Part shown: positions 1 through 64,000 of the stretch, one piece after another
Position numbering within the stretch: position 1 is the first letter of the stretch
Layout: every line of letters starts with the position of its first letter
NCBI GenBank assembly: GCA_021796435.1
Contig: JAJYXM010000016.1
Coordinates: 118,625-182,624, forward strand
Source of the DNA: a bacterium
GTDB taxonomy: Bacteria; Patescibacteriota; Patescibacteriia; 2-12-FULL-60-25
Reading direction: 5' to 3'
DNA length: 64,000 nucleotides
Position numbers and translations under genes: made by a program
The notes under the pieces: generated by a model
The model's input: only the letters and a program-made list of their open reading frames with translations
What the model was told of the DNA's origin: nothing
Databases searched by the model: none

Positions 1-2
1 AG

Positions 3-251
3 CTGGCCATCACGCCGTATTATTCGAGGTCAGACGGCAGGACGCGTTCCTGGACAGAGGTCTGGGGCGGTGGGCCGTATGGTTGGCTCGTATCCGTTCC
101 TGTGCCTTGGGATCAGGGCAAGACACTGTGGGGCCACGGCGTTGGCATGTCAGCGACCGGAGCGCTGGGTGCGGCGAATGACGGTTGGTTGTACGATAAG
201 ATACTGAAATATTTCTACACCGGCATCGACCTGGTCAGGATCTATAAATAG
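3..251 (+). CDS. SpoIID/LytB-domain protein, C-terminal fragment; the CDS begins upstream of the window
   Basis: Frame-3 translation ...GKTLWGHGVGMSATGALGAANDGWLYDKILKYFYTGIDLVRIYK* resembles the conserved C-terminus of SpoIID/LytB proteins. Stop at 249-251. Confidence 0.5.
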   Translation: MAITPYYSRSDGRTRSWTEVWGGGPYGWLVSVPVPWDQGKTLWGHGVGMSATGALGAANDGWLYDKILKYFYTGIDLVRIYK

Positions 252-262
252 AGAGATTCCAA

Positions 263-285
263 CCCCCGCGAAAGCGGGGGTTTTG
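263..285 (+). terminator. Rho-independent terminator
   Basis: Hairpin CCCCCGCG-AAA-GCGGGGG followed by TTTT. Confidence 0.6.
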
Positions 286-296
286 CTTGAAGGAAA

Positions 297-1340
297 ATGA
301 CGGCGTATCCTATTCCAATAGGGCAGAACGTCAAACATCAATCAACGGATGATAATTCAACGATAATCGATATGAGTGAAAAAGGCTTCATCAAACGTTT
401 GTCAGAGTCTCCTTTCGCGAAAGCGGCGCTAGTCGCGGGTGCGATGGCGATGCACGAAGGTCAGGCTCCGGAAAAAGAGGCGGTACAACATGGGGTGAAT
501 GCAGCCAGTGCCGCACTGGAGCGGGGACAGGAACAAGGGCCGCAGCCTTTGATGCTTAAGGAATTCGAAAAGATTTGGGGCAAGTATGGCGGGTCAGTAT
601 ATCTGCCTGAAAACATAAGCCTGCATGAAGCGTTGCCGACGTTACGCGAGTTCGCGAAGGAACATGGGATAAAGGATCTCCAACTCGACGCACGGTCGGT
701 GGATGCCGATGATCTGGAGGTATTGATGATGTTGCCGATCGATAAGATAACGGTCTCGATGAATAACGATCTTGACGACCAGGAAGCCGAAACATTGGCC
801 GAGAAACTGCATGAAGTGCGTGCTTCGTTCGTTGATGAGGGCGGTAAGCTCAGGATATCTTCCGTCTACAGGGATAAATTGCCGCACTTCGAGATGCAGA
901 CCGCGAGCCTGACGGCAGACGAAATGGTCTCGGTCCTGAGGGAGGCGAACTTCTTGCCGGATGTCACTTATTGGCAGAAGTTCCCGATGAGCTTGGAGCA
1001 GTTCAGGTCGATCATCGAGGCCGGTGACGACATGCCGAAACGCTTGACTATCATAAGCGACGGCTTGGACGGTGGCGATAAGGGGCCTGTCCTGGTCACT
1101 AATCCGGAAGATGAGGGGTCGAGGTTCGTGTCGTGCGATTCGCAGGCGGAGGCGGACTCGTTCGTCCAGGAGTTTTCGTCGATACTTAAAAAACATACCG
1201 GGAACAGTATCCTGGGCATCGACAAATCCTGGTATAAACAGCTTGTGCGCGTAGATGCGAGCTGGAATAACCGGAATGATGTATCAACGAACGATGTCGT
1301 CTGGTCGCAAGAGAAAGACGTCAGGCAGCACAGCCAGTAG
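297..1340 (+). CDS. hypothetical protein
   Basis: Long ORF of 347 aa with no motif I recognise. Confidence 0.5.
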   Translation: MTAYPIPIGQNVKHQSTDDNSTIIDMSEKGFIKRLSESPFAKAALVAGAMAMHEGQAPEKEAVQHGVNAASAALERGQEQGPQPLMLKEFEKIWGKYGGSVYLPENISLHEALPTLREFAKEHGIKDLQLDARSVDADDLEVLMMLPIDKITVSMNNDLDDQEAETLAEKLHEVRASFVDEGGKLRISSVYRDKLPHFEMQTASLTADEMVSVLREANFLPDVTYWQKFPMSLEQFRSIIEAGDDMPKRLTIISDGLDGGDKGPVLVTNPEDEGSRFVSCDSQAEADSFVQEFSSILKKHTGNSILGIDKSWYKQLVRVDASWNNRNDVSTNDVVWSQEKDVRQHSQ

Positions 1341-1421
1341 TACTGGCGAGAGAAACTTCGAATCCAAGCAAATGGCTCGCCTTTTGGGTGGACCGTTTTT
1401 TGGTTTGAAGGAAGCTTTCGT

Positions 1422-2315
1422 GTGAAGTATCCTGCTGCGTATATGGCACAAGTATTCGAATTCAACACCAAGCGTCAATTGACGGATGACGAAGCAGCGA
1501 CAAAAGAAGCTGAAGCGGCGGAAGAAAGGAAGCGGATAGATGAGGCACAGGAATATCTCGCGGCGCTGGATGAAGACAGCGTCCTTAAGGTGGGTGAGGA
1601 GGGAGAACGGGATCTTTCAGCCATGAATATGGACAAGGTGCGTACCGTGACGGAAAGCGTCGTCAACAGGGTGATCTTCGATGCAGCATCGAAAGTCTTC
1701 GATTTGGACGAACGGAGCAGCAAGGCGCTGAATAACTATCTTCAGGTCGCGCGTGTCGGCGAAATACCGCGTCCCAAGACGGGTTTGGCCATCGGACCTT
1801 TCCCCAGCCCGGAGCGCGAGAAGCTCCTGAAAGAGATAAGGGCGAAAAAGATAGAATTGTTGTCCGGTATGTTGGGTGAGAGGCTCCTGGAATCCATCGA
1901 AGGGATCAAGAGGATGATGACGGATGAATATTTTTCCGATGAATGGACGGAAGAAGTGAGGGAAAGGATGTCCAGGGTCAAACTGCGCGAAAGGGGAGCG
2001 GAAGAGACGTTGGAGATGATGGCCGCGATACGTTCGACCGGATCCTCTTCCGGAGAACAAGTGAGGAACCTGCGAGAGGCCAGGTCAAGGAGGGCGGAAG
2101 AGGCCCATATCTCGGATTTGCGCAAAGCCATCACTACCGGCGATCCGGCCAGCATCAAGGGGCACGCCGATCGCGACTTGGAGTTTTTGGCCGAGAAGGA
2201 GAGACGCGCGAGGGGTGAACTGAGCAAGGCGTCCGCCAAGGCGGAGATGGACGTGCTGAAGGAAAGGATAACCAGGGAATTGGTCAGGCTCAATACACGC
2301 GAAGTCGAGAAGTGA
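1422..2315 (+). CDS. hypothetical charged coiled-coil protein
   Basis: GTG start preceded by AAGGAAG; the 297-aa product is rich in E/K/R. Confidence 0.5.
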   Translation: MKYPAAYMAQVFEFNTKRQLTDDEAATKEAEAAEERKRIDEAQEYLAALDEDSVLKVGEEGERDLSAMNMDKVRTVTESVVNRVIFDAASKVFDLDERSSKALNNYLQVARVGEIPRPKTGLAIGPFPSPEREKLLKEIRAKKIELLSGMLGERLLESIEGIKRMMTDEYFSDEWTEEVRERMSRVKLRERGAEETLEMMAAIRSTGSSSGEQVRNLREARSRRAEEAHISDLRKAITTGDPASIKGHADRDLEFLAEKERRARGELSKASAKAEMDVLKERITRELVRLNTREVEK

Positions 2316-2419
2316 TTCCCATCCTGTTTCAGCACACCTCCAGGTCGACGGGTTGGAGGATTGCAGAAACACAAGGAAAATGCTTTAATTCCATCGCACT
2401 TTTTTCTCGGGAGGGTGAA

Positions 2420-2887
2420 ATGGCAGAAGAAATCCGTAGCGCGATGGCCAGCGAGCCGATGTTCCTGGACAGGACGTCATTTTTCGTCCTGTTGCAGGCC
2501 TGGCTGTGTTTCCCGAATGACGGAACACTCCATTTGCTGTGCGCTGAAGCGCTGGTTCATATCGACTTCCTGGTCCAGGATCAGGATGATGAGGGCGAGA
2601 AGGATAGAGGACGGTTCTTCTGTGCCTTGGCGCAGCGGTCAGTGGTCGCCTGGAACCACCTCTTGGCATATCTGATAGAACTCAACGACATGACGTCGTT
2701 CCTGCGTCTGAAGCAGTTTTCTCCATTCCAGGGCGATCTGGTGGTGGAGGTCAAGCGCGGAGCTTTTGGTCTCAGGGTGTGCAAGATGTTGGCGTATGAA
2801 CAATGGTTCATGGAGACCTACGGCAAGACCAGCGGCGTAAACACCCTAATAATCTCACAGCCGCGGATGCGCATATCCGTCGACTGA
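2420..2887 (+). CDS. hypothetical protein
   Basis: ATG preceded by GGGAGGGTG; ORF continuous to 2887. Confidence 0.4.
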   Translation: MAEEIRSAMASEPMFLDRTSFFVLLQAWLCFPNDGTLHLLCAEALVHIDFLVQDQDDEGEKDRGRFFCALAQRSVVAWNHLLAYLIELNDMTSFLRLKQFSPFQGDLVVEVKRGAFGLRVCKMLAYEQWFMETYGKTSGVNTLIISQPRMRISVD

Positions 2888-2930
2888 AGCTAAAGAAGCC
2901 CCGCTCGGTGAGAGCGGGGCCTCGCTGTAT

Positions 2931-3542
2931 TCAGGGTTCCAGCCGGCGGGCGATCTTGTCTTTTTTGTCGTCATCATCCGGCATGCCGAATTCCTCGACG
3001 GTCTCCTCCAGATGCTCGCGTCTGTCGGCTTCGGCCAGCTCGAGGATAAGTTTTGCTACGTGGTTCGGGTGAGGGACTTCCTCGAATTTGAAACGCTCCA
3101 TCTCGCCGGCCGTCTGCACATAGACATCGCCGTAATCCAAGAGAGTGTGCAGGATGCCTTTTATCTCGGCGGTCACATCTTGTGTCCGGTAAAGCCGCAG
3201 TTCCGAAACGGTGCGGCTGAAGAGCCCGTGCTGGTCGATATCGAGGATACGCTTATCCGTGACGATGAAGACGTCGAGCCAATATTCGACGAACATCTGG
3301 AAGGCGAACAAACAACCGAACATGAAGAAGATGCTGGCGCCAAGGATGTATAGGGTGAAATATTCCGGTTTAGCCAGGAATTCCGGTTGGACTATCTGGA
3401 GACCGATGTAGATACCGATGGGTAAGGCGACGATGAGCGAAGAGATGAGTATCAGCGGGATCAGCGTGATGGGGTGGCGGCGGAAGAACAGGACGTTCTG
3501 TTCATGCAGGTCGGATCCGGGCAGGTGATGGATATCTAACAT
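2931..3542 (-). CDS. membrane protein with bacterial PH-like (bPH_2/YdbT-like) domain
   Basis: Two N-terminal TM helices followed by a domain resembling YdbT/bPH_2, then an acidic tail. A hairpin terminator lies at 2898-2920 downstream on the minus strand. Confidence 0.5.
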   Translation of the reverse strand: MLDIHHLPGSDLHEQNVLFFRRHPITLIPLILISSLIVALPIGIYIGLQIVQPEFLAKPEYFTLYILGASIFFMFGCLFAFQMFVEYWLDVFIVTDKRILDIDQHGLFSRTVSELRLYRTQDVTAEIKGILHTLLDYGDVYVQTAGEMERFKFEEVPHPNHVAKLILELAEADRREHLEETVEEFGMPDDDDKKDKIARRLEP

Positions 3543-3552
3543 AAGGGTGGTT

Positions 3553-3807
3553 TCATGGATTGAAGTACATCGATCCCTGCAGGCCGCTGAAAAGATCGAC
3601 CGAACTTGACCAGTCGACGGTCAGGAAATATGCGCTGGAGGCGAGTATCGTCCCCAGGGAGAGGACCAGGAAAAGGAGCGTCGTGGCGTATGTGCCGAGC
3701 CCTGCGATGCCGAAGCGGACCATCTGCATGATGGTGAGCAATGACATTACCGTATAGATGACGAGGAATATGAGCCAGGCAAGCAAGAAATATTGGAGGG
3801 GAATCAT
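3553..3807 (-). CDS. small membrane protein
   Basis: 84 aa, hydrophobic. Confidence 0.4.
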   Translation of the reverse strand: MIPLQYFLLAWLIFLVIYTVMSLLTIMQMVRFGIAGLGTYATTLLFLVLSLGTILASSAYFLTVDWSSSVDLFSGLQGSMYFNP

Positions 3808-3814
3808 AAAAGCA

Positions 3815-4846
3815 TTATATCTCTAATCCAGGCTGCTTGTCGCCTTCAGCATATTCGAGGCCGAGGTGTCGGTAAGCCGCTTCCGTCGCCATCCGTCCGC
3901 GGGGAGTGCGGTTAAGCAGTCCTTCCTGGAGCAAAAACGGCTCGATCACGTCCTCAAGGGTCGCGACTTCTTCGTTTAAGCTGGCGGCGAGTGTGGTCAA
4001 ACCTACGGGCCCGCCGTTGAATTTGTTCATCAAAGCCAGGAGGACGCGGCGATCAGTCTCGTCCAGGCCCAAGGGATCGATCTCAAGTCCGGTCAAAGCA
4101 CGATCGACGGTCGTCATGTCGAGTATGCCGGAGCTCCTGACTTGGGCGAAATCCCTCACGCGTTTGAGCAGGCGGTTGGCGATGCGCGGCGTGCGACGTG
4201 CCCGGCTGGCGATGAGTCGGGCCGGTCCGTCTTCGATAGGTACGTCGAGCAGGCGTGCAGTGCGGCGGATGATCTGCGCCATCTCGTCATGGCCATAGAA
4301 ATCCAGATGGAAGACAGAGCCGAAGCGGTCGCGCAGCGGTCCGGAGATGAGGCTGAATTTGGTGGTGGCGCCGATGAGCGTGAAGCGTTTGAGGTCGAGG
4401 CGTAGCGTACGGGCGGTCGGGCCTTTGCCGATGACGATGTCGAGCGCAAAATCCTCCATGGCAGGATAAAGGACCTCTTCGATGCTGCGGTTCATGCGGT
4501 GGATCTCATCGATGAACAGGACGTCGCCTTCTTCGAGGTTGGTCAGGATCGCGGCTAAGTCGCCGACGCGTTCCAAAGCCGGGCCGCTGGTCACTTTTAC
4601 CGTGGCACCCATCTCGTTCGCTATGACATGAGCTAGAGTCGTCTTGCCCAGGCCGGGCGGACCATAGAGCATGACGTGCTCGCATGGTTCGTTGCGGCCT
4701 TTGGCGGCTTCCAGGAAAATCGCAAGATTCTCCTTGATTTTCGGTTGACCTATGAATTCATCCAAGGTTTTCGGACGTAAAGAAACGTCAAAGCCAAGTT
4801 CGGCAGGTTGGGTTTCAGGTGAAATGAGGCGTTCTTCCTCTTCCAT
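3815..4846 (-). CDS. ruvB: Holliday junction branch migration helicase RuvB
   Basis: Walker [22 protein letters not shown]; Walker B region with sensor and arginine-finger context typical of RuvB; 343 aa. Confidence 0.95.
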
Positions 4847-4934
4847 ATAGACAGAGCTTAATGGTTTGGGGGGAAATTGGCCAGATAGGCAAAAAGCAGA
4901 GCGCTCCGACGGACGTCGGAGCGGTGTAGGTGTA

Positions 4935-5246
4935 TCACTTCTTGTTGAGTCCGGCCGCCAACCTTTCGATCAGCCGTCGATCGTCCGGCGTCAGCGGACG
5001 GACGTGGGAGGTCTTGCGGTCCTTCACCTGATTGCCTATGCATATCTCGGGGTTGCTGTTGTAGTGCCAGGCGGCGTCAAAGGCGCTGCACCAGATCGAT
5101 CCGTCGTGCGTCAGCATCTCGTAGTGCTGGTCGGTCGAATCAACCGGCGTGTTGGTTTTTGCGTCGGCTTCGCTTGTTTGTTCCGCTGGAGCCGCGAAAG
5201 TAGGCTTTGTGGCACGCAAGGCCTGTTTCGAGAATGGTTTGCCCAT
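4935..5246 (-). CDS. hypothetical protein
   Basis: ORF of 103 aa. Confidence 0.35.
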
Positions 5247-5321
5247 CAGTGTACCTTTCGTGCGGGTTAGAGGTAGCTACCGGAAAGAACGGAGCTACCT
5301 TAAGGCAGGCGTCGGACCAGG

Positions 5322-5675
5322 TCAAACATCGTCAGCCGGACGGATGATGATGGATCTGAAGAATTGTTCCTGGAAATGGGTGGCTTGGCGGATCTCGTCG
5401 TCGGAAAATTCTGTCCCTTTCGGTACGACGATGAGCTTGTCGTCGTCATCGTCGAAGCGGTGGATGAAAGCGATGCATTCGCCAGAGAAAGACTTGAGCG
5501 GTTCCTTGACGCCAAGGACGTAAGCATCGAGCTCTTCACCGTCGGCAGAGACAGTACCGGGGACAAAGCCGTAATTTACGGGGTAGGTGAACCCATGCTC
5601 CGGGTGTTGGGAACCGAGCGGGCGGTCGAGGATGATTTCGACTGATTGTCCAAGGAATTCTTGCGCGTCGTTCAT
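5322..5675 (-). CDS. ppa: inorganic pyrophosphatase (family I), unusually short
   Basis: PVNYGFVPGTVSADGEELDAYVL matches the PPase core (NYG[FY]IP.T...DGDP.DVLV). The ATG sits immediately after the mntH stop. Only about 117 aa. Confidence 0.55.
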   Translation of the reverse strand: MNDAQEFLGQSVEIILDRPLGSQHPEHGFTYPVNYGFVPGTVSADGEELDAYVLGVKEPLKSFSGECIAFIHRFDDDDDKLIVVPKGTEFSDDEIRQATHFQEQFFRSIIIRPADDV

Positions 5676-6946
5676 AGCACGAAGAGCAGGATCACGGCGC
5701 CGGTGGTCGCGAGCAGCGTCAGTCCTCCGAAGAAATTGGACCATCTACCGTTGACCCATTTGCCCATGATCTTTTTGTTGTTGGCCACCATCAGGATGAT
5801 GAGGACAAGGGGAGGGGTGACTACACCGTTCAGCACAGCGGTCCAATACAGGGCTTTGATGGGATTCAGACCGGAGAAATTAATCAGCAGACCGATCAGC
5901 GTAGCGATGGTGATGGCGCCGTAGAATCCATGAGCTTGTTTGAGTTTCTTGTATAGGCCACTTTTCCAACTTAAGGCTTCGGATAGGGCATAGGAGGCGG
6001 AAGCGGAAAGTACTGGAACGGCCAACAGACCTGTGCCGACGACGCCAAGCGCGAAAATGAATGAAGCGAAGCGCCCGGCCAGCGGCGCCAACGCTTCGGC
6101 GGCCTGGGCAGTAGTCTGCACGTCGTGCAAACCGTGGCTAAAGAACGTCCCGGCGGCCGTGACTATGATGAAAAAAGTGATGGTCTGCGAAAAGCTCATG
6201 CCGATGGCCGTATCGCGGCGCATCTTGCGCACATCCGTAGCCGCTGCTCCGCGGCGTTTCTTGATGCTCGTGCGACCGGCGGCGATCTCTTCCTCGATCT
6301 CCTCGCTCGCTTGCCAGATGAAGAGATAGGGGGAGATGGTGGTGCCGAGGAGCGCCACGAAACCAGTGACGAAATCACGATCGAAACGGAACATCGGGAT
6401 GAAGGCGGAGGATAGGACGGTGCCCCAGTCCGTAGTTACGATGAAAGCAGTCAACAGATAGCCCAAGAGACTCACGGCGAACCATTTCAGGACGGAAGCG
6501 TAAGTCTTATAGCTCAAGAAGATCTCAAGCACGAGGATCAGGACCGTATATCCGATGAGCAGGATGCTGAAAGGGATTGAGGGCAACAAAAGGCGCGTTG
6601 AGTCAGCCATGGCGCCGAGGTCAGAGCCGATGTTTATGGTATTGGCGATGAAGACGAGAACGACGACCAGCCACAGGACGGGTTTGGAATAATGCTTGCG
6701 CAGGATGCTGGCCAAGCCTTCGCCGGCGACCATACCGATACGTCCGACCATCTCTTGGATGGCGATCATGAGAGGCAGGTTGACGAAGGTGGTCCAAAGT
6801 TGGGCTAAACCGAACTGCGCACCGACTTGGGTGTAAGTCGCGATGCCCGAAGGATCATCGTCTGAAGCGCCAGTCACGAATCCAGGTCCGAGCTTGTCCC
6901 AGATCTTCTCCTTCTTCAGGTCGTTGTTTTTTTCCATCTGACTCAT
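5672..6946 (-). CDS. mntH: NRAMP-family divalent metal (Mn2+/Fe2+) transporter
   Basis: GPGFVTGASDDDPSGIATYTQVGAQFG motif; polytopic membrane protein of 424 aa. Confidence 0.85.
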   Translation of the reverse strand: MSQMEKNNDLKKEKIWDKLGPGFVTGASDDDPSGIATYTQVGAQFGLAQLWTTFVNLPLMIAIQEMVGRIGMVAGEGLASILRKHYSKPVLWLVVVLVFIANTINIGSDLGAMADSTRLLLPSIPFSILLIGYTVLILVLEIFLSYKTYASVLKWFAVSLLGYLLTAFIVTTDWGTVLSSAFIPMFRFDRDFVTGFVALLGTTISPYLFIWQASEEIEEEIAAGRTSIKKRRGAAATDVRKMRRDTAIGMSFSQTITFFIIVTAAGTFFSHGLHDVQTTAQAAEALAPLAGRFASFIFALGVVGTGLLAVPVLSASASYALSEALSWKSGLYKKLKQAHGFYGAITIATLIGLLINFSGLNPIKALYWTAVLNGVVTPPLVLIILMVANNKKIMGKWVNGRWSNFFGGLTLLATTGAVILLFVL

Positions 6947-7034
6947 TTTAGCATCATTTACGCCTTAGGTGATGGGCTTGAAAAAACGGCAGGCCTATGC
7001 TTAAGTTGTAGCGGTACTTTCAAGGAGAAGGAGG

Positions 7035-7415
7035 ATGCATCGGGGAATCTGCATCTGGATAATCGAGGATGGATTGTGCCGCGAGTGCGGACAAAATACC
7101 TTCAGACGTCTGGTGTTTTGGGTCGGCAACAAGCCGGTGCCCATCGACGGGTACTGCACCAACCGGGAATGCAATCCGAACTATCGTTCCATCGACGAGC
7201 TTCGATGCGGCGAGTCTACGGGTTTTACGCCTATCCTGGTCTTCGAAGCCCAGCTCTGTCCTTTGTGCAATCGAGGCGATGCCGTGGTCGTCTATCGCGG
7301 AAATGATTTTTTGGCCAGCGAGTGCCCGGACTGCATGATGGGTTCCGCGCCCTTGCTCGACAGACGGGCTTTCAGGCTCGAGCCGCCGCGCTGGAGCGGT
7401 GTCGGCAACAAGTGA
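7035..7415 (+). CDS. Cys-rich (zinc-ribbon-like) hypothetical protein
   Basis: Multiple CxxC pairs. Confidence 0.4.
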   Translation: MHRGICIWIIEDGLCRECGQNTFRRLVFWVGNKPVPIDGYCTNRECNPNYRSIDELRCGESTGFTPILVFEAQLCPLCNRGDAVVVYRGNDFLASECPDCMMGSAPLLDRRAFRLEPPRWSGVGNK

Positions 7416-7716
7416 CGCTTTCGGCTCCGATCCTATCTTGGGTCGGAGCTGCTTCGTAAGTTGTTATTTTTTTTCCGGTAGGTTAGGCTATGGTCGGATT
7501 ATGCTTCCTAATTCGAACCTCAAGTTGAGCAAACTCACGCAAACGCATCAGACGCACAGGACGCAGACATTGCAGGCGATTTCGCAGAAGGCACACGCCA
7601 TCGATTCGCGTATCGAATACCTGAAGGTGCAAGGCGAGAAAGCGCGTAGACTTTTGGATGATATGCCGGATGATGTCTCGTCACGCTTAGCCTGGCTAAA
7701 TTCACAGTTGAACTGA
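7399..7716 (+). CDS. hypothetical protein
   Basis: ORF only. Confidence 0.3.
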   Translation: MSATSDAFGSDPILGRSCFVSCYFFSGRLGYGRIMLPNSNLKLSKLTQTHQTHRTQTLQAISQKAHAIDSRIEYLKVQGEKARRLLDDMPDDVSSRLAWLNSQLN

Positions 7717-7717
7717 T

Positions 7718-8074
7718 ATGAAAGAGATGATGTCCACAGCAGCTGCGCAAGAGATAGAGCCACGGGAGAAGCTTGAGCTGCTGCTTGAGATGAAACGTAG
7801 GAATCTGGAGCGTCTGAAGGAAGTCGCGGACATGCAGGCTTTATGGGTATCGAACATAAGGGATCTGGATGCCCGGGTGCCGCACGACCCGGTCCTCATG
7901 GATGACAAGACTTACAGCTTCGATGTACTGATGAATGCATGGTCGGCCGAACTGGCGGAGGTCGAAGCTACCCTGACGAGATTGAATAAACTGCAGCAGA
8001 CTCTGGACGAAGAGATTAAGGCGTTGCAGGAAGACCATGAGCTGGAAGCTATCGACCCGAAGGAGTTGAATTGA
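7718..8074 (+). CDS. hypothetical coiled-coil protein
   Basis: ORF of 118 aa, E/L-rich heptad-like. Confidence 0.4.
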   Translation: MKEMMSTAAAQEIEPREKLELLLEMKRRNLERLKEVADMQALWVSNIRDLDARVPHDPVLMDDKTYSFDVLMNAWSAELAEVEATLTRLNKLQQTLDEEIKALQEDHELEAIDPKELN

Positions 8075-8083
8075 AAAAGATAA

Positions 8084-8168
8084 GGGCCCGTGGCGGAATT
8101 GGTATACGCAACGGACTTAAAATCCGTCGCCGCAAGGCATGTGGGTTCGACTCCCACCGGGCCCACCA
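8084..8168 (+). tRNA. tRNA-Leu (anticodon TAA)
   Basis: Cloverleaf: acceptor GGGCCCG/CGGGCCC; anticodon stem ACGGA/TCCGT with loop CTTAAAA; long variable arm; T-loop GGTTCGACTCC; encoded CCA. Confidence 0.8.
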
Positions 8169-8308
8169 AAAATAAGCTGCGCAAACGAAAGCGCGGCTTG
8201 TTTTAATTTTTATGCATAAGCCGACGTGAATTGGGGGCAAGGAATTGACATATCCGGTCGGTTTTGGGAGGGTAATGGCGTACTTTACGCCAGCGAGGAG
8301 TCTTGAAC

Positions 8309-8788
8309 ATGCCAAGTTACGCTAAGCACCATCTGGTGCATGAGGATGTCTTAGGCGTCCACGACTGGAGCCTGGAACTGCAGGAATGTCCGATAACGGA
8401 CATGAACGAAGACGGCACGAAACGGGTCCATTCACATCACATGCGTTGCGCCGCTTGCGGCATCCGGAGACACGGAGCATACGCCGAACAAGGTGCGTAC
8501 CATTATTTCACCTACGACCACCGTGAATCGCAGTTCAGCAATCCGGCCATGGCAGACGAACGGATGAGGAAGCGCGCAGTATCGCCGGAAGACTTCTTCA
8601 CCCACGAGCTCTTGCCGCCGTGCACCAAGACCCGGCAACTTCCGTCTGGCATCGAGGTCTGGGAGATCAGGATCTGCGACGACTGCTTCCATTACCTGCA
8701 GTTCTACGACCGGTCGCCCGAATGCAGGTATGGCTGCCAAGCCGCCGGCACCATCACCTTGCTTGGTTGTTTCAAGCTGAAGACGTGA
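8309..8788 (+). CDS. Cys/His-rich hypothetical protein
   Basis: ORF with several CxxC and HxH pairs. Confidence 0.4.
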   Translation: MPSYAKHHLVHEDVLGVHDWSLELQECPITDMNEDGTKRVHSHHMRCAACGIRRHGAYAEQGAYHYFTYDHRESQFSNPAMADERMRKRAVSPEDFFTHELLPPCTKTRQLPSGIEVWEIRICDDCFHYLQFYDRSPECRYGCQAAGTITLLGCFKLKT

Positions 8789-8811
8789 CTGCCGTCGAAA
8801 AGGAGAAGCTG

Positions 8812-9441
8812 ATGGGGTACCGGGCTGTAGGGTCACGTTGCGCCTTGGATTTCGACGAGCTTACATCCGAGGCGAGAGAGCATGCACATGAGATGCTCGT
8901 ATCCTTGGGGTTCGTGAAGGTCGACGCGGATCCAGTCGATTTGGCGCGAAGCCGGGTAGGACATTCGCGCTTCGTCAAACGGGTATTTCCGGCGCGTGCT
9001 CCCCATGAGGTCAACTGCTCAAGCTTCATGAAGTGGGTATTTGGCCGATGCGGTATATGGCTTCCATGCTTGGCTGTCCAGCAGCGCGAGATGGGACAGA
9101 TGGTCGCGCCGGAAGAGATGGCTGCGGGTGACCTGATATTCGTGACGGCCCGCTTTAATCTCTATCAAGACGATCCTAGGGACGGCTTGGGCCATGTAGG
9201 AATCGTGACCGGACAGAGAACGGTCATTCATGCCAAAGGCGCTACGTCAGGAGTAGTAGAGGAAAAGGTGGAGCGGTTCCTTGCGCCGACCAGATTCCGT
9301 GGTCTTAGGCGCTTGGTAGCGCCGGGCCATCGTGTGGTGACCTATGAGATCCCAGACTCGGCATTCGTCGAGACATCGGATGACATCAAGTGGATTGTCA
9401 TCATGAACCTTGGGCGCTTTCAGGCGTCACTCGGCAAGTGA
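8812..9441 (+). CDS. NlpC/P60-family cysteine peptidase (cell-wall hydrolase)
   Basis: AAGGAG 6 nt before the ATG. The catalytic-type arrangement is C (CSSFMKWVF)...H (GHVGIVTG)...H (VIHA). Confidence 0.6.
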   Translation: MGYRAVGSRCALDFDELTSEAREHAHEMLVSLGFVKVDADPVDLARSRVGHSRFVKRVFPARAPHEVNCSSFMKWVFGRCGIWLPCLAVQQREMGQMVAPEEMAAGDLIFVTARFNLYQDDPRDGLGHVGIVTGQRTVIHAKGATSGVVEEKVERFLAPTRFRGLRRLVAPGHRVVTYEIPDSAFVETSDDIKWIVIMNLGRFQASLGK

Positions 9442-9446
9442 ACTAG

Positions 9447-9476
9447 CCCCCGTCCTCATCGAGGAACGGGGGTTTC
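9447..9476 (+). terminator. Rho-independent terminator
   Basis: CCCCCGT...ACGGGGG hairpin followed by TTTCC. Confidence 0.55.
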
Positions 9477-9547
9477 CGCTATCTGGAGAAAAAACGATCG
9501 TTGTGTTAGTCTTGTCTTCGAATTCACTATTAAGCCCATAAAAAGAT

Positions 9548-9970
9548 ATGTCACACAGCTGCAAATCACTCTTAATGCATTGCATGGATTTCCGTTTCGG
9601 CAAGGCCATCAAAGGTTTCATGGAAGAACACGGCATGATGGATGACGCCGACATAGTGGCCATAGCAGGTTCCGCCAGGAATCTCATCAATCCCGAGACG
9701 CAGGCTATCGCCTTGAGGCAGATTGAGATTTCCAAGACGCTGCATGAGATGAAGGAAGTGGTTTTGATGGCTCACTTGGATTGTGGAGCCTACGGCGGCA
9801 GCAAGTCATTCGAGACGGCAGAAGTCGAATACAATAAGATGACCGGCGACCTGAAGGAAGCGCGCGAAGTGGTCAAAGCCAAGTGGCCGGAATTGTCGGT
9901 CAAGCTTTGGCTCGCACATATCGAAGAGAGCGACCACGAGAAGAAGATCTGGTTCGAAGAGATAGCCTAG
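9548..9970 (+). CDS. small beta-carbonic-anhydrase-like protein
   Basis: The two beta-CA zinc-ligand motifs are present: C-x-D-x-R (HCMDFRF) and H-x-x-C-G (AHLDCGAYGG). Only 140 aa. Confidence 0.4.
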   Translation: MSHSCKSLLMHCMDFRFGKAIKGFMEEHGMMDDADIVAIAGSARNLINPETQAIALRQIEISKTLHEMKEVVLMAHLDCGAYGGSKSFETAEVEYNKMTGDLKEAREVVKAKWPELSVKLWLAHIEESDHEKKIWFEEIA

Positions 9971-9976
9971 AGAAAA

Positions 9977-9999
9977 GCCCCGAATATCCGGGGCTTTTT
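9977..9999. terminator. bidirectional rho-independent terminator
   Basis: GCCCCG-AATAT-CCGGGGC with T-runs on both strands, between convergent genes. Confidence 0.7.
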
Positions 10000-10874
10000 C
10001 ATTCCGCCAGTGCAGCCAATAAAAGGATGCTGAAAAGAGCTAATCCGATGCCGAAGAATTGATGTTTTTTGAGTTTTTCCTTGTTCAGGATGACGCCATA
10101 TAGCGCACCGACGACGATGAAGCTTTCACTTATAGTCGCTGCGATGCCGATCGGAATCAGGATCGTGGCATAAGCATACGAGATCCATGCGGCGTTATCC
10201 AGGAAGCTTTGGAGGACGATGATGGATGGGTTCTTTTTTATGTCAGAGAGAATCGTCTTCAAGTCCAGGGAACCGAGCCTATGGAGAACGATGACAGCGA
10301 CGATGACGGAGACTGTGTGCGTCAGCCAGATCGTGAAGAGCGGGGAGTATGCACGGCTGGCTTGTCCGACAAGATAGTTGGTGATGCCGAGACCGACTGC
10401 TCCTCCGAGCGCATATAGGGTTCCGCCTTCTAATTTCAGCCCGCGTAAATCGCGCCAACTCATGATGGTAGTGAGCGTAATGCCGAGGGCTGCGGTCATC
10501 ATAAGAACGTATATAGTGGGCGAAAGGAGCTCTTTTCCGATAAGAGTCGTCAGCAGTATGGTGACGGGTAATTCAAGGCCGGTGAGCGGAAGGACGACTG
10601 AGAGTTTGCCTAGTTTAAGCCCTTGGAAGTTGGAGAACGCCGCTAATATGACTACGACGCAAACGGAGATGAGCAGAGGCCATTCTCCGGTGGCGCGGAA
10701 CGCCGGCAAGATTTCGTCATATATGAAAGGGAGAAGACCGATCGAACCTACAAGACCGATGAAGAGTAGGCTCTTGATGATGCCGACTGCGCGTGTCGTG
10801 CGTTGGATAAAAAAATCGCCGGTTGCCCAGCCGAAGAGCGCGCCGAAGGCGAAGATGATGCCCAGAAAAGACAT
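9999..10874 (-). CDS. EamA/DMT-family transporter
   Basis: About 10 TM segments of 291 aa with duplicated EamA-like halves. Confidence 0.65.
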   Translation of the reverse strand: MSFLGIIFAFGALFGWATGDFFIQRTTRAVGIIKSLLFIGLVGSIGLLPFIYDEILPAFRATGEWPLLISVCVVVILAAFSNFQGLKLGKLSVVLPLTGLELPVTILLTTLIGKELLSPTIYVLMMTAALGITLTTIMSWRDLRGLKLEGGTLYALGGAVGLGITNYLVGQASRAYSPLFTIWLTHTVSVIVAVIVLHRLGSLDLKTILSDIKKNPSIIVLQSFLDNAAWISYAYATILIPIGIAATISESFIVVGALYGVILNKEKLKKHQFFGIGLALFSILLLAALAE

Positions 10875-10891
10875 AAGAGAAAGTCATCAAA

Positions 10892-12646
10892 TCACCTTTG
10901 GTGTTTTTTGGCCAGGTAAACGAGGAGCTGTTTGAGCGGTTTCGTGTTCAGGATGTCTTTCTTGCTGGCCCAGCCGCGGCGGGCGATGGCTTCGCCGAGC
11001 GGAATGAAACGGAAATGCTCGGGTGCGTGTGCGTCGGTGTCGATGACGAGCATCACGCCGGCTTTGACGGCGGCGCGGACGTGACTGTCGTTCAGATCGG
11101 AACGATCCGGGTAGCAATCTATCTCAAGGGCGACGTGATTTTTTTTCGCGACGGCCAATATCTCGTCAAAATCATAGTCGATGGGTTCACGTTTGCCGAT
11201 GAGGCGGCAGGTCGGATGGAAGAAGCAATCGACATTTGGGTTAGAGAGCGCTTTGACGATGCGCTTGGTCTGCTCGGTGCGAGATAAATTGAAGGAGGAG
11301 TGGATGGATACGCCGACCCAGTCGAGTTTCGCGAGCGCAGCGTCCGAAAGGTCGAGTGAACCGTCTTTATGGATGTCACATTCTGTGCCTTTCAGGATGG
11401 TGAAGCCTTTGAGGTTTTTGTTGATCCGGTCGATCTCTTTGCCTTGTTTGGCTAGTCGTCTCTCATCCAAACCATCGATGAAAGCGAGAGCCTTGGTGTG
11501 GTCCGTGACAGCCATATAATCCAAACCAGCGGCTTTGGTGGCTTTGGCCATCTCTTCGATCGAAGAATCGCCGTCGGTCCAATTCGTCTGGACCTGAAGG
11601 TCGCCATGAACGGAGCCGTACGGTATCAAGTCGGGGAGCTTGTGCTTTTGGGCGGCTTCGATTTCGTCTGCGCCGACGCGGATTTCCGGCGGGGGTGTAT
11701 CCATGCCGAGTTTCTTGTATATCTCTTCCTCGGTCTTGCAGACTATGAGTTTGGGTTTTGCACTGCGAGCGCCGTGTGAGCGCCTGAAGAGACCGTATTC
11801 GCTCAAGGTGTAACCCTTGGACAGGGCATATTCTCGCAGCAGCACGTTATGTCGTTTGTCGCCGGTGAAATATTGCAGCGTGGCACCATAGACTTGGTCT
11901 GGGATGACGCGCAGATCGCAGTCGATGCCGATCTTCAACCGTACGGAAGACCTGGTCTTGCCGCGTTCGTGGATCGATTCCACGAAAGGCAGGTCCACGA
12001 AGGCGTCCATGACACGATTCGGGTCAGAAGTAGTGGCCAGCAGGTCGATGTCGCCGACAGTCTCTTGGCGGCGACGGATGGAGCCAGCCACGGCGACGCG
12101 TTTGACGCCTTTTACCTTCTTGAGCTTGGCGATGATCTCCTCGGCGAGCGGTAGGATCTCGCCCAGTAAGCGGCGACCGGAGGCACGTTGCATCAGCTCG
12201 AGTCCGCGGGCCAATTTAGCTTCGCTTTTTTCGCCCCAGCGCGGGATGGTGCTGACTTTGTGTTTCTCCAGCGCCCATTCGAGCCCTTCCAGGTTTTTGA
12301 CTTTAAGATATCTGTACAGATCGGCGATGTGTTTGGGGCCCAGACCTTCGATACGGGAAAGCCCCCAGATATCGACCGGGAAATCCTTGTGCATCTTTTC
12401 GTATTCTTTGATCTTACCGGTACGGAAAAATTCGTCGATCTTCTCGGCGATGCTTTGGCCTATGCCGGGGAGGTCTTTCAGGGCTTTTATGCCGCCTTTG
12501 CGCCAGGCTACTTCGACTTCGTCTTTCAATGCTTCGATAGATTCGGAAGCGAGTTGGTAGGCACGCGGCTTGAACGGCACGTCGAGCATGGCATCGCGAT
12601 AGCTGAATTCGAACAGCATCTTGGCGAGTTCCTCGTATTTGGTCAT
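10892..12646 (-). CDS. polX: DNA polymerase X family with C-terminal PHP domain
   Basis: N-terminal helix-hairpin-helix (GIGQSIAEKI...) and an NT-transferase core (GSIRRRQETVGDIDLL); C-terminal PHP (HxH...SIHSS...DTDAH). Confidence 0.85.
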   Translation of the reverse strand: MTKYEELAKMLFEFSYRDAMLDVPFKPRAYQLASESIEALKDEVEVAWRKGGIKALKDLPGIGQSIAEKIDEFFRTGKIKEYEKMHKDFPVDIWGLSRIEGLGPKHIADLYRYLKVKNLEGLEWALEKHKVSTIPRWGEKSEAKLARGLELMQRASGRRLLGEILPLAEEIIAKLKKVKGVKRVAVAGSIRRRQETVGDIDLLATTSDPNRVMDAFVDLPFVESIHERGKTRSSVRLKIGIDCDLRVIPDQVYGATLQYFTGDKRHNVLLREYALSKGYTLSEYGLFRRSHGARSAKPKLIVCKTEEEIYKKLGMDTPPPEIRVGADEIEAAQKHKLPDLIPYGSVHGDLQVQTNWTDGDSSIEEMAKATKAAGLDYMAVTDHTKALAFIDGLDERRLAKQGKEIDRINKNLKGFTILKGTECDIHKDGSLDLSDAALAKLDWVGVSIHSSFNLSRTEQTKRIVKALSNPNVDCFFHPTCRLIGKREPIDYDFDEILAVAKKNHVALEIDCYPDRSDLNDSHVRAAVKAGVMLVIDTDAHAPEHFRFIPLGEAIARRGWASKKDILNTKPLKQLLVYLAKKHQR

Positions 12647-12724
12647 GAGCGTATTTTAGCATTGATTTGTGTATTTGGCGTCTTATGTTAAAGTTTCGTC
12701 GGCACATTAATAGGGAGGTCTGTC

Positions 12725-13258
12725 ATGCAACCTTCGGCGTTCGATCAGCTGTTCAGGCTCGACGGTTTTCTCTCGCTTTTGGTCGTCATGATCGTCATCA
12801 GCGCCTTCGGATACACGAAACTCGGCACACGCCATGGTTCGCTGCTCGAACTCATCTCGTTGACGCCGACCGAATGGCCCTGGTGGATCAGGCTCATGCG
12901 GGATATGGGAAAATATCTCGGTTGGTGGGGCATGACCGAGGTCTGTTTGGGGCACATCGCCGGATCCCTGCCCTTGATCTTCGGAGTGTTCATGCTGTGG
13001 TTGTCCGGAGATTTCTACGTCACTCATATGAAGGAGCGGGAAAAGCGTGGGGCGGCTGGTTTCAACCTCAGTGAAGCGCAACGAGCTTTCGAGAAGATCC
13101 AGCCGCAACTGCCACCTTTTGGCGAAGACCATAATTCCGTGGCGCTGAACGTGGACACGCTCGAATTCGTGATCGGGCGCACACTGAAGCAGACGGAGGA
13201 CTTGGCTGCAGCCAAATGGCCGGATGAGATGCACCGAATCTACGTCCGCTCGCTGTAG
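12725..13258 (+). CDS. membrane hypothetical protein
   Basis: ORF of 177 aa with TM helices. Confidence 0.45.
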   Translation: MQPSAFDQLFRLDGFLSLLVVMIVISAFGYTKLGTRHGSLLELISLTPTEWPWWIRLMRDMGKYLGWWGMTEVCLGHIAGSLPLIFGVFMLWLSGDFYVTHMKEREKRGAAGFNLSEAQRAFEKIQPQLPPFGEDHNSVALNVDTLEFVIGRTLKQTEDLAAAKWPDEMHRIYVRSL

Positions 13259-13301
13259 GCGTGGTACCATGAGTCCAGCTCATTCATTGAGGAGGCGCGA
13301 G

Positions 13302-13526
13302 ATGCCGACGACAAGGAAAGACGGAGTCCCGCTTGAGGAGCGGACGGATGGCGGGCAGTTGCCGCCGTGGCGGTTGCATCCAGCGGACATGCTGCAGTTC
13401 TTGGACGAGGGAATCCGTCCGGTCGAGGTCTCGGAGGACGACTTCGATGATCTTGAACGACACGGCGAGGACTTGGAGAAGTTCTTCGGCTGGTCATACG
13501 ACACCAACGGAGGAAGTCATGCCTAG
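13302..13526 (+). CDS. small hypothetical protein
   Basis: GGAGG then ATG. Its stop overlaps the start of the next gene (ATGCCTAG), consistent with translational coupling. GC-rich. Confidence 0.4.
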   Translation: MPTTRKDGVPLEERTDGGQLPPWRLHPADMLQFLDEGIRPVEVSEDDFDDLERHGEDLEKFFGWSYDTNGGSHA

Positions 13527-13977
13527 AGTCCCGTTGACGATCAACTTGTCGCGGCCGCGGACGCCGCTCGTCAAGTTCCATATCGGCGACAAGGTCTGCT
13601 TCGAGCGAAGCGTGGACCGGCGCGACCAGGTGGAACATCCGGATCCGTTGCCGGTCATCAACGCCGGAAGTCTCGGGACCATCCTGGAGAATGACGGCAA
13701 GAGCGTACTGGTCGGCGTGATCAAAGGACCGGACAAGAAAGTGGTCACGACCGTGCGGCTGTACGACACGGACCCGAAGGACGACGACTGCTCCACGGCA
13801 GCGATTCGGCATCTGCAATATCTCTCCAGAGATGGCCGTTGCCTTTTGAGAGCACCTGAGACCACGGGTTTCCAAGGCCGGCCTGATCCGTATCTCGACA
13901 ATCCGCCGCCGGAAAGAGTGCGGACAATACGAGACATTTGGCCGGACGAACATATCCCGTCACATGACGAGGATTGA
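13519..13977 (+). CDS. hypothetical protein
   Basis: GGAGGAAGTC ATG; 152 aa. Confidence 0.45.
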   Translation: MPRVPLTINLSRPRTPLVKFHIGDKVCFERSVDRRDQVEHPDPLPVINAGSLGTILENDGKSVLVGVIKGPDKKVVTTVRLYDTDPKDDDCSTAAIRHLQYLSRDGRCLLRAPETTGFQGRPDPYLDNPPPERVRTIRDIWPDEHIPSHDED

Positions 13978-14104
13978 GAAACACGGCAACTACTGACCCC
14001 AGAGGAGACTCTGGGGTAAAGCTTTATAGAATGGATTCCCGCCTGCGCGGGAATGACAAAAATGGAGAACCCGCCGGAGAGGGCGGGTCGAGGGGTAGGT
14101 CGGG

Positions 14105-14617
14105 CTAGCGGTTTCGGGTCAGCTCATGAAGGCGATAGGGAGGCGGCCAGCCGGCGTGATCGAGGTCCGGGAATTCGTAGCGGTAAGGTCCGGGGTCTCT
14201 GGCACGGGCGCGAGCGATGGCTTGCGAATCCACGAACGGACCGATGGTGCGCTCCTTATCGTCGACCACGAAGTGTTTCGGCTGCCAGGGGAAACGCGGC
14301 GGGCGGGGAATCTCTTCCACGATGTCAGGACGCGAGTAGAAGAAGCAGACCTTGCCGGTCTCGGCTTCCTTCTCGGTGATCTGTGCGTCGCTCAAACGTT
14401 CGTTGCGTTTGCCTTGCGACACGATCTTGCCCGGCGAACCGGCGATGAGGATCCAGGCTACGTCCGGGTCGGCGAAAGCCTGGTCGGCGAGCGGCTTGTT
14501 CATGCAGAAAGCGAGATGGTGGACGCGTTCGCGTTCAGATTCTCCGAGCGCGGTGTATTCTTCTGGCGTCAAGGTGGAGATATCGAGGGTCGGGCGATCT
14601 GAAGGTGCATTGGGCAT
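14105..14617 (-). CDS. hypothetical protein
   Basis: ORF of 170 aa. Confidence 0.45.
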   Translation of the reverse strand: MPNAPSDRPTLDISTLTPEEYTALGESERERVHHLAFCMNKPLADQAFADPDVAWILIAGSPGKIVSQGKRNERLSDAQITEKEAETGKVCFFYSRPDIVEEIPRPPRFPWQPKHFVVDDKERTIGPFVDSQAIARARARDPGPYRYEFPDLDHAGWPPPYRLHELTRNR

Positions 14618-15114
14618 GTTCTATCCCTCCGGTTGACTGGCTAGTTGGAGGTTAAAGCTGTAAATTCGAACGGTCAAGCGGATTGACGATGATCAGATTC
14701 GTGTTAAGCTTGGGCGGGTCCTTTTGTGAGGAGGTAGCTGATGAGCATCGAGTTTCCATGGTTTGCGATGTTCGCGGGGTTGCCGAAAGGGCGGAAGCCC
14801 GTGAAGCCCGAAGAGGAGGCGTCGATCGGCTCGGAAACGGGGGATCAGGCGCAGGAAAACAGCTCGGCAGCGCCGGCACAAAGGCCGACACGGGCCAAGC
14901 ATGAGGCTAAGCCGTTCCGCGTGAAGGGCGGCTCCAGGCGTCGGCGCAAGCGAAAGGCTTAGCAATAAGCTGGCCGTATAAGGATTTGCTGCCTAATCCT
15001 AAGCATGACAGTAGTGACAACTCATAACCCCGTACCGTCCTGGTGCGGGGCGTTCGTGTTTTGTACACCCCTTGCATATCATGCAAACCTTTGGTAATCT
15101 CTCCGCACAATTAA

Positions 15115-15189
15115 GCGGGTATCGTATAGTGGCTATTATGCGTCCTTGCCAAGGACGAGAGGCGGGTTCAATTCCCGCTACCCGCTCCA
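15115..15189 (+). tRNA. tRNA-Gly (anticodon GCC)
   Basis: Acceptor GCGGGTA/TACCCGC; anticodon stem CGTCC/GGACG with loop TTGCCAA; T-loop GGTTCAATTCC; encoded CCA. Confidence 0.8.
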
Positions 15190-15192
15190 GAA

Positions 15193-15221
15193 GAAAACCG
15201 ACCCATGAGGTCGGTTTTCTG
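15193..15221. terminator. Rho-independent terminator
   Basis: AAAACCGACC-CATGAG-GTCGGTTTT followed by CTGTTTG. Confidence 0.65.
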
Positions 15222-15242
15222 TTTGTCATATGGTATTCGTTG

Positions 15243-16037
15243 TCAGGTCGAGACGGCTGCACATTGGTCCCACATGAAACGGAACCAGGTACGGTAGCAA
15301 TTCGCCAGCTCCTTGTTGACCATGACGATCAATGTGATGTCGTCCGTGATGTTCTTGAGCGTCAGGCCGGAGAAGGTGACCACGTGGTCGCCGAAGATAT
15401 CGATGGCTCCGTTAGTGGAGTATCGAGGGGGAAAGAAACGATATGGTCTGCCCAAGGTCTTGAGCAGTTCGGGAGCTAAAGTCTTGACCTCGGCGTCGAA
15501 GATGTGGCGATATCTGATTTTCTTTTCCTCGGCCTGTTTCAGGAATTTCTTGATGAACGTCTGGAGTTCAGGGTCGAACCAGCCGCCTTTGGCGCCGATG
15601 AAATAGACGTCTTCCCCGACTTCCAGGATATCGCGCAGATAGTTCTTGAAACCTTCGATTCCCTTGTAGATGAAGACTTCTTCTGCAGTATTGATCCGGT
15701 TGAATTCCTGGTTAAGGGCTGGCAGGATGCTGTTGAGTTTAGTCTCCTGTTCCCAGATCAGGTCGGAGAGTTTGCTTGGTTCGACGGGCGCGAAAAGGTT
15801 TCCTTTCGGGTCACTGATCTGGTAGATCAAGCCTTTCTTAAGGAGTTTGGGGATGAGGTCATAGATGTTGCGTTTGTGGACGCCGATCTTGAGCGAGATG
15901 TCGGGCACGGAGGCGGGTCCGAGTTCCAGAAGACCTAGGTATACTTTTGCTTCGTTGGGTGAGAGGCCAAGGTCCTCAAGTATTTCACGATACATATTTT
16001 TGAGTAGTGGTGGTATTTGCCACTCACGATATATCAT
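15243..16037 (-). CDS. TrmB-family transcriptional regulator
   Basis: N-terminal winged HTH (LSPNEAKVYLGLLELGPASVPDISLKIGVHKRNIYDLIPKLLKKGLI) plus a C-terminal TrmB-like domain. Confidence 0.6.
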   Translation of the reverse strand: MIYREWQIPPLLKNMYREILEDLGLSPNEAKVYLGLLELGPASVPDISLKIGVHKRNIYDLIPKLLKKGLIYQISDPKGNLFAPVEPSKLSDLIWEQETKLNSILPALNQEFNRINTAEEVFIYKGIEGFKNYLRDILEVGEDVYFIGAKGGWFDPELQTFIKKFLKQAEEKKIRYRHIFDAEVKTLAPELLKTLGRPYRFFPPRYSTNGAIDIFGDHVVTFSGLTLKNITDDITLIVMVNKELANCYRTWFRFMWDQCAAVST

Positions 16038-16059
16038 CTAGACTGGGTGTCAAGTAAGT

Positions 16060-17613
16060 ATGTCGACGCAAACGTTATTGACGCTGACACCCGCTCAAGG
16101 CTATGGCCTGCTGTTTTTGTATGGGCTTTTCATGGTGGCGATCACTTGGCTTTTCGCGAGATGGAAGGCGTATCGTTCGATCCGTGGGTTTCTGGTGGCA
16201 GAAAGGAATGTGCCGTGGTGGCTGGGGGCGGCCAGCATAGCGGCGTCCTGGGTCTGGGCACCGGCTCTGTTCGTATCGGTGCAGATAGCTTATCAAAAAG
16301 GATTGCCGGGTATTTTTTGGTTCACTTTCCCGAACATCGTCGCCTTGCTGATCTATGTATTTCTCGCGCCACGGATCAGGGAAAAACTGCCGCACGGCTT
16401 TACCTTGCCCCAGTGGATCCTATATCGCCTTAAAAGCAAGCGGGTCCATAGGGTATATCTTTTCCCGTACTTCTTTTACCAACTCATGGCCGTATCGGTG
16501 CAGCTCTTCGCGGGCGGCAGCCTTGTCTCGTTGCTTACGGGCATCCCTTTGTTCAGCGCGATGTCGTTCATGGCCGTGACGGTGCTGGTTTATGCTTTCA
16601 TCTCCGGGTTGGAATCGTCATTCGTCACGGATCTCGTGCAATTCCTGCTGTTGATCATCGGTGTGGTCTTGGTCGTGCCTTGGGCCATAACTTCAGGCGG
16701 CGGATGGGCTGCGGTCGTGCAGGGGTCGGGAGGAGTGACGGGTGAGTTCAAGGATATCTTCGATCCTGGTGTCGCTTTCTCGTTCGGAATCGTGACGGCT
16801 ATCGGATTGATTTCCGGAGCGATCTCCGATCAGCAATATTGGCAGCGTGCGTTCTCGATAAAGAAGAGCAATCTAGTCCCGTCGTTCATCTTCGGCGCAA
16901 TCATCTTCGGGATAGTGCCGTTGGCGTTATCCGCCCTCGGTTTTTTGGCGGCGAACAGCGGTTTGGGTATAAGTCTGCCGCCAGGTGCGGATGTTTCGAT
17001 GATAGGGGTAGTAACCGTCAGCAGGCTTTTGCCTGCATGGGTGATGGCGATATTCGTAGTGATGCTGTTGAGCGCGTTGTATTCGACTTTGGATTCCGGT
17101 GTCGTGGCGGCGAGTTCGTTGTACGTCACCGACGTCATGCGATATACGGATCAGGAAAGGCAGATCTTGGAGAAGCTGGATGAAGGCGGACAGCTCGAAC
17201 AGGCTGAGGCGGAGATCGGCAAGGCATTGGATGTGCGAGGCGTGAGGAATGCGCGCTGGGCCATGCTCGGCATCACACTGTGCGGCTTCATCGTGGCTTT
17301 GGCGGCAAAGTATATACCGCATTTCGGTCTGGAGCAGCTGTGGTGGATCTTCAATACTGTCGCGGCATGCGTCGTCGTGCCGACGGTGTTGAGCCTGTAT
17401 TGGAAAGGATTGGATGAGCGTGGCGTGTTTTGGGGCGTGCTCGTCGCATTCGTCGTCGGGATGCCGCTATTCATCTACAGCAACATGATGAACAGGCCGG
17501 CTTGGATAGTCGGTGTGTCGTTAGGAATAGTCGGCGTCAGCCTAGCGTCTTGTCTCGCGTTATCGAAAAGCAAGAGAAAGGGTTTGGAGCTAAGCGGCGC
17601 GACGGTCGCATAA
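16060..17613 (+). CDS. sodium:solute symporter (SSS) family transporter
   Basis: 517-aa polytopic protein with SSF-like N-terminal region. Confidence 0.75.
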   Translation: MSTQTLLTLTPAQGYGLLFLYGLFMVAITWLFARWKAYRSIRGFLVAERNVPWWLGAASIAASWVWAPALFVSVQIAYQKGLPGIFWFTFPNIVALLIYVFLAPRIREKLPHGFTLPQWILYRLKSKRVHRVYLFPYFFYQLMAVSVQLFAGGSLVSLLTGIPLFSAMSFMAVTVLVYAFISGLESSFVTDLVQFLLLIIGVVLVVPWAITSGGGWAAVVQGSGGVTGEFKDIFDPGVAFSFGIVTAIGLISGAISDQQYWQRAFSIKKSNLVPSFIFGAIIFGIVPLALSALGFLAANSGLGISLPPGADVSMIGVVTVSRLLPAWVMAIFVVMLLSALYSTLDSGVVAASSLYVTDVMRYTDQERQILEKLDEGGQLEQAEAEIGKALDVRGVRNARWAMLGITLCGFIVALAAKYIPHFGLEQLWWIFNTVAACVVVPTVLSLYWKGLDERGVFWGVLVAFVVGMPLFIYSNMMNRPAWIVGVSLGIVGVSLASCLALSKSKRKGLELSGATVA

Positions 17614-17618
17614 AAAGA

Positions 17619-17672
17619 GAAACCGTCCCGATGGACAACCACAGAGTACGTGGTGAGTCGGGACGGCGATTT
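17619..17672 (-). terminator. terminator for the RT gene; copy 1 of a repeated palindromic element
   Basis: GCCGTCCCGA...TCGGGACGG hairpin followed on the minus strand by TTTCTCTTTTT. Confidence 0.6.
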
Positions 17673-18747
17673 AGGGACGGGGTCGGGTGAGAGGAACGAG
17701 GCCTTGGGCTACGGCTGCGCGGTAACGCGCGTAGGGCAGCTTGAGTTGCGAAGGTATGGAGCCGCAGTACACGGAGCGGACCCAGCCGAGCACGCCCTCG
17801 ACCTCTTCTTGGCTGCGTTCGCCACGGACGGCGTGATGCAGCAAGGAGCGGTATTGCCCCAGGCGCTTTCGTGAGAGCCGTACGTTGATGTAACGGTTCC
17901 AGGTTCCACCGCGCCACGAACGGATCGGTACCTTGAGTCCGTTGCCGTTCACGGATAGGCCGGTGACGCTGACTGAGCCATGCTTCAGATCCAATCGTCG
18001 TGTCTTGCGAGGATTGATGACGAAGCCGTACTCCGCGATGGTGCGCAGGAATTCTGGTACGGCCAGGTCGAGGAGCTCGGCGTAGTCGGAGGAGAGGCAT
18101 AGATCGTCGGCGTAACGCGTGTAGACGAGCCGCGGCCAGACGCCATCAGCGATCTTGATCCAGGCGTTCTGGATACGATAGTCCTGTTGGAGACGGCGGA
18201 TGGTTTGTTTCAGGGCTAGATCCAGATCGCGACAGGCGTAGTTCAGGAGTACGGGCGAGCTGGCTGCACCTTGGGGCAGCGAACCTTGGAAGGTCGTGAT
18301 CGCAGTCAACAGCTCGGCTTCTTCGGCGTTGAATCCGTAGCGTACAAGCAACTCGCGGAGGCGGCGGGCGTCGATCTGACCGAAAGCATCCTTGAGGTCG
18401 CAGATGAAGAAGTCGAAGCTCACGCGATGACGCAGTGCGTTGCTCATGGGCGAATGGCCAGGGACGAAACCGTGGACCGTGCGTGTCAGTCGGTCGTGCG
18501 CCAACTCACGAGGCAGGTGACGGCTTAAGACCGTGGCGATCGCCGATTGGGCTTTGGCCAGATCAGATGGAGCTTCGACGAGCTGGCGTGTGCCGCCGCT
18601 TTTCTTACGTCGGGTGAAGATGCGATAGTTTTCGCGCGACTGATATGCCGCTAGCAAGTCCTCCGGTGACAGCCGGAAGAGCGCGCAGAGCGCCGGCGTG
18701 ATCCCTTTCAGCGGATCGGCCGGGAAACGCAGTTCCTGCTGTTCCAT
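17671..18747 (-). CDS. retron-type reverse transcriptase
   Basis: RT motifs RRKKSGGTRQL, QGAASSPVLLNYA and YTRYADDL. Also the retron-characteristic NAxxH (SNALRH) and VTG (VSVTGLSVNG) motifs. Start taken at MEQQELRF; the in-frame upstream extension is probably leader RNA. Confidence 0.8.
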   Translation of the reverse strand: MEQQELRFPADPLKGITPALCALFRLSPEDLLAAYQSRENYRIFTRRKKSGGTRQLVEAPSDLAKAQSAIATVLSRHLPRELAHDRLTRTVHGFVPGHSPMSNALRHRVSFDFFICDLKDAFGQIDARRLRELLVRYGFNAEEAELLTAITTFQGSLPQGAASSPVLLNYACRDLDLALKQTIRRLQQDYRIQNAWIKIADGVWPRLVYTRYADDLCLSSDYAELLDLAVPEFLRTIAEYGFVINPRKTRRLDLKHGSVSVTGLSVNGNGLKVPIRSWRGGTWNRYINVRLSRKRLGQYRSLLHHAVRGERSQEEVEGVLGWVRSVYCGSIPSQLKLPYARYRAAVAQGLVPLTRPRP

Positions 18748-18965
18748 GATGACCTCGTTTTCAAAGTGCGGTTGACCGCGCCCCGCGAGTTGCGGGGTCG
18801 CGGCCAACCGAATCCACCAGAGCGCCTCTGTGCCGCATGCTGCATGCGAGCGGTTTGACGGCACGTCGCAACGACGCACCGGTGAGGGTTTCTAGGGCCA
18901 TCTTTACCTTTCCTTACGGATCGGCTCGGGGGGCCTATCCCCACAACTAGCCAGCTGGTGGACCT
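18748..18965 (-). ncRNA. candidate retron non-coding RNA (msr/msd) leader
   Basis: About 200 nt lie between a promoter-like TTGACG-N18-TAAAGT (around 18985-18955, minus strand) and the RT ATG. It contains a strong hairpin CCGCGACCCCGC-AACTC-GCGGGGCGCGG at 18769-18797 and the palindrome GCATGCAGCATGC. No a1/a2 repeats were confirmed. Confidence 0.3.
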
Positions 18966-19004
18966 GGGCAGACTTTAACCGTCAGAGAGACGTAACGTCA
19001 AATA

Positions 19005-19045
19005 AAAAGAAGAGCCGTCCCGATGGGCATCGGGACGGCTGTGGG
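19005..19045 (-). terminator. terminator; copy 2 of the repeated palindromic element
   Basis: CCGTCCCGATG-CCC-ATCGGGACGG followed on the minus strand by CTCTTCTTTTTATT. Confidence 0.6.
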
Positions 19046-19067
19046 GGCAGGGAAGGAGCGGGTGAGG

Positions 19068-19262
19068 TCACGTTGGATCCAGACGGATCAGTGCCGGACG
19101 CCACCTTTCGTCGGCAGGATCTTCGTCGATGCGACCATCCCGTGAGTCGGATCCGTGACTGTCTGCAGGTGTTGGCGGGGCATGGAGCAGTTGCCAGTCA
19201 GTGGCGAAACCCTCGTTTCCGCCGAGATCGATGTTCAGGCGCGGGACGATGCGACGTTGCAT
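19068..19262 (-). CDS. small Pro/Asp-rich protein, member of a tandem paralog set
   Basis: The ATG is preceded by the conserved junction ...CTGAAGAGGTGAACC. 64 aa. Confidence 0.4.
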   Translation of the reverse strand: MQRRIVPRLNIDLGGNEGFATDWQLLHAPPTPADSHGSDSRDGRIDEDPADERWRPALIRLDPT

Positions 19263-19265
19263 GGT

Positions 19266-19661
19266 TCACCTCTTCAGGGCGGATCGTCGGGTTTGGCGGC
19301 GCAGGTTCAGGAAGTACTGCATAGCCCTGGAGATATCCGCAGCCGTGTAGACCGTGCCTGGAGGGTCGATGGGACGAATGCCTTTGCAGGCCTCGGCTAG
19401 GGAGATCTGCTTTTGCGGTTGTCGTCCCAGTGGAGCGGCGCTGTTATCGGGGTCGGGAGGCTGGCTCACTTGAGTCGGACCCCAGTCTTCGAGTACGCCG
19501 GCTTCGGTGCCGGGTTCCGGAGGAGCGCATTGAGCACGTTCATACGCTTCATCGTCCATGGTGGTCTGGCCAATGCTGCGACCCTCGCAGGGCGACCGGC
19601 GGATGCGACCATCGTCGGGCGGAACCCACTTGGGTTCGTCGTCTTTCCAGTTTTCGCTCAT
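19266..19661 (-). CDS. small Pro-rich protein, member of a tandem paralog set
   Basis: The junction GAAGAGGTGGACC-ATG supplies an SD. Shares the motif GQTTMDDEAYERAQ with the 68-aa ORF. 131 aa. Confidence 0.45.
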   Translation of the reverse strand: MSENWKDDEPKWVPPDDGRIRRSPCEGRSIGQTTMDDEAYERAQCAPPEPGTEAGVLEDWGPTQVSQPPDPDNSAAPLGRQPQKQISLAEACKGIRPIDPPGTVYTAADISRAMQYFLNLRRQTRRSALKR

Positions 19662-19672
19662 GGTCCACCTCT

Positions 19673-20020
19673 TCAGAGCGGATCCTTGGGGCCGCCGACG
19701 CGTTCGGGAAGCCAGGGTTTGTCAGTGTCAGGATGCGGGATCCGGGGCGGGCAGAGCCGTGGCTGGGGAGGCCAGGGGCGCAGGATCTGCTCTTCGACGT
19801 ACGCGGCATTCGGAGACGAGTCGGTGGAGTCAGCATCTGTATCGACGATCGAGGAACAGGAGGGTGCCAACTCGTTGGGATCCGTGTCGAAGCGTCGTTC
19901 ACCGGTCGGGTCGGGATCGACGAAAGGCGGACTAGTAGGCGCCAGTTCGTTGGGATTGGCGTCGGGTCGGCGCGGCGGCGGTGGACCCCAGGGATGAATC
20001 AGCTTGTCGGCGCGGCTCAT
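19673..20020 (-). CDS. small Pro-rich protein, member of a tandem paralog set
   Basis: AAGGAGA is 9 nt before the ATG. Start and stop overlap the upstream gene as ATGA. 115 aa. Confidence 0.45.
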   Translation of the reverse strand: MSRADKLIHPWGPPPPRRPDANPNELAPTSPPFVDPDPTGERRFDTDPNELAPSCSSIVDTDADSTDSSPNAAYVEEQILRPWPPQPRLCPPRIPHPDTDKPWLPERVGGPKDPL

Positions 20021-20223
20021 GGCTCATTCTCCTTATCTGGAACACTTTGGTCGCGTAGGACTCCGGGAATAGCCAGACCGGCTTGAGCGTCCTCTTGCGC
20101 CTTGGCATAGTCTGCATCCGACATGGTCGTTTCGCCGTACTGGCGCGGACGGGGCGGATCGGGTTCGATGCGCGCGAATGGACTCGGAGTCCAGTCGATT
20201 TTGGGGATCAGTGGGTGGCTCAT
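20017..20223 (-). CDS. small protein
   Basis: 68 aa; GETTMSDADYAKAQ motif; translationally coupled. Confidence 0.4.
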   Translation of the reverse strand: MSHPLIPKIDWTPSPFARIEPDPPRPRQYGETTMSDADYAKAQEDAQAGLAIPGVLRDQSVPDKENEP

Positions 20224-20435
20224 TTTTCTTCGATGACCTCCGAAAGGTCTACACGGGGCGTTGTCCAGTCGCCGACCAGACCGCTGTGGAATGAGCAGGG
20301 ATTCTGATCTTCTGCCCAGTGTCGGAGTGCAGCATCCAGATGGCGAACGCGTTCTTCGGGCGTTCGGTTCGAACCCAGAAGTCGGCCGAACAGAGATTGT
20401 ATTGCGCTTGGCTGTTTGGATTGGTTGTCGGGCAT
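20220..20435 (-). CDS. small protein
   Basis: 71 aa; start and stop overlap neighbouring genes. Confidence 0.35.
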   Translation of the reverse strand: MPDNQSKQPSAIQSLFGRLLGSNRTPEERVRHLDAALRHWAEDQNPCSFHSGLVGDWTTPRVDLSEVIEEK

Positions 20436-20450
20436 CGTGTGAACCTCCGT

Positions 20451-20639
20451 TCAGCGGTAGATGACTCGGGTGTGGGCTCGGGCTTTGGAGCGGGCGAGGA
20501 AGGCGTGGTGTTCTTCCGCAGCTTTGCGGAGTTGCTGCCTGGTTACAGCTTCGGCCCGCTCTTGTCCTTCGGGCGAGTCGAGTTCAGCGCGGATCCGATC
20601 GAATTCCGCCTGGATTTTCGTTTTCGTCTCTTCGTCCAT
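20451..20639 (-). CDS. small charged helical protein
   Basis: 62 aa; first ORF of the operon. Confidence 0.35.
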   Translation of the reverse strand: MDEETKTKIQAEFDRIRAELDSPEGQERAEAVTRQQLRKAAEEHHAFLARSKARAHTRVIYR

Positions 20640-20769
20640 GGAAACCTCATTGGGAAGGAGCAGCTAACGCTTAGACGGTAACAAGGTGAGCATCATTAAT
20701 CAAATTCAACAGGAGAGATTCTTCGCGGATGACTGGATTCCCCGGTCAAGCCGTGGAATGACAGATGAG

Positions 20770-20820
20770 AAAGCCGTCCCGGAGGTCACCACGTAGGACA
20801 CGGCGAGTCGGGACGGCAGT
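20770..20820 (-). terminator. terminator; copy 3 of the repeated palindromic element
   Basis: GCCGTCCCGG...TCGGGACGGC, about 80% identical to copy 1 and followed by a T-rich stretch on the minus strand. Confidence 0.5.
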
Positions 20821-20829
20821 GGAGAGGGG

Positions 20830-21936
20830 TTAGTGCTCGGGTGGGGCGAAGACGCCGCACCAGTCGAATTTGCGGAAGCGGCGGCGGACGGCGAGGACTT
20901 CGGCTACGCCGATGATCTCCCGCCTGACCGATATTACCTTGCTCAGTAAGTAGGATGTGACGTCGGGGTGATCCGGTGCATTTTCCTTGTCGAAGCGGAA
21001 TTCGCCTTTGACTTCTTCGCCGTTCTTGAGTCGGAGCTTGGCCCAGTAATCCCCGTAGGGATTCTTGCCCGGATCGAAACGACCGTGGAACCGGCTTCCA
21101 TCCGCGAATTCGATGCTGAATTTCGTTAGTTTGCCGGCAAGGAGCTGCTCGAATTGTCGGATTGCCTCGTGGATCCAGAGCTGATCGCTGCGCAGCGGTC
21201 GGGGTTCTGGGTCGTTGCTGCCTTCGTGCCAGATGTAGCCGTCATCGAAGAATACGGCGCGTCTTGGCGGTTTCTCGTCGTAGCAGCCGCTTGAGTGCAG
21301 GTCGCGTTCGAGGCGTACGCCGTGGCATTCGACGATGTGCTGTACGTCGTTACGCGGGTTCACCACGAATTTGCGGCCGAAGCGGTAGACCGGATCCTCC
21401 ATGACACAGTCCGGGAACACGATGTCGCCCGCGAGGTGCTGGTCGCCGACAGCATAGAACCAGGGCGTCTGGAGTCCGCAGTAAACCGTGCGCAGAAAAC
21501 CCGGGCATGCGGCAAGCTTGTCTTCGCGGCCCTTGACGCGGAAGACCTTCTGCACCGCGGCGAGCAGGTGCTCGAGCGAAGCGAACTCCGCGAAGCTGGT
21601 GCCGTCGTCGCTCCAGTCTTCATGTAGCACGAAACCGCAGCGGCCGTCGGGTGCATCCTTGATCTCCAACGCCTCGACAAAGCCCTGGATCTCGCTTTCG
21701 CAATCGCTGCAGCCGTATTTGTGCTGTACGATCTCGAAGCGCGTGTGCATACGGTAGGCGCCATGCACGACGTTCTTGACGAGGCCGGTGGTCGGCGGTT
21801 TGATTTCGCCGAAGAGCTTGAGCGCCTCGAGGGCCTTTTCGCGGTCTTCGCGCCGACAGGTGAAATGGACCAGCCAACCTTCGGCGGTCTTGCCTTCAAC
21901 ATCCACTGGATCCATCAGCCGATGAGAGTCTGACAT
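20830..21936 (-). CDS. hypothetical protein, orphan in this window
   Basis: 368-aa ORF with strong coding character (Cys/His/Trp-rich) and no motif I recognise. It lies upstream on the same strand as the small-ORF operon and the RT. Confidence 0.55.
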   Translation of the reverse strand: MSDSHRLMDPVDVEGKTAEGWLVHFTCRREDREKALEALKLFGEIKPPTTGLVKNVVHGAYRMHTRFEIVQHKYGCSDCESEIQGFVEALEIKDAPDGRCGFVLHEDWSDDGTSFAEFASLEHLLAAVQKVFRVKGREDKLAACPGFLRTVYCGLQTPWFYAVGDQHLAGDIVFPDCVMEDPVYRFGRKFVVNPRNDVQHIVECHGVRLERDLHSSGCYDEKPPRRAVFFDDGYIWHEGSNDPEPRPLRSDQLWIHEAIRQFEQLLAGKLTKFSIEFADGSRFHGRFDPGKNPYGDYWAKLRLKNGEEVKGEFRFDKENAPDHPDVTSYLLSKVISVRREIIGVAEVLAVRRRFRKFDWCGVFAPPEH

Positions 21937-22050
21937 GGGACGTCTCCTTGAAAGGGCACTGCCAGACCTTAACTGATGACGGAGGTGAAGGCAAACGGAG
22001 GAAAACCCTAATCTTGATTAGCGTCGCCCCGCGAAGTAATCTATTTATCT

Positions 22051-22836
22051 ATGATTAAGGCAGAAAACCTGACTAAGAAGTACGACGAATTCACAGCCGT
22101 AGACAGCATCAACTTCGAGGTCGAGAAAGGTGAGATATTCGCGTTTCTCGGGCCGAATGGAGCGGGCAAGACGACGACCATCAAGATGCTGACGACGTTG
22201 ACCAAGCCGACTTCCGGCACGGTGCAACTGAACGGCTTCAATCCGGTCGAATCACCGGATGACGCCCGTAAGTCTTTCGGCATCGTGTTCCAGGACCAAA
22301 GCCTGGATGACGAATTGACGGCTTGGGAAAACATGGAGTTCCACGGCGTGCTGTATGGAGTCGAGAAGAAGTTGCGTCGCGAACGCATCGAACAGCTGAT
22401 GAAGTTCGTTGAATTGTGGGACCGTAAGAACGATTTGGTCAAGACTTTTTCCGGCGGCATGAAACGGCGCCTGGAGATAGCGCGTGGGTTGCTGCATCAT
22501 CCCAAGATATTCTTCTTGGACGAGCCGACGCTCGGCTTGGATCCGCAGACGCGCAACCACATGTGGGAGTACATAAAGAAATTGAGGCAGGAAGAGGGGA
22601 CGACCATATTCTTCACCACCCATTATATGGAGGAGGCGGAGAAGAATTCCGACCGTATAGCCATCATCGACCACGGCAAGATCGTGGCGCGGGGAACGGC
22701 CGGCGAATTGAAGCAGCAGACCAGCACTGATTCGCTCGAAGCGGCGTTTTTGTCTTTGACCGGAAAAGATATCCGTGATGAGCATGCTACCGGCGCGGAT
22801 CATATGAGGATGAGGCGCCGCATGTGGCACAGATAA
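22051..22836 (+). CDS. ABC transporter ATP-binding protein
   Basis: Walker A GPNGAGKTTTIKML; ABC signature LSGGMKRRLEIA; Walker B IFFLDEPT. Confidence 0.9.
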   Translation: MIKAENLTKKYDEFTAVDSINFEVEKGEIFAFLGPNGAGKTTTIKMLTTLTKPTSGTVQLNGFNPVESPDDARKSFGIVFQDQSLDDELTAWENMEFHGVLYGVEKKLRRERIEQLMKFVELWDRKNDLVKTFSGGMKRRLEIARGLLHHPKIFFLDEPTLGLDPQTRNHMWEYIKKLRQEEGTTIFFTTHYMEEAEKNSDRIAIIDHGKIVARGTAGELKQQTSTDSLEAAFLSLTGKDIRDEHATGADHMRMRRRMWHR

Positions 22837-22840
22837 AAAT

Positions 22841-23587
22841 ATGCAAACTATCTACATACTTTGGTTAAGGCAACTCAAACGATATTCGCGTTCCAGGGCC
22901 CGTATCATCGGTTCCTTGGCGCAGCCGTTGCTTTTCCTGGTGGCTTTGGGTTTCGGTTTCGGACCGATATACCAGAAGGCAGGAGGCGGCAATTACATCC
23001 AGTTCCTGGCCCCGGGCATCATCGGGATGAGCGTATTGTTCACGGCGGTATTCACGGGGATCGAGATAATCTGGGACAGGCAGTTCGGGTTCCTCAAAGA
23101 GACCATGGTGGCGCCTGTCACGAGGCTGAAGATAATGTTCGGACGGACCCTGGGAGGTGCGACAGTAGCGACTATCCAGGGTGTCGTCGTATTCCTATTG
23201 TCCTTGATCGCCGGGTTCAGGCCAGTTTCGTGGCTTGGGTTGTTCCCTGCCATGTTGGTGATGTTTTTGACGGCGTTGCTGTTCACCGCATTGGGGACGG
23301 CGATAGCCTCTACGTTGGATGACATGCAAGGTTTCCAATTGATCATGAACTTCGTCATCATGCCGGTATTCTTCTTGTCGGGAGCCTTGTTCCCGCTGGA
23401 TGGATTGCCGCCGGTGATAATGCTGGTCGCGCGTTTCGATCCGTTGTCATACGGCATCGACGGTCTGCGTTGGGCGCTGATCGGGTTGACGCATTTCGGA
23501 TTCGGACAGGACTTGGCGATTTTGACCGCAGTGACCGCAGTGCTTTTGGCCGTAGGCAGTTATCTGTTCTCGAAGATAGAGATTTAA
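22841..23587 (+). CDS. ABC-2 type transporter permease
   Basis: Six TM helices of 248 aa immediately downstream of the ATPase. Confidence 0.75.
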   Translation: MQTIYILWLRQLKRYSRSRARIIGSLAQPLLFLVALGFGFGPIYQKAGGGNYIQFLAPGIIGMSVLFTAVFTGIEIIWDRQFGFLKETMVAPVTRLKIMFGRTLGGATVATIQGVVVFLLSLIAGFRPVSWLGLFPAMLVMFLTALLFTALGTAIASTLDDMQGFQLIMNFVIMPVFFLSGALFPLDGLPPVIMLVARFDPLSYGIDGLRWALIGLTHFGFGQDLAILTAVTAVLLAVGSYLFSKIEI

Positions 23588-23592
23588 GCGGA

Positions 23593-23648
23593 CTTCCGCG
23601 CTCGGTCGAACTCTTGTTCAAATGTAGACAGAGCGCGGAAGTTTTTTT
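23593..23648 (+). terminator. Rho-independent terminator
   Basis: CTTCCGCGCTC...GAGCGCGGAAG followed by TTTTTTT. Confidence 0.6.
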
Positions 23649-23854
23649 GTCGGCGAGGCTTAGTCTTCGGAAGTCAGGTGTGTTTCTAGCTTGTCGAAGC
23701 GTGAGTCAAGCTCGGAGAAGATCTCTTGAAGGATATCGGATATTTCGGTCACCCGATCATAGAGTTCTTTCATCAGCACATAAGAATCTTTCAACGTAGG
23801 TTCCACTTGGATTTCGTCTTCTTCCACGTATTGCATATGGTTACGTTCATTGGA

Positions 23855-26332
23855 TCAGATTTGTGTCTGCATGTCCGTGATTTCCGCCAGCCTTTCTTCC
23901 AGCTTTTTTTGTTTACGCCGGCGGTTCAAGCGACGTGCGCCCTCGGTGACGACGATGGCTCCGCCTGCGGCGCCTAGCGGCATCCAGGGAGGAAGACTGA
24001 CCGGCGTCTTGTCTTGGATGGTGCTGGCTGCGGGCGTAGCGTGCGAAACTATCTGGATATCGTCTTCATGCATGGGCAGGAGGCGCAGCGGCGATTTGCT
24101 CGTATCAAGTACGCCTCTTATCTTTACTGTGTCACCGGCAAGCAGGCGCTGCGGCCGATATTTGATGTCTGGTTTTATGACGACCGTCAGATCGATGCCG
24201 TCGACGTTCAGATAGACGTTCTGCCCACTGACTTTGTTCACCTCGCCGACGATTTCGACCAGGCTCCAGGCATCCTCGGCACCAGGAGAAAAAAGGTCGA
24301 CGATCTGCGGCGTGATTCCGCTGGAGGATGCTTCGCCGACAGACGTGATGGCATCCGTGGCCGCCATCTTGAGGGAAACCACGTTTTTATCGCTGGTCGA
24401 GAGGGTGCCGGTGATGACGAGACGGGTATCGAGCTGCGGCAAGGATGAGTTGGCCGGTGCTTTCACCAAAAGGCCGCGGCCTTGGGGGGAAAGAAGGATG
24501 AACGAGTGATTGGCTATGCTGCCGGGGAAACTGCCGACAACACCTTCCAACCTGACGCGGATGTTGTTGTTGGCCATAGAGGAAAGGTCGTTTATTTCGA
24601 TGGGAGTGATGGTTGTCTTCGTGGCGCTGGTAGCTTTTGTCGCAGTGGTTTTGGTCTTGGCTGTTTTAGTCGTGGACTTCGGCGTGCTTGTTTTTGTCGT
24701 AGCTGAGGTTTTTGCGGTTGTCGGTTGTATCGCAGTTTCAGGCCAAACGATTGTCTTGTATGCGTCCAGCGCGGCGTCGTCGTTTGTCGCTGCTCCTGAA
24801 GAAACATCGGGGACAGCCGTGTCCGTCTGATTTACGCTCGTCGCAGCAGGCGCGGTGACGGGAGATGCCGTATCGGTGGATATGCTGTTCGTCACGTCTT
24901 GTGTTAGCGTAGTGGTATTCGTGGAGGTTTCAGCCTGGGTCAGCAGATTGGCGGAACCCTTGGTCGGTGAAAGCGTCGATTGCCAATTCCCAGTGACTTC
25001 CGGATATCTGATCCAGCTCCTGTCTTTCGTGGTTTTGCCGAAACGCATGGCGTCCAAGAGCTGTCCGTCGGGGGAGTAGAGGGCGACGCCGTCGCCATCA
25101 TTGTTGAGTTTGGATGAAGGCAATTCGATGACGGCATAACTGGAGGTCGCGGGGTCAATCATCAGGTCCGAAATGGTGTATATACGTCCTGTACTGTCGA
25201 AGATCTGGCAGCTTTTCAGGTTTATGGCTTGGTTGGAGTCAAGAGAAATGATCTCTATCCATTCTTTGCCGCTGGATGGATATGCCATTATCTCGTTCAG
25301 GCGCAATAGGTTGTAGTTCGGCTTGGGTGTTTCGACGGATGCGGTTTGCGTGGAGGCATTCGAGTAGGTCGTTGAAATAGATGCGGCGACAGAAGAGGAT
25401 TCGGACTGGGTGGCGGTGTTTTCTGAAGACGTGCTGCTAGAATCCGTCACGTCAGTCAGACTTTCAGTTGATGTGGCTAAGGTGTCCGTTCCGATTGTCG
25501 CATCATCCGAAGTTACGTCAGGTTCTGGAGCGATAAGGGCGGTTGATGAAACATCGGTTATGTCCGTATCTTCTATGGATTGGGACGAGGTCGTGGTTTC
25601 AGTCGGATTGACGATGTCGGTGGCCGTCGAGGTCGTAGTTTGTTCTTCCGTCGGCGGCAGAATTTCGGTTGAGCTCGTATCGGCCGGAGGAATGATGGTG
25701 TCTTCGGATGTTGGAGCGCAGAGGTCGCAGATACCAGGTGTGCCCAAATCTTCGACTCCGGCTTTGAGATTCAAGCTTTGTTCAGCGGAAACCCAGGCTT
25801 CCGCAGAAGCGCCGTCCGTGTCGACTGATTTGCGCAGCATGGTAATTTTTTGCGGGAGCGACGCTCCGGCAGGAGGCGAACCGCCATCTCCTGCAGAATC
25901 GACAAGGCTGCCGGTGTCGTCGAAAAGTCCGATCATGAGTTGGGAATTGCTGATGCTGACTGTCGTAGTCACGACTTGAGGAGGAAAAACACCCGCACTT
26001 TTGGCGTCAGCGCTGCCGTAGTTAGCGATGACGAAAACTTCGTGCGCAGAGATGGTGGAGTCGGCGGGAAGCACGATCGTCTTCCCGTTTTCTCCCATGC
26101 CGTCAAGGCGCCAACCGTCGAGCGATACGTCTTGGTCGGATAGGTTCCAGAGCTCGACCCACTCATCAGAAGTGGAGAGGGATGAGCCGGCCCACGAAAT
26201 CTCGCCGATCACGATTCGGGGAAGCGGGTCGGCCGCGTGGGCGGAAAAGGCGAAAAGGGGATTGAACACGGTCGAGAGACAAAGCAGGGTGCATGAAACA
26301 AGGCGCAACACGGAAGCGTTCTTATGGGGCAT
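23855..26332 (-). CDS. large surface protein with lamin-tail-domain (LTD) and Thr/Ser-rich linkers
   Basis: Signal peptide; LTD-like segment (WVELWNLSDQDVSLDGWRL...TIVLP...VFVIAN); long T/S-rich low-complexity stretches; C-terminal TM anchor plus a basic tail. Confidence 0.6.
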   Translation of the reverse strand: MPHKNASVLRLVSCTLLCLSTVFNPLFAFSAHAADPLPRIVIGEISWAGSSLSTSDEWVELWNLSDQDVSLDGWRLDGMGENGKTIVLPADSTISAHEVFVIANYGSADAKSAGVFPPQVVTTTVSISNSQLMIGLFDDTGSLVDSAGDGGSPPAGASLPQKITMLRKSVDTDGASAEAWVSAEQSLNLKAGVEDLGTPGICDLCAPTSEDTIIPPADTSSTEILPPTEEQTTTSTATDIVNPTETTTSSQSIEDTDITDVSSTALIAPEPDVTSDDATIGTDTLATSTESLTDVTDSSSTSSENTATQSESSSVAASISTTYSNASTQTASVETPKPNYNLLRLNEIMAYPSSGKEWIEIISLDSNQAINLKSCQIFDSTGRIYTISDLMIDPATSSYAVIELPSSKLNNDGDGVALYSPDGQLLDAMRFGKTTKDRSWIRYPEVTGNWQSTLSPTKGSANLLTQAETSTNTTTLTQDVTNSISTDTASPVTAPAATSVNQTDTAVPDVSSGAATNDDAALDAYKTIVWPETAIQPTTAKTSATTKTSTPKSTTKTAKTKTTATKATSATKTTITPIEINDLSSMANNNIRVRLEGVVGSFPGSIANHSFILLSPQGRGLLVKAPANSSLPQLDTRLVITGTLSTSDKNVVSLKMAATDAITSVGEASSSGITPQIVDLFSPGAEDAWSLVEIVGEVNKVSGQNVYLNVDGIDLTVVIKPDIKYRPQRLLAGDTVKIRGVLDTSKSPLRLLPMHEDDIQIVSHATPAASTIQDKTPVSLPPWMPLGAAGGAIVVTEGARRLNRRRKQKKLEERLAEITDMQTQI

Positions 26333-26453
26333 ATTAGGTTGTTTGGACTTAGACCTTTGGGCTTAAGTCCGATTAATTAATCAAAGCCTCTATCTATACC
26401 GCTGCCAAAACTAAGCTGAAATGTCAAGGGTTTTATGTGGATATGGGTAGGTA

Positions 26454-26482
26454 TTGACAGGTTAAGATGGCTATATTAATAT
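26454..26482 (+). promoter_or_regulatory. sigma70-like promoter (TTGACA-17-TAATAT) that makes sdpR essentially leaderless
   Basis: Exact -35 TTGACA at 26454-59, a 17-nt spacer and -10 TAATAT at 26477-82. The ATG follows at 26491. Confidence 0.6.
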
Positions 26483-26490
26483 ATAGACAA

Positions 26491-26766
26491 ATGTCTATGG
26501 ATACCGTGTTCAAAGCTTTAGCTGACCCAAGCCGTCGTAAGATTTTGGATCTGCTCAAGCAAAAAGATATGTCCGTGACAGACCTGCAGGAACATTTCGG
26601 TTTTACGCAGGCGTCGTTGTCGCACCATCTGGATATCCTGAAACGAGCTGATTTGGTGGTGACGGAAAGGCGTGGGCAGTTCATATTCTATTCTTTGAAC
26701 GCGTCGGTTTTCGAGGAAATGGCTAATTCAATCTTGAACTACTTCAATTATGACAAACGAAAATAA
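26491..26766 (+). CDS. sdpR: ArsR-family (SdpR-like) transcriptional repressor
   Basis: ArsR HTH (ALADPSRRKILDLL...SHHL). Confidence 0.7.
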   Translation: MSMDTVFKALADPSRRKILDLLKQKDMSVTDLQEHFGFTQASLSHHLDILKRADLVVTERRGQFIFYSLNASVFEEMANSILNYFNYDKRK

Positions 26767-27406
26767 GGGCATCGACAAGATGCTGATAGTGCGTTCAGTG
26801 TTCGTGGCCGCCATGTTCGTGGCTGGTGCGGTCCTGTATCCGCATCTGCCTGATTCGATACCGACGCACTGGGGGTTCGAAGGGGAGCCGAACCAGTGGT
26901 CGCCCAAGACTTGGGGAGCGTGGATCATTCCGTTGATGTCGTTGGCTTTTTTGGTGCTCATGCCTTTGCTGGCGAAAATCGATCCGAAGAAGGCGAACTA
27001 TGAGTTGTTCAAGAAGCCATGGAGTTTCATCCAGAGCATACTTATCGTCTTCATGGCTTACATGTACGCCGTGACGATGTATGTGACGTTTTATCCCGAG
27101 CATAATGCCCTGGTCGGGAGAGCTATGGTGTTCGGCATAGGCATCCTGTTCGTGTTGCTGGGTAATGTGATGGGAAAGGTGCGGCAAAATTATTTCGTCG
27201 GACTCAAGACGCCGTGGACCCTGAACGATCCGGAGGTGTGGCAAAAGAGTCAGCGTTTCGGCGGATGGATGTTCGTGTTGGCGGGGTTGGCATTCATGAT
27301 AGAGGGCGTCATCTGGCTTGCTGTTTTGCCGATATTCTTTAGCGCACTCATCGCGATGGTAGTTTTTCCGATCGTCTATTCATATCTGATTTCACGGAAG
27401 AAATAG
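26750..27406 (+). CDS. sdpI: SdpI/YhfL-family membrane protein
   Basis: Polytopic membrane protein with DUF1648/SdpI-like architecture; overlaps the sdpR stop. Confidence 0.6.
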   Translation: MTNENKGIDKMLIVRSVFVAAMFVAGAVLYPHLPDSIPTHWGFEGEPNQWSPKTWGAWIIPLMSLAFLVLMPLLAKIDPKKANYELFKKPWSFIQSILIVFMAYMYAVTMYVTFYPEHNALVGRAMVFGIGILFVLLGNVMGKVRQNYFVGLKTPWTLNDPEVWQKSQRFGGWMFVLAGLAFMIEGVIWLAVLPIFFSALIAMVVFPIVYSYLISRKK

Positions 27407-27414
27407 CGTTTTTA

Positions 27415-27443
27415 TTGACCGTCTCTTGTTTAGCGTGATAATT
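27415..27443 (+). promoter_or_regulatory. candidate promoter TTGACC-17-ATAATT
   Basis: Sits upstream of the GGAGGTG SD of the 27476 gene. Confidence 0.45.
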
Positions 27444-27475
27444 ATAGGCAGTTCCTTTTGAACTGGAGGTGGCTC

Positions 27476-27868
27476 ATGCCATTCAGTGCGATTGAGCTGG
27501 TGCAACGGAATCATCACTATCTTGCAGGTCTTCGTCCCGTGAAGCCTGAAGACATCAGGGCGGGAGCAACCGTCTTGAAGTTTGCGGTCAAGGTCGAGGA
27601 TGGAGTGTGCTTCAGCCATCCGCGTGAGTTGCGCATCTATGATCCGCCGATCGTACGTGGCGGGTTTCTTGGTCTTTTCGGCCCGAAGTTCGTGGTGTGC
27701 CAAACCCCTCGTATCCTGGATGGCGCAACTGAATACGCCTATATACCTTTGGATGAGATGCTGTCAGATGTCCGCGAGCCAAGAGCGAGGGACTGGCGAC
27801 TCCATATCTATCTCGTCAGAGATGAGGCTTCCATGGGAGGTGTAAGTTGTCAGACAAAAGCGGGATGA
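27476..27868 (+). CDS. hypothetical protein
   Basis: GGAGGTG then ATG. Confidence 0.4.
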   Translation: MPFSAIELVQRNHHYLAGLRPVKPEDIRAGATVLKFAVKVEDGVCFSHPRELRIYDPPIVRGGFLGLFGPKFVVCQTPRILDGATEYAYIPLDEMLSDVREPRARDWRLHIYLVRDEASMGGVSCQTKAG

Positions 27869-28278
27869 AGATTGCCCAGCGATCTACCTTCAGACGGTTG
27901 GACGAACCAGCATGGAGCTGGACGGGGGATTTGACCTCGTTTGAGCGACACTTGCTGAAGAGGGAAGAGCGTGAGCGTCGCAGACTGGATATGGAGACCA
28001 TCCTCTCCAAGCCCGAGCATATGCGTGAGGCCATCACACAGCTTGAGCAAAGGCTTGAACAGCTCAGGGGCTGGGAAACACAGCCGGATCGTTTCATGCA
28101 TGAGAACAGGTTCTTCGTCGTCGAGCGGATCCTCATGCAGCTCGAAACCGTCGCAGGATATACGACGTTACACGTCTGGCCTGACTTCTTCGAGGTCGTC
28201 GAGGGGTTCAGGCAGTTGGCGATACGTACCGCAGGAGTACGCTATGGCGCCGTGCGCAGCGTTTTCGAATCACCCTAG
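27847..28278 (+). CDS. hypothetical protein (TTG start)
   Basis: GGAGGTG 6 nt before the TTG. Confidence 0.35.
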   Translation: MSDKSGMKIAQRSTFRRLDEPAWSWTGDLTSFERHLLKREERERRRLDMETILSKPEHMREAITQLEQRLEQLRGWETQPDRFMHENRFFVVERILMQLETVAGYTTLHVWPDFFEVVEGFRQLAIRTAGVRYGAVRSVFESP

Positions 28279-28329
28279 CATCTATCAAGAGCGGCTTCTC
28301 GGCCGCTCTTCGCATTCTTATCGTTCGCT

Positions 28330-28725
28330 TCATTCTGCGCTCCGATGCCCTTTTTCGTTTTGGATGATCCCTTTGATCAACTGGCTCAGCTCCTGGAAGG
28401 TCTGCTCGCCTTCGAAGCCGGACATCCCCAGATGTCGTAGCCTATTTGCCATGTCGTCCAGGATGGTCTGGTGGAGCGTATCGATATCTTCTTGCGTGAT
28501 AGAGAGTTTTTTCGAGGGCAGCGGAGAGGAATGTGCGAGGTCGGGAGGATGATCCGTCGCCAGACGTGCAACCAGGTCGTTCAACTCAGGCCGCAGCTTC
28601 GGGTCGATCTTGTCATTCTCTACGTCGCAGATGAACAAGGAATCGAATATGGCATCCATAATTTTCTGGACGCGGAGCTTGAGTTCGATTTCAGCTCTTT
28701 GGGGAATCTTTGGTTCGTGGTTCAT
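28330..28725 (-). CDS. hypothetical protein
   Basis: ORF of 131 aa. Confidence 0.4.
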   Translation of the reverse strand: MNHEPKIPQRAEIELKLRVQKIMDAIFDSLFICDVENDKIDPKLRPELNDLVARLATDHPPDLAHSSPLPSKKLSITQEDIDTLHQTILDDMANRLRHLGMSGFEGEQTFQELSQLIKGIIQNEKGHRSAE

Positions 28726-29228
28726 ATTTTTTTGCTATCGTAGGCCCAGTGGAGTAGGGCTTGGCGTTGTTTGCGATGGCAGTCCAGTTCACCTTTGCGG
28801 CAGTTATTCTTTATCTGTGCCGCGTGACGTCTTATGGCCTTCCAGCGTTTTATCTGGCGAGCATCTTCTTCGGGTAGCCGACGACCCATGTAATAACGAC
28901 AATACCATTGGAACCAGCCGCGAGGATCATCTTTAGAGATCCAGCCTTTCTTTTCCCACTCCCTTAATGATTGACTGGCGTTGATCTTGAAGTAGTTGAG
29001 TTTAGCATCGTGTTTTTCGTGGCAGAGCTTGGCTTTTTTGAACCACGATTTAGGGAATTCATCCTGGCAGTCAGTCATGTACTTGCCTCCGAACACGCCG
29101 AGCTCGAGCATCTCTTTGGGCGTCAAATCTGGCTTGAATTCGGGATCGAAATTCCGGCCGACTGGTTCGGTGAGGTAATAGATATAGCCATGCTGCATCA
29201 GGTCATTGACGACGATTTTCTTGCGCAT
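28722..29228 (-). CDS. hypothetical protein (W/Y/C-rich)
   Basis: 168 aa with a GWFQWYCRYYMGRR motif; its stop overlaps the start of the 28330..28725 gene. Confidence 0.45.
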   Translation of the reverse strand: MRKKIVVNDLMQHGYIYYLTEPVGRNFDPEFKPDLTPKEMLELGVFGGKYMTDCQDEFPKSWFKKAKLCHEKHDAKLNYFKINASQSLREWEKKGWISKDDPRGWFQWYCRYYMGRRLPEEDARQIKRWKAIRRHAAQIKNNCRKGELDCHRKQRQALLHWAYDSKKI

Positions 29229-29607
29229 ACTTCAATTCATTTTTCCATCCGGTGTAGAACAGGCCAGCAATGAGGAATGCAGGACCGGCGATGATGATAG
29301 ACCACGCGATCATGTAGAATTCGAAATTATTGCGGATGGCGCTCATGGTCAAAAGCATTATGTAGGCTAAACCGGCCAGGAGATAGAAGACCGCACCGAC
29401 GAGTTTGTGTTTCCAGGCAACGGCAAGGACGATGGCTAAGACGAAGACCGGAATGTTATGCATGAAGAGTCCGAGGAGCGTACCCCAAAAACCGAGATTT
29501 TCATCGAATACATCAAGCGAGAACATGGCTAGGAACAGCAAGAAGAGGATGGATAGGATGCGGGGAGTCCAGAGGATCAGCTTTTCGCGTTTTGAGATCA
29601 TATTCAT
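29203..29607 (-). CDS. membrane protein
   Basis: 4 TM helices. Confidence 0.45.
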   Translation of the reverse strand: MNMISKREKLILWTPRILSILFLLFLAMFSLDVFDENLGFWGTLLGLFMHNIPVFVLAIVLAVAWKHKLVGAVFYLLAGLAYIMLLTMSAIRNNFEFYMIAWSIIIAGPAFLIAGLFYTGWKNELKYAQENRRQ

Positions 29608-29807
29608 TCAGACTGGATATATTGCACTCGACCGACTTCGCCGCTATCCAGCCGGACTTTGATGCCGCGCGGATGGACGGAGATATTGGTCAGGATGTCT
29701 TTGACGATGCCTTGCGTCATCTTGCCCGTTTTCTGGTCCTCTTTCTTGACCACAACCACGACCAGACCTGGTCGTATATTCCTGCGGATCGTGGGGTCGA
29801 GTTCCAT
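29604..29807 (-). CDS. YwbE-like small protein
   Basis: 67 aa; resembles the YwbE family. Confidence 0.45.
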   Translation of the reverse strand: MELDPTIRRNIRPGLVVVVVKKEDQKTGKMTQGIVKDILTNISVHPRGIKVRLDSGEVGRVQYIQSE

Positions 29808-29917
29808 GTCGGTAGTAGCTTAGCAGTTTATCGTAAATGAACAAAAAGAAAGCCCCGTAGCATCCGGAAGGACGGTACGGGGTTTTAAGGAGTCTTTATA
29901 GCCGACTGATGTCAGCC

Positions 29918-30250
29918 CTAGGCGGTGTGGCTGTGGCTGCGGCCGCAGTTGTCGCAGATGTAGGTGCTCGTCAGACCCCAATCCGATGAGCCTGACGTCG
30001 TGACCAGTCTTTGATAGTGGCCTTTGTGGGATATGATTTTTTTTGATTCCGTATTGCCACAGCTCCTGCACCTAAAAGTGCGTATGTAACGGCAGGGTCC
30101 ATTTGGGACTTCGCTAATTTGCTCCCAGTCGTGTTTGTTTTCTTCGCACATGATACCTGTCTCCCGACATGCCGCGGAACCGGTACCTCCGCAGCGGATT
30201 AAAGAGCTTATGTACCGGCGTGTGTCGTCGGATACGGCAACATGCGCCAA
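29918..30250 (-). CDS. Cys-rich hypothetical protein
   Basis: Several CxxC pairs. A downstream terminator hairpin CCCCGTA...TACGGGG lies at 29851-29883. Confidence 0.4.
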   Translation of the reverse strand: MAHVAVSDDTRRYISSLIRCGGTGSAACRETGIMCEENKHDWEQISEVPNGPCRYIRTFRCRSCGNTESKKIISHKGHYQRLVTTSGSSDWGLTSTYICDNCGRSHSHTA

Positions 30251-30546
30251 AACACAAACTCCGCCGGCAGAGCCAGCGGAGTTTTGTGATGATTAAAATC
30301 AGTAAATCAAACACCTTGGGCCTTGCCGTGAAGCTTGGTCCAGCGCCATGAGCGGGAAAGAGAGGCGTTTGATGACATATGGCTATCTTAAGATCAGCTT
30401 AGCACGGTTTGTGTTGGCGTCAAGATTTCGCGATCAGCCTTGCTTTTTTGACTCTGTGGAAGTGCTTGTAGTTGGTTTGCGTTCTTATCTTGGGGATAAA
30501 TATACGGATTTAGTTAAAAATGGCTGTTTGACAGATATTTGATAGT

Positions 30547-30561
30547 GTTCTATTTTTGTTC
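30547..30561 (+). promoter_or_regulatory. putative LexA box GTTC-N7-GTTC
   Basis: GTTCTATTTTTGTTC sits upstream of the four-helix-bundle gene and lexA. Confidence 0.5.
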
Positions 30562-30601
30562 GTATAGGGAATGACGAATGCCAAATGACGAATGACGAAT
30601 T

Positions 30602-30964
30602 ATGGAAGGTAATATAATCCAAACCAAAAGTTACGAATTCGCTTTGGCCATAGTCGATGTATACAAAAGGTTGTCGGGCGAACGGAGGGAGTTTGTATTG
30701 TCTAAGCAGTTGCTAAGAAGCGGTACTTCAATCGGTGCCAATATCGAAGAGGCGATTGGCGGGCAGTCGGATAGGGATTTCTTCACGAAGATGACTATAG
30801 CCTACAAAGAAGCGCGTGAGACTTTGTATTGGCTTCGTTTGTTAGGAGATGCAGGATATTTGGAAATGGATGATTCGGCATTATTAGGTAGTAAGTGCGA
30901 TGAGCTGTGCCGAATACTTTCCAAAATCCAATTAACTTTAAAATCTAGAATGAATAGTCCTTAA
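30602..30964 (+). CDS. four-helix-bundle protein (23S rRNA intervening-sequence protein family)
   Basis: SYEFALAIVDVYKRL...QLLRSGTSIGANIEEA is characteristic of this family. Flanked by inverted repeats. Confidence 0.6.
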   Translation: MEGNIIQTKSYEFALAIVDVYKRLSGERREFVLSKQLLRSGTSIGANIEEAIGGQSDRDFFTKMTIAYKEARETLYWLRLLGDAGYLEMDDSALLGSKCDELCRILSKIQLTLKSRMNSP

Positions 30965-31004
30965 TTCGTCATTTGGCATTCGTAATTCGTAATTAATAAA
31001 GTTT

Positions 31005-31628
31005 ATGCCCCCCTTAACACCAAAACAAAAAGAAGTCCTGGACTTCATCGTCAACTTCATAAATGAGCGTGGTTATCCGCCTTCGTTCCGTGAGATCGCC
31101 GATGGATTGGATCTGGCTTCGCCCTCGACCGTGCACGTACACATCCATGCCTTGAAGGAACGTGGTTTCCTTAAGGGCAATGTCGGTGGAGCTCCGGGTG
31201 CGCGCAATCTGGAACCGACGAATAAAGCTGTGCAGTGGGGTAAGAGCGTGCTGTTGCCGCTGAAGGGTCTGATCGCGGCTGGTGCGCCGATCGAGGCAGT
31301 AGAGGAGCGCGAAAGCTTTGCTGTACCGGTAGAGTTGGCGCCGGACTCGGCTAACTCGTATGTGTTGCGAGTAAAAGGTGATTCGATGATCGAGGATGGA
31401 ATCTTCGACGGAGATTATGTCGTAGTCGAACGTTGTCCAAGCCCAAAGAACGGCGACACGGTCGTAGCGCTTTTGGATAATGAGTATGCCACGCTAAAGC
31501 GTTTCTATCGTGAACGTGACCGCATCCGTCTGCAGCCGGCGAATTCGACCATGAAACCGATCTATTGTTACGACCCGTTGATCCAGGGGGTCGTCAGGGC
31601 AGTGATCAGAAAGTTCGAGTTGAGATAA
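31005..31628 (+). CDS. lexA: LexA repressor
   Basis: N-terminal winged HTH; cleavage region with S24 peptidase Ser (GDSM) and Lys. Confidence 0.85.
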   Translation: MPPLTPKQKEVLDFIVNFINERGYPPSFREIADGLDLASPSTVHVHIHALKERGFLKGNVGGAPGARNLEPTNKAVQWGKSVLLPLKGLIAAGAPIEAVEERESFAVPVELAPDSANSYVLRVKGDSMIEDGIFDGDYVVVERCPSPKNGDTVVALLDNEYATLKRFYRERDRIRLQPANSTMKPIYCYDPLIQGVVRAVIRKFELR

Positions 31629-31848
31629 ATTTCGCCTAACATACGACTTAAACGAAGTTTGATTTTTTCAGAGTCGGAACGAGGATTTTTGAGGCAACCC
31701 GCAAAAATCCGAAGTGACCTCGAAAAAATCAAATTTGGGAGAGGCACGAGCCGAGTGCCGAGCCGTTTAAGTCGTGTTATACACCCCGAACGAAGTGAGA
31801 GCGCAGCGTGGTCTGAGCCGAAAGGCGAAGAAGTTTTTCTTTGGGCAA

Positions 31849-32457
31849 TTATAGAATCTTAATTATTCCAATAATTGCATCTGATTTCTTATCTTGATTT
31901 TTAAAAACAAAACCATCCTTCTTTATTTCTTTCTCTCTTCCTTTGTATCTATGTTCAACTCTTTCTAATTGAGATAAATCATAAACGATGGCTATATCAA
32001 CTTTTACAGGTTTGTTCCTGTCAGCTATTGGCCAAAAATAAAATGGCTCGAGAAAATGTTTAAAATATTCATCATTCTTTTTGACTTTGAAATCCAATGC
32101 AAAAAAGTCGATATGCTTGTTATCAAGATTTTCATATCTGTCACCCTTCCGCTTTGGATTATATCTGTCGTATCCTAATTTTTTTATTATTTTGATTAAA
32201 TCATCTATTGTTTTTCCTTTGTGTTCATCTGAACCTAAAACTCTAATAGCGACTTTTTTGCCTAGAAAATGAGATTTTAAACATTTATCAATTTTTTTAC
32301 CTATCTTTTCAAAATCAGGAACATTATCCCAATATATTTTTGGAATTTTGATGTTGTACCAAGGTGTTCCTGCATAATCCATTTTATTTTTGGTGTTTTT
32401 GAAATTTTTAAGTTTATATTCAGGAACACTGACTTGATAGATTGGAATTTTAGCCAT
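31849..32457 (-). CDS. hypothetical protein (AT-rich, Lys-rich)
   Basis: 202-aa ORF in a markedly AT-rich segment. Confidence 0.4.
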   Translation of the reverse strand: MAKIPIYQVSVPEYKLKNFKNTKNKMDYAGTPWYNIKIPKIYWDNVPDFEKIGKKIDKCLKSHFLGKKVAIRVLGSDEHKGKTIDDLIKIIKKLGYDRYNPKRKGDRYENLDNKHIDFFALDFKVKKNDEYFKHFLEPFYFWPIADRNKPVKVDIAIVYDLSQLERVEHRYKGREKEIKKDGFVFKNQDKKSDAIIGIIKIL

Positions 32458-32637
32458 AGTTATCTTAAAGATGGTTTTGTTTTATAAGCTTTTACATCAA
32501 AGTGCCCAAAGAAAAATTGTGTATAACTCGTTTTTGTGCGCAGTGATTGTGGTTTAGGCTGCGATATTGGCATGTTAGACGATGTGTGTTAGCTAGTAAA
32601 TAAGGTGCACGTTCGTAATCCATGTTTATTCTTAGCC

Positions 32638-33462
32638 ATGTTTTTTATGTTGGAGAGATGTCTGCAGAAGACGGCTGACGAAATACGTTTGCGCAATTAT
32701 AGTCGCAAGACCATTAGCGCGTATTTGGCTTGTATAAAGGATTTTTTGTCTAAGAATCCGAATTGCTGTGAACATTGTGATGAGGAAGTAATTCGTCGTT
32801 TTTTGTTGGACAAACATGAAAAGGATTATTCGCCACAAACCGTGAATTTATACTTGAATGCAATCAAATATTATTATCTTGATGTTTTGCGTCTGGGCGT
32901 AAAAATCAATATCAGATTCGCCAAGCGATCAAAGAGGCTGCCTGTCGTGCTGTCTCGTGGTGAGATAGCACGCTTGCTTTCGACCATCAGGAACAACAAA
33001 CATAAGGTTTTGGTGGCCTTAGCTTATGGCGCTGGTATGCGCGTCAGCGAAATAGTCAGGTTGAGGGTCGGCGACGTGTTGTTGGACGAGCTTGTTTTGC
33101 ATATCAAACAAGCCAAGGGGGCCAAAGATAGGATTACAGTAATGCCGGAAAGATTGGCAGATGAGCTGCGTGCTCTGATGGCCGGAAAAGCTCGGGAAGA
33201 TTTTGTTTTTTCCAGCGAACGCGGCGGTCGACTTTCTGAGAGGACGGCGCAGGTTGTGTTCGAACGTGCATTAGTATCAGCCGGGATAGGCAAAACCGCA
33301 ACTTTCCACTCGTTACGTCATAGTTTTGCTACGCATTTACTGGAGAATGGGGTGGATGTGCGTTATGTGCAGGAACTTTTGGGACATCAGAACATACGCA
33401 CGACCCAAATCTACACGCATGTGACTGATCCGGGCATCAGGGGGATAAAAAGTCCGTTTTGA
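32638..33462 (+). CDS. tyrosine site-specific recombinase (XerC/D/integrase family)
   Basis: Catalytic pattern R...HSLRHSFATHLL...R..LLGH....T.IYTHV. Confidence 0.75.
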   Translation: MFFMLERCLQKTADEIRLRNYSRKTISAYLACIKDFLSKNPNCCEHCDEEVIRRFLLDKHEKDYSPQTVNLYLNAIKYYYLDVLRLGVKINIRFAKRSKRLPVVLSRGEIARLLSTIRNNKHKVLVALAYGAGMRVSEIVRLRVGDVLLDELVLHIKQAKGAKDRITVMPERLADELRALMAGKAREDFVFSSERGGRLSERTAQVVFERALVSAGIGKTATFHSLRHSFATHLLENGVDVRYVQELLGHQNIRTTQIYTHVTDPGIRGIKSPF

Positions 33463-33498
33463 ACTTATATTTCAGGGGCTTGACGAGTATTTGCAAGT

Positions 33499-33513
33499 GT
33501 TCTATTTTTGTTC
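33499..33513 (+). promoter_or_regulatory. putative LexA box GTTC-N7-GTTC
   Basis: AGTGTTCTATTTTTGTTCTAGTA is near-identical over 23 nt to the site at 30545. Confidence 0.5.
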
Positions 33514-33606
33514 TAGTAGGCTGATGGATTGTCATCTCGGCCAGCGCGGAGGGATTTTCCAACTAGAAGATTTCTCGACTGTGCTCGAAATGACATTAAG
33601 AGACAT

Positions 33607-33852
33607 ATGTACGAAAAAATCGCGCAGACAATCGACGTATTAGTGGCCTTCCGGAAAGGGCAGGTAGAACCCATGACTTTCAAATGGGATGGTCATTATT
33701 ATCAGGTCAAGAAGGTGAACTTGGTGCACAGCGAGCGGCGGGGCAGGGAAAAGGTAGTGATCTTTTCCGTGTCGGATGAGGCAAATGCGTATCGATTGGC
33801 GTTTTCGACGGAGACGCTGGGCTGGGAGCTGGAGGAGATGGCGACGTTATAA
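33607..33852 (+). CDS. small hypothetical protein
   Basis: ORF beginning just after a roughly 70-bp palindrome. Confidence 0.35.
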   Translation: MYEKIAQTIDVLVAFRKGQVEPMTFKWDGHYYQVKKVNLVHSERRGREKVVIFSVSDEANAYRLAFSTETLGWELEEMATL

Positions 33853-33939
33853 ATAGAATTGTCATCTCGACCGAAGCGGAGAGATCTTCCGGATGTATAG
33901 TCCCTTGAAAAATCTTCTAAACCGTGGCAGCAGTAAGTA

Positions 33940-34230
33940 ATGGGTAGGATTTACTGGGTGTACATACTTACGAATTGCGTGAGCAGCGTCTTTTATATCG
34001 GCGTGACGAATGATTTGGAAAGGAGGCTATTTGAGCATAAAAGTCATGCGGTTCACGGTTTTACAGATAAATATCAGATTAACCGTTTGATTTATTTCGA
34101 AGAGACTACGGATATCATGGCTGCGATTGAGAGAGAAAAGCAGTTGAAGAGGTGGAGCCGGAGTAAGAAAGAACGGTTGATAGCTACGTTGAATCCATTT
34201 TGGAATGATCTGTCGGATGGTTCCCAATAG
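33940..34230 (+). CDS. GIY-YIG nuclease-superfamily protein
   Basis: IYWVYIL...FYIGVTNDLERRLFEHK matches the GIY-YIG motif. Confidence 0.7.
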   Translation: MGRIYWVYILTNCVSSVFYIGVTNDLERRLFEHKSHAVHGFTDKYQINRLIYFEETTDIMAAIEREKQLKRWSRSKKERLIATLNPFWNDLSDGSQ

Positions 34231-34394
34231 GAAGATTTATCGACTGTGCTCGAAATGACATTTTAGAATAAATTGTCATCTCGACCGAAGCGGAGAGATC
34301 TTCCAGACGGAGTGATTCGCCTGTCCGTCCTTCGAGTAGAAGATTTCTCCACTCAGTCGCTAGGCTCCTTCTGTCGAAATGACATTAAGCTTTT

Positions 34395-35780
34395 ATGTCT
34401 TTTTCTCACTCAAAAAATCTCATTGTCCACCTCGACATGAATTCGTATTTCGCGTCGGTGGAGCAGCAGGCTAATCCTACTCTGCGCGGTCGGCCGTTGG
34501 GCGTATGTGCTTATCTTCATAAGAAGGGTTGCGTTATAGCGGCGTCGATCGAGGCAAAGCGTTTAGGCATGAAGGTCGGGATGTCGGTGGAAGAGGCAAA
34601 GATGAAGGTGCCGGGTGCGGTGTTTGTGCAGAATGATCCGCCTAAATATCGTGCGGTGACGTCGCGCGTGTTCGGGATTTTGCATGAACTGACGGACTGC
34701 ATGGAGCACTATTCCATCGATGAAGCGTTCCTCGACATGACGGGTTGGTACCGTGATGCGGCGGAAGTGGCTTGGGTGATGACCCGCGCGCGGCGACGTA
34801 TCCGTGACGAGGTCGGGGATTGGTTGCGCTGTTCCATCGGCATCGCGCCGACGAGATTCTTGGCCAAGACGGCATCTGACATGGAAAAACCGAATGGTTT
34901 GGTGGTGATAGACTACGATAATCTGGATGAGATCCTGGCTAGTTTGGACCTGCAAGATGTGTGCGGTATCGGGCCACGCATCAGTCGACGATTGAAGCGC
35001 CTGGGGATCGAGACGCTGTTGGACCTGAAGCGTTATCCGGTCGGAAACCTGATGCGAGCTTTCGGTAAGAATGGGTTTTACCTGTGGTCTAAGGTAAACG
35101 GCTCCGAAGTGGAGAACGTGACGTCATCAGATGCGGCACCATCGCCTAAATCAGTAGGGCATTCGTATTGCGTCCCTGACAGGGTGAACAAGGAAGGGAA
35201 GGTCTTGGCTACGCTGGTCAAATTGACGGAGCGTGCCGGACGCAGATTGCGTGCCCTGGGTCTCGTGGCTGGGTCGGTGTATGTGAACGTGGGTTTCAGG
35301 AACAGTCTCGTCTCGCCGTTGACCGAAGTGCGTCCGTCGTTCTGGCAGCCGGGGGCGGGTGAAGGAGGCACGTTGTATTCGCTGTTGGATGAACCGGCTT
35401 CGGATTCTTTCACCCTAGTCGGTGCAGCGACGGAGTTATTGCGTGAATTGTGGCATGGGGAAAGGGTGAACTTTCTAGCGGTGACGCTGACAAATCTGGC
35501 GCCGCCTTCACGGCAAGAAAAACTGTCTTCCTGTGCCGCTGTCATCCCGGACTTTATTCGGGATTCAGAAGCTAGATCCCGGGTCTTTGCCCGGGATGAC
35601 GTGGGTACGATTTGTTGGAACGGCGAGGTTGATCGTAAGCGCCTAGCCTCGAAGGCAGCTGACTTGGTGCGCGACCGTTATGGGGACGAGGCGATAGTCT
35701 TGGGTAATATGTTGGGCTTGGGCGATGAGGCGCCGGATAGGATCGGGTTCAGGAAAGTGGAAGGCCTAGAGTTCAGGTGA
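34395..35780 (+). CDS. dinB: DNA polymerase IV (Y-family) with a roughly 100-aa C-terminal extension
   Basis: LDMNSYFASVE...; Y-family palm, fingers and little-finger order. The ORF continues about 100 aa beyond the usual DinB end. Confidence 0.85.
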   Translation: MSFSHSKNLIVHLDMNSYFASVEQQANPTLRGRPLGVCAYLHKKGCVIAASIEAKRLGMKVGMSVEEAKMKVPGAVFVQNDPPKYRAVTSRVFGILHELTDCMEHYSIDEAFLDMTGWYRDAAEVAWVMTRARRRIRDEVGDWLRCSIGIAPTRFLAKTASDMEKPNGLVVIDYDNLDEILASLDLQDVCGIGPRISRRLKRLGIETLLDLKRYPVGNLMRAFGKNGFYLWSKVNGSEVENVTSSDAAPSPKSVGHSYCVPDRVNKEGKVLATLVKLTERAGRRLRALGLVAGSVYVNVGFRNSLVSPLTEVRPSFWQPGAGEGGTLYSLLDEPASDSFTLVGAATELLRELWHGERVNFLAVTLTNLAPPSRQEKLSSCAAVIPDFIRDSEARSRVFARDDVGTICWNGEVDRKRLASKAADLVRDRYGDEAIVLGNMLGLGDEAPDRIGFRKVEGLEFR

Positions 35781-35846
35781 CTGTATCTTGCAAGAACCGG
35801 CTTTCATGCTTAAGCTTGTGGCACACATTCGAGTCAGGAGGCGATT

Positions 35847-36401
35847 ATGCATGCGGAATTGAAGAAGCGCGGGCAGGAACTCATCGCGGCGGCGGAATTC
35901 CTGGAGCAAGTCGAGGCCGTGCTGGCCAAGCATGGGATCGGCCGTCAGGGATCGGAGTGGGTCATGGAGGTCGGTTTTCCGGAGCGAATGGAGAAGACTA
36001 GGACAAGAGCAAGCGGCGGAACGGGGAACACGGCCATTTATTGGGGCATGTCTAATCCGCCGCATAGCGCGGTTACGGCGTATGTCGAGCTCCATTTCGT
36101 AAAAATGGGCCGCGCTAATGATGAGTCGCTCTTCAAGACGCGTGAGGCGCGGCTTGTGTACTTCACGGGCGACTCGCCTTTCTACTCGTTCAGCGTTTAC
36201 GATTTCGACAAGCATTGCGACTCGGATTTCCCGGAATGGGATCCGACGCTAGCGGAATTCCTGCTGGCGCGACACGTCCCGCTCGGCGAACTGCCGAAGA
36301 AGCGTCCTAGCCGCGAGGACGTGTTCGAGATCGTGGAGACCGTGGCCAAGTTCTACGCTGGCCTGAGGTGGCCTGAAGCATGCGCTACAAGCGCACTCTG
36401 A
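35847..36401 (+). CDS. hypothetical protein
   Basis: ORF of 184 aa. Confidence 0.45.
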   Translation: MHAELKKRGQELIAAAEFLEQVEAVLAKHGIGRQGSEWVMEVGFPERMEKTRTRASGGTGNTAIYWGMSNPPHSAVTAYVELHFVKMGRANDESLFKTREARLVYFTGDSPFYSFSVYDFDKHCDSDFPEWDPTLAEFLLARHVPLGELPKKRPSREDVFEIVETVAKFYAGLRWPEACATSAL

Positions 36402-36438
36402 CGTAAAAGCTCCGCTGTTCTGGCGGAGCTTCACGTGT

Positions 36439-37227
36439 TTAGCGGCTGGTGACCTTGGATATGTCTATGAACGGCGTCGCTCCGCTCATGACGGCAGGCA
36501 GCTTGCCGTCCCACTTCTCGATGGCACGCAGTTCCAAGACTTGGGGATTCGAACGCAGCGCTTCTGATTCGACGCGCAGAGCTTCGGCCTTACCGCGCGC
36601 TTCGGCGATGTTCTGGTCGGCTTCGAATTTGATCTGTTCCAGCTTGTTCTTGGCGGCGAGCGCGGCCTGTTCCGCGGTCACTTTGGCCTCGATGGCTTCG
36701 TTGAATGATTTGGAGAAGCTGAAATCCACGATGTTGAAGTCGTCGACTTCGATGCCATGCGGCGAGAGCTTGTTTTTGACATGGTTGCGGATCTCTTCGC
36801 GGACTTCTTCACGTTTGGTGATTAGCTCTTCGGCCGTGTATTTGGCAGTCGAGGCTTTGACCGATTCCTGTAACGCAGGGTCGATGAGTCTCGTCTTGTA
36901 ATCCACGCCTACATCCTGGTAGATGTTGGCGACTTTATCGGGATTGATGTGGAAGTTGAGCGCTACGATGCTGCTGACGCTTTGCAGGTCTTTAGAGGCG
37001 GCCGTTGCATCGACCTGTTCTTTTTGAATTTTGACGTCCATCACTACGACACGATCCGCGATCGGTACGCGCATGAACAGACCTTCGTCGTAAATCTTAT
37101 CAGTGACGGCGTCCCAACGGAGGAGCACGCCTCGTTCACCGGCGCCGATAGTGCCGAACGGCCAGGCTATAAGTAAGACGACGATGACTGCAAATGCCGC
37201 TATGGCTGGCTTGATGGGGAATTTCAT
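36439..37227 (-). CDS. SPFH/band-7 (prohibitin-like) membrane protein
   Basis: N-terminal TM helix followed by an SPFH-like domain. Confidence 0.7.
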   Translation of the reverse strand: MKFPIKPAIAAFAVIVVLLIAWPFGTIGAGERGVLLRWDAVTDKIYDEGLFMRVPIADRVVVMDVKIQKEQVDATAASKDLQSVSSIVALNFHINPDKVANIYQDVGVDYKTRLIDPALQESVKASTAKYTAEELITKREEVREEIRNHVKNKLSPHGIEVDDFNIVDFSFSKSFNEAIEAKVTAEQAALAAKNKLEQIKFEADQNIAEARGKAEALRVESEALRSNPQVLELRAIEKWDGKLPAVMSGATPFIDISKVTSR

Positions 37228-37275
37228 ATGGCTTCAGTAGACTTGATATATGAAAACGTGTCAATATTGCGGCAT

Positions 37276-38160
37276 ATGAAAGCAGCTGTAGTATCACCAT
37301 CCGCGCCGTCGACATTTTCCGAAGAGCGCAGAAGCCAGTATGAGAGAGGGCTCACTAACATGAGCGTTTGGGGATTAGATTACGTAGTCATGCCACATGC
37401 GGCGAATGCTTTGAGCTATGTGTCGGATACGGCGGACAACCGGCTGGACGACTTCATGGCGGCTTATCATGACAAGACCGTCGATGTCGTCATGACCACT
37501 AACGGCGGTTGGAATGCGGGTGATATCCTGGCGGGCATAGATTGGGAAACCGTGAAAAATAATCCCAAGACATTGGTAGGTTTCTCGGACATCACAGCAT
37601 TATTGAATGCCGCATACGCCAAGACGGGTCAGGTCCAGATACAGGGGCCGATGGTGACGTGGGGTTTCAATGAGAACGATCGGCTGACGATAGAATGTTT
37701 CATGAAGGCATTGCGGGATAAGCACTACGATCTACCGTTAGAGAAATTCGGTAAATTTTTGCGCGGTTCGAATCTTGAGGGTATAGGGATCGGCGGTAAT
37801 CTGGTCACGCTTGAGTCATTATTCGGCACACCATACATGCCGGATTTCGAGGGTAAGATATTGTTTTGGGAAGAGACGGAAGAAAAATTGCCAGCCCTGA
37901 TGAGGATCTTGGCACATTACAAGAACGTCGGCGCGTGGGATAAGATCAAAGGGATGATCATCGGACGGTTGGACCAGATCGACTGCCGCTTCGCTGGTCG
38001 GGAGTTTGATCCGCTGACGACGATATTGGAGCATCTTGAGCCTTATGGTTTTCCTATAATGAAGACTGAACTGTTCGGTCATGAGATAGATCAGTATCTT
38101 CCACTACCGGTCGGCGGTAAGATAAAAGCTGATGAAGCAAAGATACAATTCACATTCTGA
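37276..38160 (+). CDS. LD-carboxypeptidase (peptidase S66, LdcA/MccF-like)
   Basis: VGFSDITALL nucleophile-region motif and overall S66 layout. Confidence 0.7.
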   Translation: MKAAVVSPSAPSTFSEERRSQYERGLTNMSVWGLDYVVMPHAANALSYVSDTADNRLDDFMAAYHDKTVDVVMTTNGGWNAGDILAGIDWETVKNNPKTLVGFSDITALLNAAYAKTGQVQIQGPMVTWGFNENDRLTIECFMKALRDKHYDLPLEKFGKFLRGSNLEGIGIGGNLVTLESLFGTPYMPDFEGKILFWEETEEKLPALMRILAHYKNVGAWDKIKGMIIGRLDQIDCRFAGREFDPLTTILEHLEPYGFPIMKTELFGHEIDQYLPLPVGGKIKADEAKIQFTF

Positions 38161-38169
38161 ATCATTGAT

Positions 38170-38790
38170 ATGCAGGCGGTTTTATTGGCTACAACGAACA
38201 AGGCGAAGATAGAACGTATACGTAAGTTGCTCAAAGCCTCGCAGCCAGAAGTTAGGGTTGATATCCCGACCGACCTCGGTTTGGAGGCGATAGAAGTGGA
38301 GGAGGGAAACGACCTACTGGAGAATGCGCGGGCCAAAGCGCGGGCGTATCACGGTAAGACGGAATCGCGGATCATAGGGATGGACGCAGGATTCTTCATC
38401 GAAGGCGAGAAGCTGGATCCGGCCTTGGTGAAGAGGAATGCTTTGGACGGCCATGAAGAGAGGGAATTTTCACAGCACGAGATCGGCCAGGCGATGCTGG
38501 AGTACTACCGTAGCCTGGCCCGTGAGCATGGCGGTACCGTCGAGGCGTATTGGAAAGACGTATTCGTGATGGTGCAGCCTGACGGAAGCGAGAGGGTGGC
38601 AGAAGCCATCAGGCCGGTCATCCTGACGACTGAAGTACACGGCAAGGTAGATGATTATATGCCGCTGCGGAGCTTGTATTATTCGAAGGCGACGGGGAAG
38701 TACGCGTGTGATGCGACAGAGGAAGATGAGCTTAAGGAACTTGAGCCGATTACAAAGGCTTTGTCTGAGTTGTTGGGTTCTTTCGGGTGA
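38170..38790 (+). CDS. rdgB: non-canonical purine NTP pyrophosphatase (Ham1/RdgB family)
   Basis: N-terminal LLATTNKAKIER motif typical of Ham1. Confidence 0.6.
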   Translation: MQAVLLATTNKAKIERIRKLLKASQPEVRVDIPTDLGLEAIEVEEGNDLLENARAKARAYHGKTESRIIGMDAGFFIEGEKLDPALVKRNALDGHEEREFSQHEIGQAMLEYYRSLAREHGGTVEAYWKDVFVMVQPDGSERVAEAIRPVILTTEVHGKVDDYMPLRSLYYSKATGKYACDATEEDELKELEPITKALSELLGSFG

Positions 38791-38888
38791 GGTCCGAGCT
38801 TTTTGTCCTGAGAGGGTTGACAAGTAGAGCGTTTTATTGGTAAAGCAGACATGAACCGATAACTGAACCTTCGCTCAGGAGTAACCCC

Positions 38889-39203
38889 ATGATCTCAGAT
38901 AGCTCGGCTGAGTCTATCCTCGGGAAGTTTGTATGCGTCACACCTGTCGCTAACAGGGGGTTGGTCATGTACATGGCCTATCGTCAGATAGTCGCGGTCG
39001 ACGCTTTTGAAGAGAGTAGGTCTATGCGACAGGGACTGACCGTGTTTCTGAACAGAAAGGTCAGTCATCCATTCCTTTCTGGAATTTACGAAGAGGGAGG
39101 CGTCGACACGGTCATGCTCTCTCCGACTGACGATCCGGATCGCTTCGAAGGCTACTTCCTCTCCCGTGAGGGTGTCCGGGTCGAAGTCCGGGTGCTCCGA
39201 TAG
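38889..39203 (+). CDS. hypothetical protein
   Basis: ORF of 104 aa. Confidence 0.35.
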   Translation: MISDSSAESILGKFVCVTPVANRGLVMYMAYRQIVAVDAFEESRSMRQGLTVFLNRKVSHPFLSGIYEEGGVDTVMLSPTDDPDRFEGYFLSREGVRVEVRVLR

Positions 39204-39321
39204 CGCAATCGCCTGCCTTGACACGACGCATCCGTCTCTTGTTAGACGGATGCGTTTTCAGTTTTTTTAGAAATGCTCAATATTGTAAAAATAGAGTAGA
39301 ATTGATAGCGTAGTTAGCGCT

Positions 39322-41925
39322 ATGGCATCAACATATCCATTCCAAGAAATAGAGAAGAAGTGGCAGGAATTCTGGGACAAAGAGGGGACTTATCGGGCGG
39401 AAGACCTTCCGTCGAGCGAGAAGCAGAAAAAGTTCTACGGCCTGATCGAGTTCCCGTACCCCTCGGGAGAAGGTCTGCACGTGGGACATCCGCGCTCTTA
39501 CATCGCCATAGATCTGATGACGCGCAAGAAGCGCATGGAGGGCAAGGATGTGCTCTATCCCATAGGTTGGGATGCTTTTGGGTTGCCGACAGAAAACTTC
39601 GCGATCAAACACAAGGTCAAACCGGCTGATGCGACGGCCAAGAACGTAGCGAACTTCACACGACAGATAAAGTCGCTCGGCATAGGGTTCGACTGGTCGC
39701 GCGAGATCAATACGACTGATCCGGCTTATTATCGATGGACACAGTGGATGTTTCTCAAGTTCTACGGCTCGTATTTCGATGTCGTGGAGGGTCGGGCTAA
39801 GCCTATAGACCTGTTGGCTATCCCACAGAACGTAGCGGAGCAGGGCGAGGAAGCGACGAGACGGTTCCGGGACGAACATAGGATGGCTTTCAAGGCAGAG
39901 ACTAAGATCAACTGGTGCCCGAGCTGCAAGATAGGCCTGGCCAACGAAGAGGCTATCGGTGGGGTCTGTGAGCGTTGCGGCTCGACAGTCGAGCAACGTA
40001 CCAAAGAGCAGTGGATGATCCGCATCACAGCCTATGCGCAACGTCTGTTGGATGATTTGGCGAACGTAGATTATCTGGAAAAGATCAAAGCACAGCAGAT
40101 CAATTGGATCGGACGGAGCGAGGGAGCTTATGTTGATTTTGGGATCAGAACCGATAAGAGCGGAGATCTGTTACCTGAAAAATTGACGGTTTTCACCACT
40201 CGGCCCGACACCTTGTTTGGCGCGACTTATATGGTCTTGGCGCCGGAGCATGAGATGGTTTCGCGATGGATCGAAGACGGATCGATAGAGAACGCTACGG
40301 AGGTGGAGGCGTATAAAGCTCAAGCCAGAGGGATGAGCGAACTGCAACGACAAGAAAATAAAGAGAAGACTGGTGTTCAGCTCAAAGGAGTCGTGGCGAT
40401 CAATCCGGCGAACAACGAGAAGATACCGGTATGGATAGCGGATTATGTCTTGGCCGGATATGGGACGGGGGCGATCATGGCGGTACCGGCGCATGACGAA
40501 CGCGATTTCGAGTTCGCACAGAAATTCGGTCTGCCCATAGTCCAGGTCGTAGCGGCGGCGGAAGGGGACGAGACGCGTGGTTTGCCGTTCACCGTGAAGG
40601 GAGTGGCTTTCGATTCCGGCATATTGAACGGATTAACGACGGATGAAGCGACGACCAAGATGATCGAATGGTTGGCACAGAACGGATATGGTCGTGGAGC
40701 GATCAACTACAAGCTGCGTGATTGGGTCTTTTCCCGTCAGAGATATTGGGGCGAGCCGATTCCGTTGGTGAAGTGCCAGAAGTGCGGTTGGGTACCGGTA
40801 CCGGAAGAACAGCTGCCGGTGACTTTGCCTGACGTGGATAATTACGAGCCCACGGATAACGGAGATTCGCCGCTTGCGGCTATACGCAGCTGGGTCGAAA
40901 CGACTTGTCCGCATTGCGGCGGTCCAGCAGAGCGCGAGACGGACACTATGCCCAACTGGGCGGGTTCATCCTGGTATTTCATGCGCTACTGCGACCCACA
41001 TAACGACAAGGCGTTCGCGGATCCGGAGAAACTGAAGTTCTGGATGCCGGTAGACCTATATAACGGAGGCATGGAGCACACGACTCTGCATCTGTTGTAT
41101 TCGCGTTTTTGGTACAAATTCTTGTGGGACCTGGGTTTGGTGCCGCATGAATGCGGGTCTGAACCGTACGCCAAACGGCGTTCGCATGCTTTGATTTTGG
41201 GTGAAGGCGGCATCAAGATGTCCAAATCAAAAGGTAATGTCGTGAATCCGGACGATGTAGTGAAGGATTATGGCGCTGACGTATTCCGTGTCTATCAGAT
41301 GTTCATCGGACCGTTCGACCAGGATGCGCCTTGGGATACGCATGGGATCGAGGGTGTGAGGAGATTCTTGGAGAAGGTGTTGAGAATTTTTGACTCTGTT
41401 ATTCCAGCGGAGGCTGGAACCCAGGAACCAGATTCCCCGGTCAAGCCGTGGAATGACAATGTTGAAACCTTGCTCCATCAGACGATAAAGAAAGTTGGTG
41501 AAGATATCGAAGCCATGCACTTCAATACCGCGGTGTCAGCTTTGATGATCTTGGTGAATGAAATGTCGGAATCGCGTACCTCGTACCGCGTACCGCGTGC
41601 GGATTTGGAGACGTTGCTCAAGCTAGTGGCGCCCTTCGCCCCACATATGACTGATGAGTTATGGCACAAGTTAGGGCACGAAACATCGATCCATCGTGAG
41701 GCGTGGCCGCAATATGATCCGGCGAAATGCGTGACCTCGACGTTCGAGATGGTGGTCCAGGTGAACGGCAAGGTACGTGATAAGATGGAAGTGGCGACGG
41801 ATATCCCTGAAGAAGAAGCGAAGGCCAAAGCGTTGGCTTCGGAGAAGGTAAAGCCTTATCTTGATGGAAAAGAACCGCAGAAAGTGGTGTATGTGAAAGG
41901 ACGGTTGGTGAGCATTTCGATCTGA
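39322..41925 (+). CDS. leuS: leucyl-tRNA synthetase
   Basis: HIGH motif (HVGHPRSY), KMSKS, and CP1 editing domain; 867 aa. Confidence 0.95.
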   Translation: MASTYPFQEIEKKWQEFWDKEGTYRAEDLPSSEKQKKFYGLIEFPYPSGEGLHVGHPRSYIAIDLMTRKKRMEGKDVLYPIGWDAFGLPTENFAIKHKVKPADATAKNVANFTRQIKSLGIGFDWSREINTTDPAYYRWTQWMFLKFYGSYFDVVEGRAKPIDLLAIPQNVAEQGEEATRRFRDEHRMAFKAETKINWCPSCKIGLANEEAIGGVCERCGSTVEQRTKEQWMIRITAYAQRLLDDLANVDYLEKIKAQQINWIGRSEGAYVDFGIRTDKSGDLLPEKLTVFTTRPDTLFGATYMVLAPEHEMVSRWIEDGSIENATEVEAYKAQARGMSELQRQENKEKTGVQLKGVVAINPANNEKIPVWIADYVLAGYGTGAIMAVPAHDERDFEFAQKFGLPIVQVVAAAEGDETRGLPFTVKGVAFDSGILNGLTTDEATTKMIEWLAQNGYGRGAINYKLRDWVFSRQRYWGEPIPLVKCQKCGWVPVPEEQLPVTLPDVDNYEPTDNGDSPLAAIRSWVETTCPHCGGPAERETDTMPNWAGSSWYFMRYCDPHNDKAFADPEKLKFWMPVDLYNGGMEHTTLHLLYSRFWYKFLWDLGLVPHECGSEPYAKRRSHALILGEGGIKMSKSKGNVVNPDDVVKDYGADVFRVYQMFIGPFDQDAPWDTHGIEGVRRFLEKVLRIFDSVIPAEAGTQEPDSPVKPWNDNVETLLHQTIKKVGEDIEAMHFNTAVSALMILVNEMSESRTSYRVPRADLETLLKLVAPFAPHMTDELWHKLGHETSIHREAWPQYDPAKCVTSTFEMVVQVNGKVRDKMEVATDIPEEEAKAKALASEKVKPYLDGKEPQKVVYVKGRLVSISI

Positions 41926-41932
41926 AACAGAT

Positions 41933-42349
41933 ATGTCGAACGAGTTCCCTAAGCCTAAACCTGAAGCGAAAAAACAGGGGGGTGAAATCCCGGATGAGAT
42001 AGATTTAGGTTTCGCCAGCGGGATTGAGGAGGAGCCGGAAGCGGAAGTACGGAATGAAGTCGTCTGGACCAGGGAGGATCTGGATGAGTTGCGGCACAGC
42101 GAAAAGGAATTGCGAAGTTTGGAATTGCCTTTCCAGGTGAAGGCTTATCGGATATCCAGCGGGACGTTCATCAGCGAGAATTTTCCGGATCTGAATAAGG
42201 AACAGATACCGGAGTATTTGAGTGAGCTGGCGGAGACGCAAGAAGCGATCCATTCCGGAGAGGCTCCACGTAGCAGCCATTTTACCCCGGATATCATGCG
42301 CGAATACTATCGTATAGCCCTTAAGATCAGCCGTAAGAATCAACGATGA
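41933..42349 (+). CDS. hypothetical protein
   Basis: ORF of 138 aa. Confidence 0.4.
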   Translation: MSNEFPKPKPEAKKQGGEIPDEIDLGFASGIEEEPEAEVRNEVVWTREDLDELRHSEKELRSLELPFQVKAYRISSGTFISENFPDLNKEQIPEYLSELAETQEAIHSGEAPRSSHFTPDIMREYYRIALKISRKNQR

Positions 42350-42353
42350 ATTT

Positions 42354-43646
42354 ATGAAAGTCGCAGTCGTAGGTACGGGTTATGTGGGTCTGGTATCAGG
42401 CGCCTGTTTGGCCGATTTGGGCCACGAGGTGATATGCATCGATACTGACGCCGAGAAGATAGCCAAGCTCGAAGCGGGGATCATGCCGATCTTCGAACAG
42501 GGGCTCGAAGAAGTCGTCAAACGTAATGCCAAGGCAGGGAGGATAAGGTTCACTACGGATTTCAGTCTTGGCGTGCCTGGCGCAGAAGTCGTCTCTGTCG
42601 CAGTGGGCACACCGTCGGCTGATGATGGCTCGGTGGACATGAAGTATGTGGATGCCGCGGCGGCAGAAATCGGAAAGAACCTATCGGCATATGCGGTCAT
42701 CGCGAACAAGAGCACTGTGCCGGTCGGGACTGCAGAACGGGTGACCAATATAATACGGCAACATACGGAACAAGAGTTCGATGTGGTCTCAAATCCGGAA
42801 TTCCTGCGGGAGGGTACCGCTGTCTTCGATTTTTCAAAGCCCACGCGCATCATCATCGGCACGGATTCCGAGCGTGCCAGGGAGGTCATGCGGAAGCTAT
42901 ATGCGCATATCAGCTGCCAGAAGATCGAGACAGACGCAGTCTCGGCGGAACTGACTAAGTACGCCTGCAATACTTTTTTGGCGACGAAGATAAGTTTCAT
43001 CAATGAAGTCGCACATCTGAGCGAGGCGGTCGGTGCAGACGTAGAGGCGGTCGCGGCAGGCATGGGGAGCGATCCCCGCATAGGAAAAGAGTTCCTTAAG
43101 GCTGGACCCGGTTGGGGAGGAGGGTGTTTCCCGAAAGACGTCAGAGCCTTCCTGAAATTAGGTGAAGCTCATGGGCATGCGATGCCGTTGACCAATGCGG
43201 CCATGGCGATGAATAAGCTGGCTCGTTCGCGCATCGTGGACAGGCTGGAACGAGAGCTAGGGAGCCTGACGGGCAAGAAAATCGGTGTCTTGGGCGTGGC
43301 TTTCAAGGGTAATACGGACGATACGCGCGAATCGCCGGCGCTAGACATCATCAATGAATGTTTGAGGCGCGGTGCCGTGGTCGCGGTCTATGATCCGCAG
43401 GCTCGGTTCGGGGATGGTGCTGTCGCGCAGGTCGATTCATTGTTCGAAGCGGCAAGGGATGCCGAAGCTTTAGTCATCGCCACCGAGTGGGAAGAATTCA
43501 GGACCTTGGATCTGGATAAGATGAAGCAGACCATGGCAGGGGATCTGATCATGGATGCGCGTAACCTTCTTGACGCCGATGCGGCAGAACGGTCGGGGTT
43601 CACTTATCTGCGTGTCGGGCGAAAGGAAAAGAGGAAAGGTATATAA
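42354..43646 (+). CDS. ugd: UDP-glucose 6-dehydrogenase
   Basis: MKVAVVGTGYVGL Rossmann motif; catalytic Cys context (GGGCFPKD). Confidence 0.85.
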   Translation: MKVAVVGTGYVGLVSGACLADLGHEVICIDTDAEKIAKLEAGIMPIFEQGLEEVVKRNAKAGRIRFTTDFSLGVPGAEVVSVAVGTPSADDGSVDMKYVDAAAAEIGKNLSAYAVIANKSTVPVGTAERVTNIIRQHTEQEFDVVSNPEFLREGTAVFDFSKPTRIIIGTDSERAREVMRKLYAHISCQKIETDAVSAELTKYACNTFLATKISFINEVAHLSEAVGADVEAVAAGMGSDPRIGKEFLKAGPGWGGGCFPKDVRAFLKLGEAHGHAMPLTNAAMAMNKLARSRIVDRLERELGSLTGKKIGVLGVAFKGNTDDTRESPALDIINECLRRGAVVAVYDPQARFGDGAVAQVDSLFEAARDAEALVIATEWEEFRTLDLDKMKQTMAGDLIMDARNLLDADAAERSGFTYLRVGRKEKRKGI

Positions 43647-43690
43647 TCAAAATCAGACAGCCGGTAATTAAGCCGGCATAAAATAATCTT

Positions 43691-43876
43691 ATGGGCGATT
43701 GGTGCAAGAGCAAGTCACAAGGCGGTAACGCCGTGTATGGCCTCGGATTGATCGGGGCGGCAGTCTACTATATCGGCCATGCAGCGGGTTTTTGGATGGG
43801 AGTATTGGGCCTGCTCAAGGCCTTAGTCTGGCCAGCATTCCTGGTCTACGACGTGTTGATGTTCCTGGCTAAATAA
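43691..43876 (+). CDS. small membrane protein
   Basis: 61 aa, 2 TM helices. Confidence 0.35.
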   Translation: MGDWCKSKSQGGNAVYGLGLIGAAVYYIGHAAGFWMGVLGLLKALVWPAFLVYDVLMFLAK

Positions 43877-43950
43877 GCCAGCGAGAAGACCGCTCGTCTA
43901 TCCGGACGGGCGGTTTTCCTTTATCTGCGCTTTCCGGCTAAGATGGGATT

Positions 43951-44574
43951 ATGTGCTTCTGTGCAACCGGTAGTTTCGCGGCGAGTGGGGTTTTGGTTGT
44001 GGCTGGTGCGGCTACTTTAGCCGTGGCCGAGAGCGAGGAGTTGATGCTCGCCTTACTCCCGATATTCTTTGCCGTGCAGCAGGCCATAGAAGGATGGCAG
44101 TGGCTCGTTCCGCATCCTAGCGCGCAAAGCGCTATCCTCGGTAAGCTGTATTTATTTTTCGCCTTCGTCTTTTGGCCGGTGTACATACCTTGGATGGTTC
44201 ACAGCGTAGAGTCCGATAAGCATAGACGAGGGATCCTGCGTTGGTTTATCGCAATCGGTCTGATGTTGTCACTGGTGCTGTTGGGTTTCTTGATCCTTAA
44301 GCCAGTTGACGTGGTTTTACATCCTTTGGGTATCTTCTATAGCATAGATGTCCCACCGTTGTGGGAACTGTTGGCCTGGTATGTACTTGCGACATGCGGA
44401 AGCATGTTGGTCTCTAGCCGAAAAGGCATTAGGTGGCTGGGTTTCGTCACATTCCTTGCGGTGATAATGGCTTTGGCGATTTCCTTAGGGTCTTATGTTT
44501 CCGTCTGGTGCTTTTTTTCGGCGCTTTTAAGCCTGTTTGTTTATTTCGTGGTAGATAAAAAAGTCGGCACCTGA
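43951..44574 (+). CDS. membrane hypothetical protein
   Basis: 207 aa polytopic. Confidence 0.4.
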   Translation: MCFCATGSFAASGVLVVAGAATLAVAESEELMLALLPIFFAVQQAIEGWQWLVPHPSAQSAILGKLYLFFAFVFWPVYIPWMVHSVESDKHRRGILRWFIAIGLMLSLVLLGFLILKPVDVVLHPLGIFYSIDVPPLWELLAWYVLATCGSMLVSSRKGIRWLGFVTFLAVIMALAISLGSYVSVWCFFSALLSLFVYFVVDKKVGT

Positions 44575-44684
44575 GAGCTGATAAGGGTCGACAAAAATTT
44601 GGGATGTGATAGCTCTGGAACATGGAACCGTCATTCGTCTAAGGGCGAGAGCGGCAGTTTGGATTTGTTTCTGCGAAGGTTATT

Positions 44685-46229
44685 TTGTATGATGGCAACA
44701 ATCCTATGCCGGAAAAAATGCCTGGATACGGAATCTTGCCTGAATCGAATCCTTTCAGATCCGGTTCGGGCGGCGCTGACATCAAGGCAGAGAAGGTGGC
44801 ATCTCAAGAGGTCGAGCCTAACGAAAAGGCCATGGAGAAGGTCGTGGATTTTCTGGAGACTAAAGACCTGAAATACCGCGATTTTTATGCGAATAATCCA
44901 AAGCATCTGCATATGCTGGCAGCTTCGTTCGAGACCGGGATACCTACCCCCATGACGAGCTTTTTTTACGAACCGTTCGGACGGTTCGACGAAGAAGCTA
45001 AGGCGAAGCTACGGACTGGAGAAACGGAACGACATAAGGCAAACGTTTTTTATCCCGAGGGGATCATCAATATCTATCGCGATGAATTATTGGGTACTCA
45101 TGAGACAAAGAAATGGCCGGACGATAGCTATGTTTCTGACGTTTATTACGAGGGAAGTGCCATTGTTTACGCGTTATATGATTTTTTCAAATCTCTGGAT
45201 ACAGAGCAATTGGGAGAGCTGGCCCGTCTTAGTGGTTTGAATGCAGGTGATTTGACTAATATAGAACGTAGTGATTTGGAGACTGCTTTTAGCTCAAGAT
45301 ACGATCCTGACGGTGTGCCGAAAAAGTTGCTGGCTATATTCGGAAATAAGGAGGCTTGGGAGTTCGTCAGACGAAATTGGTTGAGGTCTTTTTTCGCCTC
45401 CTCGATCTACAAGCCACGAAGCGGTGAAAGCCCAAGGATGATTCGTATCGGCGGCAAGGAATATGACCGGGACAAACTCGGGGAAGGTCTTCAGCCGTGG
45501 GGATATATGTTGCATCTCGGTTTTGTGCTTGCTCCGGGGACCGAGGTTGCCGTTTCACCGCATGGTGATTACTACACCCAGGCTACAATTGTCTCACCCC
45601 GGGTAGCTCCAAAAAAAATCCTTGGCATCTATATCAACACGGATGAACGTAATAATATAAACATGCGAGCTGGGGAGGAATGGGTTACTAACGATATTCC
45701 TGCGCCTAAAAAATCATCTTTCAGGGCATCGGTGTTGGAACAATTAGAAAATACGGTCTACAAATCGCCCAAACATCCTCTCGAGTATCTGCTGCTTTAT
45801 TATCCGCGGCCGTTCAACATTTTCCTCGAAAACAACGGGATAGAGTTGGAGAAACTGAAGGGCTACTACGAGGAGTTCACGAAGCTGAAAGAGTCCGCGA
45901 AAAATAAGATGTATAAAGAAGACAAAGAAGTCGCGGATCCGATCCATGAAGAGTTAGAGGAGAAGCTGGGCGTCGAGGTCTATTCCAGGCTGCAGGAGCT
46001 GGCTGAACGGTTCTTGAAGGAGAAAGCCCCTATCAAGGATGGCGAGACTTTCATGACCGGTTTGATCAGGATGGCTGAACGCCATCAACTTCCGATTTAT
46101 AACATCCGAGGAGATTTGTTGTGGCCCAAAAAAATGGATCATGAGGAAGTGGCGAAGCAGGTAGCGGAGAAGGAAGCCGCGAAAGCTGAAGATGTAAAGG
46201 CGAAATCCCGTGTAAGTCACGAGCAATAA
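44685..46229 (+). CDS. hypothetical protein
   Basis: 514-aa ORF with no motif I recognise. Confidence 0.5.
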   Translation: MYDGNNPMPEKMPGYGILPESNPFRSGSGGADIKAEKVASQEVEPNEKAMEKVVDFLETKDLKYRDFYANNPKHLHMLAASFETGIPTPMTSFFYEPFGRFDEEAKAKLRTGETERHKANVFYPEGIINIYRDELLGTHETKKWPDDSYVSDVYYEGSAIVYALYDFFKSLDTEQLGELARLSGLNAGDLTNIERSDLETAFSSRYDPDGVPKKLLAIFGNKEAWEFVRRNWLRSFFASSIYKPRSGESPRMIRIGGKEYDRDKLGEGLQPWGYMLHLGFVLAPGTEVAVSPHGDYYTQATIVSPRVAPKKILGIYINTDERNNINMRAGEEWVTNDIPAPKKSSFRASVLEQLENTVYKSPKHPLEYLLLYYPRPFNIFLENNGIELEKLKGYYEEFTKLKESAKNKMYKEDKEVADPIHEELEEKLGVEVYSRLQELAERFLKEKAPIKDGETFMTGLIRMAERHQLPIYNIRGDLLWPKKMDHEEVAKQVAEKEAAKAEDVKAKSRVSHEQ

Positions 46230-46270
46230 AGGCTTATCGACATTTTCACTGGATGTGATAGCTCTGGAAT

Positions 46271-47764
46271 ATGGAGCTACCACATCTTTTTGAACGCGGA
46301 CGCTACAGCGGGATTCTTTTGAGTTCATTCCTGCTGGGTGTGGCGGTGCATTCAATCTACGCATTCGAGAAGTTCGGTTGGCTGACATCCATAGTCTTGA
46401 CGGTCGGGATCATGGCCCTGTTAGGTCAGGGCAGGGTGCGGTTGGTCTTATTGTTGATTTTCGGATTTCTCTTAGGCATGTGGCGATTCGATATGAGTTT
46501 GCCTAATCGGCAGTCGGGTCTGGTCCACTGGCTCGGCCAAGAAGTGATCGTTTCAGGGACGACGACGGCGTCGAACCAAGGTGACATCATAGTGCTGGTA
46601 CGGAAAGTCGGACAAGTTGCGGTAAATGGGCAAGGGACGAACCTGCATCTGAAGGGTAGGCTGGGAATCAAGATCGGCGATAAGTTGGAATTCAGTTGCC
46701 GTCTGCGTCCTATCGCCACATTCCCTTCGAACATCGACCAGCGCGTGTTCGAGGCACGGAAAGGGGTGTTCGTGCAGTGTTCCGATGTATGGGATTTTCA
46801 CGTCGTGGGTAGCGACGGGCTGTTTTATGTCCAAGGGTTGTTCGGGATTTGGCGGCAAGCGCTGACTGCGCGGATAAATTCGACCATGGGGAGGGATGAA
46901 GCTGCGCTCACGGCCGGCGTCTTGTATGGAGAACAGGCTTTATCCGCGGAGCGTCTGGCTAATTTCCGTAGCGCCGGGCTGATGCACATCATAGCCGTCT
47001 CAGGATCTAACGTAACGATCGTCGTAAGCGTAATCATGGTGGTCATACTTTCCTTAGGTGTAGATCGCAAGCGGGCTTTCTGGTTCGTGACCATCGGGAT
47101 AATCGCCTTCGTGATCTTCGTCGGTTTTTCCGCTTCGGTGCTGCGGGCTGCTTTGATGGGCTGGCTGGTCATACTGGCACGGGCTTGCGGTCGGTTGCCT
47201 TCCGTCTGGAGATTATTGTTGGTGGCTGCATGCGCACTTAACTTTTTCAACCCTTGGCTACTGGGTTTTGACGCGGGTTTTGCGCTGTCGTTCCTGGCTA
47301 CGCTGGGCTTGATGGTCTGGTCTCCGCTCTTGGAGAAGCGCCTGCGTTGGATGCCAAAGATGTTCGGTTTGCGTGAGAGCACGGCGGTCACTTTGGGGGC
47401 GACAGTGATGACCTTGCCCTATCTGGCGTGGGCTTTCGGTCAGATGACGCTGCTCGGCGTAATCACGAATGCCGTGGTCTTACCGTTAGTGCCTTGGCTG
47501 ATGCTCTTTGGCGCGATGACTGCATCGTACGGTAATTCACCCGGATATATGTTCATGGCTGCGCCGGCACAAGGTCTGGCTTGGTTGATCATCAAGATTT
47601 CGGACTATAGCCGCCTCTTGCCTTGGTTGGACATGAAAGTCGAGAACCTGGATTTTTATCTGATGGCTGCGACGTATCTGTGCCTTTTCCAGATGGCGCG
47701 GTTATTGGCGAAAAGCTCAGATCATACTCCAAGCCTTGTGGAAAAAGCTGTTGGAGAAAATTAG
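46271..47764 (+). CDS. comEC: ComEC/Rec2-family competence membrane protein (no beta-lactamase domain)
   Basis: ComEC core with MHIIAVSGSNV motif; N-terminal DUF4131-like region. Confidence 0.7.
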   Translation: MELPHLFERGRYSGILLSSFLLGVAVHSIYAFEKFGWLTSIVLTVGIMALLGQGRVRLVLLLIFGFLLGMWRFDMSLPNRQSGLVHWLGQEVIVSGTTTASNQGDIIVLVRKVGQVAVNGQGTNLHLKGRLGIKIGDKLEFSCRLRPIATFPSNIDQRVFEARKGVFVQCSDVWDFHVVGSDGLFYVQGLFGIWRQALTARINSTMGRDEAALTAGVLYGEQALSAERLANFRSAGLMHIIAVSGSNVTIVVSVIMVVILSLGVDRKRAFWFVTIGIIAFVIFVGFSASVLRAALMGWLVILARACGRLPSVWRLLLVAACALNFFNPWLLGFDAGFALSFLATLGLMVWSPLLEKRLRWMPKMFGLRESTAVTLGATVMTLPYLAWAFGQMTLLGVITNAVVLPLVPWLMLFGAMTASYGNSPGYMFMAAPAQGLAWLIIKISDYSRLLPWLDMKVENLDFYLMAATYLCLFQMARLLAKSSDHTPSLVEKAVGEN

Positions 47765-48229
47765 ATTGTCAGCGCTCTCTGACAAAAGAAAAGGGATGTT
47801 TTTTCGGTGGATGGCGCAGGAAAAAGATCGGTGCGTATTGTTTGTCAGCGCTGACAAACAGAATCTTTGACCCTGTTTACTGTGAGGCTTAAGCTGGAAT
47901 CATGGATCACATGATCCTGCACCTAAGACACACGAAGAGGCTCGAGAAGCTCAGGTCGGACAGGCGCGGGCGGGGAGGTAAAGCGGCCCCGTACTGTGCC
48001 CCGGAAGCGGTACGGCGACTGCACCGGAGAGATGAGGCTTCGCGGGAAATGTATGCCGGACAGATATCCTCCAAGCGATCGGGCAGAACTCTCCAAAGCG
48101 GAGAACATAGACGCCAGGACGCTTGTCGGCAGCAGCAACGAGGTCGGCCCGAAAGGCCGGTCGAACGGACTGCGGGTATGTCCCGAGCCTCTTCGCGATG
48201 TCGTACTTAGCGGGTAAAATCTAATTTCT

Positions 48230-48850
48230 ATGAAGAAAATCAAATTAACGACAGTCCATTTATCGCTTTTGGGTGTAGGTGTGGTCATTTTGGCCGCGAT
48301 AGCGCTCATGCGGAGCACGCCATTAAGCGTGAAGTTGCCTAAATCATATTTCACCGGTCCGGATCAGGCCTCTGTGGCGCAAGGCACTTCAGCCACCTCG
48401 ACGTATGCGGTGCCTGATGGTTTGCCGGCACCGACATCTGCCCATTTCGAGAACGGCGATGCGCTTCAAGCGCTGGGTCCGAATTGGGCGTTCCTGAACC
48501 AGTACGAGATGAAAGATGGCGACTCCGTGACTTTGGACGGTACGCGGCCGGTGCGGGAAACGATGGCGCAACTCATAGGTAATGACAATATCGGTCTGCT
48601 GATCCAGGAGGACAACATCGTCGATAGGCAGAAGCTGGAGAAGGCTTTGACGCAGGATGGGATCAAGAAGACGCAAATCGGGCTGCGCGAAGGTTATGTG
48701 ATACCGATGGGCGGTTTGGCGGGCGGCAGCGCTTTCCTATTGACCGGAACTTCCACGGTCTTGATTCTGCAGGACGCGAATGCCGCGAATTGGCCGGATG
48801 AACCGCATCCTGAAGTCCAAATATACATATCGTCAGTCAACGTGCCCTAA
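48230..48850 (+). CDS. secreted hypothetical protein
   Basis: Signal peptide; 206 aa. Confidence 0.45.
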   Translation: MKKIKLTTVHLSLLGVGVVILAAIALMRSTPLSVKLPKSYFTGPDQASVAQGTSATSTYAVPDGLPAPTSAHFENGDALQALGPNWAFLNQYEMKDGDSVTLDGTRPVRETMAQLIGNDNIGLLIQEDNIVDRQKLEKALTQDGIKKTQIGLREGYVIPMGGLAGGSAFLLTGTSTVLILQDANAANWPDEPHPEVQIYISSVNVP

Positions 48851-48941
48851 CGTTCCTTCTTCCGCTCGGGATGCATAGCGGGCGGAAACCGGGAATCACG
48901 TCCTTTCGACAAGCCACAAGGGCACAACAGGAGTCGGTGTC

Positions 48942-51173
48942 ATGACAAGGAAACTCTTTTTCGTAGTCTTCGGTCTGTCCACGCTCATCAATTGCGGGCC
49001 GCAATACGATCCGGAAAACGGAGCGCCTGAAAGCACACAGGATCCGCTCCAGATCGACCAGCAGACGGGTGTGCCGTACGCCAACACCTACCAGTATCCG
49101 ATCCAGGGCTTCAACGCATCGGACTTCGGCTTCGGTTTCGGCAGCATGAACGACCTGATCTGCATGAGCCGCGACAAGGATGGGCAGTGCTTGGCCTTCG
49201 GCTACCACCTGGCGCACGATTCACTCGTCGGACGTACGCCTTACGGCAAGGAAGTCCTGGCGCCGGCCGACGGCATCGTGCGCGTCACGACGGACCTCAC
49301 CTTCAGGGGCTATGGTTCCACCAGCAGCGGCAACAGCAACTACTACGGTTGCGTGCTCGTGCTCGAGCATGAATTCCCTGACGGCAGTCCGTTCACGACT
49401 TTGCTTGGGCACGTGCAGTGCGAGTCGACCACGAACTATGATCCGGCGGCGCGCATCGGCAATCCGGCGCGTGGGACGATCGTACGGCGCGGACAGTACG
49501 TCGGTCATGTAGGACACTATTGGTACGGCGCCGGCAAGACCACGGATTGGCACCACGTCCATTGGGGTAACCGTAAGGGCGCGTTCACGGCGACGAGCTA
49601 TACGCGTTCCGGCGTAGGCGTCTGGGTGCGCGGCTATGCTGCACGGAGCGAGTTCAGCAAGGATCCGCAGACCGGGAAGCTGGTGCACCCCGAATGGTTC
49701 GACCCGATCGATACGGTCAAGAAGTACGGCGATCCGGCCCTTACGCCGGATGTCGGAGTACGCCATCACCCGCCGGGCTCGATGCTGGAGGATCAGCAAG
49801 GGACGTTCTGGCTGGTGACGAATGAGGCGGAAATCGCCAAGCTGCCGACGGCAGTCATCGCATCCGACCACTATGACACTTCATTGGCGGCACGTGCGTC
49901 GCAGGACGAACTCGATTGCTACGCGCATGCGGCGGACATCAAATCGTTCGGCAGCGTCACTCTTTACCAACGGCCGGGTACGCACACGGTGGTCATGGCG
50001 TATGACGACAAGAAAGAACGCTACGACGTGATCCGCCAGGAAGCGCTCTATTCCTGGGGTTATAACTTCCAGGGACTTACGACGGATGCGTCCAAGATCC
50101 AGAAGTGTGAGAACGCATATGCAGCGCGCGGATTCCGCCAGCTGCGTCCGGGCTCGCTCATCAAGGCTGACGAAGAGAGTGAGGTCTCCATCGTCACGCC
50201 GTGGCAGACGCGACGGCCGATCGGCACGGGTGAGATCTACGAGAAGCTCGGTTATTCTTGGGACCGCATCATGTCCGTGCCATATGACGTCATCGACGCG
50301 GTGGCCGGGGTGCGTGAGTCCAATATCGTGGATTACGACTCCATCTTCGCCTGTGCCTTGCCGGCACCTTGTCCATCAGACGGTATGTGCGGCGGCGGCG
50401 ATGATCCGGAAGACTACGTCGATGATGTCGGAGATGTGTCGGAGCAGGACGCGGGCGCATCGACGGAGGGCGGGACGGAACAGCTTGACTCAGGCGCGCC
50501 AGCCGAGGCCTCTGCGACCACGGAATCATGCAACGGCTTGGACGACGACGGCAACGGCCAGATCGATGAAATCTTCATGTGCCGTCTCGGGGCAGTCGGC
50601 GGCGGCTGCGTGACTTCCTGCGGCAGCGCCGGATATCTGGTGTGCACGGCGCCGGCCTGTAGCTGGGGCGAGTGCCACAGCTATCCCGAGGATTGCAGCA
50701 ATACGATCGACGACGACTGCAACGGTCTGGTCGATTGCGCGGATCCTGCGTGTGCCAAAGACGCAAACTGCCAAACTGAAGCAGATGCCGGCATGCTGGC
50801 GGGACAGATTCGATTCATCTATGACGGGCCAGCGAGTCCGGGGAGCATCAAGCTCATGGCTTGGTGGCAGCCTCCGGAGACTGAGCCTCGGATCTGGGAC
50901 GAGGTGACGGATTGCCTGGATGCTGTGCCGGATGATGGCCGTTTCGACTGTACCTTCTTGGTACCGTCGGGTACGGGCCCCCTTGAATTCCAGGTGAATC
51001 TGCCTGATGGCAGCTACTGGGGTGACGAATCGTGCGACCAGATGGGCGGTTGTGGTTCGACCATCGGCACGACCAAGGTCTATGGCTCGGCAGGTGAGTT
51101 GGAGATCAAGATGGTCCCCAATAACGACCAAGGCCAGCCTTACTATAACGGTCATATCGACTCGGTTCCGTGA
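48942..51173 (+). CDS. large secreted protein with M23-like metallopeptidase region and C-terminal Cys-rich repeats
   Basis: Lipobox-like N-terminus; HxxxD...HxH-like motifs; repeated CNGLDDDGNG/CNGLVDC-type Cys/Asp repeats; GC-rich. Confidence 0.5.
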   Translation: MTRKLFFVVFGLSTLINCGPQYDPENGAPESTQDPLQIDQQTGVPYANTYQYPIQGFNASDFGFGFGSMNDLICMSRDKDGQCLAFGYHLAHDSLVGRTPYGKEVLAPADGIVRVTTDLTFRGYGSTSSGNSNYYGCVLVLEHEFPDGSPFTTLLGHVQCESTTNYDPAARIGNPARGTIVRRGQYVGHVGHYWYGAGKTTDWHHVHWGNRKGAFTATSYTRSGVGVWVRGYAARSEFSKDPQTGKLVHPEWFDPIDTVKKYGDPALTPDVGVRHHPPGSMLEDQQGTFWLVTNEAEIAKLPTAVIASDHYDTSLAARASQDELDCYAHAADIKSFGSVTLYQRPGTHTVVMAYDDKKERYDVIRQEALYSWGYNFQGLTTDASKIQKCENAYAARGFRQLRPGSLIKADEESEVSIVTPWQTRRPIGTGEIYEKLGYSWDRIMSVPYDVIDAVAGVRESNIVDYDSIFACALPAPCPSDGMCGGGDDPEDYVDDVGDVSEQDAGASTEGGTEQLDSGAPAEASATTESCNGLDDDGNGQIDEIFMCRLGAVGGGCVTSCGSAGYLVCTAPACSWGECHSYPEDCSNTIDDDCNGLVDCADPACAKDANCQTEADAGMLAGQIRFIYDGPASPGSIKLMAWWQPPETEPRIWDEVTDCLDAVPDDGRFDCTFLVPSGTGPLEFQVNLPDGSYWGDESCDQMGGCGSTIGTTKVYGSAGELEIKMVPNNDQGQPYYNGHIDSVP

Positions 51174-51254
51174 AAAATCTACCCTTGACGTCTCGGTAAA
51201 ACGAGGCGTCTTACCCTTATCCACAAAAGGGTACTTGCGTGGTAAGGTTATTTA

Positions 51255-51279
51255 GTTCAAAATAGAACAAAATTAGAAC
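51255..51279 (-). promoter_or_regulatory. putative LexA box(es) upstream of recA
   Basis: The reverse complement TGTTCTAATTTTGTTCTATTTTGAAC contains GTTC-N7-GTTC and lies about 140 nt upstream of the recA ATG. Confidence 0.5.
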
Positions 51280-51418
51280 ACAGGTATCTTTTAAATCGCG
51301 AACTGTTAGGGCTTCGCTCCGCTCCTGGTCGCCGTAGGTCAAACTACGGCTCCGGCAGTGCTCGCTCCAGCCCGTCGCATTTCATCGATTTAAAAAATAC
51401 CAAATTAATCAAAATCTT

Positions 51419-52510
51419 ATGCCGAAAAAAGTAGTTGACGAAAAAGACGAGCGCCGGTTGGCGGCGCAAGAAGCCATCGATCAGATAAAGGAGCGCTTCG
51501 GGGAGGGGAGTATCATGCGTTTGGGCGAAGCGAAGAAGATGGCGGTGGATGCGATACCTACGGGCTGTCTGTCTTTGGATCTGGCACTAGGCGTGTTGGG
51601 TGTGCCGCGTGGCCGTATTGCTGAGATTTATGGTCCGGAGTCGTCCGGCAAAACCACTTTGGCGCAACACATCATCGCAGAGGTACAGAAGTTGGGCGGT
51701 ATTGCGGCTTTCGTGGACGCGGAACATGCTTTGGATCCGGATTATGCCCGTAAGATCGGGGTTAACGTGGATGAACTCCTGATTTCACAGCCGGATACGG
51801 GCGAACAGGCTTTGGATATCGTTGAGACCTTGGTCAGATCGAACGCAGTAGATGTGATTGTCGTCGATTCAGTGGCAGCTTTGACACCGAAGGCCGAAAT
51901 TGAGGGTGAAATGGGCGAATCGCATATGGGATTGCAGGCTCGCCTCATGAGCCAAGCTCTGCGCAAGCTGACGGGAGTAATCTCAAAGACCAAGACCTCG
52001 CTCGTCTTCATCAACCAGATACGCCAGAAGATCGGCGTCGTGTTCGGCAATCCGGAGACGACGACCGGAGGTGTGGCGTTGAAGTTCTATTCATCAGTCC
52101 GTGTCGAGGTGCGGAGGTCTGCGCAGATAAAGATGGGCGAGAAGATCCTGGGTAATCGCGTGAAGGTCAAGGTCGTGAAGAATAAGGTTGCGCCGCCGTT
52201 CCGGACCTGTGAATTCGACATCATGTATAACGAGGGAATCTCGTTGGTCGGAGACTTGTTGGATCTCGGCGTAGAATATGGCGTGATCAAGAAATCCGGC
52301 AATTCATACATGTACAAGGACGAAAAGATAGGTTTGGGCCGTGAGAACGCTAAGTTGGGTCTGCGTGAGCGTCCGCAATTCCATAAAGAGATTCGGGAGT
52401 TGGTGATCGCGGAGTGGCGACGACGCGAAGACAGCGATAACGGCACCACAAGACAACCTCCAGCTGGAGATCAGGAGGATGATGTTCCGCCGCCTGAGAC
52501 GATGGAGTAA
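51419..52510 (+). CDS. recA: recombinase RecA
   Basis: Walker [12 protein letters not shown]; L1/L2 loops; 363 aa. Confidence 0.95.
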
Positions 52511-52578
52511 CCAGGCGTCTTGGCGCGGAGGTCAGACGTGACTTTCGTCGGATTTTCAGCTAGGATAAAATAGATTTC

Positions 52579-54804
52579 ATGTCACGTAGACGTAAAGGTT
52601 TCAAATTCCCCGACTTGTCGCTCGATCCAGAGACCGCGCATGGTATTTTGACGGTAGCGGTATTCGCCGTCGGGGTGCTCATTTTCCTGTCCATGTTCGA
52701 TTTGGCTGGAAGCTTGGGAAAAAGCCTGGATGGTGCCCTGATGCACGTCTTCGGTTGGGATAGGATAGTCTTGCCGTTCTTTTTTTTCGCCATCGGAATC
52801 AACCGGCTCACGCCGCATCGTTTTCCGTTGAAAGCTACGAATTACATCGGTTTTGTGGTGTTTTTTTTGGCCTTCAATCCTTTCATCCATACAGTGAACG
52901 CGAGCGACGGCATCACGACGCCCGAACAAATCGGAAGCTGGGGAGGCAAACTGGGAAGCCTGTTGTCGGAACCGTTCGTGGGGTTGTTGGGAAGATTCGG
53001 CGCAGGGACTTTGTTCTTCGCGATCTTCGTCATCTCTCTGTTGTTGATATTCAATACTTCGCTTAAACGCGTAGTCGCTATCCTCAGTCTGCTTTTGGGG
53101 TATCTGAAGAGCTTGATGTTGGCGTTGCTTTCTCCTTTCAAATGGTTGGTGAGCCGTAAGACGATCCAAGCGGAAGAACGCATACGACAACAATACGCGG
53201 CTCCAGAAAAGCCGGTTCCTGTCGCTCCGTTGGCGAAGGTTCCCCAAGCGGCGGCACAAGATGATGAGGAAGATGAGGATGAGGCCGAGGACGAGGTCGA
53301 TATAAAACCGGCGAAACCAAAGCGCAAGCAGCCGAAAGTGGAGATACCTCTGGAATTGTTGATCAGACGCGATCAGAAGCCCACATCCGGCGATATACAG
53401 CGTAACCAATACGTCATCCAGCGGACACTGGAGACATTCGGTATTCCGGTAGAAATGGGTGAGGTTTCAGTAGGACCGACGGTCACGCAGTTCACGCTTA
53501 AACCCTCGGAAGGCATCAAACTCTCGAGGATCACGGCACTACATAATGATCTGGCGTTGGCATTGGCGGCGCATCCTATCCGTATCGAGGCGCCGATTCC
53601 GGGTAAGTCGTTGGTGGGTCTCGAAGTACCTAACCAGAGCGTAGCTACAGTGGGCATGCGCGAGATGTTCGAGTCCAAAGAATGGCACGAACGACGGGAT
53701 AACCTGCACTTCGTACTGGGTCGCGATGTCTCGGGCAAACCTTGGGTCACCAATCTGGGTCGGATGCCGCACCTTCTGGTCGCAGGGGCGACAGGTTCCG
53801 GAAAATCCGTATGTCTGAATACGCTGATCATGTCGTTGCTCTACGCCAATGGACCGGATGACCTGAAGCTCATCATGGTCGACCCGAAGCGTGTCGAACT
53901 GCAGGTCTACAACGGCATACCGCATCTGGTCACGCCGGTCATCACGGACGTGGAGAAGACGGTGAATGCATTGAAATGGGCGTTGCGCGAGATGGATAGG
54001 CGATTCGATATCCTTTCCAAGTTCGGTTCGCGCGATATCTATACGTATAATGCGGCCGCCGAGGAGAAATTGCCTTTCTTGGTGGTCATCGTCGATGAGT
54101 TGGCTGACCTGATGGTCACGGCCATGCAAGAAGTGGAAGGTCCGATCGTACGTCTGGCTCAGATGTCGCGTGCCGTAGGTATCCATCTGGTCTTGGCGAC
54201 GCAACGACCGTCCGTGGATGTGTTGACCGGCCTCATCAAAGCGAACATCCCGGCGCGTATCGCATTCGCAGTCGCGTCAGCGACGGATTCACGTACGATA
54301 TTGGATCAGATGGGAGCGGAGAAGCTCATCGGACGCGGCGATATGCTGTATCAGACTGCGGAAATGGCCAGTCCGCGCCGTATCCAAGGGGCTTTCGTGG
54401 CGGACGATGAGATCAAACGCGTAGTGGAATACCTGAAATCTAAATATGATCCGGCGGACTACGATCCTTCGGTAGTAGAGTCCTATCGCGGCAACGCGGT
54501 CTTCAACGGCGGCGACATAAACAGCAGCGGAGCGGATGGTGATGCACTGTTGTCGGAGGCTAAAGAAGAGATCTTGCGCGCCGGCAAAGCTTCCGCCTCG
54601 CTTCTGCAGCGTAGGTTGAAGGTCGGTTATGCACGTGCAGCCAGGATTTTGGATCTGTTGGAGGAAGAAGGCTTCATCGGTCCGGCTGATGGGGCAAAGC
54701 CGAGGGACATCCTGAAGGCAGACTTCACGAATCAGATGGAAGAGCCGAGCCATCCGGCTCTGGAGCAGGTGAACCGTGAGATCCCTGATATCGAGGAAGA
54801 ATAA
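52579..54804 (+). CDS. ftsK: DNA translocase FtsK/SpoIIIE
   Basis: N-terminal TM region, linker, then motor domain with VAGATGSGKS Walker A and a gamma/winged-helix C-terminus. Confidence 0.9.
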   Translation: MSRRRKGFKFPDLSLDPETAHGILTVAVFAVGVLIFLSMFDLAGSLGKSLDGALMHVFGWDRIVLPFFFFAIGINRLTPHRFPLKATNYIGFVVFFLAFNPFIHTVNASDGITTPEQIGSWGGKLGSLLSEPFVGLLGRFGAGTLFFAIFVISLLLIFNTSLKRVVAILSLLLGYLKSLMLALLSPFKWLVSRKTIQAEERIRQQYAAPEKPVPVAPLAKVPQAAAQDDEEDEDEAEDEVDIKPAKPKRKQPKVEIPLELLIRRDQKPTSGDIQRNQYVIQRTLETFGIPVEMGEVSVGPTVTQFTLKPSEGIKLSRITALHNDLALALAAHPIRIEAPIPGKSLVGLEVPNQSVATVGMREMFESKEWHERRDNLHFVLGRDVSGKPWVTNLGRMPHLLVAGATGSGKSVCLNTLIMSLLYANGPDDLKLIMVDPKRVELQVYNGIPHLVTPVITDVEKTVNALKWALREMDRRFDILSKFGSRDIYTYNAAAEEKLPFLVVIVDELADLMVTAMQEVEGPIVRLAQMSRAVGIHLVLATQRPSVDVLTGLIKANIPARIAFAVASATDSRTILDQMGAEKLIGRGDMLYQTAEMASPRRIQGAFVADDEIKRVVEYLKSKYDPADYDPSVVESYRGNAVFNGGDINSSGADGDALLSEAKEEILRAGKASASLLQRRLKVGYARAARILDLLEEEGFIGPADGAKPRDILKADFTNQMEEPSHPALEQVNREIPDIEEE

Positions 54805-54808
54805 AGGT

Positions 54809-55540
54809 ATGCCGTTTTTACGCAAACGGGTCTTGAACGGCAACCGCGGTTTCGGCGAAGACCTGAAAGAGTTGAGGGAGCTGAGAGGCTATACGCGCCA
54901 GACCTTGGCCAAGATTTGCGGTATCCATCCGGCGATCATCGAGTCCCTTGAGGAAGAGCGTCTCAAGGATTTCAAGGATCCATATTACGCCAAGCGACAC
55001 GTCAAACTGTTGGCGTCAGCTTTGGAGGCAAGCGAGTTTTTTTTGCTGGAAAAGTACGACAAGTTGTTGAAAGCGAATGACGTCAAGCAAGAGGCGACAT
55101 TCAACCTCAATCCCCGTACCAAGAAGACGGATTTTTGGGTCACTTCGAAGATCCTCGTCGCTTTATTGACCTTGGCGATCGTCGGCATCCTGACCAGCTA
55201 TCTGGTATGGCAGGTCAAGCAGATGACGGCTCCGCCTGATCTGGAATTGATGCAACCGGTCGAAGGCTTGCATGTCGATGTGGCGGAAGTGCAAGTGGAA
55301 GGCAAGACGGACACTACGGCCAAAGTCGAAGTCAACGGGCGACAGGCCGTGGTCGGGAATGACGGGATTTTCGCCTTGACCTTGGATGTACCGGAAGGCG
55401 TTTCGACCATAACAGTACAAGCCCAGCGAAGGTATAGTGCGCCTGTAGTGATCGAACGCCATATCCTGTTCACGCGTCAGCAGGTTGACGCTACATCGAC
55501 CGTGAATGCTGAAGTCGTGACGTCGACGGAGAGCGAATAG
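54809..55540 (+). CDS. HTH (XRE-type) membrane protein, RodZ-like
   Basis: N-terminal HTH (LKELRELRGYTRQTLAKICGIHPAII), a single TM helix and an extracytoplasmic domain. Confidence 0.5.
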   Translation: MPFLRKRVLNGNRGFGEDLKELRELRGYTRQTLAKICGIHPAIIESLEEERLKDFKDPYYAKRHVKLLASALEASEFFLLEKYDKLLKANDVKQEATFNLNPRTKKTDFWVTSKILVALLTLAIVGILTSYLVWQVKQMTAPPDLELMQPVEGLHVDVAEVQVEGKTDTTAKVEVNGRQAVVGNDGIFALTLDVPEGVSTITVQAQRRYSAPVVIERHILFTRQQVDATSTVNAEVVTSTESE

Positions 55541-56032
55541 GCGGGGAGGATACAGCAAAGGAGAGTTTTTTCATTTGTTCCGGAACTCGCTTGTTTTTTG
55601 TCATCCCGCACTCCCGCCCGCAACGCCTTGCTTGCATGGCGGGCGCGGTGATGCGGGATCTGGATCCAGGGTCTTTGCCCGGGACGACAGGCTGAGCAAA
55701 AGAAAACAAAAAAATCACCCCGATGGATTCATCTCGCGATGGATCATCGGGGTGATTTATTCCCGGACCGGAAGCTGCAAAGAGCTGCCACGCCAAGTAA
55801 ACGGCTGTACCCATGTGAGGAGAGAGAATCCCTCAATGAAGAGGGAAACCACGGATATTACCATTAGAAGCGTACAACACTTCGCAGCTCCCGGGCCGGG
55901 AATCCGCATACGGTAGGTGGCGCTACATTCTTTGTCAAGATGAAAACTTCGCATCCTTCTTCGGTCAACCGTCAGTATGGCGGATCGAAGGAGGTGTCCG
56001 ACCGGTAAGGGAGCCCGGTCGGAAGAGTCGTC

Positions 56033-56740
56033 CTAGTATTGGAGCGGATCGGAGGCTTCGACGAAGCGCAACAGCTTGTCGATGCTGATCCACTTGTCGT
56101 CGCAAGTGGCGTGCGCTTTGCGCAGGGTCTCTTCGGTACTTGCGCAGCGGGAGAAGCCGGCGGGAAAGCCGGAACCGTCGGTGCGCTTGAAGAGCGGGAT
56201 CCAGCCACGCACGGAGTATGGGCGCAGGTAGGCCTCGTCATCGTGCTTGTAGAACGGCGCCGGGATGATGGCGAAGATTTCGCGGTCCAGACGCATCTCA
56301 GGACGGCGCAAGATGATGGACAGGATGAAAGCCAGGATGAAGTGGGCCCAAGCCCGGAAGTCGTGCCACGAAGCAGGCGTCGCGATATCACGCGGACGAT
56401 ACAGGATGAACACCACCGTGGGGTGCAGATCGATAGTCCGGATGAGCGGGCGCAAGTTGGCGCTTCCGCGGAGTGCCGGACTCGAGATGCGCTCCTCGTC
56501 GGGAAGAGCGATACCTTCTTCGTCCGCAGACGCTACATCGGACGAAGTCGGAGGACTGCTCTTGCGCAGGAAGAGCTCTGAGGCATCGATGAGGACGCCG
56601 TCCGATTGCCTCGCGCGCGATTTTTGAGTCACGTTCCCACTCTTCATCGTACTGCTCCAGACGAATCCTAGGACGTTGGAAATGAAAAGATCCCTTAAGT
56701 CCTTCATAGCATGATGTTGCCCTTTTGGCAAGGTATGCAC
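56033..56740 (-). CDS. hypothetical protein
   Basis: ORF in a GC-rich minus-strand cluster. Confidence 0.4.
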   Translation of the reverse strand: MHTLPKGQHHAMKDLRDLFISNVLGFVWSSTMKSGNVTQKSRARQSDGVLIDASELFLRKSSPPTSSDVASADEEGIALPDEERISSPALRGSANLRPLIRTIDLHPTVVFILYRPRDIATPASWHDFRAWAHFILAFILSIILRRPEMRLDREIFAIIPAPFYKHDDEAYLRPYSVRGWIPLFKRTDGSGFPAGFSRCASTEETLRKAHATCDDKWISIDKLLRFVEASDPLQY

Positions 56741-56808
56741 CTATGGAAGATTTAAGGGATCCCGCAAAGCCGAGAGATTGAGCTTTGCGGAACGGTTGTG
56801 AGACGGGG

Positions 56809-58236
56809 TCAGTCGAGCGCGTCGGCGGTAGCCGGCGTGAACTCGACATGCGTTTCGGTGGCAGGAGCTGCTTCGGCCTTGGTGGCTTCTGCAGCGGTTT
56901 CGGTGGCGGGAGGCTCCGCGGTCGCGCCTTCGGGCTGCTCGGTGGCAGCGTCGGCAGCGACTTCGGGGCTGCTGTCGGGTGAACTGTCGTCCGCGGCGGC
57001 GACGGCTTTGGGGCCATCGTCCTCCTCGGAGCTGTCTTCGGTTGCATCGCCTGCGCCTTCCTCCGCCGAAGCGGATTGGGTCGTGGAATCGTCCGAAGCA
57101 CCCGTCGTGGCGTCGTCGTTGACTGCGGCGGCGTCGGCGGATGAGGTACTTTCGTCCGTACCGGCGAGCAGGTCGTCGAGGTCCACCTTCTCGATTCCTT
57201 CGTTGTCCTTGTCGGCGGTGATGGCCTCGGCGGTGCCTTCGAGGAGTTTGTCCAAGAAAGCGACGCTATCTTCGGGGGTGGGGCACATGGAGAGCCAGCT
57301 CACCATCAAGCTGAACCCCTCCACCGTCGGCTCCTCATTGGAGTAGTCGAAGCCTGGGAGGATGAGCGTCTGATAGGTCCAGATGGCGACCTTGATCAGC
57401 GGCAGCTCGATGATGAAGATGAGCCCGCGTCCATCGCGGCCCGCTGCTCCGACGGAGATCGGCCGATCCGTAGGCGCTCGTCGCGCGCCGCGGGATGGCA
57501 TGTAGCCCACGATGACGTGTGTCGCGACCGTGCTCTGGCCACGGCTGTCGTTGACCACATGGCCGGCCAGCCGAACGAACTTTGTGGGTCCGTTCTTCCG
57601 GCCGAAGATCTTGAAGGTCTCGCCCACGGGTCGGTTCATGGCCCGGCTGAGGTCGTACAGGTTGACCCTGTATGACTCGCCCCGCTTGATGGGCACACTC
57701 ACCTGGCGCCGATTGCCGTCACGGTCCGTGCGGTCGATCATCTGATGGGTGTCGGGCCTGATCACCACGACGTCCATCACGCCCTCCTTGAGGGCCGCCT
57801 TGATCTGCTTGCCACTGGATCGGATTGCCGGAAGCTTCAGGGCGTCGTCCGGGGATTCCTGATCGAATCTCCCGTACTCGAGGTCGAGGTAGCGCTCGTA
57901 CTCCAGGAGCGCAAGCTCCTGGTAGTGGTTGAACTGTCGCCGAGCCTTCTCGTCGAGCGCCGCGATCTGTTCCGGTGCGACGAGTTCCGGATCCAGACTG
58001 AGCTGCATGATGGACAGCTCGCGGCTGGAAACCAGAACCGGGAACCCGCCGCTGCACTTCGGGACGTTGCTGACGACCAGCCGCATACCGGGCGGGGGTG
58101 TGATTCCAGGCACCAGATTGCTCAGGCCCGTGGTGAACAGCTGCCGCACTCCGTTCGGGGCGGGACAGGTCTGCTGCTCGAGCGCGTCGTAGAGCTTGCG
58201 ATTCTCGGCCCGCTTCTCTTCTTCGGTCTTCTTCAT
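56809..58236 (-). CDS. hypothetical protein with a long acidic Ala/Asp/Glu/Thr-rich C-terminal tail
   Basis: Start taken at MKKTEEEK. Globular N-terminal region of about 340 aa followed by a roughly 130-aa acidic low-complexity tail. Confidence 0.45.
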   Translation of the reverse strand: MKKTEEEKRAENRKLYDALEQQTCPAPNGVRQLFTTGLSNLVPGITPPPGMRLVVSNVPKCSGGFPVLVSSRELSIMQLSLDPELVAPEQIAALDEKARRQFNHYQELALLEYERYLDLEYGRFDQESPDDALKLPAIRSSGKQIKAALKEGVMDVVVIRPDTHQMIDRTDRDGNRRQVSVPIKRGESYRVNLYDLSRAMNRPVGETFKIFGRKNGPTKFVRLAGHVVNDSRGQSTVATHVIVGYMPSRGARRAPTDRPISVGAAGRDGRGLIFIIELPLIKVAIWTYQTLILPGFDYSNEEPTVEGFSLMVSWLSMCPTPEDSVAFLDKLLEGTAEAITADKDNEGIEKVDLDDLLAGTDESTSSADAAAVNDDATTGASDDSTTQSASAEEGAGDATEDSSEEDDGPKAVAAADDSSPDSSPEVAADAATEQPEGATAEPPATETAAEATKAEAAPATETHVEFTPATADALD

Positions 58237-58916
58237 GGTGAACTCTCCTGTGTGACGGGGGATACCCGCCAAAATGATTTCCTGCGTTTGTGTCTCAAAA
58301 CCGTTGAGTTCCGTGCATTGCCGCCGTTGCGGTTACACGGAAGAAGTTGTTCAGTTGTCGATGTGCGCAGGTCCGATACGCCGTGCCGAAGCACTTCGTG
58401 TCAGGCCTGTTCGATGATGATCGAGCCGAGTCAGGCAGTAGCCTTATCGTCTCCTGGTTTACCCCACAGGGGTGACATAAGGGTTATCTTACCGCGGCTT
58501 TGCGGTGTGAGACCCTTAAAGATTGTGAGGAAGTGGGAGGATGATTTCAGGTCATCTCCCGCAACAGGATCGAAGGCTTTCGATTCTCTTGCGGGAGAGC
58601 GAACGCTGTGTGGTTCGCCCAAGAGGTAGGGTTCGCGTCAGTTCGGGTGTTCGACGGGGCCGAATACCTCCTGCAGCGTAACTTCGTCGAAGTTGCTACA
58701 CGAGGAGGCGGTTCCCCTCAAGAATGCAAGGTCGTCGTCTGAGCTCTGGAATGCGTTGACGGCGTCGCCAGCGCTCCAATCGACAAGCTCGCTGCCGGGG
58801 TAGTCCTCGGGGTTAGGCGCACCCGGATGCAGGGATTCGAATCTACTCGCTGGCTTCTGCGAACTTCTTGAGTCTGTCCTTCTGGGACCCTTCTTTTTCG
58901 CCACTTCAACTCTCCT

Positions 58917-59201
58917 TTATCGCCGGGACTTTCCCCATTCCCGGACTTTTCGCCACTGTTCCATCCCATTCTGCAACGTGCCGAAGTGAGACGGTTCGTG
59001 GCTGGAACGCGATGTGCTGATGATGAGCAGAGCCGCGAGGCAAATGCTCACGAGAATGGCGACGAGCGTTGCGGCTTCGTCGCGGAACAGCCAACCGAAA
59101 ACGATTAGAAGAAAAACGCCCGCAATCACTACTGACGCCTTTTTCAACATTGAAAGAACGCCTCCGTAAGTAACGTCCTCGGGTCCGGCGAGGTCCGGCA
59201 T
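58917..59201 (-). CDS. small membrane protein
   Basis: 94 aa, one TM helix. Confidence 0.3.
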   Translation of the reverse strand: MPDLAGPEDVTYGGVLSMLKKASVVIAGVFLLIVFGWLFRDEAATLVAILVSICLAALLIISTSRSSHEPSHFGTLQNGMEQWRKVREWGKSRR

Positions 59202-59866
59202 GGCGCGGACCTTAATGGATGGTCCATTAGGGCCGGACGAACACCGGAACCGAGGAAATTAGGACTTACGTGTTTGGCGCATAACTTTGTTAGTTCTGTT
59301 TCCAAACACGAAAGTCCAAAGTTTAGTTATTATCCGGAAGGAGATGGAGGCGGCCCGCATCGGCAATAACCTTTGCAGGCCGAATTGGTTTGTATTCACG
59401 TTTCGGCACAAAGGCCTGACGCGAACGAGGAGAGCGGCCCGGACCGGTCCAGCGAAAGCCGGAGAAGTCGTTTGGCCATAGGTTTTTTACCTCCATTTCC
59501 TTCGGGGTAATTTTGAGGCGCCATGAGCCCCATCAACATGTATAAGAACAATACGGTAATCTACCAGTTTTTGCAGTAAATGTCAAGGGCAGTTGAACAA
59601 AAAGCGTGGAAATATCATGAAAGTCATATTTTGTTTAAATTAAGCGTTTTTGTGGATTTTTGCCTGAATCTAGGCCTTAATGTGATGTTTAAGACAGGTG
59701 ATTAATTGATAAATACCAAGATGATTAAACAAAAAAATGTTATTTTGCTGCGGGGTTGTTGTGATTGAGTGAACCTCAATAGTTGTTACGCTAATAGTGC
59801 AATTGTTAGATACCCCACTAACAAGATGACCGCTATGTTGAATAGATTCAATATCAAGAATTTAGT

Positions 59867-60175
59867 TTACGAATAGATAGCGAGCAACATCAAGAATATA
59901 ATCGGGATGAGGGCGTAACGCCCCCTAGCGCTGTATAGCGCGACGATTATTCCGATGATGAGAATGAAGGCAAGGAAGCTTAAGGCGAGCGCACCTAAAA
60001 CTATGAATAGCTGCCAAAAGTATACCAAGAGGCACACGGCAAGTACTGCGCCTAAGATACACAGGGATATGCGCCAAAAGAGGAAGGCGAGTACGATCAC
60101 GACCAATGCAATGGTAGCCCCTAAGAGCCACGGCACAAGCGCACAGGCGATGATAAATAGAAGTAAGGCTATCAT
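59867..60175 (-). CDS. small membrane protein
   Basis: 102 aa, 3 TM helices. Confidence 0.4.
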   Translation of the reverse strand: MIALLLFIIACALVPWLLGATIALVVIVLAFLFWRISLCILGAVLAVCLLVYFWQLFIVLGALALSFLAFILIIGIIVALYSARGRYALIPIIFLMLLAIYS

Positions 60176-60412
60176 ATAATTGTTAGAATTGATCTTCCCT
60201 AGGCGCGCCGTTTAAGGCATCCACGAAAGATTGTGCGTTAGCTGTTGCTACCTCCATTATGGTGGCCTGTTTAGACATTCTCCTGATGGACGCAGAGGGG
60301 ACGCCGCAGTGCCAAGGCACGCTTTGTCCGGTGGATCAGTACTTTCATGGAGAACCAGCGACATCGAGTAAAACTCGACAGGCCGGTTCTCATAATTTTC
60401 CTCTCCTATTTC

Positions 60413-60568
60413 TCTCCTCCACGTCTATCGGGAGAATCGGCTCCCGTTTCTAGCGAATAACGGCGCTCGTCCCGTCGGATGACGGGATCAGAATCTCCGC
60501 GACTCGCTCCGCGTACGTTTGAGTACGCACCTGCCTGTCGGCAGACAGGTCTAGAAACGAAAGCCGCA
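60413..60568 (-). ncRNA. candidate structured RNA element, copy 1
   Basis: A 15-bp closing helix (60439-53 with 60551-65) encloses three hairpins. The element is paralogous to 61691-61836 and the helix shows compensatory changes between copies. Confidence 0.4.
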
Positions 60569-60678
60569 TATCAAGTGTTCTCCAGTCTAGTTTTAAAATT
60601 CCTGCCTGAGGCTGTGATGGGTATCACAGACTCGGGGGGATTGCCGAATTAGGGGTTCGGCGAGGAAGGGGTGGTGGG

Positions 60679-60924
60679 TTAGCGCTCGGGCTCGACGACG
60701 ACGTCGTTGAGTTCGATCTCGCGTTCGCCGTTGTTAGCGACGGCGACTGTCCCGGCCTTGGTCTGGACAACGAGAGTTTCGTTGAGCTCGATCAGCTTGC
60801 CGGTGGCGGTGTCGGGACGTGACGCGTCCACAAGAGTGTGGAACATCTGATTGACGCCGATGGCAGCGAGGCTGCCGACGCAAGGGGCGATGCACACGAG
60901 GCACAGAAACAGTGTCTTTTTCAT
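60679..60924 (-). CDS. small secreted protein
   Basis: AGGGGAGG SD then ATG; signal peptide MKKTLFLCLVCIAPCVGSLAA. Confidence 0.45.
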   Translation of the reverse strand: MKKTLFLCLVCIAPCVGSLAAIGVNQMFHTLVDASRPDTATGKLIELNETLVVQTKAGTVAVANNGEREIELNDVVVEPER

Positions 60925-61025
60925 CAGAACCTCCCCTTGAGATCGGAAGTGCTAACTTCTGAGCTCGAGGGGATTGCCGAATTAGGGGTTCGGCAAAGGT
61001 GTTCAGGTGGGAAGGTGCGGGGTGG

Positions 61026-61265
61026 CTAGTGACCCTTGCTGCGGCGGTGACGTCGGTGCGAGGCAGTCGAGGAGAACGCGGTTCCGTTATCGGGGGCGCG
61101 GCGGCGTTCGATGCGGTACGAAACCACATCAGACCCGCGCATCTCGACCGCGTTGACCACCATCTGCGGCGTCTCGACGTGCGGAGCGCGCTGACGTCGC
61201 GCTGGCCAGGGAGCGTCGGGGTCGTTGTGAGTGACACTGACTCCGCAATGCGTGTCGTACGGCAT
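61026..61265 (-). CDS. small basic protein
   Basis: AAGGAGA SD then ATG; 79 aa. Confidence 0.35.
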   Translation of the reverse strand: MPYDTHCGVSVTHNDPDAPWPARRQRAPHVETPQMVVNAVEMRGSDVVSYRIERRRAPDNGTAFSSTASHRRHRRSKGH

Positions 61266-61690
61266 GGAGCGTCTCCTTGTGAAGGTGGTGCAGGGACGAA
61301 GGATATTCGCCACTACGGTCAGACTTTGGTGACAGCTGGCTCAAAATCTTGAATGTTTCATGATCTTGAGCCAGCGCTGGAACAGAATCGTTCCAGCGAG
61401 GAGGAGTCTTGGCGACGGAAGGTTGGAGGCAAACACCTTCTGTTTCTCTTGTTTAGAGAGTTTTGGCCCTGCTTAACAGGGCACCCCCGAGTTTTAAGCC
61501 CCGTATCTAGGTGGGCGCCGCCAAAAATTTCGTCAGAATTTCTCCCGACAGATGTAGAGGGGATAGTCGCTGACATAAAGTCGGCGACACATCCGCGGAA
61601 CGTATGTTCAGAGTTCGCCAGCCGAAGCCGGCGATGTCTGACCTGTCCCGACCATCCCAGGATCCGGGTTCGGACTTAGGATGGGTTTTT

Positions 61691-61836
61691 CCTCCTCCAC
61701 GTCTGTATGGAGAATCGGCTTCCGTTTCTGGCGCATAACTTCGTCAGAATCTGTGCGACTCGCTTTGCGTACGTTTAAGTACGCGTCGCTCATTGCTCGA
61801 TTCTTCCTCGTTCTGCATCCAGAAACGAAAGCCGTG
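61691..61836 (-). ncRNA. candidate structured RNA element, copy 2
   Basis: Closing helix 61717-31 with 61819-33; shares the GCGTACGTTT(G/A)AGTACGC hairpin with copy 1. Confidence 0.4.
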
Positions 61837-62377
61837 ATTTTGTAAATGTTCGTTGAGCCTTTTTGCTTACAGGATTTTAGTTTCACCCAGGACGACACGA
61901 AGGGGATGTGAAGAGGCGAGAAGCCTTTCACATCCTTAGTCGCTTACTGCCAGAGTCGCCAGTAAATCGGCTTACGCCGCAACCGGCTGGTCTGGGTTCT
62001 TCGACCCTCTACGACAGATGCCGTGAGGCACTGCCGTAAGATCTCTCTCCTCCGCGTCGTCATGGGCGACTTAAAATAGACGCTTTCGGGCGTCTCGAAG
62101 GGCATCAAACATAAACCGGTCGGTTTTGGTTTGATTGGCGATTGGCCTCGCTCTCCTTTCGAGACTAGTTCGCTTTTAAATTGCGTGCTAACTGACGGAG
62201 TCCTCCATTAGTTAACGAAACACTATAGCACGTATTGATGGTTTTGTCAAGGGGTAAAGCAACAAAAGTATGTATTAATATTTGTCTAATTTTAGCTAAA
62301 TATTGGTTAGAAGCAAATTTTTATGTTAATTATCGCATTAAATTATACATTGCAGGATAAGCAAGCAAATTCTCCTC

Positions 62378-62406
62378 TTGACGAAGTTTTGATAATTTGA
62401 CATAAT
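62378..62406 (+). promoter_or_regulatory. sigma70-like promoter TTGACG-17-CATAAT for rpoB
   Basis: Good -35 and -10 elements with a 17-nt spacer in an AT-rich region about 400 nt upstream of the rpoB ATG. Confidence 0.5.
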
Positions 62407-62809
62407 CCGCGCACGAGATGCGGCTTGCCAGATGAGAGTAAAACTGCAGAATTCTCACCTGACCGGTCGTAACCCACTTCAATCTTGAATGGTTACGTCG
62501 CTAAAATAACGTGAAAAAGCAACGGATTTGACATCCGTGATTTTTGCGTCTGCGGCTGCATCTAGATTTCCACATTGTGTGGATGTCAGACAAAAGAAAA
62601 CGCCCTTTTCCCCAAATTATTAACTAACAGCGTACAGCTTGTCTTGTAGGCGCCTGGTCCGCACCGACGGCACGGTCCCAAAAGGATCATGGCCCGAACG
62701 GGATTGCTGTATATGTCTGTAGCAAAATATTTGCATGCCAAATTCAGTCTTCCGGCGCCAAGCCCCCAAGGAGCTTGAACGTCGATACTTTACGGCGTCA
62801 CGTGACGCA

Positions 62810-64000
62810 ATGGCCTTGCCGGATCTCATCGAGATCCAAAAACAGAGCTATCGCTGGTTCCTCGAGACAGGGATCCGCGACTTGCTCAAAGAGATCTCGC
62901 CGATCAAGGATTTCATCGGCCGCGACCTGGAACTCTCGTTCGTGGATTACTTTTTGGACGAGCCTAAGTTCGACGAGAAGACGTCGCGCGCCAAGAACAT
63001 CACTTTCGACGCTCCGTTGCGCGTCAAGACGCGCTTGGTGAACAAGCGTTCAGGGGAATCGAAAGAGCAGGAAGTCTATCTGGGCGACATCCCGGTCATG
63101 ACGGATCGCGGTACGTTCATCGTGAACGGCATCGAACGCTGCGTGGTTTCGCAGCTGGTGCGTTCGGCAGGTGCATTCTTCACCGCTGAGCTTTACCGCA
63201 ACCGTCGTTACTATGGAGCCAAGGTCATACCGGATCGCGGTGCCTGGCTCGAATTCGAGACTGACCAGAATAACGTCATCTGGGTGAAGATAGACCGCAA
63301 GCGCAAAGTGGCCGCTACGTCGCTTTTGCGCGCTTTCGGTTACAGCACCAATGAAGAGATATTGGAGCTTTTCAAGGACGCAGACATCCATCCGCTCAAC
63401 CACTATATAGAAGCGACGATAGGGAAGGATGCCGCAAGCAACGAAGACGAGGGGCATATCGAGGTCTACAAACGCATACGTCCGGGAGACATGGCGACTG
63501 CAGACAACGCGAAGTCGTTGATCCATGCCATGTTCTTCAAGTTCGAGCGCTATGACCTGGGTGCCGTCGGCCGCTACAAGTTCAACCAACGTTTCGGTTT
63601 GCCGGTCGTGGTCGAAGATGTGGCCAAAGAAGAGAACCGCATCCTGACCAAGGAGGATCTCGTCCTGATACTGAAGGAGATCATCCGTCTGAATAACATG
63701 CAGGAAGAACCGGATGACGTAGACCACTTAGGAAATCGTCGCGTACGTGCCATCGGTGAATTGGTGAAGGGCCGCTTCCGCATCGGTTTGGCTCGCATGG
63801 AGCGCATCGTCAAGGATCGCATGTCTACGCAGGACATCACCTTGATTTCGCCGGCGAAACTCATCAACGCACGTCCGGTCATCGGCGCGGTGCGCGAGTT
63901 CTTCATGAGTTCGCAGCTTTCGCAGTTCATGGACCAGACGAATCCGCTTTCCGAATTGGAGCATCGTCGCCGTCTGTCGGCCATGGGTCCTGGAGGTCTG
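62810..64000 (+). CDS. rpoB: DNA-directed RNA polymerase beta subunit (5' part; runs off the window end)
   Basis: Translation MALPDLIEIQKQSYRWFLETGIRDLLKEISPI...GNRRVRAIGELV... is an unmistakable RpoB N-terminus. Not in the supplied ORF track because no stop falls within the window. Confidence 0.9.
   Translation, partial: MALPDLIEIQKQSYRWFLETGIRDLLKEISPIKDFIGRDLELSFVDYFLDEPKFDEKTSRAKNITFDAPLRVKTRLVNKRSGESKEQEVYLGDIPVMTDRGTFIVNGIERCVVSQLVRSAGAFFTAELYRNRRYYGAKVIPDRGAWLEFETDQNNVIWVKIDRKRKVAATSLLRAFGYSTNEEILELFKDADIHPLNHYIEATIGKDAASNEDEGHIEVYKRIRPGDMATADNAKSLIHAMFFKFERYDLGAVGRYKFNQRFGLPVVVEDVAKEENRILTKEDLVLILKEIIRLNNMQEEPDDVDHLGNRRVRAIGELVKGRFRIGLARMERIVKDRMSTQDITLISPAKLINARPVIGAVREFFMSSQLSQFMDQTNPLSELEHRRRLSAMGPGGL

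Follow-up and report, generated by a model that had tools for sequence, protein, structure and literature searches.

The minus strand of the 64-kb stretch of DNA analysed here (hereafter, the window) carries a reverse transcriptase (RT) gene with a structured leader upstream and an intrinsic terminator downstream (Table 1). The motifs named in a preliminary description of this locus were all located in the 358-aa ORF: KKSGGTR at residues 48-54, SNALRH (the NAxxH motif of region X) at 102-107, QGAASSP at 159-165, the catalytic YADD at 212-215 (Y212-A-D-D215), and VSVTGLSVNG at 259-268, of which V261-T262-G263 form the VTG triplet of region Y. Across the 17 sequences of the clade alignment, H107 of NAxxH and G263 of VTG were invariant, and A104 was nearly so. 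A domain search of the RT detected no additional domain. A longer, GTG-started reading of the gene (17671-18879, 402 aa) was dropped because the homologues align from M1 at 18747, a ribosome-binding site is present, and the RNA upstream of this start covaries.

Table 1 Features of the RT locus, listed in the direction of transcription.
Feature	Position	Strand	Description and basis
Terminator T2	18997..19040	-	ends the small-ORF operon upstream and shields the ncRNA promoter
Putative sigma70-like promoter of the ncRNA	18972..19001	-	TTGACG-18-TAAAGT; consensus scan
Promoter -35 element	19001-18996	-	TTGACG
Promoter -10 element	18977-18972	-	TAAAGT
Retron-type ncRNA gene, msr/msd-like	18769..18965	-	~197 nt, ends inferred, 5' by the promoter and 3' by the hairpin; fold and conserved architecture
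a2, 5' arm of the long-range stem P1	18955..18964	-	GGUCCACCAG; pairs with 18820-18811
SL-a, first msr-like stem-loop	18884..18942	-	GGGG...CCC(U)C; MFE folds
CH, conserved 10-bp hairpin with YUG loop	18859..18881	-	CGGUGCGUCG-UUG-CGACGUGCCG
Variable region, candidate msd template	18821..18858	-	38 nt; position between the msr-like stem-loops and a1
a1, 3' arm of P1	18811..18820	-	CUGGUGGAUU
GC-rich hairpin directly 3' of a1	18769..18810	-	18 bp (12 + 6 bp, 1-nt bulge)
Ribosome-binding site of the RT gene	18753..18756	-	GAGG; read from the sequence
Retron-type reverse transcriptase gene	17671..18747	-	358 aa, stop codon included
Intrinsic terminator T1, 3' of the RT	17605..17667	-	stem 17640-17621 and T-tract

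By every test run, on profiles, sequence matches and a predicted structure, the RT is of retron type and not that of a group II intron, DGR or DRT. In PADLOC, the best 25 of 42 matches were all retron RT models (80-133 bits), evenly spread over types XII, XI, III-A, II-A and I-C. The type XI/XII models scored highest, and the top score of 133 bits covered the N-terminal half of the RT. The NCBIfam retron models St85, TIR and Ec67 gave 116, 113 and 112 bits, compared with 28 bits for the group II model TIGR04416 (cut-off, 300). All three retron scores lie below the type-specific cut-offs (235, 600 and 450, respectively), as for every type-specific NCBIfam model, and no defined type or family model fits among those tested. 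A sequence search of the PDB returned retron RTs in 7 of 7 matches (Ec86, E = 6.5e-16). The AlphaFold model of the RT was confident (pLDDT 91.4), and the top 12 structural matches to it were retron RTs, followed by DRT2 (rank 13), group II, DRT9 (rank 21) and G2L4 RTs; Foldseek matched Eco2 and Ec86 with E of 1e-18 to 1e-16. A DGR reading was rejected, as no template/variable repeat pair and no long repeat involving the RT flanks was detected within 13000-23000, and the HMM and structural matches were to retrons. The low TIGR04416 score, together with the lack of any Rfam group II intron match within the window, led us to reject a group II intron as well.

An exhaustive profile search recovered a small family of full-length RTs. 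The RT belongs to a distinct clade of ~18 cluster representatives, which in a neighbor-joining (NJ) tree had a bootstrap of 99/100 against 12 retron references, a set without references for clades 2 and 11. Because the RT falls below the NCBIfam cut-offs and in a separate clade, it was considered to fit none of the typed families that were tested. When GTDB species representatives were scanned for the motifs of the RT family, no member was found, and the scan of metagenomes added only one contig (L004; related loci are designated by L numbers) and one 5'-truncated contig. Three lineages of the clade were assigned to Patescibacteria or Uhrbacteria. The LeuRS encoded in the window is 77% identical to that of a Ca. 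Uhrbacteria MAG, the GlmM cluster of L094 contains a Ca. Uhrbacteria protein, and the named relatives of the L092 SecA are almost all Patescibacteria or Uhrbacteria.

Judged from its sequence and conservation, the ~225-nt leader upstream of the RT is a non-coding RNA whose conserved elements follow the order canonical for retrons. It folds more stably than shuffled controls (z = -4.05, with none of 200 shuffles equally stable), in agreement with the structured leader noticed previously, and the order of its elements is kept in seven lineages. Compared with the sister strain (L008), the ncRNA is 96.9% identical, versus 92.3% for the RT gene, where we counted 47 synonymous and 25 nonsynonymous codon differences; the leader is thus ~6 times more conserved than the RT synonymous sites between the two strains. 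Searches against Rfam revealed no retron, msr or RT-associated family at E ≤ 10 in 17400-20900, and nothing relevant at E ≤ 1 in five related loci. The promoter-like element reported ~200 nt before the ATG corresponds to a sigma70-like site 225 nt upstream, which may serve as the promoter of the ncRNA. One such match is also the expectation for shuffled sequence, so the match is weak by itself; a TTGACR -35 element was found at the equivalent position in L008, L004, L002, L092 and L098.

The leader contains an a1/a2-type long-range stem (P1) that is conserved in the homologous loci. P1 was studied on a manual in-register alignment, because the MAFFT alignment with L092 was misaligned. In this alignment of four lineages, compensatory changes occurred at four core pairs, and 0.12% of shuffles paired as well, a result based on 4-5 distinct sequences aligned by hand to fit the structure. 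RNAalifold, run on an alignment made without supervision, also recovered P1 and showed one compensatory pair. Read by eye, P1 in L093 and L094 is 13 bp long, and at least 4 of its pairs are compensatory. The 3' end of a2 is AG followed by C in three of the four GC-rich lineages, the window included, and C(U)GG or GGYUA occurs 3' of a2 in all lineages. By analogy with retrons, G18955 or the GG at 18951-18950 is the candidate branching G.

Inside P1, a stem-loop at the SL-a position was also found in L004, L092 and L098, and SL-a was partly recovered by RNAalifold. The next element, CH, had 100% of cells paired in five lineages, with four pairs changed on both sides, and its covariation score was reached by none of 500 shuffles. 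A covariance model of CH yielded a sole significant match in the window (34.8 bits; next best, 13.7 bits). Since the window copy was one of the training sequences, its high score follows by construction, and it is the lack of a second match that is informative. This model found no hairpin in the AT-rich lineages L093 and L094. We propose that CH is the part of the msr recognised by the RT. Between CH and a1 lies a segment that ranges from 38 to ~170 nt, holds one or two hairpins and cannot be aligned between lineages. The window version is very short, with a ~6-bp hairpin, and would be the msd template. It includes the palindrome GCATGCAGCATGC pointed out in the preliminary description, which forms the hairpin GCAUGC-AGC-AUGC at 18847-18835, and a conserved GCAC..GCGC just 5' of a1.

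The strong bulged hairpin of the preliminary description does exist between a1 and the RT, with 12 + 6 bp instead of the 11 bp given there. Its proposed role as part of the msr/msd template did not hold: we rejected it as the msd because it follows a1 on the 3' side, where the a2/a1 stem does not enclose it, and because relatives have a terminator here, with terminator-like sites at the same position in L092, L004, L093, L094 and L098. The hairpin stem shows covariation among the window, L004 and L003 sequences. In the window the U-tract is weak (CACUUUGAAAAC), and a terminator scan did not call the hairpin a terminator. As the RT tests all indicated a retron and the layout of the leader, including an msr/msd-like fold, was conserved in the homologous loci, the retron-type call of the preliminary description stands.

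The ncRNA-RT module is bounded by terminators on both sides. Characterised retrons are tripartite, with an RT, an ncRNA and a toxin, and are defined by a role in defence. The anti-phage role suggested earlier for this locus found no support in gene content, as there is no effector gene here and none conserved in any related locus. A search of the island ORFs and of the neighbours in L004, L008 and L009 for effectors (Pfam, PADLOC, PHROGs and PDB sequence) returned no match, and the single-sequence AlphaFold model of the nearby 368-aa ORF was unusable (pLDDT 44). No neighbouring gene is common to the window, L004, L092 and L093/L094, and none is conserved across five lineages. In related loci, the RT and ncRNA stand alone between housekeeping genes. 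L093 and L094 show synteny, both with the module between glmM and murI, and the identities between the two loci are 63% for the RT, 67% for GlmM and 71% for MurI. Given this synteny and a divergence about equal to that of GlmM and MurI, the pattern is unlike that of a mobile defence gene. In some members of the clade, synteny is kept and divergence resembles that of housekeeping genes; the window copy instead lies in a fast-changing island.

The module is a stand-alone retron of a previously untyped lineage in a tiny-genome, Ca. Uhrbacteria-like bacterium, and we consider it likely that it is self-contained and effector-less, comprising promoter, ncRNA, leaky hairpin or terminator, RT and terminator. 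In this model, the ncRNA would be transcribed from its own promoter, for which a promoter-like site is observed, and the 10-13-bp a2/a1 stem, as covariation indicates, would close a multi-branched domain. The RT would be translated from read-through transcripts and would bind the msr-like SL-a and CH. By analogy with known retrons, it would then prime on the 2'-OH of the conserved G just 3' of a2 and copy 18858-18821, beside a1, into a short multicopy single-stranded DNA (msDNA) with a GCATGC hairpin. The hairpin between a1 and the RT, a terminator in relatives, probably sets a high ratio of ncRNA to RT. The module could act as a sensor with a trans or unknown partner, or could have a domesticated, non-defence function.

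Could the module instead be a complete anti-phage retron, with its effector among the island genes (for example the 368-aa ORF, 20830-21936, or the small-ORF operon upstream of the module, 19068-20639) or elsewhere in the genome? Trans effectors have been raised for orphan retrons by Mestre et al. (PMC7736814), and the surroundings offer some points in favour. The GC-rich island noted previously holds locally (17605-22000, GC 0.605, versus 0.51-0.55 in the flanking genes and 0.537 in the window), and further GC-rich patches occur elsewhere in the window. Relative to the sister strain, the island, where genes have been gained and lost, is 84-92% identical, versus 98-99% for the flanks, and its three transcription units all have a homologous terminator, T1 being one of the three elements. 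The genes beside the RT differ in L004 and L009 as well. However, the sister strain has the RT and ncRNA but lacks the 368-aa gene, and the lack of a neighbour shared by the related loci, the lack of PADLOC, Pfam or PHROG matches among the neighbours, and the housekeeping-like inheritance in L093/L094 all argue against an effector of this kind. We regard this explanation as unlikely.

It is also rather improbable, in our estimation, that the upstream RNA is not a template at all and is a riboswitch- or attenuator-type leader controlling read-through into the RT in cis. A P1-closed multi-branched domain, a terminator-like hairpin and an RBS follow one another in five lineages, which is also the classic layout of riboswitches or attenuators; no internal promoter was seen 5' of the RT in the GC-rich lineages; and in the window the 5' strand of J/SL-a can pair with the terminator-like hairpin over 10 bp. 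This possible antiterminator pairing, however, is weakened and not kept in the sister strain, and we treated it as chance. In L093 and L094, the RNA is a separate transcription unit, because the terminator is followed by a strong sigma70-like promoter ahead of the RT, and length variation such as that of the segment before a1 (38 to ~170 nt) typifies msd regions, not ligand-binding aptamers. Retron RTs require a cognate a1/a2 RNA, for which there is no other candidate in the locus, and the cis-regulatory and template roles are not exclusive. A third possibility is a defence RT outside the retrons that puts its ncRNA to another use, for instance making a new gene by rolling-circle copying as in DRT2 or a homopolymer as in DRT9. 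The layout of a solo RT that lacks an effector and is preceded by a structured ncRNA with a long-range closing stem is also that of DRT2, and both DRT2 and DRT9 RTs are among the structural matches. We consider this possibility very improbable, as the 12 best structural matches and all PADLOC, NCBIfam and PDB sequence matches shown are retron RTs, and the retron-specific NAxxH and VTG are present. In three lineages, each of the six frames of the whole P1-enclosed unit contains 2-10 stop codons, and a DRT2-like never-ending ORF from that whole unit was therefore ruled out.

Mestre et al. 2020 (PMC7736814) described stand-alone (msr-msd)-RT cassettes, among them those of clade 11, which is restricted to Actinobacteria, and of the Retron-Eco5 (Ec107) branch within RT clade 2. 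The retron reported here resembles them in its NAxxH- and VTG-containing RT, its contiguous upstream ncRNA, the lack of a specifically associated effector, and signs of vertical inheritance or taxonomic restriction. It differs in its Patescibacteria/Uhrbacteria host, in an ncRNA that has no Rfam match and ends in a terminator-like hairpin, and in the separate RT promoter of two of its lineages; its RT also forms a clade of its own, in a tree whose references did not include clades 2 and 11. In both sequence and structure searches, the best matches were Retron-Eco1 (Ec86, type II-A) and Retron-Eco2 (Ec67, type I-C), which share the motif set and the RNA order a2, G, msr stem-loops, msd and a1. 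Unlike in these, no NDT or Toprim effector is fused or adjacent, RT identity is just 21-25%, and the 112-116 bits are far under the family cut-offs of 235-600. Type XI and XII retrons (RT-protease and RT-TIR) gave the highest PADLOC scores, but the RT has no fused protease or TIR domain and no WYL or DnaB_C neighbour, and in the NJ tree it groups apart from the references of types XI and XII. Type XI-like lineages without the protease have been reported from SPIRE, whose RTs are similar in size and whose upstream ncRNAs were predicted de novo (bioRxiv 10.64898/2026.05.14.725207); those lineages are from Bacteroidota and Bacillota, not Patescibacteria.

Among CPR bacteria, ~80% of the known RTs are DGRs (PMC8632793), and our literature search found no paper describing retrons in CPR. 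The locus defines a coherent effector-less retron lineage in these bacteria. Why some lineages retain only an RT and an ncRNA is an acknowledged open question (PMC7736814), and the contrast between the syntenic members and the island copy bears on whether orphan retrons are defence or domesticated genes. Tentatively, and with more doubt than confidence, we suggest that the clade is a Patescibacteria-restricted, largely vertical, domesticated effector-less retron with an independently terminated ncRNA, whose msDNA or RT-RNA complex serves a host function other than abortive infection or is itself the whole immune module. If true, the clade would offer a natural and tractable case in which to see what 'orphan' retrons do. 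The compact conserved RNA, the candidate branch G and the YADD motif offer concrete constructs for testing msDNA synthesis and function, and the short natural msd could interest users of retron-based editing.

The retron-type RT reported in the preliminary description was borne out by profile, sequence and structure matches, and the motifs quoted for it were all found in the 358-aa protein (KKSGGTR at residues 48-54, SNALRH at 102-107, QGAASSP at 159-165, YADD at 212-215, VSVTGLSVNG at 259-268). Pfam detected RVT_1 and no additional domain, and the best 25 of 42 PADLOC matches were all retron RT models, headed by types XII, XI, III-A, II-A and I-C (123-133 bits). All seven PDB sequence matches were retron RTs (Ec86, Kva2, Ec67, Ec83). 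An AlphaFold model built from a 17-sequence family alignment was confident (mean pLDDT 91.4, pTM 0.87), and its best 12 Foldseek matches in the PDB were retron RTs (Eco2, Ec86, Eco7, Ec78, type I-A, Ec83), ranked above DRT2, a group II intron RT, DRT9 and G2L4. Mestre et al. (PMC7736814) rank the NAxxH histidine and the VTG glycine as the most conserved signatures of retrons, and neither residue varies in the family alignment. Readings as a DGR or group II intron RT were rejected, as their defining tests failed and the NCBIfam group II RT/maturase model scored only 28 bits, against 112-116 bits for retron St85, TIR-retron and Ec67. A GTG start at 18879, taken from a mechanical ORF list, was also rejected: alignments with the closest homologues begin at the ATG at 18747, a GAGG ribosome-binding site precedes that ATG, and the upstream sequence behaves as structured RNA. 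Relative to the sister-strain locus (L008), 47 codon differences in the RT are synonymous and 25 nonsynonymous, indicating purifying selection.

A word-indexed search with the RT returned just two clusters at ~43% identity, the next ones being at ~30%, and a profile search run exhaustively over 1.84 billion representatives gave a limited set of full-length relatives (P0130-P0148; 290-340 aa, 140-307 bits) with a common C-terminal LPxxLxxPYxxY segment. In a neighbour-joining tree, a simple method applied to a limited reference set (type XI, type XII, Ec67-family, St85-family and the nearest unnamed matches), 18 clade sequences were placed apart from 12 retron RTs with a bootstrap of 99/100. Because of this separate clade, and because the RT scored well under every type-specific NCBIfam cut-off, we treat it as a retron-family RT outside every typed family that could be tested. 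More distant relatives, seen in the profile search as proteins only (P0137, P0138, P0142), have a tandem pair of RT domains in a single protein (719 aa; 584-aa fragment), and a 1381-aa protein has an added long N-terminal region that is kinase-like by eye.

Features of the RT-ncRNA module, its island and related loci
Feature	Position	Strand	Basis or detail
RT gene, 358 aa	17671-18747	-	ORF translation
RT ribosome-binding site, GAGG	18756-18753	-	sequence
Sigma70-like promoter, TTGACG-18-TAAAGT	19001-18972	-	signal scan
Intrinsic terminator ending upstream operon	19040-19005	-	signal scan
Second intrinsic terminator, after RT	17640-17612	-	signal scan
Leader element 1			TTGACR promoter
Leader element 2, long-range a2/a1 stem (P1)	18964-18955 with 18820-18811	-	GGUCCACCAG pairs with CUGGUGGAUU (window)
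Leader element 3			conserved G residues immediately 3' of P1 5' arm; arm end AG-C, then C(U)GG or GGYUA
Leader element 4			first msr-like stem-loop (SL-a)
Leader element 5, highly conserved 10-bp hairpin (CH)	18881-18859	-	YUG loop
Leader element 6			unalignable segment, 38 nt (window) to ~170 nt (L092, L097), 1-2 hairpins
Leader element 7			short conserved GCAC..GCGC
Leader element 8			3' arm of P1
Leader element 9			GC-rich hairpin
Three homologous terminator-like elements	17605-17667, 18997-19040, 20772-20817		GCCGTCCCGA...TCGGGACGGYT + T-tract
RT-ncRNA setting, L092			between hibernation factor and secA
RT-ncRNA setting, L093, L094-L096			between glmM and murI
RT-ncRNA setting, L004/L009			between relA/spoT and topA; small ORFs variable by strain

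On the RT strand the order is upstream-operon terminator, promoter, 225-nt leader, RT and terminator. The structured leader proposed behind a promoter-like element held up: its fold is much more stable than shuffles (z = -4.05), and its element order is the same in the window and L008, the closest RT lineage (L004/L009/L002), three other relatives (L092, L097, L098) and the AT-rich L093 and L094. The relatives' upstream regions were taken from public assemblies; L003, also of the closest lineage, contributes the 3' part only, and L097 is 5'-truncated. The a1/a2 inverted repeats to be expected in such a fold were found as P1. CH is paired in 50/50 cells over five lineages, with both-sided changes at 4 pairs and 0/500 shuffles equalling the observed score. 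Its covariance model gave one significant match in the 64-kb window, which was among the training sequences and scores by construction, and no second significant site (next best 13.7 bits). P1 has compensatory changes at 4 core pairs in four GC-rich lineages, indicative only as the alignment was manual and fitted; RNAalifold on an unsupervised alignment recovered P1, CH and the terminal hairpin, with 13 compensatory pairs in total. By eye, the L093/L094 P1 extends to 13 bp and contains several compensatory changes. Sister-strain differences amount to 7/224 nt in the leader and 83/1077 nt, mostly synonymous, in the RT, so the constraint on the RNA is stronger than at silent sites. Within the island, nothing is better conserved between the window and L008 than the ncRNA (97%). 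Canonical retron RNAs are ordered a2, branching G, msr stem-loops, variable msd and a1 (PMC7736814, Figure 1 legend). This is the layout of the leader, a conserved, retron-like ncRNA, and the palindrome GCATGCAGCATGC (18847-18835), earlier ascribed to an msr/msd template, does fall inside the msd-like segment.

The bulged hairpin likewise ascribed to an msr/msd template (18810-18769, 12 + 6 bp) was misassigned, as it lies outside the a2/a1 stem and therefore cannot be msd. Intrinsic terminators were called by scan at the equivalent position in L092, L004, L093, L094 and L098, and the same hairpin with a U-tract was seen by eye in L003 and L097. In L093 (5940-5968; TTGACA-17-TATGAT, 11/12 positions matched) and L094 (5942-5970), the ncRNA terminator is followed by a strong sigma70-like promoter ahead of the RT, and thus the ncRNA there is an independent small-RNA gene in a separate transcription unit. 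In the window, the U-tract after the hairpin is weak (CACUUUGAAAAC), the scan did not call the site a terminator, and no internal promoter was seen before the RT. The window hairpin may be a leaky terminator or a stabilising hairpin, and the RT would be made by transcriptional read-through past it. An alternative 10-bp pairing of AGUUGUGGGG in the junction/SL-a 5' strand (18948-18939) with CCCCGCAACU in the apical terminator-like hairpin (18797-18788, minus strand) would be in competition with the hairpin; since only 7 bp of it are left in the sister strain, it could be a chance match.

The arrangement of P1 and terminator would suit a leader with a purely regulatory role, of the riboswitch or attenuator type, but the RT's own promoter in L093/L094 and the hypervariable stretch of the leader argue against this. 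The affinities of the RT speak against a DRT2-like mechanism, as do stop codons in every frame of the P1-enclosed unit.

The anti-phage role first suggested is unsupported, because no effector was found fused to the RT or among the examined loci. The window neighbours are an upstream 368-aa ORF and six small ORFs, and a downstream convergent SSF transporter, and these gave no Pfam, PADLOC, PHROG or PDB match. The small ORFs form an operon (19068-20639, minus strand; 62, 71, 68, 115, 131 and 64 aa; no Pfam, PADLOC or PHROGs match), of which the 131-aa and 115-aa members both start with a 43-nt repeat (19260-19302, 19659-19701) and appear paralogous. L008 is without the 368-aa gene (window 20830-21936) and has instead an unrelated 251-aa ORF found in L008 only. 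In other lineages the RT-ncRNA pair is alone between housekeeping genes. L093 and L094 are syntenic, with identities of 63% for RT, 67% for GlmM and 71% for MurI; this synteny and housekeeping-like divergence point to vertical inheritance under constraint like that of housekeeping genes. Between RT and topA, L004 has two charged ORFs (11000-12190; 153 and 162 aa) and L009 a single 213-aa ORF (1303-2170), none with a family match; these genes differ although both RTs cluster together at 90% identity. The locus may still be a complete defence retron whose cis or trans effector went unrecognised. Stand-alone (msr-msd)-RT cassettes have already been described, and domesticated or trans-effector retrons already proposed (PMC7736814).

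The island is GC-rich as first described (0.605 vs 0.537 for the window). Its identity to L008 is 84-92% (17605-22000 vs L008 7240-11100), compared with 98-99% in the flanks, with cassette gain and loss. One terminator-like element ends each island transcription unit, and the exact 9-mer TCGGGACGG is confined to these three elements in the 64-kb window. The L008 homologue of the third is at another junction, which suggests cassette shuffling at these elements. The window island thus resembles a conflict or variable locus, unlike the stable glmM-murI members. Between the island edge and a tRNA-Gly(GCC) gene (15115-15189, plus strand), ~2.4 kb away, are genes for a TrmB-family regulator and an SSF transporter, and a tRNA-Leu(TAA) gene (8084-8168, plus strand) lies farther off; no evidence for an integration-site role of either tRNA was found. 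Other composition outliers in the window are 32001-33000, 49001-51000 and 56001-58000 (one with GC 0.34, two with GC 0.61-0.63).

The window LeuRS is 77% identical to that of a Candidatus Uhrbacteria MAG (next best 59-67%, mostly Uhrbacteria or other Patescibacteria), the L094 GlmM cluster includes a Ca. Uhrbacteria protein, and nearly all named relatives of L092 SecA come from Patescibacteria or Uhrbacteria, so these three clade lineages are CPR bacteria. Reviews put the DGR share of CPR RTs at about 80% (PMC8632793). We found no literature description of retrons in CPR, the few texts with both terms mentioning them unrelatedly. The original observation is confirmed, and the analysis supports its reading as a retron-type RT preceded by an msr/msd-like leader; the locus is a putative new, effector-less retron variant in an unusual host group. 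Its well-defined conserved ncRNA makes msDNA synthesis directly testable.

Follow-up and report, generated by a model that had tools for sequence, protein, structure and literature searches.

The question raised by this locus is whether six very small open reading frames (ORFs), lined up on the reverse strand of a Patescibacteria genome, are genes at all and, if they are, whether they belong to the retron beside them. They were found in a 64,000-nt stretch of DNA, referred to here as the window, and a first-pass annotation had described them as an operon whose products could be retron accessory or effector components. The explanation favored here, and held with moderate confidence, is that they form a self-contained six-gene operon of one Patescibacteria clade, situated outside the retron in a variable neighborhood that extends from an LTD surface-protein gene to tRNA-Gly(GCC), and that their products would work as ligands and their genes as exchangeable cassettes.

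Six Small Genes in an Operon

An independent gene caller predicted the identical six ORFs on the same contig (Table 1). All six are preceded by a Shine-Dalgarno (SD)-like site, and in their called frame the GC content of the codon positions follows the order GC1 > GC3 > GC2. The description of the locus as an operon of closely spaced small genes is supported. The ATGA overlaps of start and stop codons, which had been reported throughout, are confined to two of the five junctions (o71/o68 and o68/o115), and the other three have spacers of 15, 11, and 3 nt. Across all loci, most gene boundaries use a simple stop/SD/start layout (CTGA-AGGAG/AGAGG-N6-8-ATG), and the boundaries, including the ATGA overlaps, are kept in the window, in its closest strain (locus L007), and in a distant genome (L002). 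Since each ORF has its own SD and each stop either overlaps the next start or lies at most 15 nt away from it, coupled translation is probable, and the six proteins would then be made in comparable amounts.

Table 1. Positions, within the window, of the small genes and of the features around them.
Feature	Position	Strand	Remarks
o62 (62 aa)	20451-20639	-	first operon gene
o71 (71 aa)	20220-20435	-	SD GGAGG 15 nt past o62 stop
o68 (68 aa)	20017-20223	-	start overlaps o71 stop (ATGA)
o115 (115 aa)	19673-20020	-	start overlaps o68 stop (ATGA)
o131 (131 aa)	19266-19661	-	chimeric protein
o64 (64 aa)	19068-19262	-	last operon gene
Junction repeat copy 1	19659-19701	-	o115 3' end (..GGPKDPL*), SD GAGGTG, ATG of o131
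Junction repeat copy 2	19260-19302	-	o131 3' end (..RRSALKR*), SD GAGGTG overlapping TGA stop, ATG of o64
Putative operon promoter	20675-20703	-	-35 TTGATT (20703-20698), 17-nt spacer, extended -10 TGTTACCGT (20683-20675)
Intrinsic terminator	19013-19040	-	12-bp stem AGCCGTCCCGAT/ATCGGGACGGCT, 4-nt loop, then CTTCTTTTTA
Promoter-like site	18972-19001	-	between operon terminator and retron RNA
Putative retron RNA region	18740-18975	-	upstream of RT
Retron-type RT	17671-18747	-	directly downstream of the small ORFs
p170 (170 aa)	14105-14617	-	conserved protein, other side of tRNA-Gly

Judging from sequence conservation, transcription would start at a promoter of the operon's own upstream of o62 and end at the hairpin after o64. 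The putative promoter is followed by a 5' leader of ~35 nt that carries GCTCCTTCC and the SD GAGG, and in five loci (window, L003, L007, L008, and L009) an alignment reveals the layout TTGnnn-17-TG-T-TA(C/A)(C/A)(G/C)T ahead of the o62 homologue. The terminator is the best-scoring terminator-like site within positions 15000-22200. It scores as a strong terminator. Together with two related hairpins, it is confined to this part of the window; all such hairpins follow complete transcription units only and resemble ordinary terminators.

Five of the six ORFs have relatives in other Patescibacteria genomes and are under purifying selection, with dN/dS values of 0.07-0.41 that were estimated from short genes and two or three comparator genomes. 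The values lie between 0.12 and 0.41 when the window is compared to L007, and changes at the third codon position dominate in the comparison to L002. Whether the proteins themselves are conserved, or only nucleotide repeats, had been named as the decisive point. The proteins are conserved, and the low dN/dS values identify coding DNA as opposed to a repeat array. It is very improbable that the ORFs are spurious, that they are the remains of a single larger gene that decayed into a pseudogene, or that the region is a non-coding repeat array. High GC content does yield long ORFs on both strands, and fused versions of some modules exist elsewhere, but the substitution pattern refutes all three variants, dN/dS in the called frames being far lower than 1. 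The conserved gene boundaries and the SD at every ORF point the same way, the plus-strand ORFs are not intact in L002, Tandem Repeats Finder detected no tandem repeats, and an Rfam search (gathering threshold and E <= 1) returned tRNAs only, together with spurious XIST-repeat matches on terminators. As far as sequence comparison can tell, the six small ORFs are real, conserved protein-coding genes in an operon of their own.

The small genes also appear to have a history that differs from that of their surroundings. Between the window and L007, the flanks are 97-98% identical (dS 0.006-0.04) and the small ORFs 85% identical (dS 0.46-1.07). The o115 allele of L007 is 93% identical to o115 of the distant L002, while the LTD proteins of these two genomes are only 45% identical. 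The best explanation, proposed here, is that whole alleles of the small genes have been replaced horizontally while remaining under purifying selection.

Relation to the Adjacent Retron

The first-pass annotation placed the small ORFs directly upstream of a retron module on the same strand, and a retron-type reverse transcriptase (RT) indeed lies directly downstream of them, with the operon terminator and a promoter-like site in between. Against PADLOC retron RT models the RT scores E about 1e-39, and against Pfam RVT_1 4e-16; SNALRH and SVTGLS are visible in its translation. NAxxH and VTG motifs are retron-specific features of RTs, and retrons are classified into types I-XIII. The region upstream of the RT folds at -109 kcal/mol (z = -3.97), is preceded by the promoter-like site, and has no Rfam match.

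With this arrangement, it is tempting to regard the small proteins as accessory or effector components of the retron, all the more so as family and PADLOC scans revealed no recognizable effector gene for the retron in the window and as intact o64 occurs only in the two RT-bearing genomes. Nevertheless, this role is highly improbable. Six loci (L002, L008, L009, L010, L013, and L018) carry small-gene families without an RT in the fetched flanks, and jointly they hold homologues of o62, o71, o68, o115, and o131 as well as a degraded remnant of o64 (in L008). Conversely, the window and L007 were the only places where tblastn detected the RT, and as near-identical strains they count as one observation. 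The anticipated co-occurrence of small genes and RT across genomes is therefore not seen, and the retron-accessory idea is not supported; for o62 to o131 it is largely refuted by the RT-less loci. In addition, the terminator and the promoter-like site separate the two units, and in L007 the small ORFs and the retron RNA have a 251-aa gene between them. PADLOC gave no significant match for any of the six proteins, the best values (E = 0.014-0.032) being those of o62 against unrelated models. A scan of genome contigs with the RT found nothing, and a literature search on retrons in Patescibacteria yielded nothing relevant. Like retron accessory and effector genes, the small genes adjoin a same-strand retron-type RT, upstream of which an RNA region is predicted to be structured. 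Unlike them, they are RT-less in most loci, have a predicted promoter and terminator of their own, and resemble none of the PADLOC retron effector models, which served as a proxy for such genes. A tempting effector assignment is thereby removed, and no recognizable effector remains for the retron in the window.

The Junction Repeat and a Proposed Cassette Exchange

A conserved junction had been said to join three of the ORFs and to precede the 64-, 131-, and 115-aa ORFs. The junction, GGATCCGCYCTGAAGAGGTGRACCATG, occurs twice in the window, at 19659-19685 and 19260-19286, with zero occurrences expected by chance. It does precede o131 and o64, but it follows o115, which has AAGGAGAATGAGCC-ATG upstream instead. 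The two copies are identical at 24 of 27 positions, and the similarity extends to a repeat of 43 nt (79% identity) that is read in different frames at the two sites, ending in ..KDPL* in o115 and in ..SALKR* in o131. Accordingly, o131 closes with ~40 nt that duplicate the o115 3' end in a shifted frame. The start-to-start spacing of the copies is 399 nt, which is exactly the o131 cassette, and in L007 an unrelated 59-aa gene (f59) occupies the o131 slot. The o115-type 3' end with the same junction is also found in L002, L007, and L009 (four genomes with the window), and the gene downstream of it varies, being either o131 or f59.

Based on these features, the junction repeat is read here as a scar left by recombination at the edge of a cassette. 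The 27-nt junction (43 nt when extended) would be a duplicated o115 3' end with its SD that brackets a swappable o131 cassette, and genes of the array would be exchanged by recombination at stop/SD/start boundaries, in addition to the replacement of whole alleles. Neither a recombinase nor an integrase turned up in the vicinity of the locus.

The first reading of the junction was that of a dedicated coupling element, and the observation behind it, an upstream stop embedded in the next SD, is borne out, as stops touch or overlap the SD. The repeat might then be primarily a functional element for translational coupling or regulation that is kept by selection. This is a possibility, albeit a doubtful one, and it is compatible with the explanation favored here; the retention of the element after o115 in four genomes agrees with it. 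On the other hand, the other junctions of the same operon differ in sequence, most boundaries use the simpler layout described above, and the similarity runs 16 nt further into upstream coding regions that are read in different frames, for which selection on the SD alone is insufficient. Moreover, the gene enclosed precisely by the two copies is the one for which the closest strain has a substitute. A recombination boundary explains the junction better than a dedicated element does, and it could be that the junction was kept as a good reinitiation site, instead of or alongside recombination.

The recombination scenario has a parallel in integron cassette arrays, in which small same-strand genes are likewise gained, lost, and swapped at short conserved boundaries. 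In contrast to integrons, no integron integrase is present among the ORFs of 15.2-22 kb, and the boundary is a 27-43-nt stop/SD/start segment with breakpoints inside coding 3' ends as opposed to an attC hairpin: no inverted repeat was found at either junction copy or in the boundary sequences read. Furthermore, the small genes appear to be translationally linked within one operon that has one promoter and one terminator.

Genomic Neighborhood and the Question of a Mobile Element

Between 15.2 and 22 kb, the window encodes TrmB, SSF, the RT, the six small proteins, and p368. The same neighborhood is variable in related genomes. In L003-L006, p359 is followed directly by tRNA-Gly or only o62 lies between them, and other relatives have different gene sets. 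Variable presence at a conserved, tRNA-flanked site is one mark of an island or a prophage remnant, and it raises the possibility that the cluster is the cargo of a degraded integrative mobile element, encoding conflict proteins (e.g., small acidic proteins for anti-defense, addiction, or takeover) in a tRNA-adjacent hotspot.

This origin is considered unlikely. It would account for a variable segment that ends at the 3' end of tRNA-Gly and contains a retron and other variable genes, for mosaic, horizontally replaced alleles, and for proteins that are small, acidic, and without homologues. Members of the cluster also adjoin tRNA-Ser genes in L010 and L016, with integrase fragments nearby in L010. 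In the window, however, an integrase is missing from the ORFs of 15.2-22 kb, and the tRNA 3' end is not repeated in att-like fashion; its only direct repeat, 18 nt long and 78% matching, lies inside the TrmB gene and is consistent with chance. Relatives of the o68 module, o62, or o115 were not found in IMG/VR, tblastn of 50,697 GenBank phage records gave no match, and neither PHROG nor PADLOC matched any of the proteins, so a phage derivation finds no support. Selection on the genes is purifying and not diversifying. The GC content of the region is elevated (0.58-0.63), and this was rejected as a sign of foreign origin: GC3 is 0.54-0.70, compared to 0.62-0.73 in most of the large ORFs examined, and with GC3 thus like that of core genes, the elevation is attributable to amino-acid composition. 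Lastly, a related gene row lies at the same tRNA-Gly in the more distant L018, beside the core-like p170, which suggests an old resident neighborhood.

Phages and plasmid leading regions contain clusters of small acidic anti-defense or early genes. The small-gene operon is similar to these in that it is a run of tiny, acidic, closely spaced genes without homologues that are mosaic between strains and lie near defense genes. It differs in lacking phage or plasmid context or homology, in its purifying selection and host-like codon usage, and in the related gene row by the same tRNA-Gly in a more distant genome.

The Small Proteins and Their Relatives

Searches of Pfam, NCBIfam, PHROG, and PADLOC returned nothing significant for the six proteins or for the extra proteins of related loci, and in sequence searches of the PDB nothing matched p170, o71, o115, or the profiles of o62 and o68. 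The small-gene operon fits no known protein family or system, and the mechanism described here is itself only proposed.

The most widespread member is o62, with homologues in L003/L004, L007, L008, L009 (frameshifted), L015, L016, and L017 and a dN/dS of 0.10-0.30. It has 2% Pro, a pI of 8.2, and a nearly invariant C-terminal stretch, AAEEH.AFLARSKARAHTR.IYR, and it matches no family library. Homologues of o71, which likewise has no family match, occur in L007 (94% identity) and L002 (64% over 59 aa, dN/dS 0.22). The acidic, Pro-rich o68 consists of a single copy of the module W-T-P-S-P-F-A-R-I ... G-E-T-T-M-S-D-x-D-Y-x-K-A-Q ... L-R-D-W and is 81% identical to its L002 homologue (dN/dS 0.07; codon-position differences 11/8/31). 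The peptide motif noticed earlier in the 68- and 131-aa proteins is real and is part of a ~55-aa module (pairwise BLASTP E = 3e-6; alignment). Among 1.84 billion proteins, this module family comprises about 10 cluster representatives, and those whose source is named come from Patescibacteria metagenome-assembled genomes. In o115 (23% Pro, pI 4.6), D-x-[ND]-P-N-E-L-A-P is repeated internally, at residues 20 and 45, and the motifs PPFVDPDP and W-P-P-Q-P-R-L are also present; the protein is 85% identical to its L002 counterpart (dN/dS 0.10; codon-position differences 14/7/43). Residues 1-70 of o131 are a paralogue of the o68 module, and its C-terminal half is unique to this genome. Among 5.8 billion proteins, o131 has a single homologue, P0002, which covers 69% of the query at 67% identity, and dN/dS is 0.31 over the 87 aa shared between the window and L002. 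The acidic o64 carries W-R-P-A-L-I-R-L near its C-terminus and has a homologue in L007 (83% identity, dN/dS 0.21).

The proteins had been described as Pro/Asp-rich and probably disordered. This composition is found in four of the six (o68, o115, o131, and o64), which are acidic and Pro/Trp-rich (Pro 11-23%, pI 4.5-5.2), but not in the 62- and 71-aa proteins. The four are probably disordered, as suggested by their composition and by single-sequence AF2, which cannot separate disorder from missing evolutionary information and which predicts coil at residues 1-87 and helix at 107-130 of o131. They share a W-x-P...R-[IL] motif; the pattern W.P.{2,5}R[IL] has four matches in the 511 aa of the small proteins versus three in 39,718 aa of background ORFs, an enrichment that is inflated by the post hoc definition of the motif. 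These four proteins appear to be built from short, conserved modules (W-x-P-x(2-5)-R-[IL], PF[VI]D, DxxPNEL, and TMSDxDYxxAQ), while o62 and o71 are short and not Pro-rich.

Elsewhere, the same modules are fused in varied combinations: o68 is fused to f59 in L008, to the C-terminus of o115 in L009, and to a second module in L010. A further fusion protein, P0033, combines the o68 module, the tail of p170, and an o115 module (o115 modules E = 7e-7). Because modules are joined in such different combinations, the small proteins would, most likely, work jointly as peptide ligands, or as mimics, for one shared folded partner. Co-translated, disordered ligands of one partner are thus the likeliest reading of their function. 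Short linear motifs mediate the action of several kinds of disordered proteins, among them apidaecin, Bac7, and other proline-rich peptides, FlgM, and the disordered tails of antitoxins. The small proteins resemble these in their low hydrophobicity, high Pro/Asp content, short PQPRL/PPRIPHP-like motifs, and modular fusion and fission, which is a matter of resemblance only. Their likeness to proline-rich antimicrobial peptide sequences may reflect composition alone and was not adopted.

A candidate for the partner, or else a relative of the small proteins, is p170. Its C-terminal tail (IGPFVDS...YRYEFP...GWPPPYRL) has the same kind of short motifs as the small proteins and is homologous to the middle of P0033 (E = 9e-9). 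In L018, an o131-like gene shares a gene row with the gene for the p170 N-domain (124 aa, E about 1e-13), and the tail is a separate 70-aa gene. The association with p170 is incomplete: L009 has small ORFs and shows no p170 in the fetched 13 kb, and L005 and L006, which lack small ORFs, carry a p170 without its tail, which is no more than suggestive. A more specific proposal, put forward tentatively and with less than even belief, is that of a hitherto undescribed, Patescibacteria-specific system in which co-translated disordered proteins display W-x-P...R-[IL] and PFVD motifs and act on p170 or mimic its tail, with a repertoire diversified by cassette swapping at stop/SD/start junctions. If true, this would be a combinatorial "motif array" with a logic analogous to that of cassette or immunity arrays, built from peptide-ligand modules. 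CPR/Patescibacteria genomes are full of unannotated small genes, and in this one group, which is coding, selected, fusion-linked, and apparently recombining at its junctions, the defined motifs and the candidate partner offer a concrete experimental handle.

Six Small Genes Encode Conserved Orphan Proteins

The six small minus-strand genes (o62, o71, o68, o115, o131, and o64, named by aa length) are present at the coordinates that the first-pass annotation had given. An independent gene caller run on the same contig returned the identical six genes, an SD-like site lies 5–14 nt before the ATG in all six, and GC1 > GC3 > GC2 across the called frames. The ATGA stop/start overlaps, which had been reported throughout the array, occur at o71/o68 and o68/o115 but not elsewhere, the remaining spacers being 15, 11, and 3 nt. 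The genes have an operon layout, in which translation of the six products is probably coupled.

Among 5.8 billion proteins, o131 has one homologue, located on contig L002 from another genome, where homologues of o71, o68, o115, and o131 follow each other as in the window. In a codon-aligned comparison with L002, aa identity and dN/dS are 81% and 0.07 for o68, 85% and 0.10 for o115, 64% and 0.22 for o71, and 69% and 0.31 for the shared 87 aa of o131. Differences fall mostly at third codon positions (14/7/43 across the three positions in o115), and the small genes are better conserved than their neighbors (45% identity for the flanking LTD surface protein, 53% for the orphan p368). The long plus-strand ORFs of the region are not kept in L002, and neither tandem repeats nor Rfam families were found in the small-gene region. 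The ORFs are conserved as proteins, and not as nucleotide repeats alone; therefore, they are protein-coding genes under selection, and the notion that they are spurious or a pseudogene is hardly credible.

Pfam, NCBIfam, PHROGs, PADLOC, and PDB sequences yielded no match for any of the six proteins, which lie outside every described family, and the arrangement fits none of the known systems whose defining features could be compared. In pairwise comparison, significant similarity is confined to o68 and the N-terminal half of o131, which have a common module of ~55 aa (E = 3e-6); the peptide motif previously noticed in two members is real and lies within it. A full HMMER search with the module profile found 10 members at E <= 1e-3 among 1.84 billion cluster representatives, one of them probably a low-complexity match, and those carrying a source name are from Patescibacteria MAGs.

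The earlier description of the proteins as Pro/Asp-rich holds for o68, o115, o131, and o64 (Pro 11–23%, pI 4.5–5.2, GRAVY near -1), but o62 (Pro 2%, pI 8.2) and o71 (Pro 7%, pI 5.5) are not Pro-rich. The four Pro-rich proteins are probably disordered. As weak evidence, a single-sequence AF2 model of o131 has no secondary structure in residues 1–87 and a helix at 107–130. A motif defined post hoc, W-x-P-x(2-5)-R-[IL], is shared by these four; it occurs four times in the 511 aa of the small proteins vs. three times in background ORFs totaling 39,718 aa, and o115 contains an internal DxxPNELAP repeat and a PFVD motif.

Coordinates of the features discussed, in the window unless a related locus is named
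Feature	Position	Strand	Remark
o62	20451-20639	-	first in transcription order
o71	20220-20435	-	second
o68	20017-20223	-	third
o115	19673-20020	-	fourth
o131	19266-19661	-	fifth
o64	19068-19262	-	sixth, last
Junction copy 1	19659-19685		before o131
Junction copy 2	19260-19286		before o64
Intrinsic terminator	19040-19013		downstream of o64
Retron unit	17671-19001		RT, structured RNA, promoter-like site
Promoter-like site	19001-18972		retron unit
Structured RNA	about 18750-18975		upstream of RT
RT	17671-18747		retron-type reverse transcriptase
Hairpin terminator	20772-20822		after p368
Hairpin terminator	18997-19044		after o64
Hairpin terminator	17605-17667		after RT
p368	20830-21936	-	orphan protein
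SSF transporter	16060-17613	+	
TrmB gene	15243-16037	-	
tRNA-Gly(GCC)	15115-15189		
p170	14105-14617	-	conserved 170-aa protein
Composition outliers	32001-33000, 49001-51000, 56001-58000		
L002 terminator + T-run copies	10630-10665, 11772-11805		around 338-aa gene
L007 terminator + T-run copies	7969-8030, 8975-9010		around 251-aa gene
L016 o62-family member	5983-6189		solitary
L016 tRNA-Ser	6324-6413		
L010 o68-family member	6896-7273		solitary
L010 tRNA-Ser	7402-7489		

The Small Genes Are Independent of the Neighboring Retron

The RT downstream of the small genes is matched by PADLOC retron RT models (E about 1e-39) and by Pfam RVT_1 (4e-16), its translation displays SNALRH (NAxxH) and VTG motifs, and the 236 nt upstream of it fold far better than shuffled sequence (z = -3.97). 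The PADLOC models that match it best belong to several types (XII, XI, III-A, and II-A).

The first-pass annotation had suggested that the small ORFs could be accessory or effector components of this retron. The best intrinsic terminator of the region lies downstream of o64 and is directly followed by a promoter-like TTGACG-18-TAAAGT, while a TTGnnn-17-TGnTAnnnT layout 5' of o62 is kept in five loci. Given this conserved upstream layout and the terminator, the small genes appear to form a separate transcription unit. Further loci were recovered by profile and pattern searches, and in a tblastn table the RT occurs in the window and L007 only; since the L007 flanks are 96.8–98.3% identical to the window, the two constitute one observation. 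Six loci have members of the small-gene families and, within the flanks covered, no RT: L002 (o71, o68, o115, o131), L008 (o62, an o68-f59 fusion, a remnant of o64), L009 (o62 as a pseudogene, o68 fused to the C-terminus of o115, f59), L010 (an o68-like gene with two modules), L013 (an o68-like gene on its own), and L018 (an o131-like gene). In L007 itself, a 251-aa gene separates o64 from the retron RNA. Taken together, the terminator and promoter layout, the RT-less loci, and the intervening L007 gene leave the retron-accessory reading unsupported and very improbable. Unlike retron effectors, the small genes neither co-occur consistently with an RT across genomes nor resemble a known effector class. 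No recognisable effector gene was found near the RT in the window, which leaves the retron beside the operon without one. The retron seems to be one variable insertion among several in the stretch from the small-gene operon to tRNA-Gly.

The 251-aa gene of L007, just upstream of the retron RNA and absent from the window, has a weak HATPase_c-like match (E = 0.08).

Probable Cassette Exchange at the Junction Repeat

A conserved junction had been proposed before o64, o131, and o115. The junction GGATCCGCYCTGAAGAGGTGRACCATG does occur twice in the window, before o131 and o64, with zero copies expected by chance, but a different sequence precedes o115, which instead supplies the 3' end of the first copy. 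Similarity between the copies reaches 43 nt at 79% identity. The repeat is read in two frames, ending o115 as ..KDPL* and o131 as ..SALKR*, and in the window o131 ends in the second copy plus 16 further nt of o115-like 3' sequence in the shifted frame. The copies lie 399 nt apart and enclose exactly the exchangeable o131 cassette: between o115 and o64, the window has o131 where L007 has the unrelated 59-aa f59. The junction after an o115-type 3' end, GATCCGCTCTGA-AGAGGT/AGGAG-N-ATG, is kept in the window, L002, L007, and L009, with o131 or f59 downstream; most other gene boundaries have a simpler CTGA-AGGAG/AGAGG-N6-8-ATG. Cassettes have thus been replaced at the o131/f59 slot. Because the two copies bracket an exchangeable cassette, we conclude that the repeat is probably a recombination scar at the cassette boundary, which also happens to supply the SD of the next gene. 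That it is purely a translational element is somewhat unlikely, and such a role is compatible with a scar.

Between the window and L007, dS is 0.006–0.04 for core genes and 0.55 for o62, 0.06 for o71, 1.07 for o68, 0.52 for o115, and 0.46 for o64, while small-gene dN/dS is still 0.12–0.41. This pattern points to alleles replaced through recombination, not to selection that is relaxed or diversifying. The o115 genes of L007 and L002 are 93% identical, whereas the LTD proteins of these genomes are only 45% identical.

Three related hairpin terminators with the stem CCGTCCCG/CGGGACGG follow p368, o64, and the RT; all but one of the seven CCGTCCCG sites in the 64 kb of the window belong to these terminators, which occur nowhere else in it. 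A 338-aa gene in L002 and the 251-aa gene in L007 each lie between two copies of a similar terminator with a T-run, which suggests that complete transcription units come and go between terminator repeats.

Fusions, p170, and a Possible Shared Function

In addition to the fusions of o68 to f59 (L008), to the o115 C-terminus (L009), and to a second module (L010), a 199-aa protein found elsewhere (P0033) combines an o68 module (E = 8e-19), a part homologous to the C-terminal tail of window p170 (E = 9e-9), and an o115-like module (E = 7e-7). These fusions link the small-protein modules to one another. The p170 protein, in which no known domain was found, has the tail GPFVDS...YRYEFP...GWPPPYRL. 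At the same tRNA-Gly in L018, a more distant genome, a 70-aa gene of its own encodes the p170 tail, and one gene row contains an o131-like gene, the p170 N-domain, and a 177-aa gene that begins with MQRRLVP, similar to the MQRRIVP of o64. L005 and L006 have p170 homologues without the tail and lack any small ORFs, a coincidence that is suggestive only.

Most likely, the operon is transcribed independently and coupling links the production of its six proteins. The four Pro/Trp-rich products would then jointly engage a single folded partner, either as disordered ligands that bear the motifs or by mimicking the p170 tail, with a repertoire that may be varied by junction recombination and horizontal allele replacement. 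CPR genomes are rich in orphan small genes, and the combination of junction-mediated cassette exchange, common motifs, and fusion links sets this array apart to some degree and makes it amenable to study.

A Variable Segment Next to tRNA-Gly

In L003–L006, tRNA-Gly(GCC) directly follows the p368 homologue or is separated from it by o62 alone; in the window, the six small genes, the retron, the SSF transporter, and the TrmB gene lie in between. The content of this segment is different in every genome examined. Of the loci examined, the window and L007 alone have the TrmB and SSF genes between the retron and tRNA-Gly; in other relatives, p359 or the small genes immediately precede the tRNA, so the TrmB and SSF genes belong to the variable segment too.

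This hotspot location and the mosaicism would suit cargo that serves in conflict and was left by a degraded mobile element, but mobile-element signatures are missing: neither an integrase nor a convincing att repeat was found in the variable segment, and the small proteins have no phage matches in PHROGs, IMG/VR, or GenBank phages. The related gene row in L018 also argues against such cargo, which we consider unlikely. The tested features of an integron are missing from the small-gene array, and a tRNA island is matched only in variable content next to a tRNA.

GC is raised in the small-gene region (0.58–0.63). Foreign codon usage was rejected as the cause, since small-gene GC3 (0.54–0.70) is no higher than in most large ORFs compared (0.62–0.73); the excess therefore reflects Pro/Asp/Arg/Gly/Ala codons. 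Elsewhere in the window, three composition outliers stand out from a background of ~0.52–0.55, one with GC 0.34 and two with 0.61–0.63.

The p368 family comprises 22 orphan proteins without a Pfam domain. Its presence or absence is independent of the small ORFs, and it is missing from L007, L008, and L009. In other Patescibacteria genomes, solitary members of the o62 family (L016) and the o68 family (L010) each lie ~130 nt upstream of a tRNA-Ser, with integrase fragments just past the tRNA in L010.

Follow-up and report, generated by a model that had tools for sequence, protein, structure and literature searches.

In an uncultured bacterium with a small genome, the GTTC-N7-GTTC direct repeat stands in front of lexA, a dinB operon and recA; does it mark these genes as one LexA-controlled SOS regulon? 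The window analysed here, by which we mean the whole 64-kb stretch of DNA, carries three copies of the repeat, located on the promoters of lexA, the dinB operon and recA. Judged from the sequence and its comparison with relatives, these copies are very probably operators for the LexA encoded at 31005-31628, defining a minimal SOS regulon composed of IVP-lexA, orf81-GIY-YIG-dinB and recA, the size of which is a lower bound, with the scan covering 64 kb of a 1.52-Mb contig. The three sites are as follows:

30544-30566, + strand: LexA box 1, AGTGTTCTATTTTTGTTCGTATA, core GTTC-N7-GTTC at 30547-61, putative autoregulatory operator, 24.3 bits
33496-33518, + strand: LexA box 2, AGTGTTCTATTTTTGTTCTAGTA, core at 33499-513, 32.3 bits
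51260-51282, - strand: LexA box 3, TGTGTTCTAATTTTGTTCTATTT on the - strand, core at 51265-79, inverted relative to recA, 32.3 bits

The original prediction had placed the repeats at these cores, which is borne out both by the sequence itself (GTTCTATTTTTGTTC at 30547-61 and at 33499-513 on the + strand, GTTCTAATTTTGTTC at 51265-79 on the - strand) and by a matrix scan of the window. The half-sites are two GTTC(TA) units 11 bp apart, corresponding to one helical turn, and the extended motif reads GTTCTA-N5-GTTCTA. Allowing up to three mismatches, the 19-mer GTGTTCTAWTTTTGTTCTA occurs three times in the window versus 0.01 times expected. The weight matrix (23 nt, 31 bits) was trained only on lexA-upstream sites of 62 other, related genomes, and its scan detected the three boxes and no further site of at least 8 bits in the window; the top score over 100 Markov-simulated windows was 19.1 bits. 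PolX, at which a box had been considered, ComEC and the remaining genes in the window are without a box by the matrix. Other bare GTTC-N7-GTTC matches at 2055, 20351, 46768 and 63898 (n = 4) all scored below 8 bits and were rejected as chance occurrences. Sites 1 and 2, which had been described as identical over 23 nt, agree at 20 of 23 positions and share an 18-nt run (AGTGTTCTATTTTTGTTC), with differing 3' ends (GTTCGTA at site 1, GTTCTAG at site 2). Likewise, two overlapping boxes had been proposed at recA, where we find a single one, the next unit being GAAC at an offset of 10 nt with no second matrix match. The 24.3 bits of box 1 fall at the low end of the scores in the training set, because an IVP insertion has replaced the last two conserved bases of this box.

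The genes of the three units are:

30602-30964, + strand: 23S_rRNA_IVP (TIGR02436) four-helix-bundle gene, within a cassette (30569-30988) between box 1 and lexA
31005-31628, + strand: lexA, 207 aa, winged HTH (PF01726) and S24 peptidase (PF00717), TIGR00498 168 bits versus a cutoff of 111
33607-33852, + strand: orf81, 81 aa, all-beta, the middle gene of the lexA-dinB operon
33940-34230, + strand: small GIY-YIG nuclease gene, with direct repeats of about 45-50 nt on both sides
34395-35780, + strand: dinB-like Y-family DNA polymerase, 461 aa, catalytic D (DMNSYF) and DE (SIDEAF) present
51419-52510, + strand: recA, 363 aa, PF00154, 451 bits

The AAG cleavage site, the GDSM serine and the KR lysine of the encoded LexA align with those of E. 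coli LexA in an alignment that also included Thermotoga LexA. Among the matches listed (at least 120), relatives show 78-100% identity, and all source names given there are Patescibacteria, Uhrbacteria or unclassified bacterium. The IVP cassette is flanked by 35-nt inverted repeats of AATGACG-type heptamers; it is missing in the related locus L001, and a similar insertion is found in L004, L027, L029, L036 and L042. The repeats around the GIY-YIG gene (33843-93 with 34257-307, and 33556-97 with 34221-62) enclose a gene that occupies this position in only three of the 80 related loci and is probably a selfish insertion inside the operon.

Two promoters were predicted at the first two boxes:

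30528-30556, + strand: sigma-70-type promoter of the IVP-lexA transcript, TTGACA, 17 nt, TATTTT, 10/12 match, with the -10 hexamer within LexA box 1
33480-33508, + strand: promoter of orf81-GIY-YIG-dinB, TTGACG, 17 nt, TATTTT

At these predicted promoters, the boxes of lexA and dinB overlap the -10 hexamer and the transcription start, whereas the box of recA, with a putative -35 hexamer TTGCGT, abuts the -10 in inverted orientation. The -35 hexamer of the lexA promoter is kept in relatives, and in many of them the lexA ATG follows directly 3' of the box. The orf81-GIY-YIG-dinB promoter is a copy of the one at lexA that has diverged to 80% identity over the 41 nt around the two sites (30528-68 at lexA), and the duplication reaches over the -35 hexamer and further upstream. 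We propose that a LexA dimer sitting on the operator would exclude RNA polymerase. Upon DNA damage, RecA filaments would stimulate self-cleavage of LexA at the Ala-Gly bond by the Ser/Lys dyad, and all three units would be derepressed.

Phylogenetic footprinting together with the promoter position of the boxes strongly supports an SOS regulon of lexA, dinB and recA at the sequence level. GTTC-N7-GTTC stands upstream of lexA in 78 of the 80 related loci, in 61 of them within 100 nt of the start; the two exceptions are L062, where the locus is cut at the contig end, and L072, which carries the one-base variant GTTC..GTAC. An inverted box is present at 15 out of 15 recA promoters, and a lack of the motif at SOS promoters of relatives, which would have spoken against the original prediction, is not observed. 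Sites of at least 20 bits that do not belong to lexA number 13 in 1.2 Mb of related DNA, and every one of them lies immediately upstream of recA (6) or dinB (7); eight additional recA loci all have the box. In seven relatives dinB has its own box 0-273 nt upstream, like box 2 here, and where dinB in the related loci has none, lexA and orf81 precede it in the same orientation. Overall, dinB lies downstream of lexA in 50 of 80 loci, and an orf81 homologue directly 3' of lexA in 60 of 80. Furthermore, the box variant tracks the LexA variant: LexA proteins of 62-65% identity with the helix TVHQH go together with GTTCGG/GTTCGT boxes, and the TVH(V/A/T)H clade with GTTCTA boxes, a co-variation that could reflect shared ancestry alone. 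This analysis provides a clean, comparatively validated SOS regulon (lexA, dinB operon and recA) for an uncultured bacterium with a small genome.

Between lexA and the dinB operon, the window contains foreign DNA:

31622-33555, no strand assigned: low-GC insertion of 1.9 kb (GC 0.41 versus about 0.54) that splits the ancestral lexA-orf81-dinB operon
31849-32457, - strand: orf202, within the insertion
32605-33462, + strand: Xer/integron-integrase-like tyrosine recombinase, 285 aa, within the insertion

The insertion contains orf202, the recombinase and the second copy of promoter and box. L001, which has 83 nt at this place, shares synteny with the window over lexA and its flanks, at about 77-83% identity. 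Neither the recombinase nor orf202 has a homologue among the 80 related loci. The ancestral layout was probably a single box-lexA-orf81-dinB operon, which the 1.9-kb segment with the tyrosine recombinase split in this genome, with the downstream half staying under putative SOS control via the second promoter and operator copy. Box 2 had been suggested to control the recombinase/cassette region; it lies 3' of the recombinase on the same strand, starting 34 nt after the stop codon, is oriented away from that gene and stands at the head of orf81-GIY-YIG-dinB. No matrix match of at least 8 bits was detected upstream of 32605. SOS-controlled integron integrase promoters resemble this locus in that an integron-integrase-like tyrosine recombinase lies close to a LexA box, but here the box is 3' of the recombinase and drives other genes. 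The recombinase was not recognised as an integron integrase with the IntI-specific extra domain (TIGR02249 222.8 bits versus a cutoff of 265, with a match in two stretches); a XerA-type model scores nearly equal. The hairpin-containing repeats of about 45 nt around the GIY-YIG gene are also found in L001, which has no recombinase nearby. The locus indicates that selection kept the translesion polymerase under LexA control through the duplication of promoter and operator, although foreign DNA had interrupted the operon, which makes the split operon a useful natural experiment in regulon maintenance.

That the three sites are chance matches in AT-rich intergenic DNA is hardly credible: the bare repeat does occur at four other places in the window and a 17-mer version turns up frequently in metagenomic DNA of unrelated origin, but the extended motif and the matrix scores lie far beyond expectation and simulation, and all three sites stand at canonical SOS genes and are conserved in at least 80 genomes. 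Very unlikely, too, is a reading of sites 1 and 2 as attL/attR-like repeats of a 2.95-kb element (IVP-lexA-orf202-recombinase) that was integrated by the adjacent tyrosine recombinase, with their identity stemming from recombination instead of regulation. An 18-nt identical core with diverged flanks around a segment with a recombinase gene at its right end, and the low GC between lexA and box 2, would suit such an element. However, the 18 nt are the consensus of the clade and also precede lexA in the recombinase-free genomes L001-L004, the synteny marks lexA as resident and not imported, and a duplication extending beyond the -35 hexamer is what a promoter copy is expected to look like. Moreover, the motif is also found at recA, 18 kb away, with no recombinase gene identified beside that site, and other genomes independently place a box directly before dinB.

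Somewhat more weight, still at a low probability, can be given to another regulator or a special promoter element common to lexA, recA and dinB, with LexA acting elsewhere or not at all. The -10 hexamer TATTTT lies inside the box at lexA and dinB, so part of the box conservation could be promoter conservation, and a second conserved element, TTATCCACA, indicates that these promoters receive other inputs. Against this, a motif inverted at every recA promoter cannot be a directional core promoter, and its retention there fits an operator; the near-universal place before lexA is a signature of autoregulation, the GTTC half-site with N7 spacing matches an experimentally validated LexA motif, and the box variant follows the variant of the LexA recognition helix. 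Operators for the resident LexA are the reading that we retain.

In Alphaproteobacteria, GTTC-N7-GTTC has been validated as a LexA motif, and the alphaproteobacterial-type geometry noted in the original prediction holds. The box shares with that of Alphaproteobacteria and of Acidobacterium capsulatum the tetranucleotide, the 7-nt spacer, the direct repeat and the control of lexA and recA, but differs from the alphaproteobacterial one in the unrelated organism, the half-site extended to GTTCTA and the T-rich spacer. The recognition helix SPSTVHVHI is probably nearer to that of Firmicutes LexA (SSSTVHGHL) than to the alphaproteobacterial one (SKSGIHRLI), and a Firmicutes-like helix would suggest that the geometry arose by convergence, as opposed to a lexA that is shared or was transferred. 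The Gram-positive Cheo box GAAC-N4-GTTC likewise has the GTTC half-site and overlaps promoters of lexA, recA and dinB-type genes, and the LexA that reads it presumably has a recognition helix similar to the one here. Yet the half-sites of the Cheo box are inverted and separated by 4 nt, whereas those here are in tandem with an 11-bp period, so that one DNA-binding domain of the LexA dimer must be rotated relative to the other. The direct repeat combined with a probably Gram-positive-like helix adds a case to the question of how tandem half-sites are read by a symmetric LexA dimer.

Among known systems, Balneolaeota have a LexA direct repeat, TTACACATATTTTWTACATA, which also evolved independently and controls lexA, recA and translesion polymerases, with a different half-site sequence. 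The genomic context is not an unexplored one: the host is a Patescibacterium (Uhrbacteria-like), and the SOS network of this superphylum was described in 2017 (Sanchez-Osuna, Barbe and Erill 2017, Environ Microbiol 19:3465, PMID 28618189). From that paper, LexA of a Parcubacteria-group and a Microgenomates bacterium is listed as experimentally validated, and a later paper from the same group cites PMID 28618189 among cases of LexA evolving direct-repeat recognition. That network and the one described here belong to the same superphylum and share a small regulon centred on lexA, recA and translesion synthesis. The regulon is therefore real but largely expected, as another case of the known Patescibacteria SOS response.

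The second conserved element is a DnaA-box-like 9-mer on the lexA and recA promoters:

30491-30499, - strand: DnaA-box-like 9-mer of the lexA promoter, TTATCCCCA on the - strand (TGGGGATAA on the + strand), one mismatch to TTATCCACA
51217-51225, + strand: perfect DnaA-box consensus TTATCCACA of the recA promoter, 8 nt upstream of the putative -35 TTGCGT

The copy at recA is the only perfect one in 64 kb, and the one at lexA starts 56 nt upstream of LexA box 1. With at most one mismatch, the 9-mer is present in 63 of 78 related lexA promoters versus 4.1% of random windows, and 13 out of 15 recA promoters have it 35-45 nt before the box. Of 58 perfect copies, 38 lie within 110 nt upstream of lexA boxes versus 0.41 expected. 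The logo of 62 distinct sites, TT(A/t/g)TCC(A/c)CA with flat flanks, depicts an asymmetric 9-mer matching the DnaA-box consensus. The distance of the 9-mer upstream of the -35 hexamer is 7-8 nt at recA as well as in the divergent lexA clade; in the main lexA clade the 9-mer lies further away, displaced in steps of about 11 nt. No report of a conserved DnaA-box-like sequence on LexA-box promoters was found in the literature searched. In the Caulobacter recA promoter, the LexA box is closely preceded by a DriD site, which is analogous to TTATCCACA here; DriD is a WYL-domain activator recognising a different motif, whereas the element here matches the DnaA-box consensus.

A tentative reading, which we consider possible but rather doubtful, is that in this Uhrbacteria-like lineage two inputs act on the lexA and recA promoters, though not on the secondary dinB promoters, namely the LexA operator at the -10/transcription start and one DnaA box (TTATCCACA) placed before the -35 hexamer, and, separately, that orf81, which is without detectable relatives outside the lineage, is a lineage-specific SOS protein working with the Y-family polymerase. 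Its homologues fall into 91 clusters, every one of them hypothetical; 15 of the 91 carry a source name, in each case Patescibacteria or Uhrbacteria. The predicted model (pLDDT 93.9) gave no match against the PDB. If DnaA binds, the level at which the SOS master genes are expressed would depend on replication-initiation status in addition to DNA damage, and this in organisms that possess very few regulators; a functional element would thus link replication control to the damage response.

The recA leader contains one further feature between box and start codon:

51283-51401, + strand: GC-rich imperfect palindrome of 119 nt, -52.2 kcal/mol, z = -7.7

It has no Rfam match and no second copy in the window; it is missing from most relatives, and L014 has a comparable insert.

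We located three GTTC-N7-GTTC sites in the window, at lexA (box 1), ahead of orf81, the GIY-YIG gene and dinB (box 2) and at recA (box 3), where the original prediction had placed them. Gene identities in their vicinity were checked against Pfam and NCBIfam, which backed the earlier calls for the four-helix protein, lexA, the recombinase, the GIY-YIG protein, dinB and recA.

Probable LexA boxes, genes and repeats of the lexA, dinB and recA regions
30547-61 (+), box 1, reading GTTCTATTTTTGTTC
30602-30964, 23S_rRNA_IVP four-helix protein (IVP; Pfam/NCBIfam)
31005-31628, LexA (Pfam/NCBIfam)
32605-33462, tyrosine recombinase (Pfam/NCBIfam)
33499-513 (+), box 2, reading GTTCTATTTTTGTTC
33528-33600, 33843-33893, 34221-34307 and 34337-34389, hairpin repeats
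33607-33852, orf81, 81 aa, conserved between lexA and dinB
33940-34230, GIY-YIG protein (Pfam/NCBIfam)
34395-35780, Y-family polymerase (Pfam/NCBIfam)
51265-79 (-), box 3, reading GTTCTAATTTTGTTC
51419-52510, RecA (Pfam/NCBIfam)

The bare GTTC-N7-GTTC pattern occurs seven times in the window against 2.7 expected, and the extended 19-mer, allowing up to three mismatches, occurs only at the three reported places against 0.01 expected. Scanning the window with a 23-nt, 31-bit weight matrix, trained on 62 main-clade lexA-upstream sites with the window itself left out (consensus TGTGTTCTATTTTTGTTCTATAT), recovered exactly the lexA, dinB-operon and recA sites (24.3, 32.3 and 32.3 bits), with no other position reaching 8 bits, and the top score across 100 simulated windows was 19.1, so that these sites are real and non-random and are not accounted for by the chance frequency of the motif in intergenic DNA. 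Upstream of polX, which had been proposed as a further place to look, there is no matrix site, and PolX (10892-12646), ComEC and the other annotated genes of the window are likewise without one. Boxes 1 and 2, described as identical over 23 of 23 nt, have 18 nt in a row in common and match at 20 of 23 positions, and the recA leader carries a single box rather than two overlapping ones; the supposed second box was rejected for want of matrix support, the next unit being GAAC at a 10-nt offset with no score.

Across 80 genomic loci around lexA homologues (LexA 62-97% identical), GTTC-N7-GTTC stands upstream of lexA on the coding strand in 78 (in 61 of them no more than 100 nt from the start), and the two loci lacking the standard box are one cut at a contig end (L062) and one with a one-base variant (L072). 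Thirteen further sites of at least 20 bits were found in 1.2 Mb of related loci, all immediately upstream of recA (six) or dinB (seven), the sole weaker matches being at 17.3 bits within a leuS-like coding sequence. Eight extra recA loci, fetched via RecA homologues, all carry the box, bringing recA promoters to 15 out of 15, and in every case it is inverted relative to recA as in the window; the motif is therefore not missing from the SOS promoters of relatives. Box and protein also vary together: GTTCGG/GTTCGT boxes accompany the recognition helix TVHQH of the divergent LexA clade (62-65% identity), and GTTCTA boxes the helix TVH(V/A/T)H of the main clade. In the divergent-clade loci (L063-L080), the operator region about 20-60 nt upstream of lexA holds four half-sites, GTTCGG-N5-GTTCGG and, about 12 nt on, an inverted GAAC-N7-GAAC, the two pairs flanking a TATAAT -10.

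A metagenome-wide scan for GTTCTANTTTNGTTCTA, from which 80 loci of unrelated organisms were kept (GC 0.20-0.75), is uninformative on regulon membership, because 15 specified bases are unselective at such a database size. LexA/UmuD-like, DinB-like and RecA genes lay near the site in a single locus, L117, and a distant DinB-like match was seen in three others. On L117, a low-GC metagenomic contig (0.29), the same 17-mer directly precedes a umuD-like and Y-family polymerase gene pair (6690-7718), with a recA of 62% identity close by, and is probably a LexA box of equal geometry in another lineage.

Boxes 1 and 2 overlap sigma-70-type promoters, TTGACA-17-TATTTT (30528-56) and TTGACG-17-TATTTT (33480-508), respectively, with the -10 hexamer inside the box at both lexA and the dinB operon, and the inverted recA box abuts the likely -10. 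The lexA ATG directly follows the box in many relatives (GTTCTATATGCC), so the leader there would be very short or absent. The window LexA aligns with E. coli LexA in its DNA-binding domain, AAG cleavage site, GDSM serine and KR lysine, and scores above the TIGR00498 cutoff. Judged by conservation, promoter overlap and this intact LexA, the three sites are very probably LexA operators, and the SOS boxes originally proposed for lexA, dinB and recA hold up to the same degree. On the simplest mechanism, LexA would occlude the promoter in the classical manner and would be removed from it upon induction by RecA-stimulated self-cleavage. The tandem half-sites, 11 bp apart, would lie on one helix face, so that a symmetric dimer would have to rotate one N-terminal domain, as is likewise assumed for alphaproteobacterial LexA.

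GTTC-N7-GTTC is the validated LexA motif of Alphaproteobacteria, and this attribution in the original prediction agrees with the literature. The window LexA finds a 100% match on a 1.52-Mb contig. Among its best 120 relatives (78-97% identical), those with a name are assigned to the Patescibacteria group or Candidatus Uhrbacteria. Its recognition helix is, as we presume, closer to that of Firmicutes LexA than to that of alphaproteobacterial LexA, a likeness that, if it holds, would favour convergence on the same geometry. The direct-repeat box had been called notable in so unrelated a genome; the geometry is real, but the phenomenon has already been published for Patescibacteria. According to a 2021 NAR paper (Table S2), PMID 28618189 experimentally validated two LexA proteins of this group, from a Collierbacteria bacterium and a Parcubacteria-group bacterium; a 2020 paper cites that study among independent evolutions of direct-repeat LexA recognition. 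Whether or not its motif equals that of PMID 28618189, the window is a further instance of this phenomenon.

The usual layout in relatives is box-lexA-orf81-(GIY-YIG)-dinB on one strand, with an orf81 homologue after lexA in 60 of the 80 loci and dinB in 50, the latter generally without a box of its own. L001, a locus whose LexA is 97% identical, shares synteny with the window at about 77% nucleotide identity, and comparison of the two shows a pair of insertions in the window. One (30562-31003) is the IVP gene between 35-nt inverted repeats; the other (31622-33555; 1.9 kb, 41% GC vs about 54% for the window) holds orf202, for which no family match was found, along with the recombinase and a second, diverged lexA promoter and box. 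As the operon was split and the lexA promoter and box were copied, box 2 would thus restore LexA control of orf81, the GIY-YIG gene and dinB. In seven relatives dinB has a box of its own a short way upstream (0-273 nt), and at least L009 among them has an unrelated gene separating orf81 from dinB.

Box 2 had been suggested to control the recombinase and a cassette region, but it does not control the recombinase, whose stop codon it follows at 34 nt. Within 10 kb of lexA, none of the 80 related loci carries a homologue of the recombinase or of orf202. Read as an integron integrase, the 285-aa Xer/integron-integrase-like recombinase falls short of the NCBIfam cutoff (222.8 vs 265 bits) and scores about equally on an XerA-type model; with the results of the matrix scan, this led us to reject an integron made up of recombinase and box. 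Boxes 1 and 2 might instead be att sites of the recombinase, a reading rejected by the synteny with L001 and the clade-wide box consensus. A link to the recombinase is therefore not supported, and restored control of the dinB operon is the reading we retain for box 2.

The position of orf81 in this operon suggests that it is a polymerase partner or has another SOS function. Its 91 homologous clusters are called hypothetical wherever named and, in the 15 with a name, belong to Patescibacteria or Uhrbacteria throughout. No significant family match was found for it; its confident AlphaFold model (pLDDT 93.9) is a seven-strand beta meander, for which a structure search returned no informative neighbour. 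Intergenic repeats with hairpins, about 35-50 nt long, e.g., ATTGTCATCTCGACCGAAGCGGAGAGATCTTCC and AGAAGATTTCTCGACTGTGCTCGAAATGACATT, flank orf81 and the GIY-YIG gene and stand at equivalent positions in L001.

The promoter alignment revealed a DnaA-box consensus, TTATCCACA, adjoining the LexA box. The related DNA (1.2 Mb) holds 58 perfect copies, 38 of which precede the lexA box by no more than 110 nt (0.41 expected), and with up to one mismatch the element is found within 120 nt in 63 of 78 lexA promoters vs 4.1% of random windows. It precedes the box by 35-45 nt in 13 of 15 recA promoters and is present in none of the seven secondary dinB promoters. The logo, TT(A/t/g)TCC(A/c)CA, is flat on either side and so points to an asymmetric 9-bp site. 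The 9-mer has the forward orientation at recA and in the divergent lexA clade, where it stands 7-8 nt ahead of the -35; main-clade lexA promoters have it in reverse, and there its distances from the box cluster at 24, 35, 46, 57 and 68 nt, 11-nt steps that may in part reflect variable numbers of tandem GTTC units. The window has its sole perfect copy at 51217-25, upstream of recA, and a one-mismatch copy at 30491-99, upstream of lexA, without general enrichment of the motif. We can only hypothesize that DnaA would bind this conserved 9-mer. The literature searched gave no link between DnaA boxes and lexA or recA promoters, although a DriD site beside the recA LexA box of Caulobacter offers a conceptual precedent; this co-element and orf81 could be the parts that are new. 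Separately, L075 (2300-2510) has two perfect copies 175 nt apart, each preceded by AAGGTCCGACCTAC, in a long gene-free stretch with other short repeats, possibly an origin-like region or one of iterons.

The window IVP cassette separates lexA from its LexA box, whose last two conserved bases it replaces, and is therefore predicted to be under SOS control. Such IVP or bAvd-like four-helix-bundle genes between AATGACG-type heptamer inverted repeats occur in the window (30569-30988) and in L004, L027, L029, L036 and L042, with similar cassettes upstream of recA in L201, L204, L206 and L207; they behave like small mobile cassettes of lexA/recA promoter intergenic DNA. The recA leader of the window carries, between LexA box and start codon, an inserted 119-nt GC-rich imperfect palindrome (51283-51401; -52 kcal/mol, z = -7.7), single-copy in the window. 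Searched against Rfam, 30000-52600 gave no match, neither to a structured recA leader nor to any other RNA. Among relatives, L014 carries a similar insert and most lack one; the palindrome may have arisen as a miniature inverted-repeat insertion or may serve as a leader structure. Elsewhere in the window, a gene for a 402-aa reverse transcriptase (RVT_1; 17671-18879, minus strand) adjoins the most GC-rich stretch (18-20 kb, GC 0.62).
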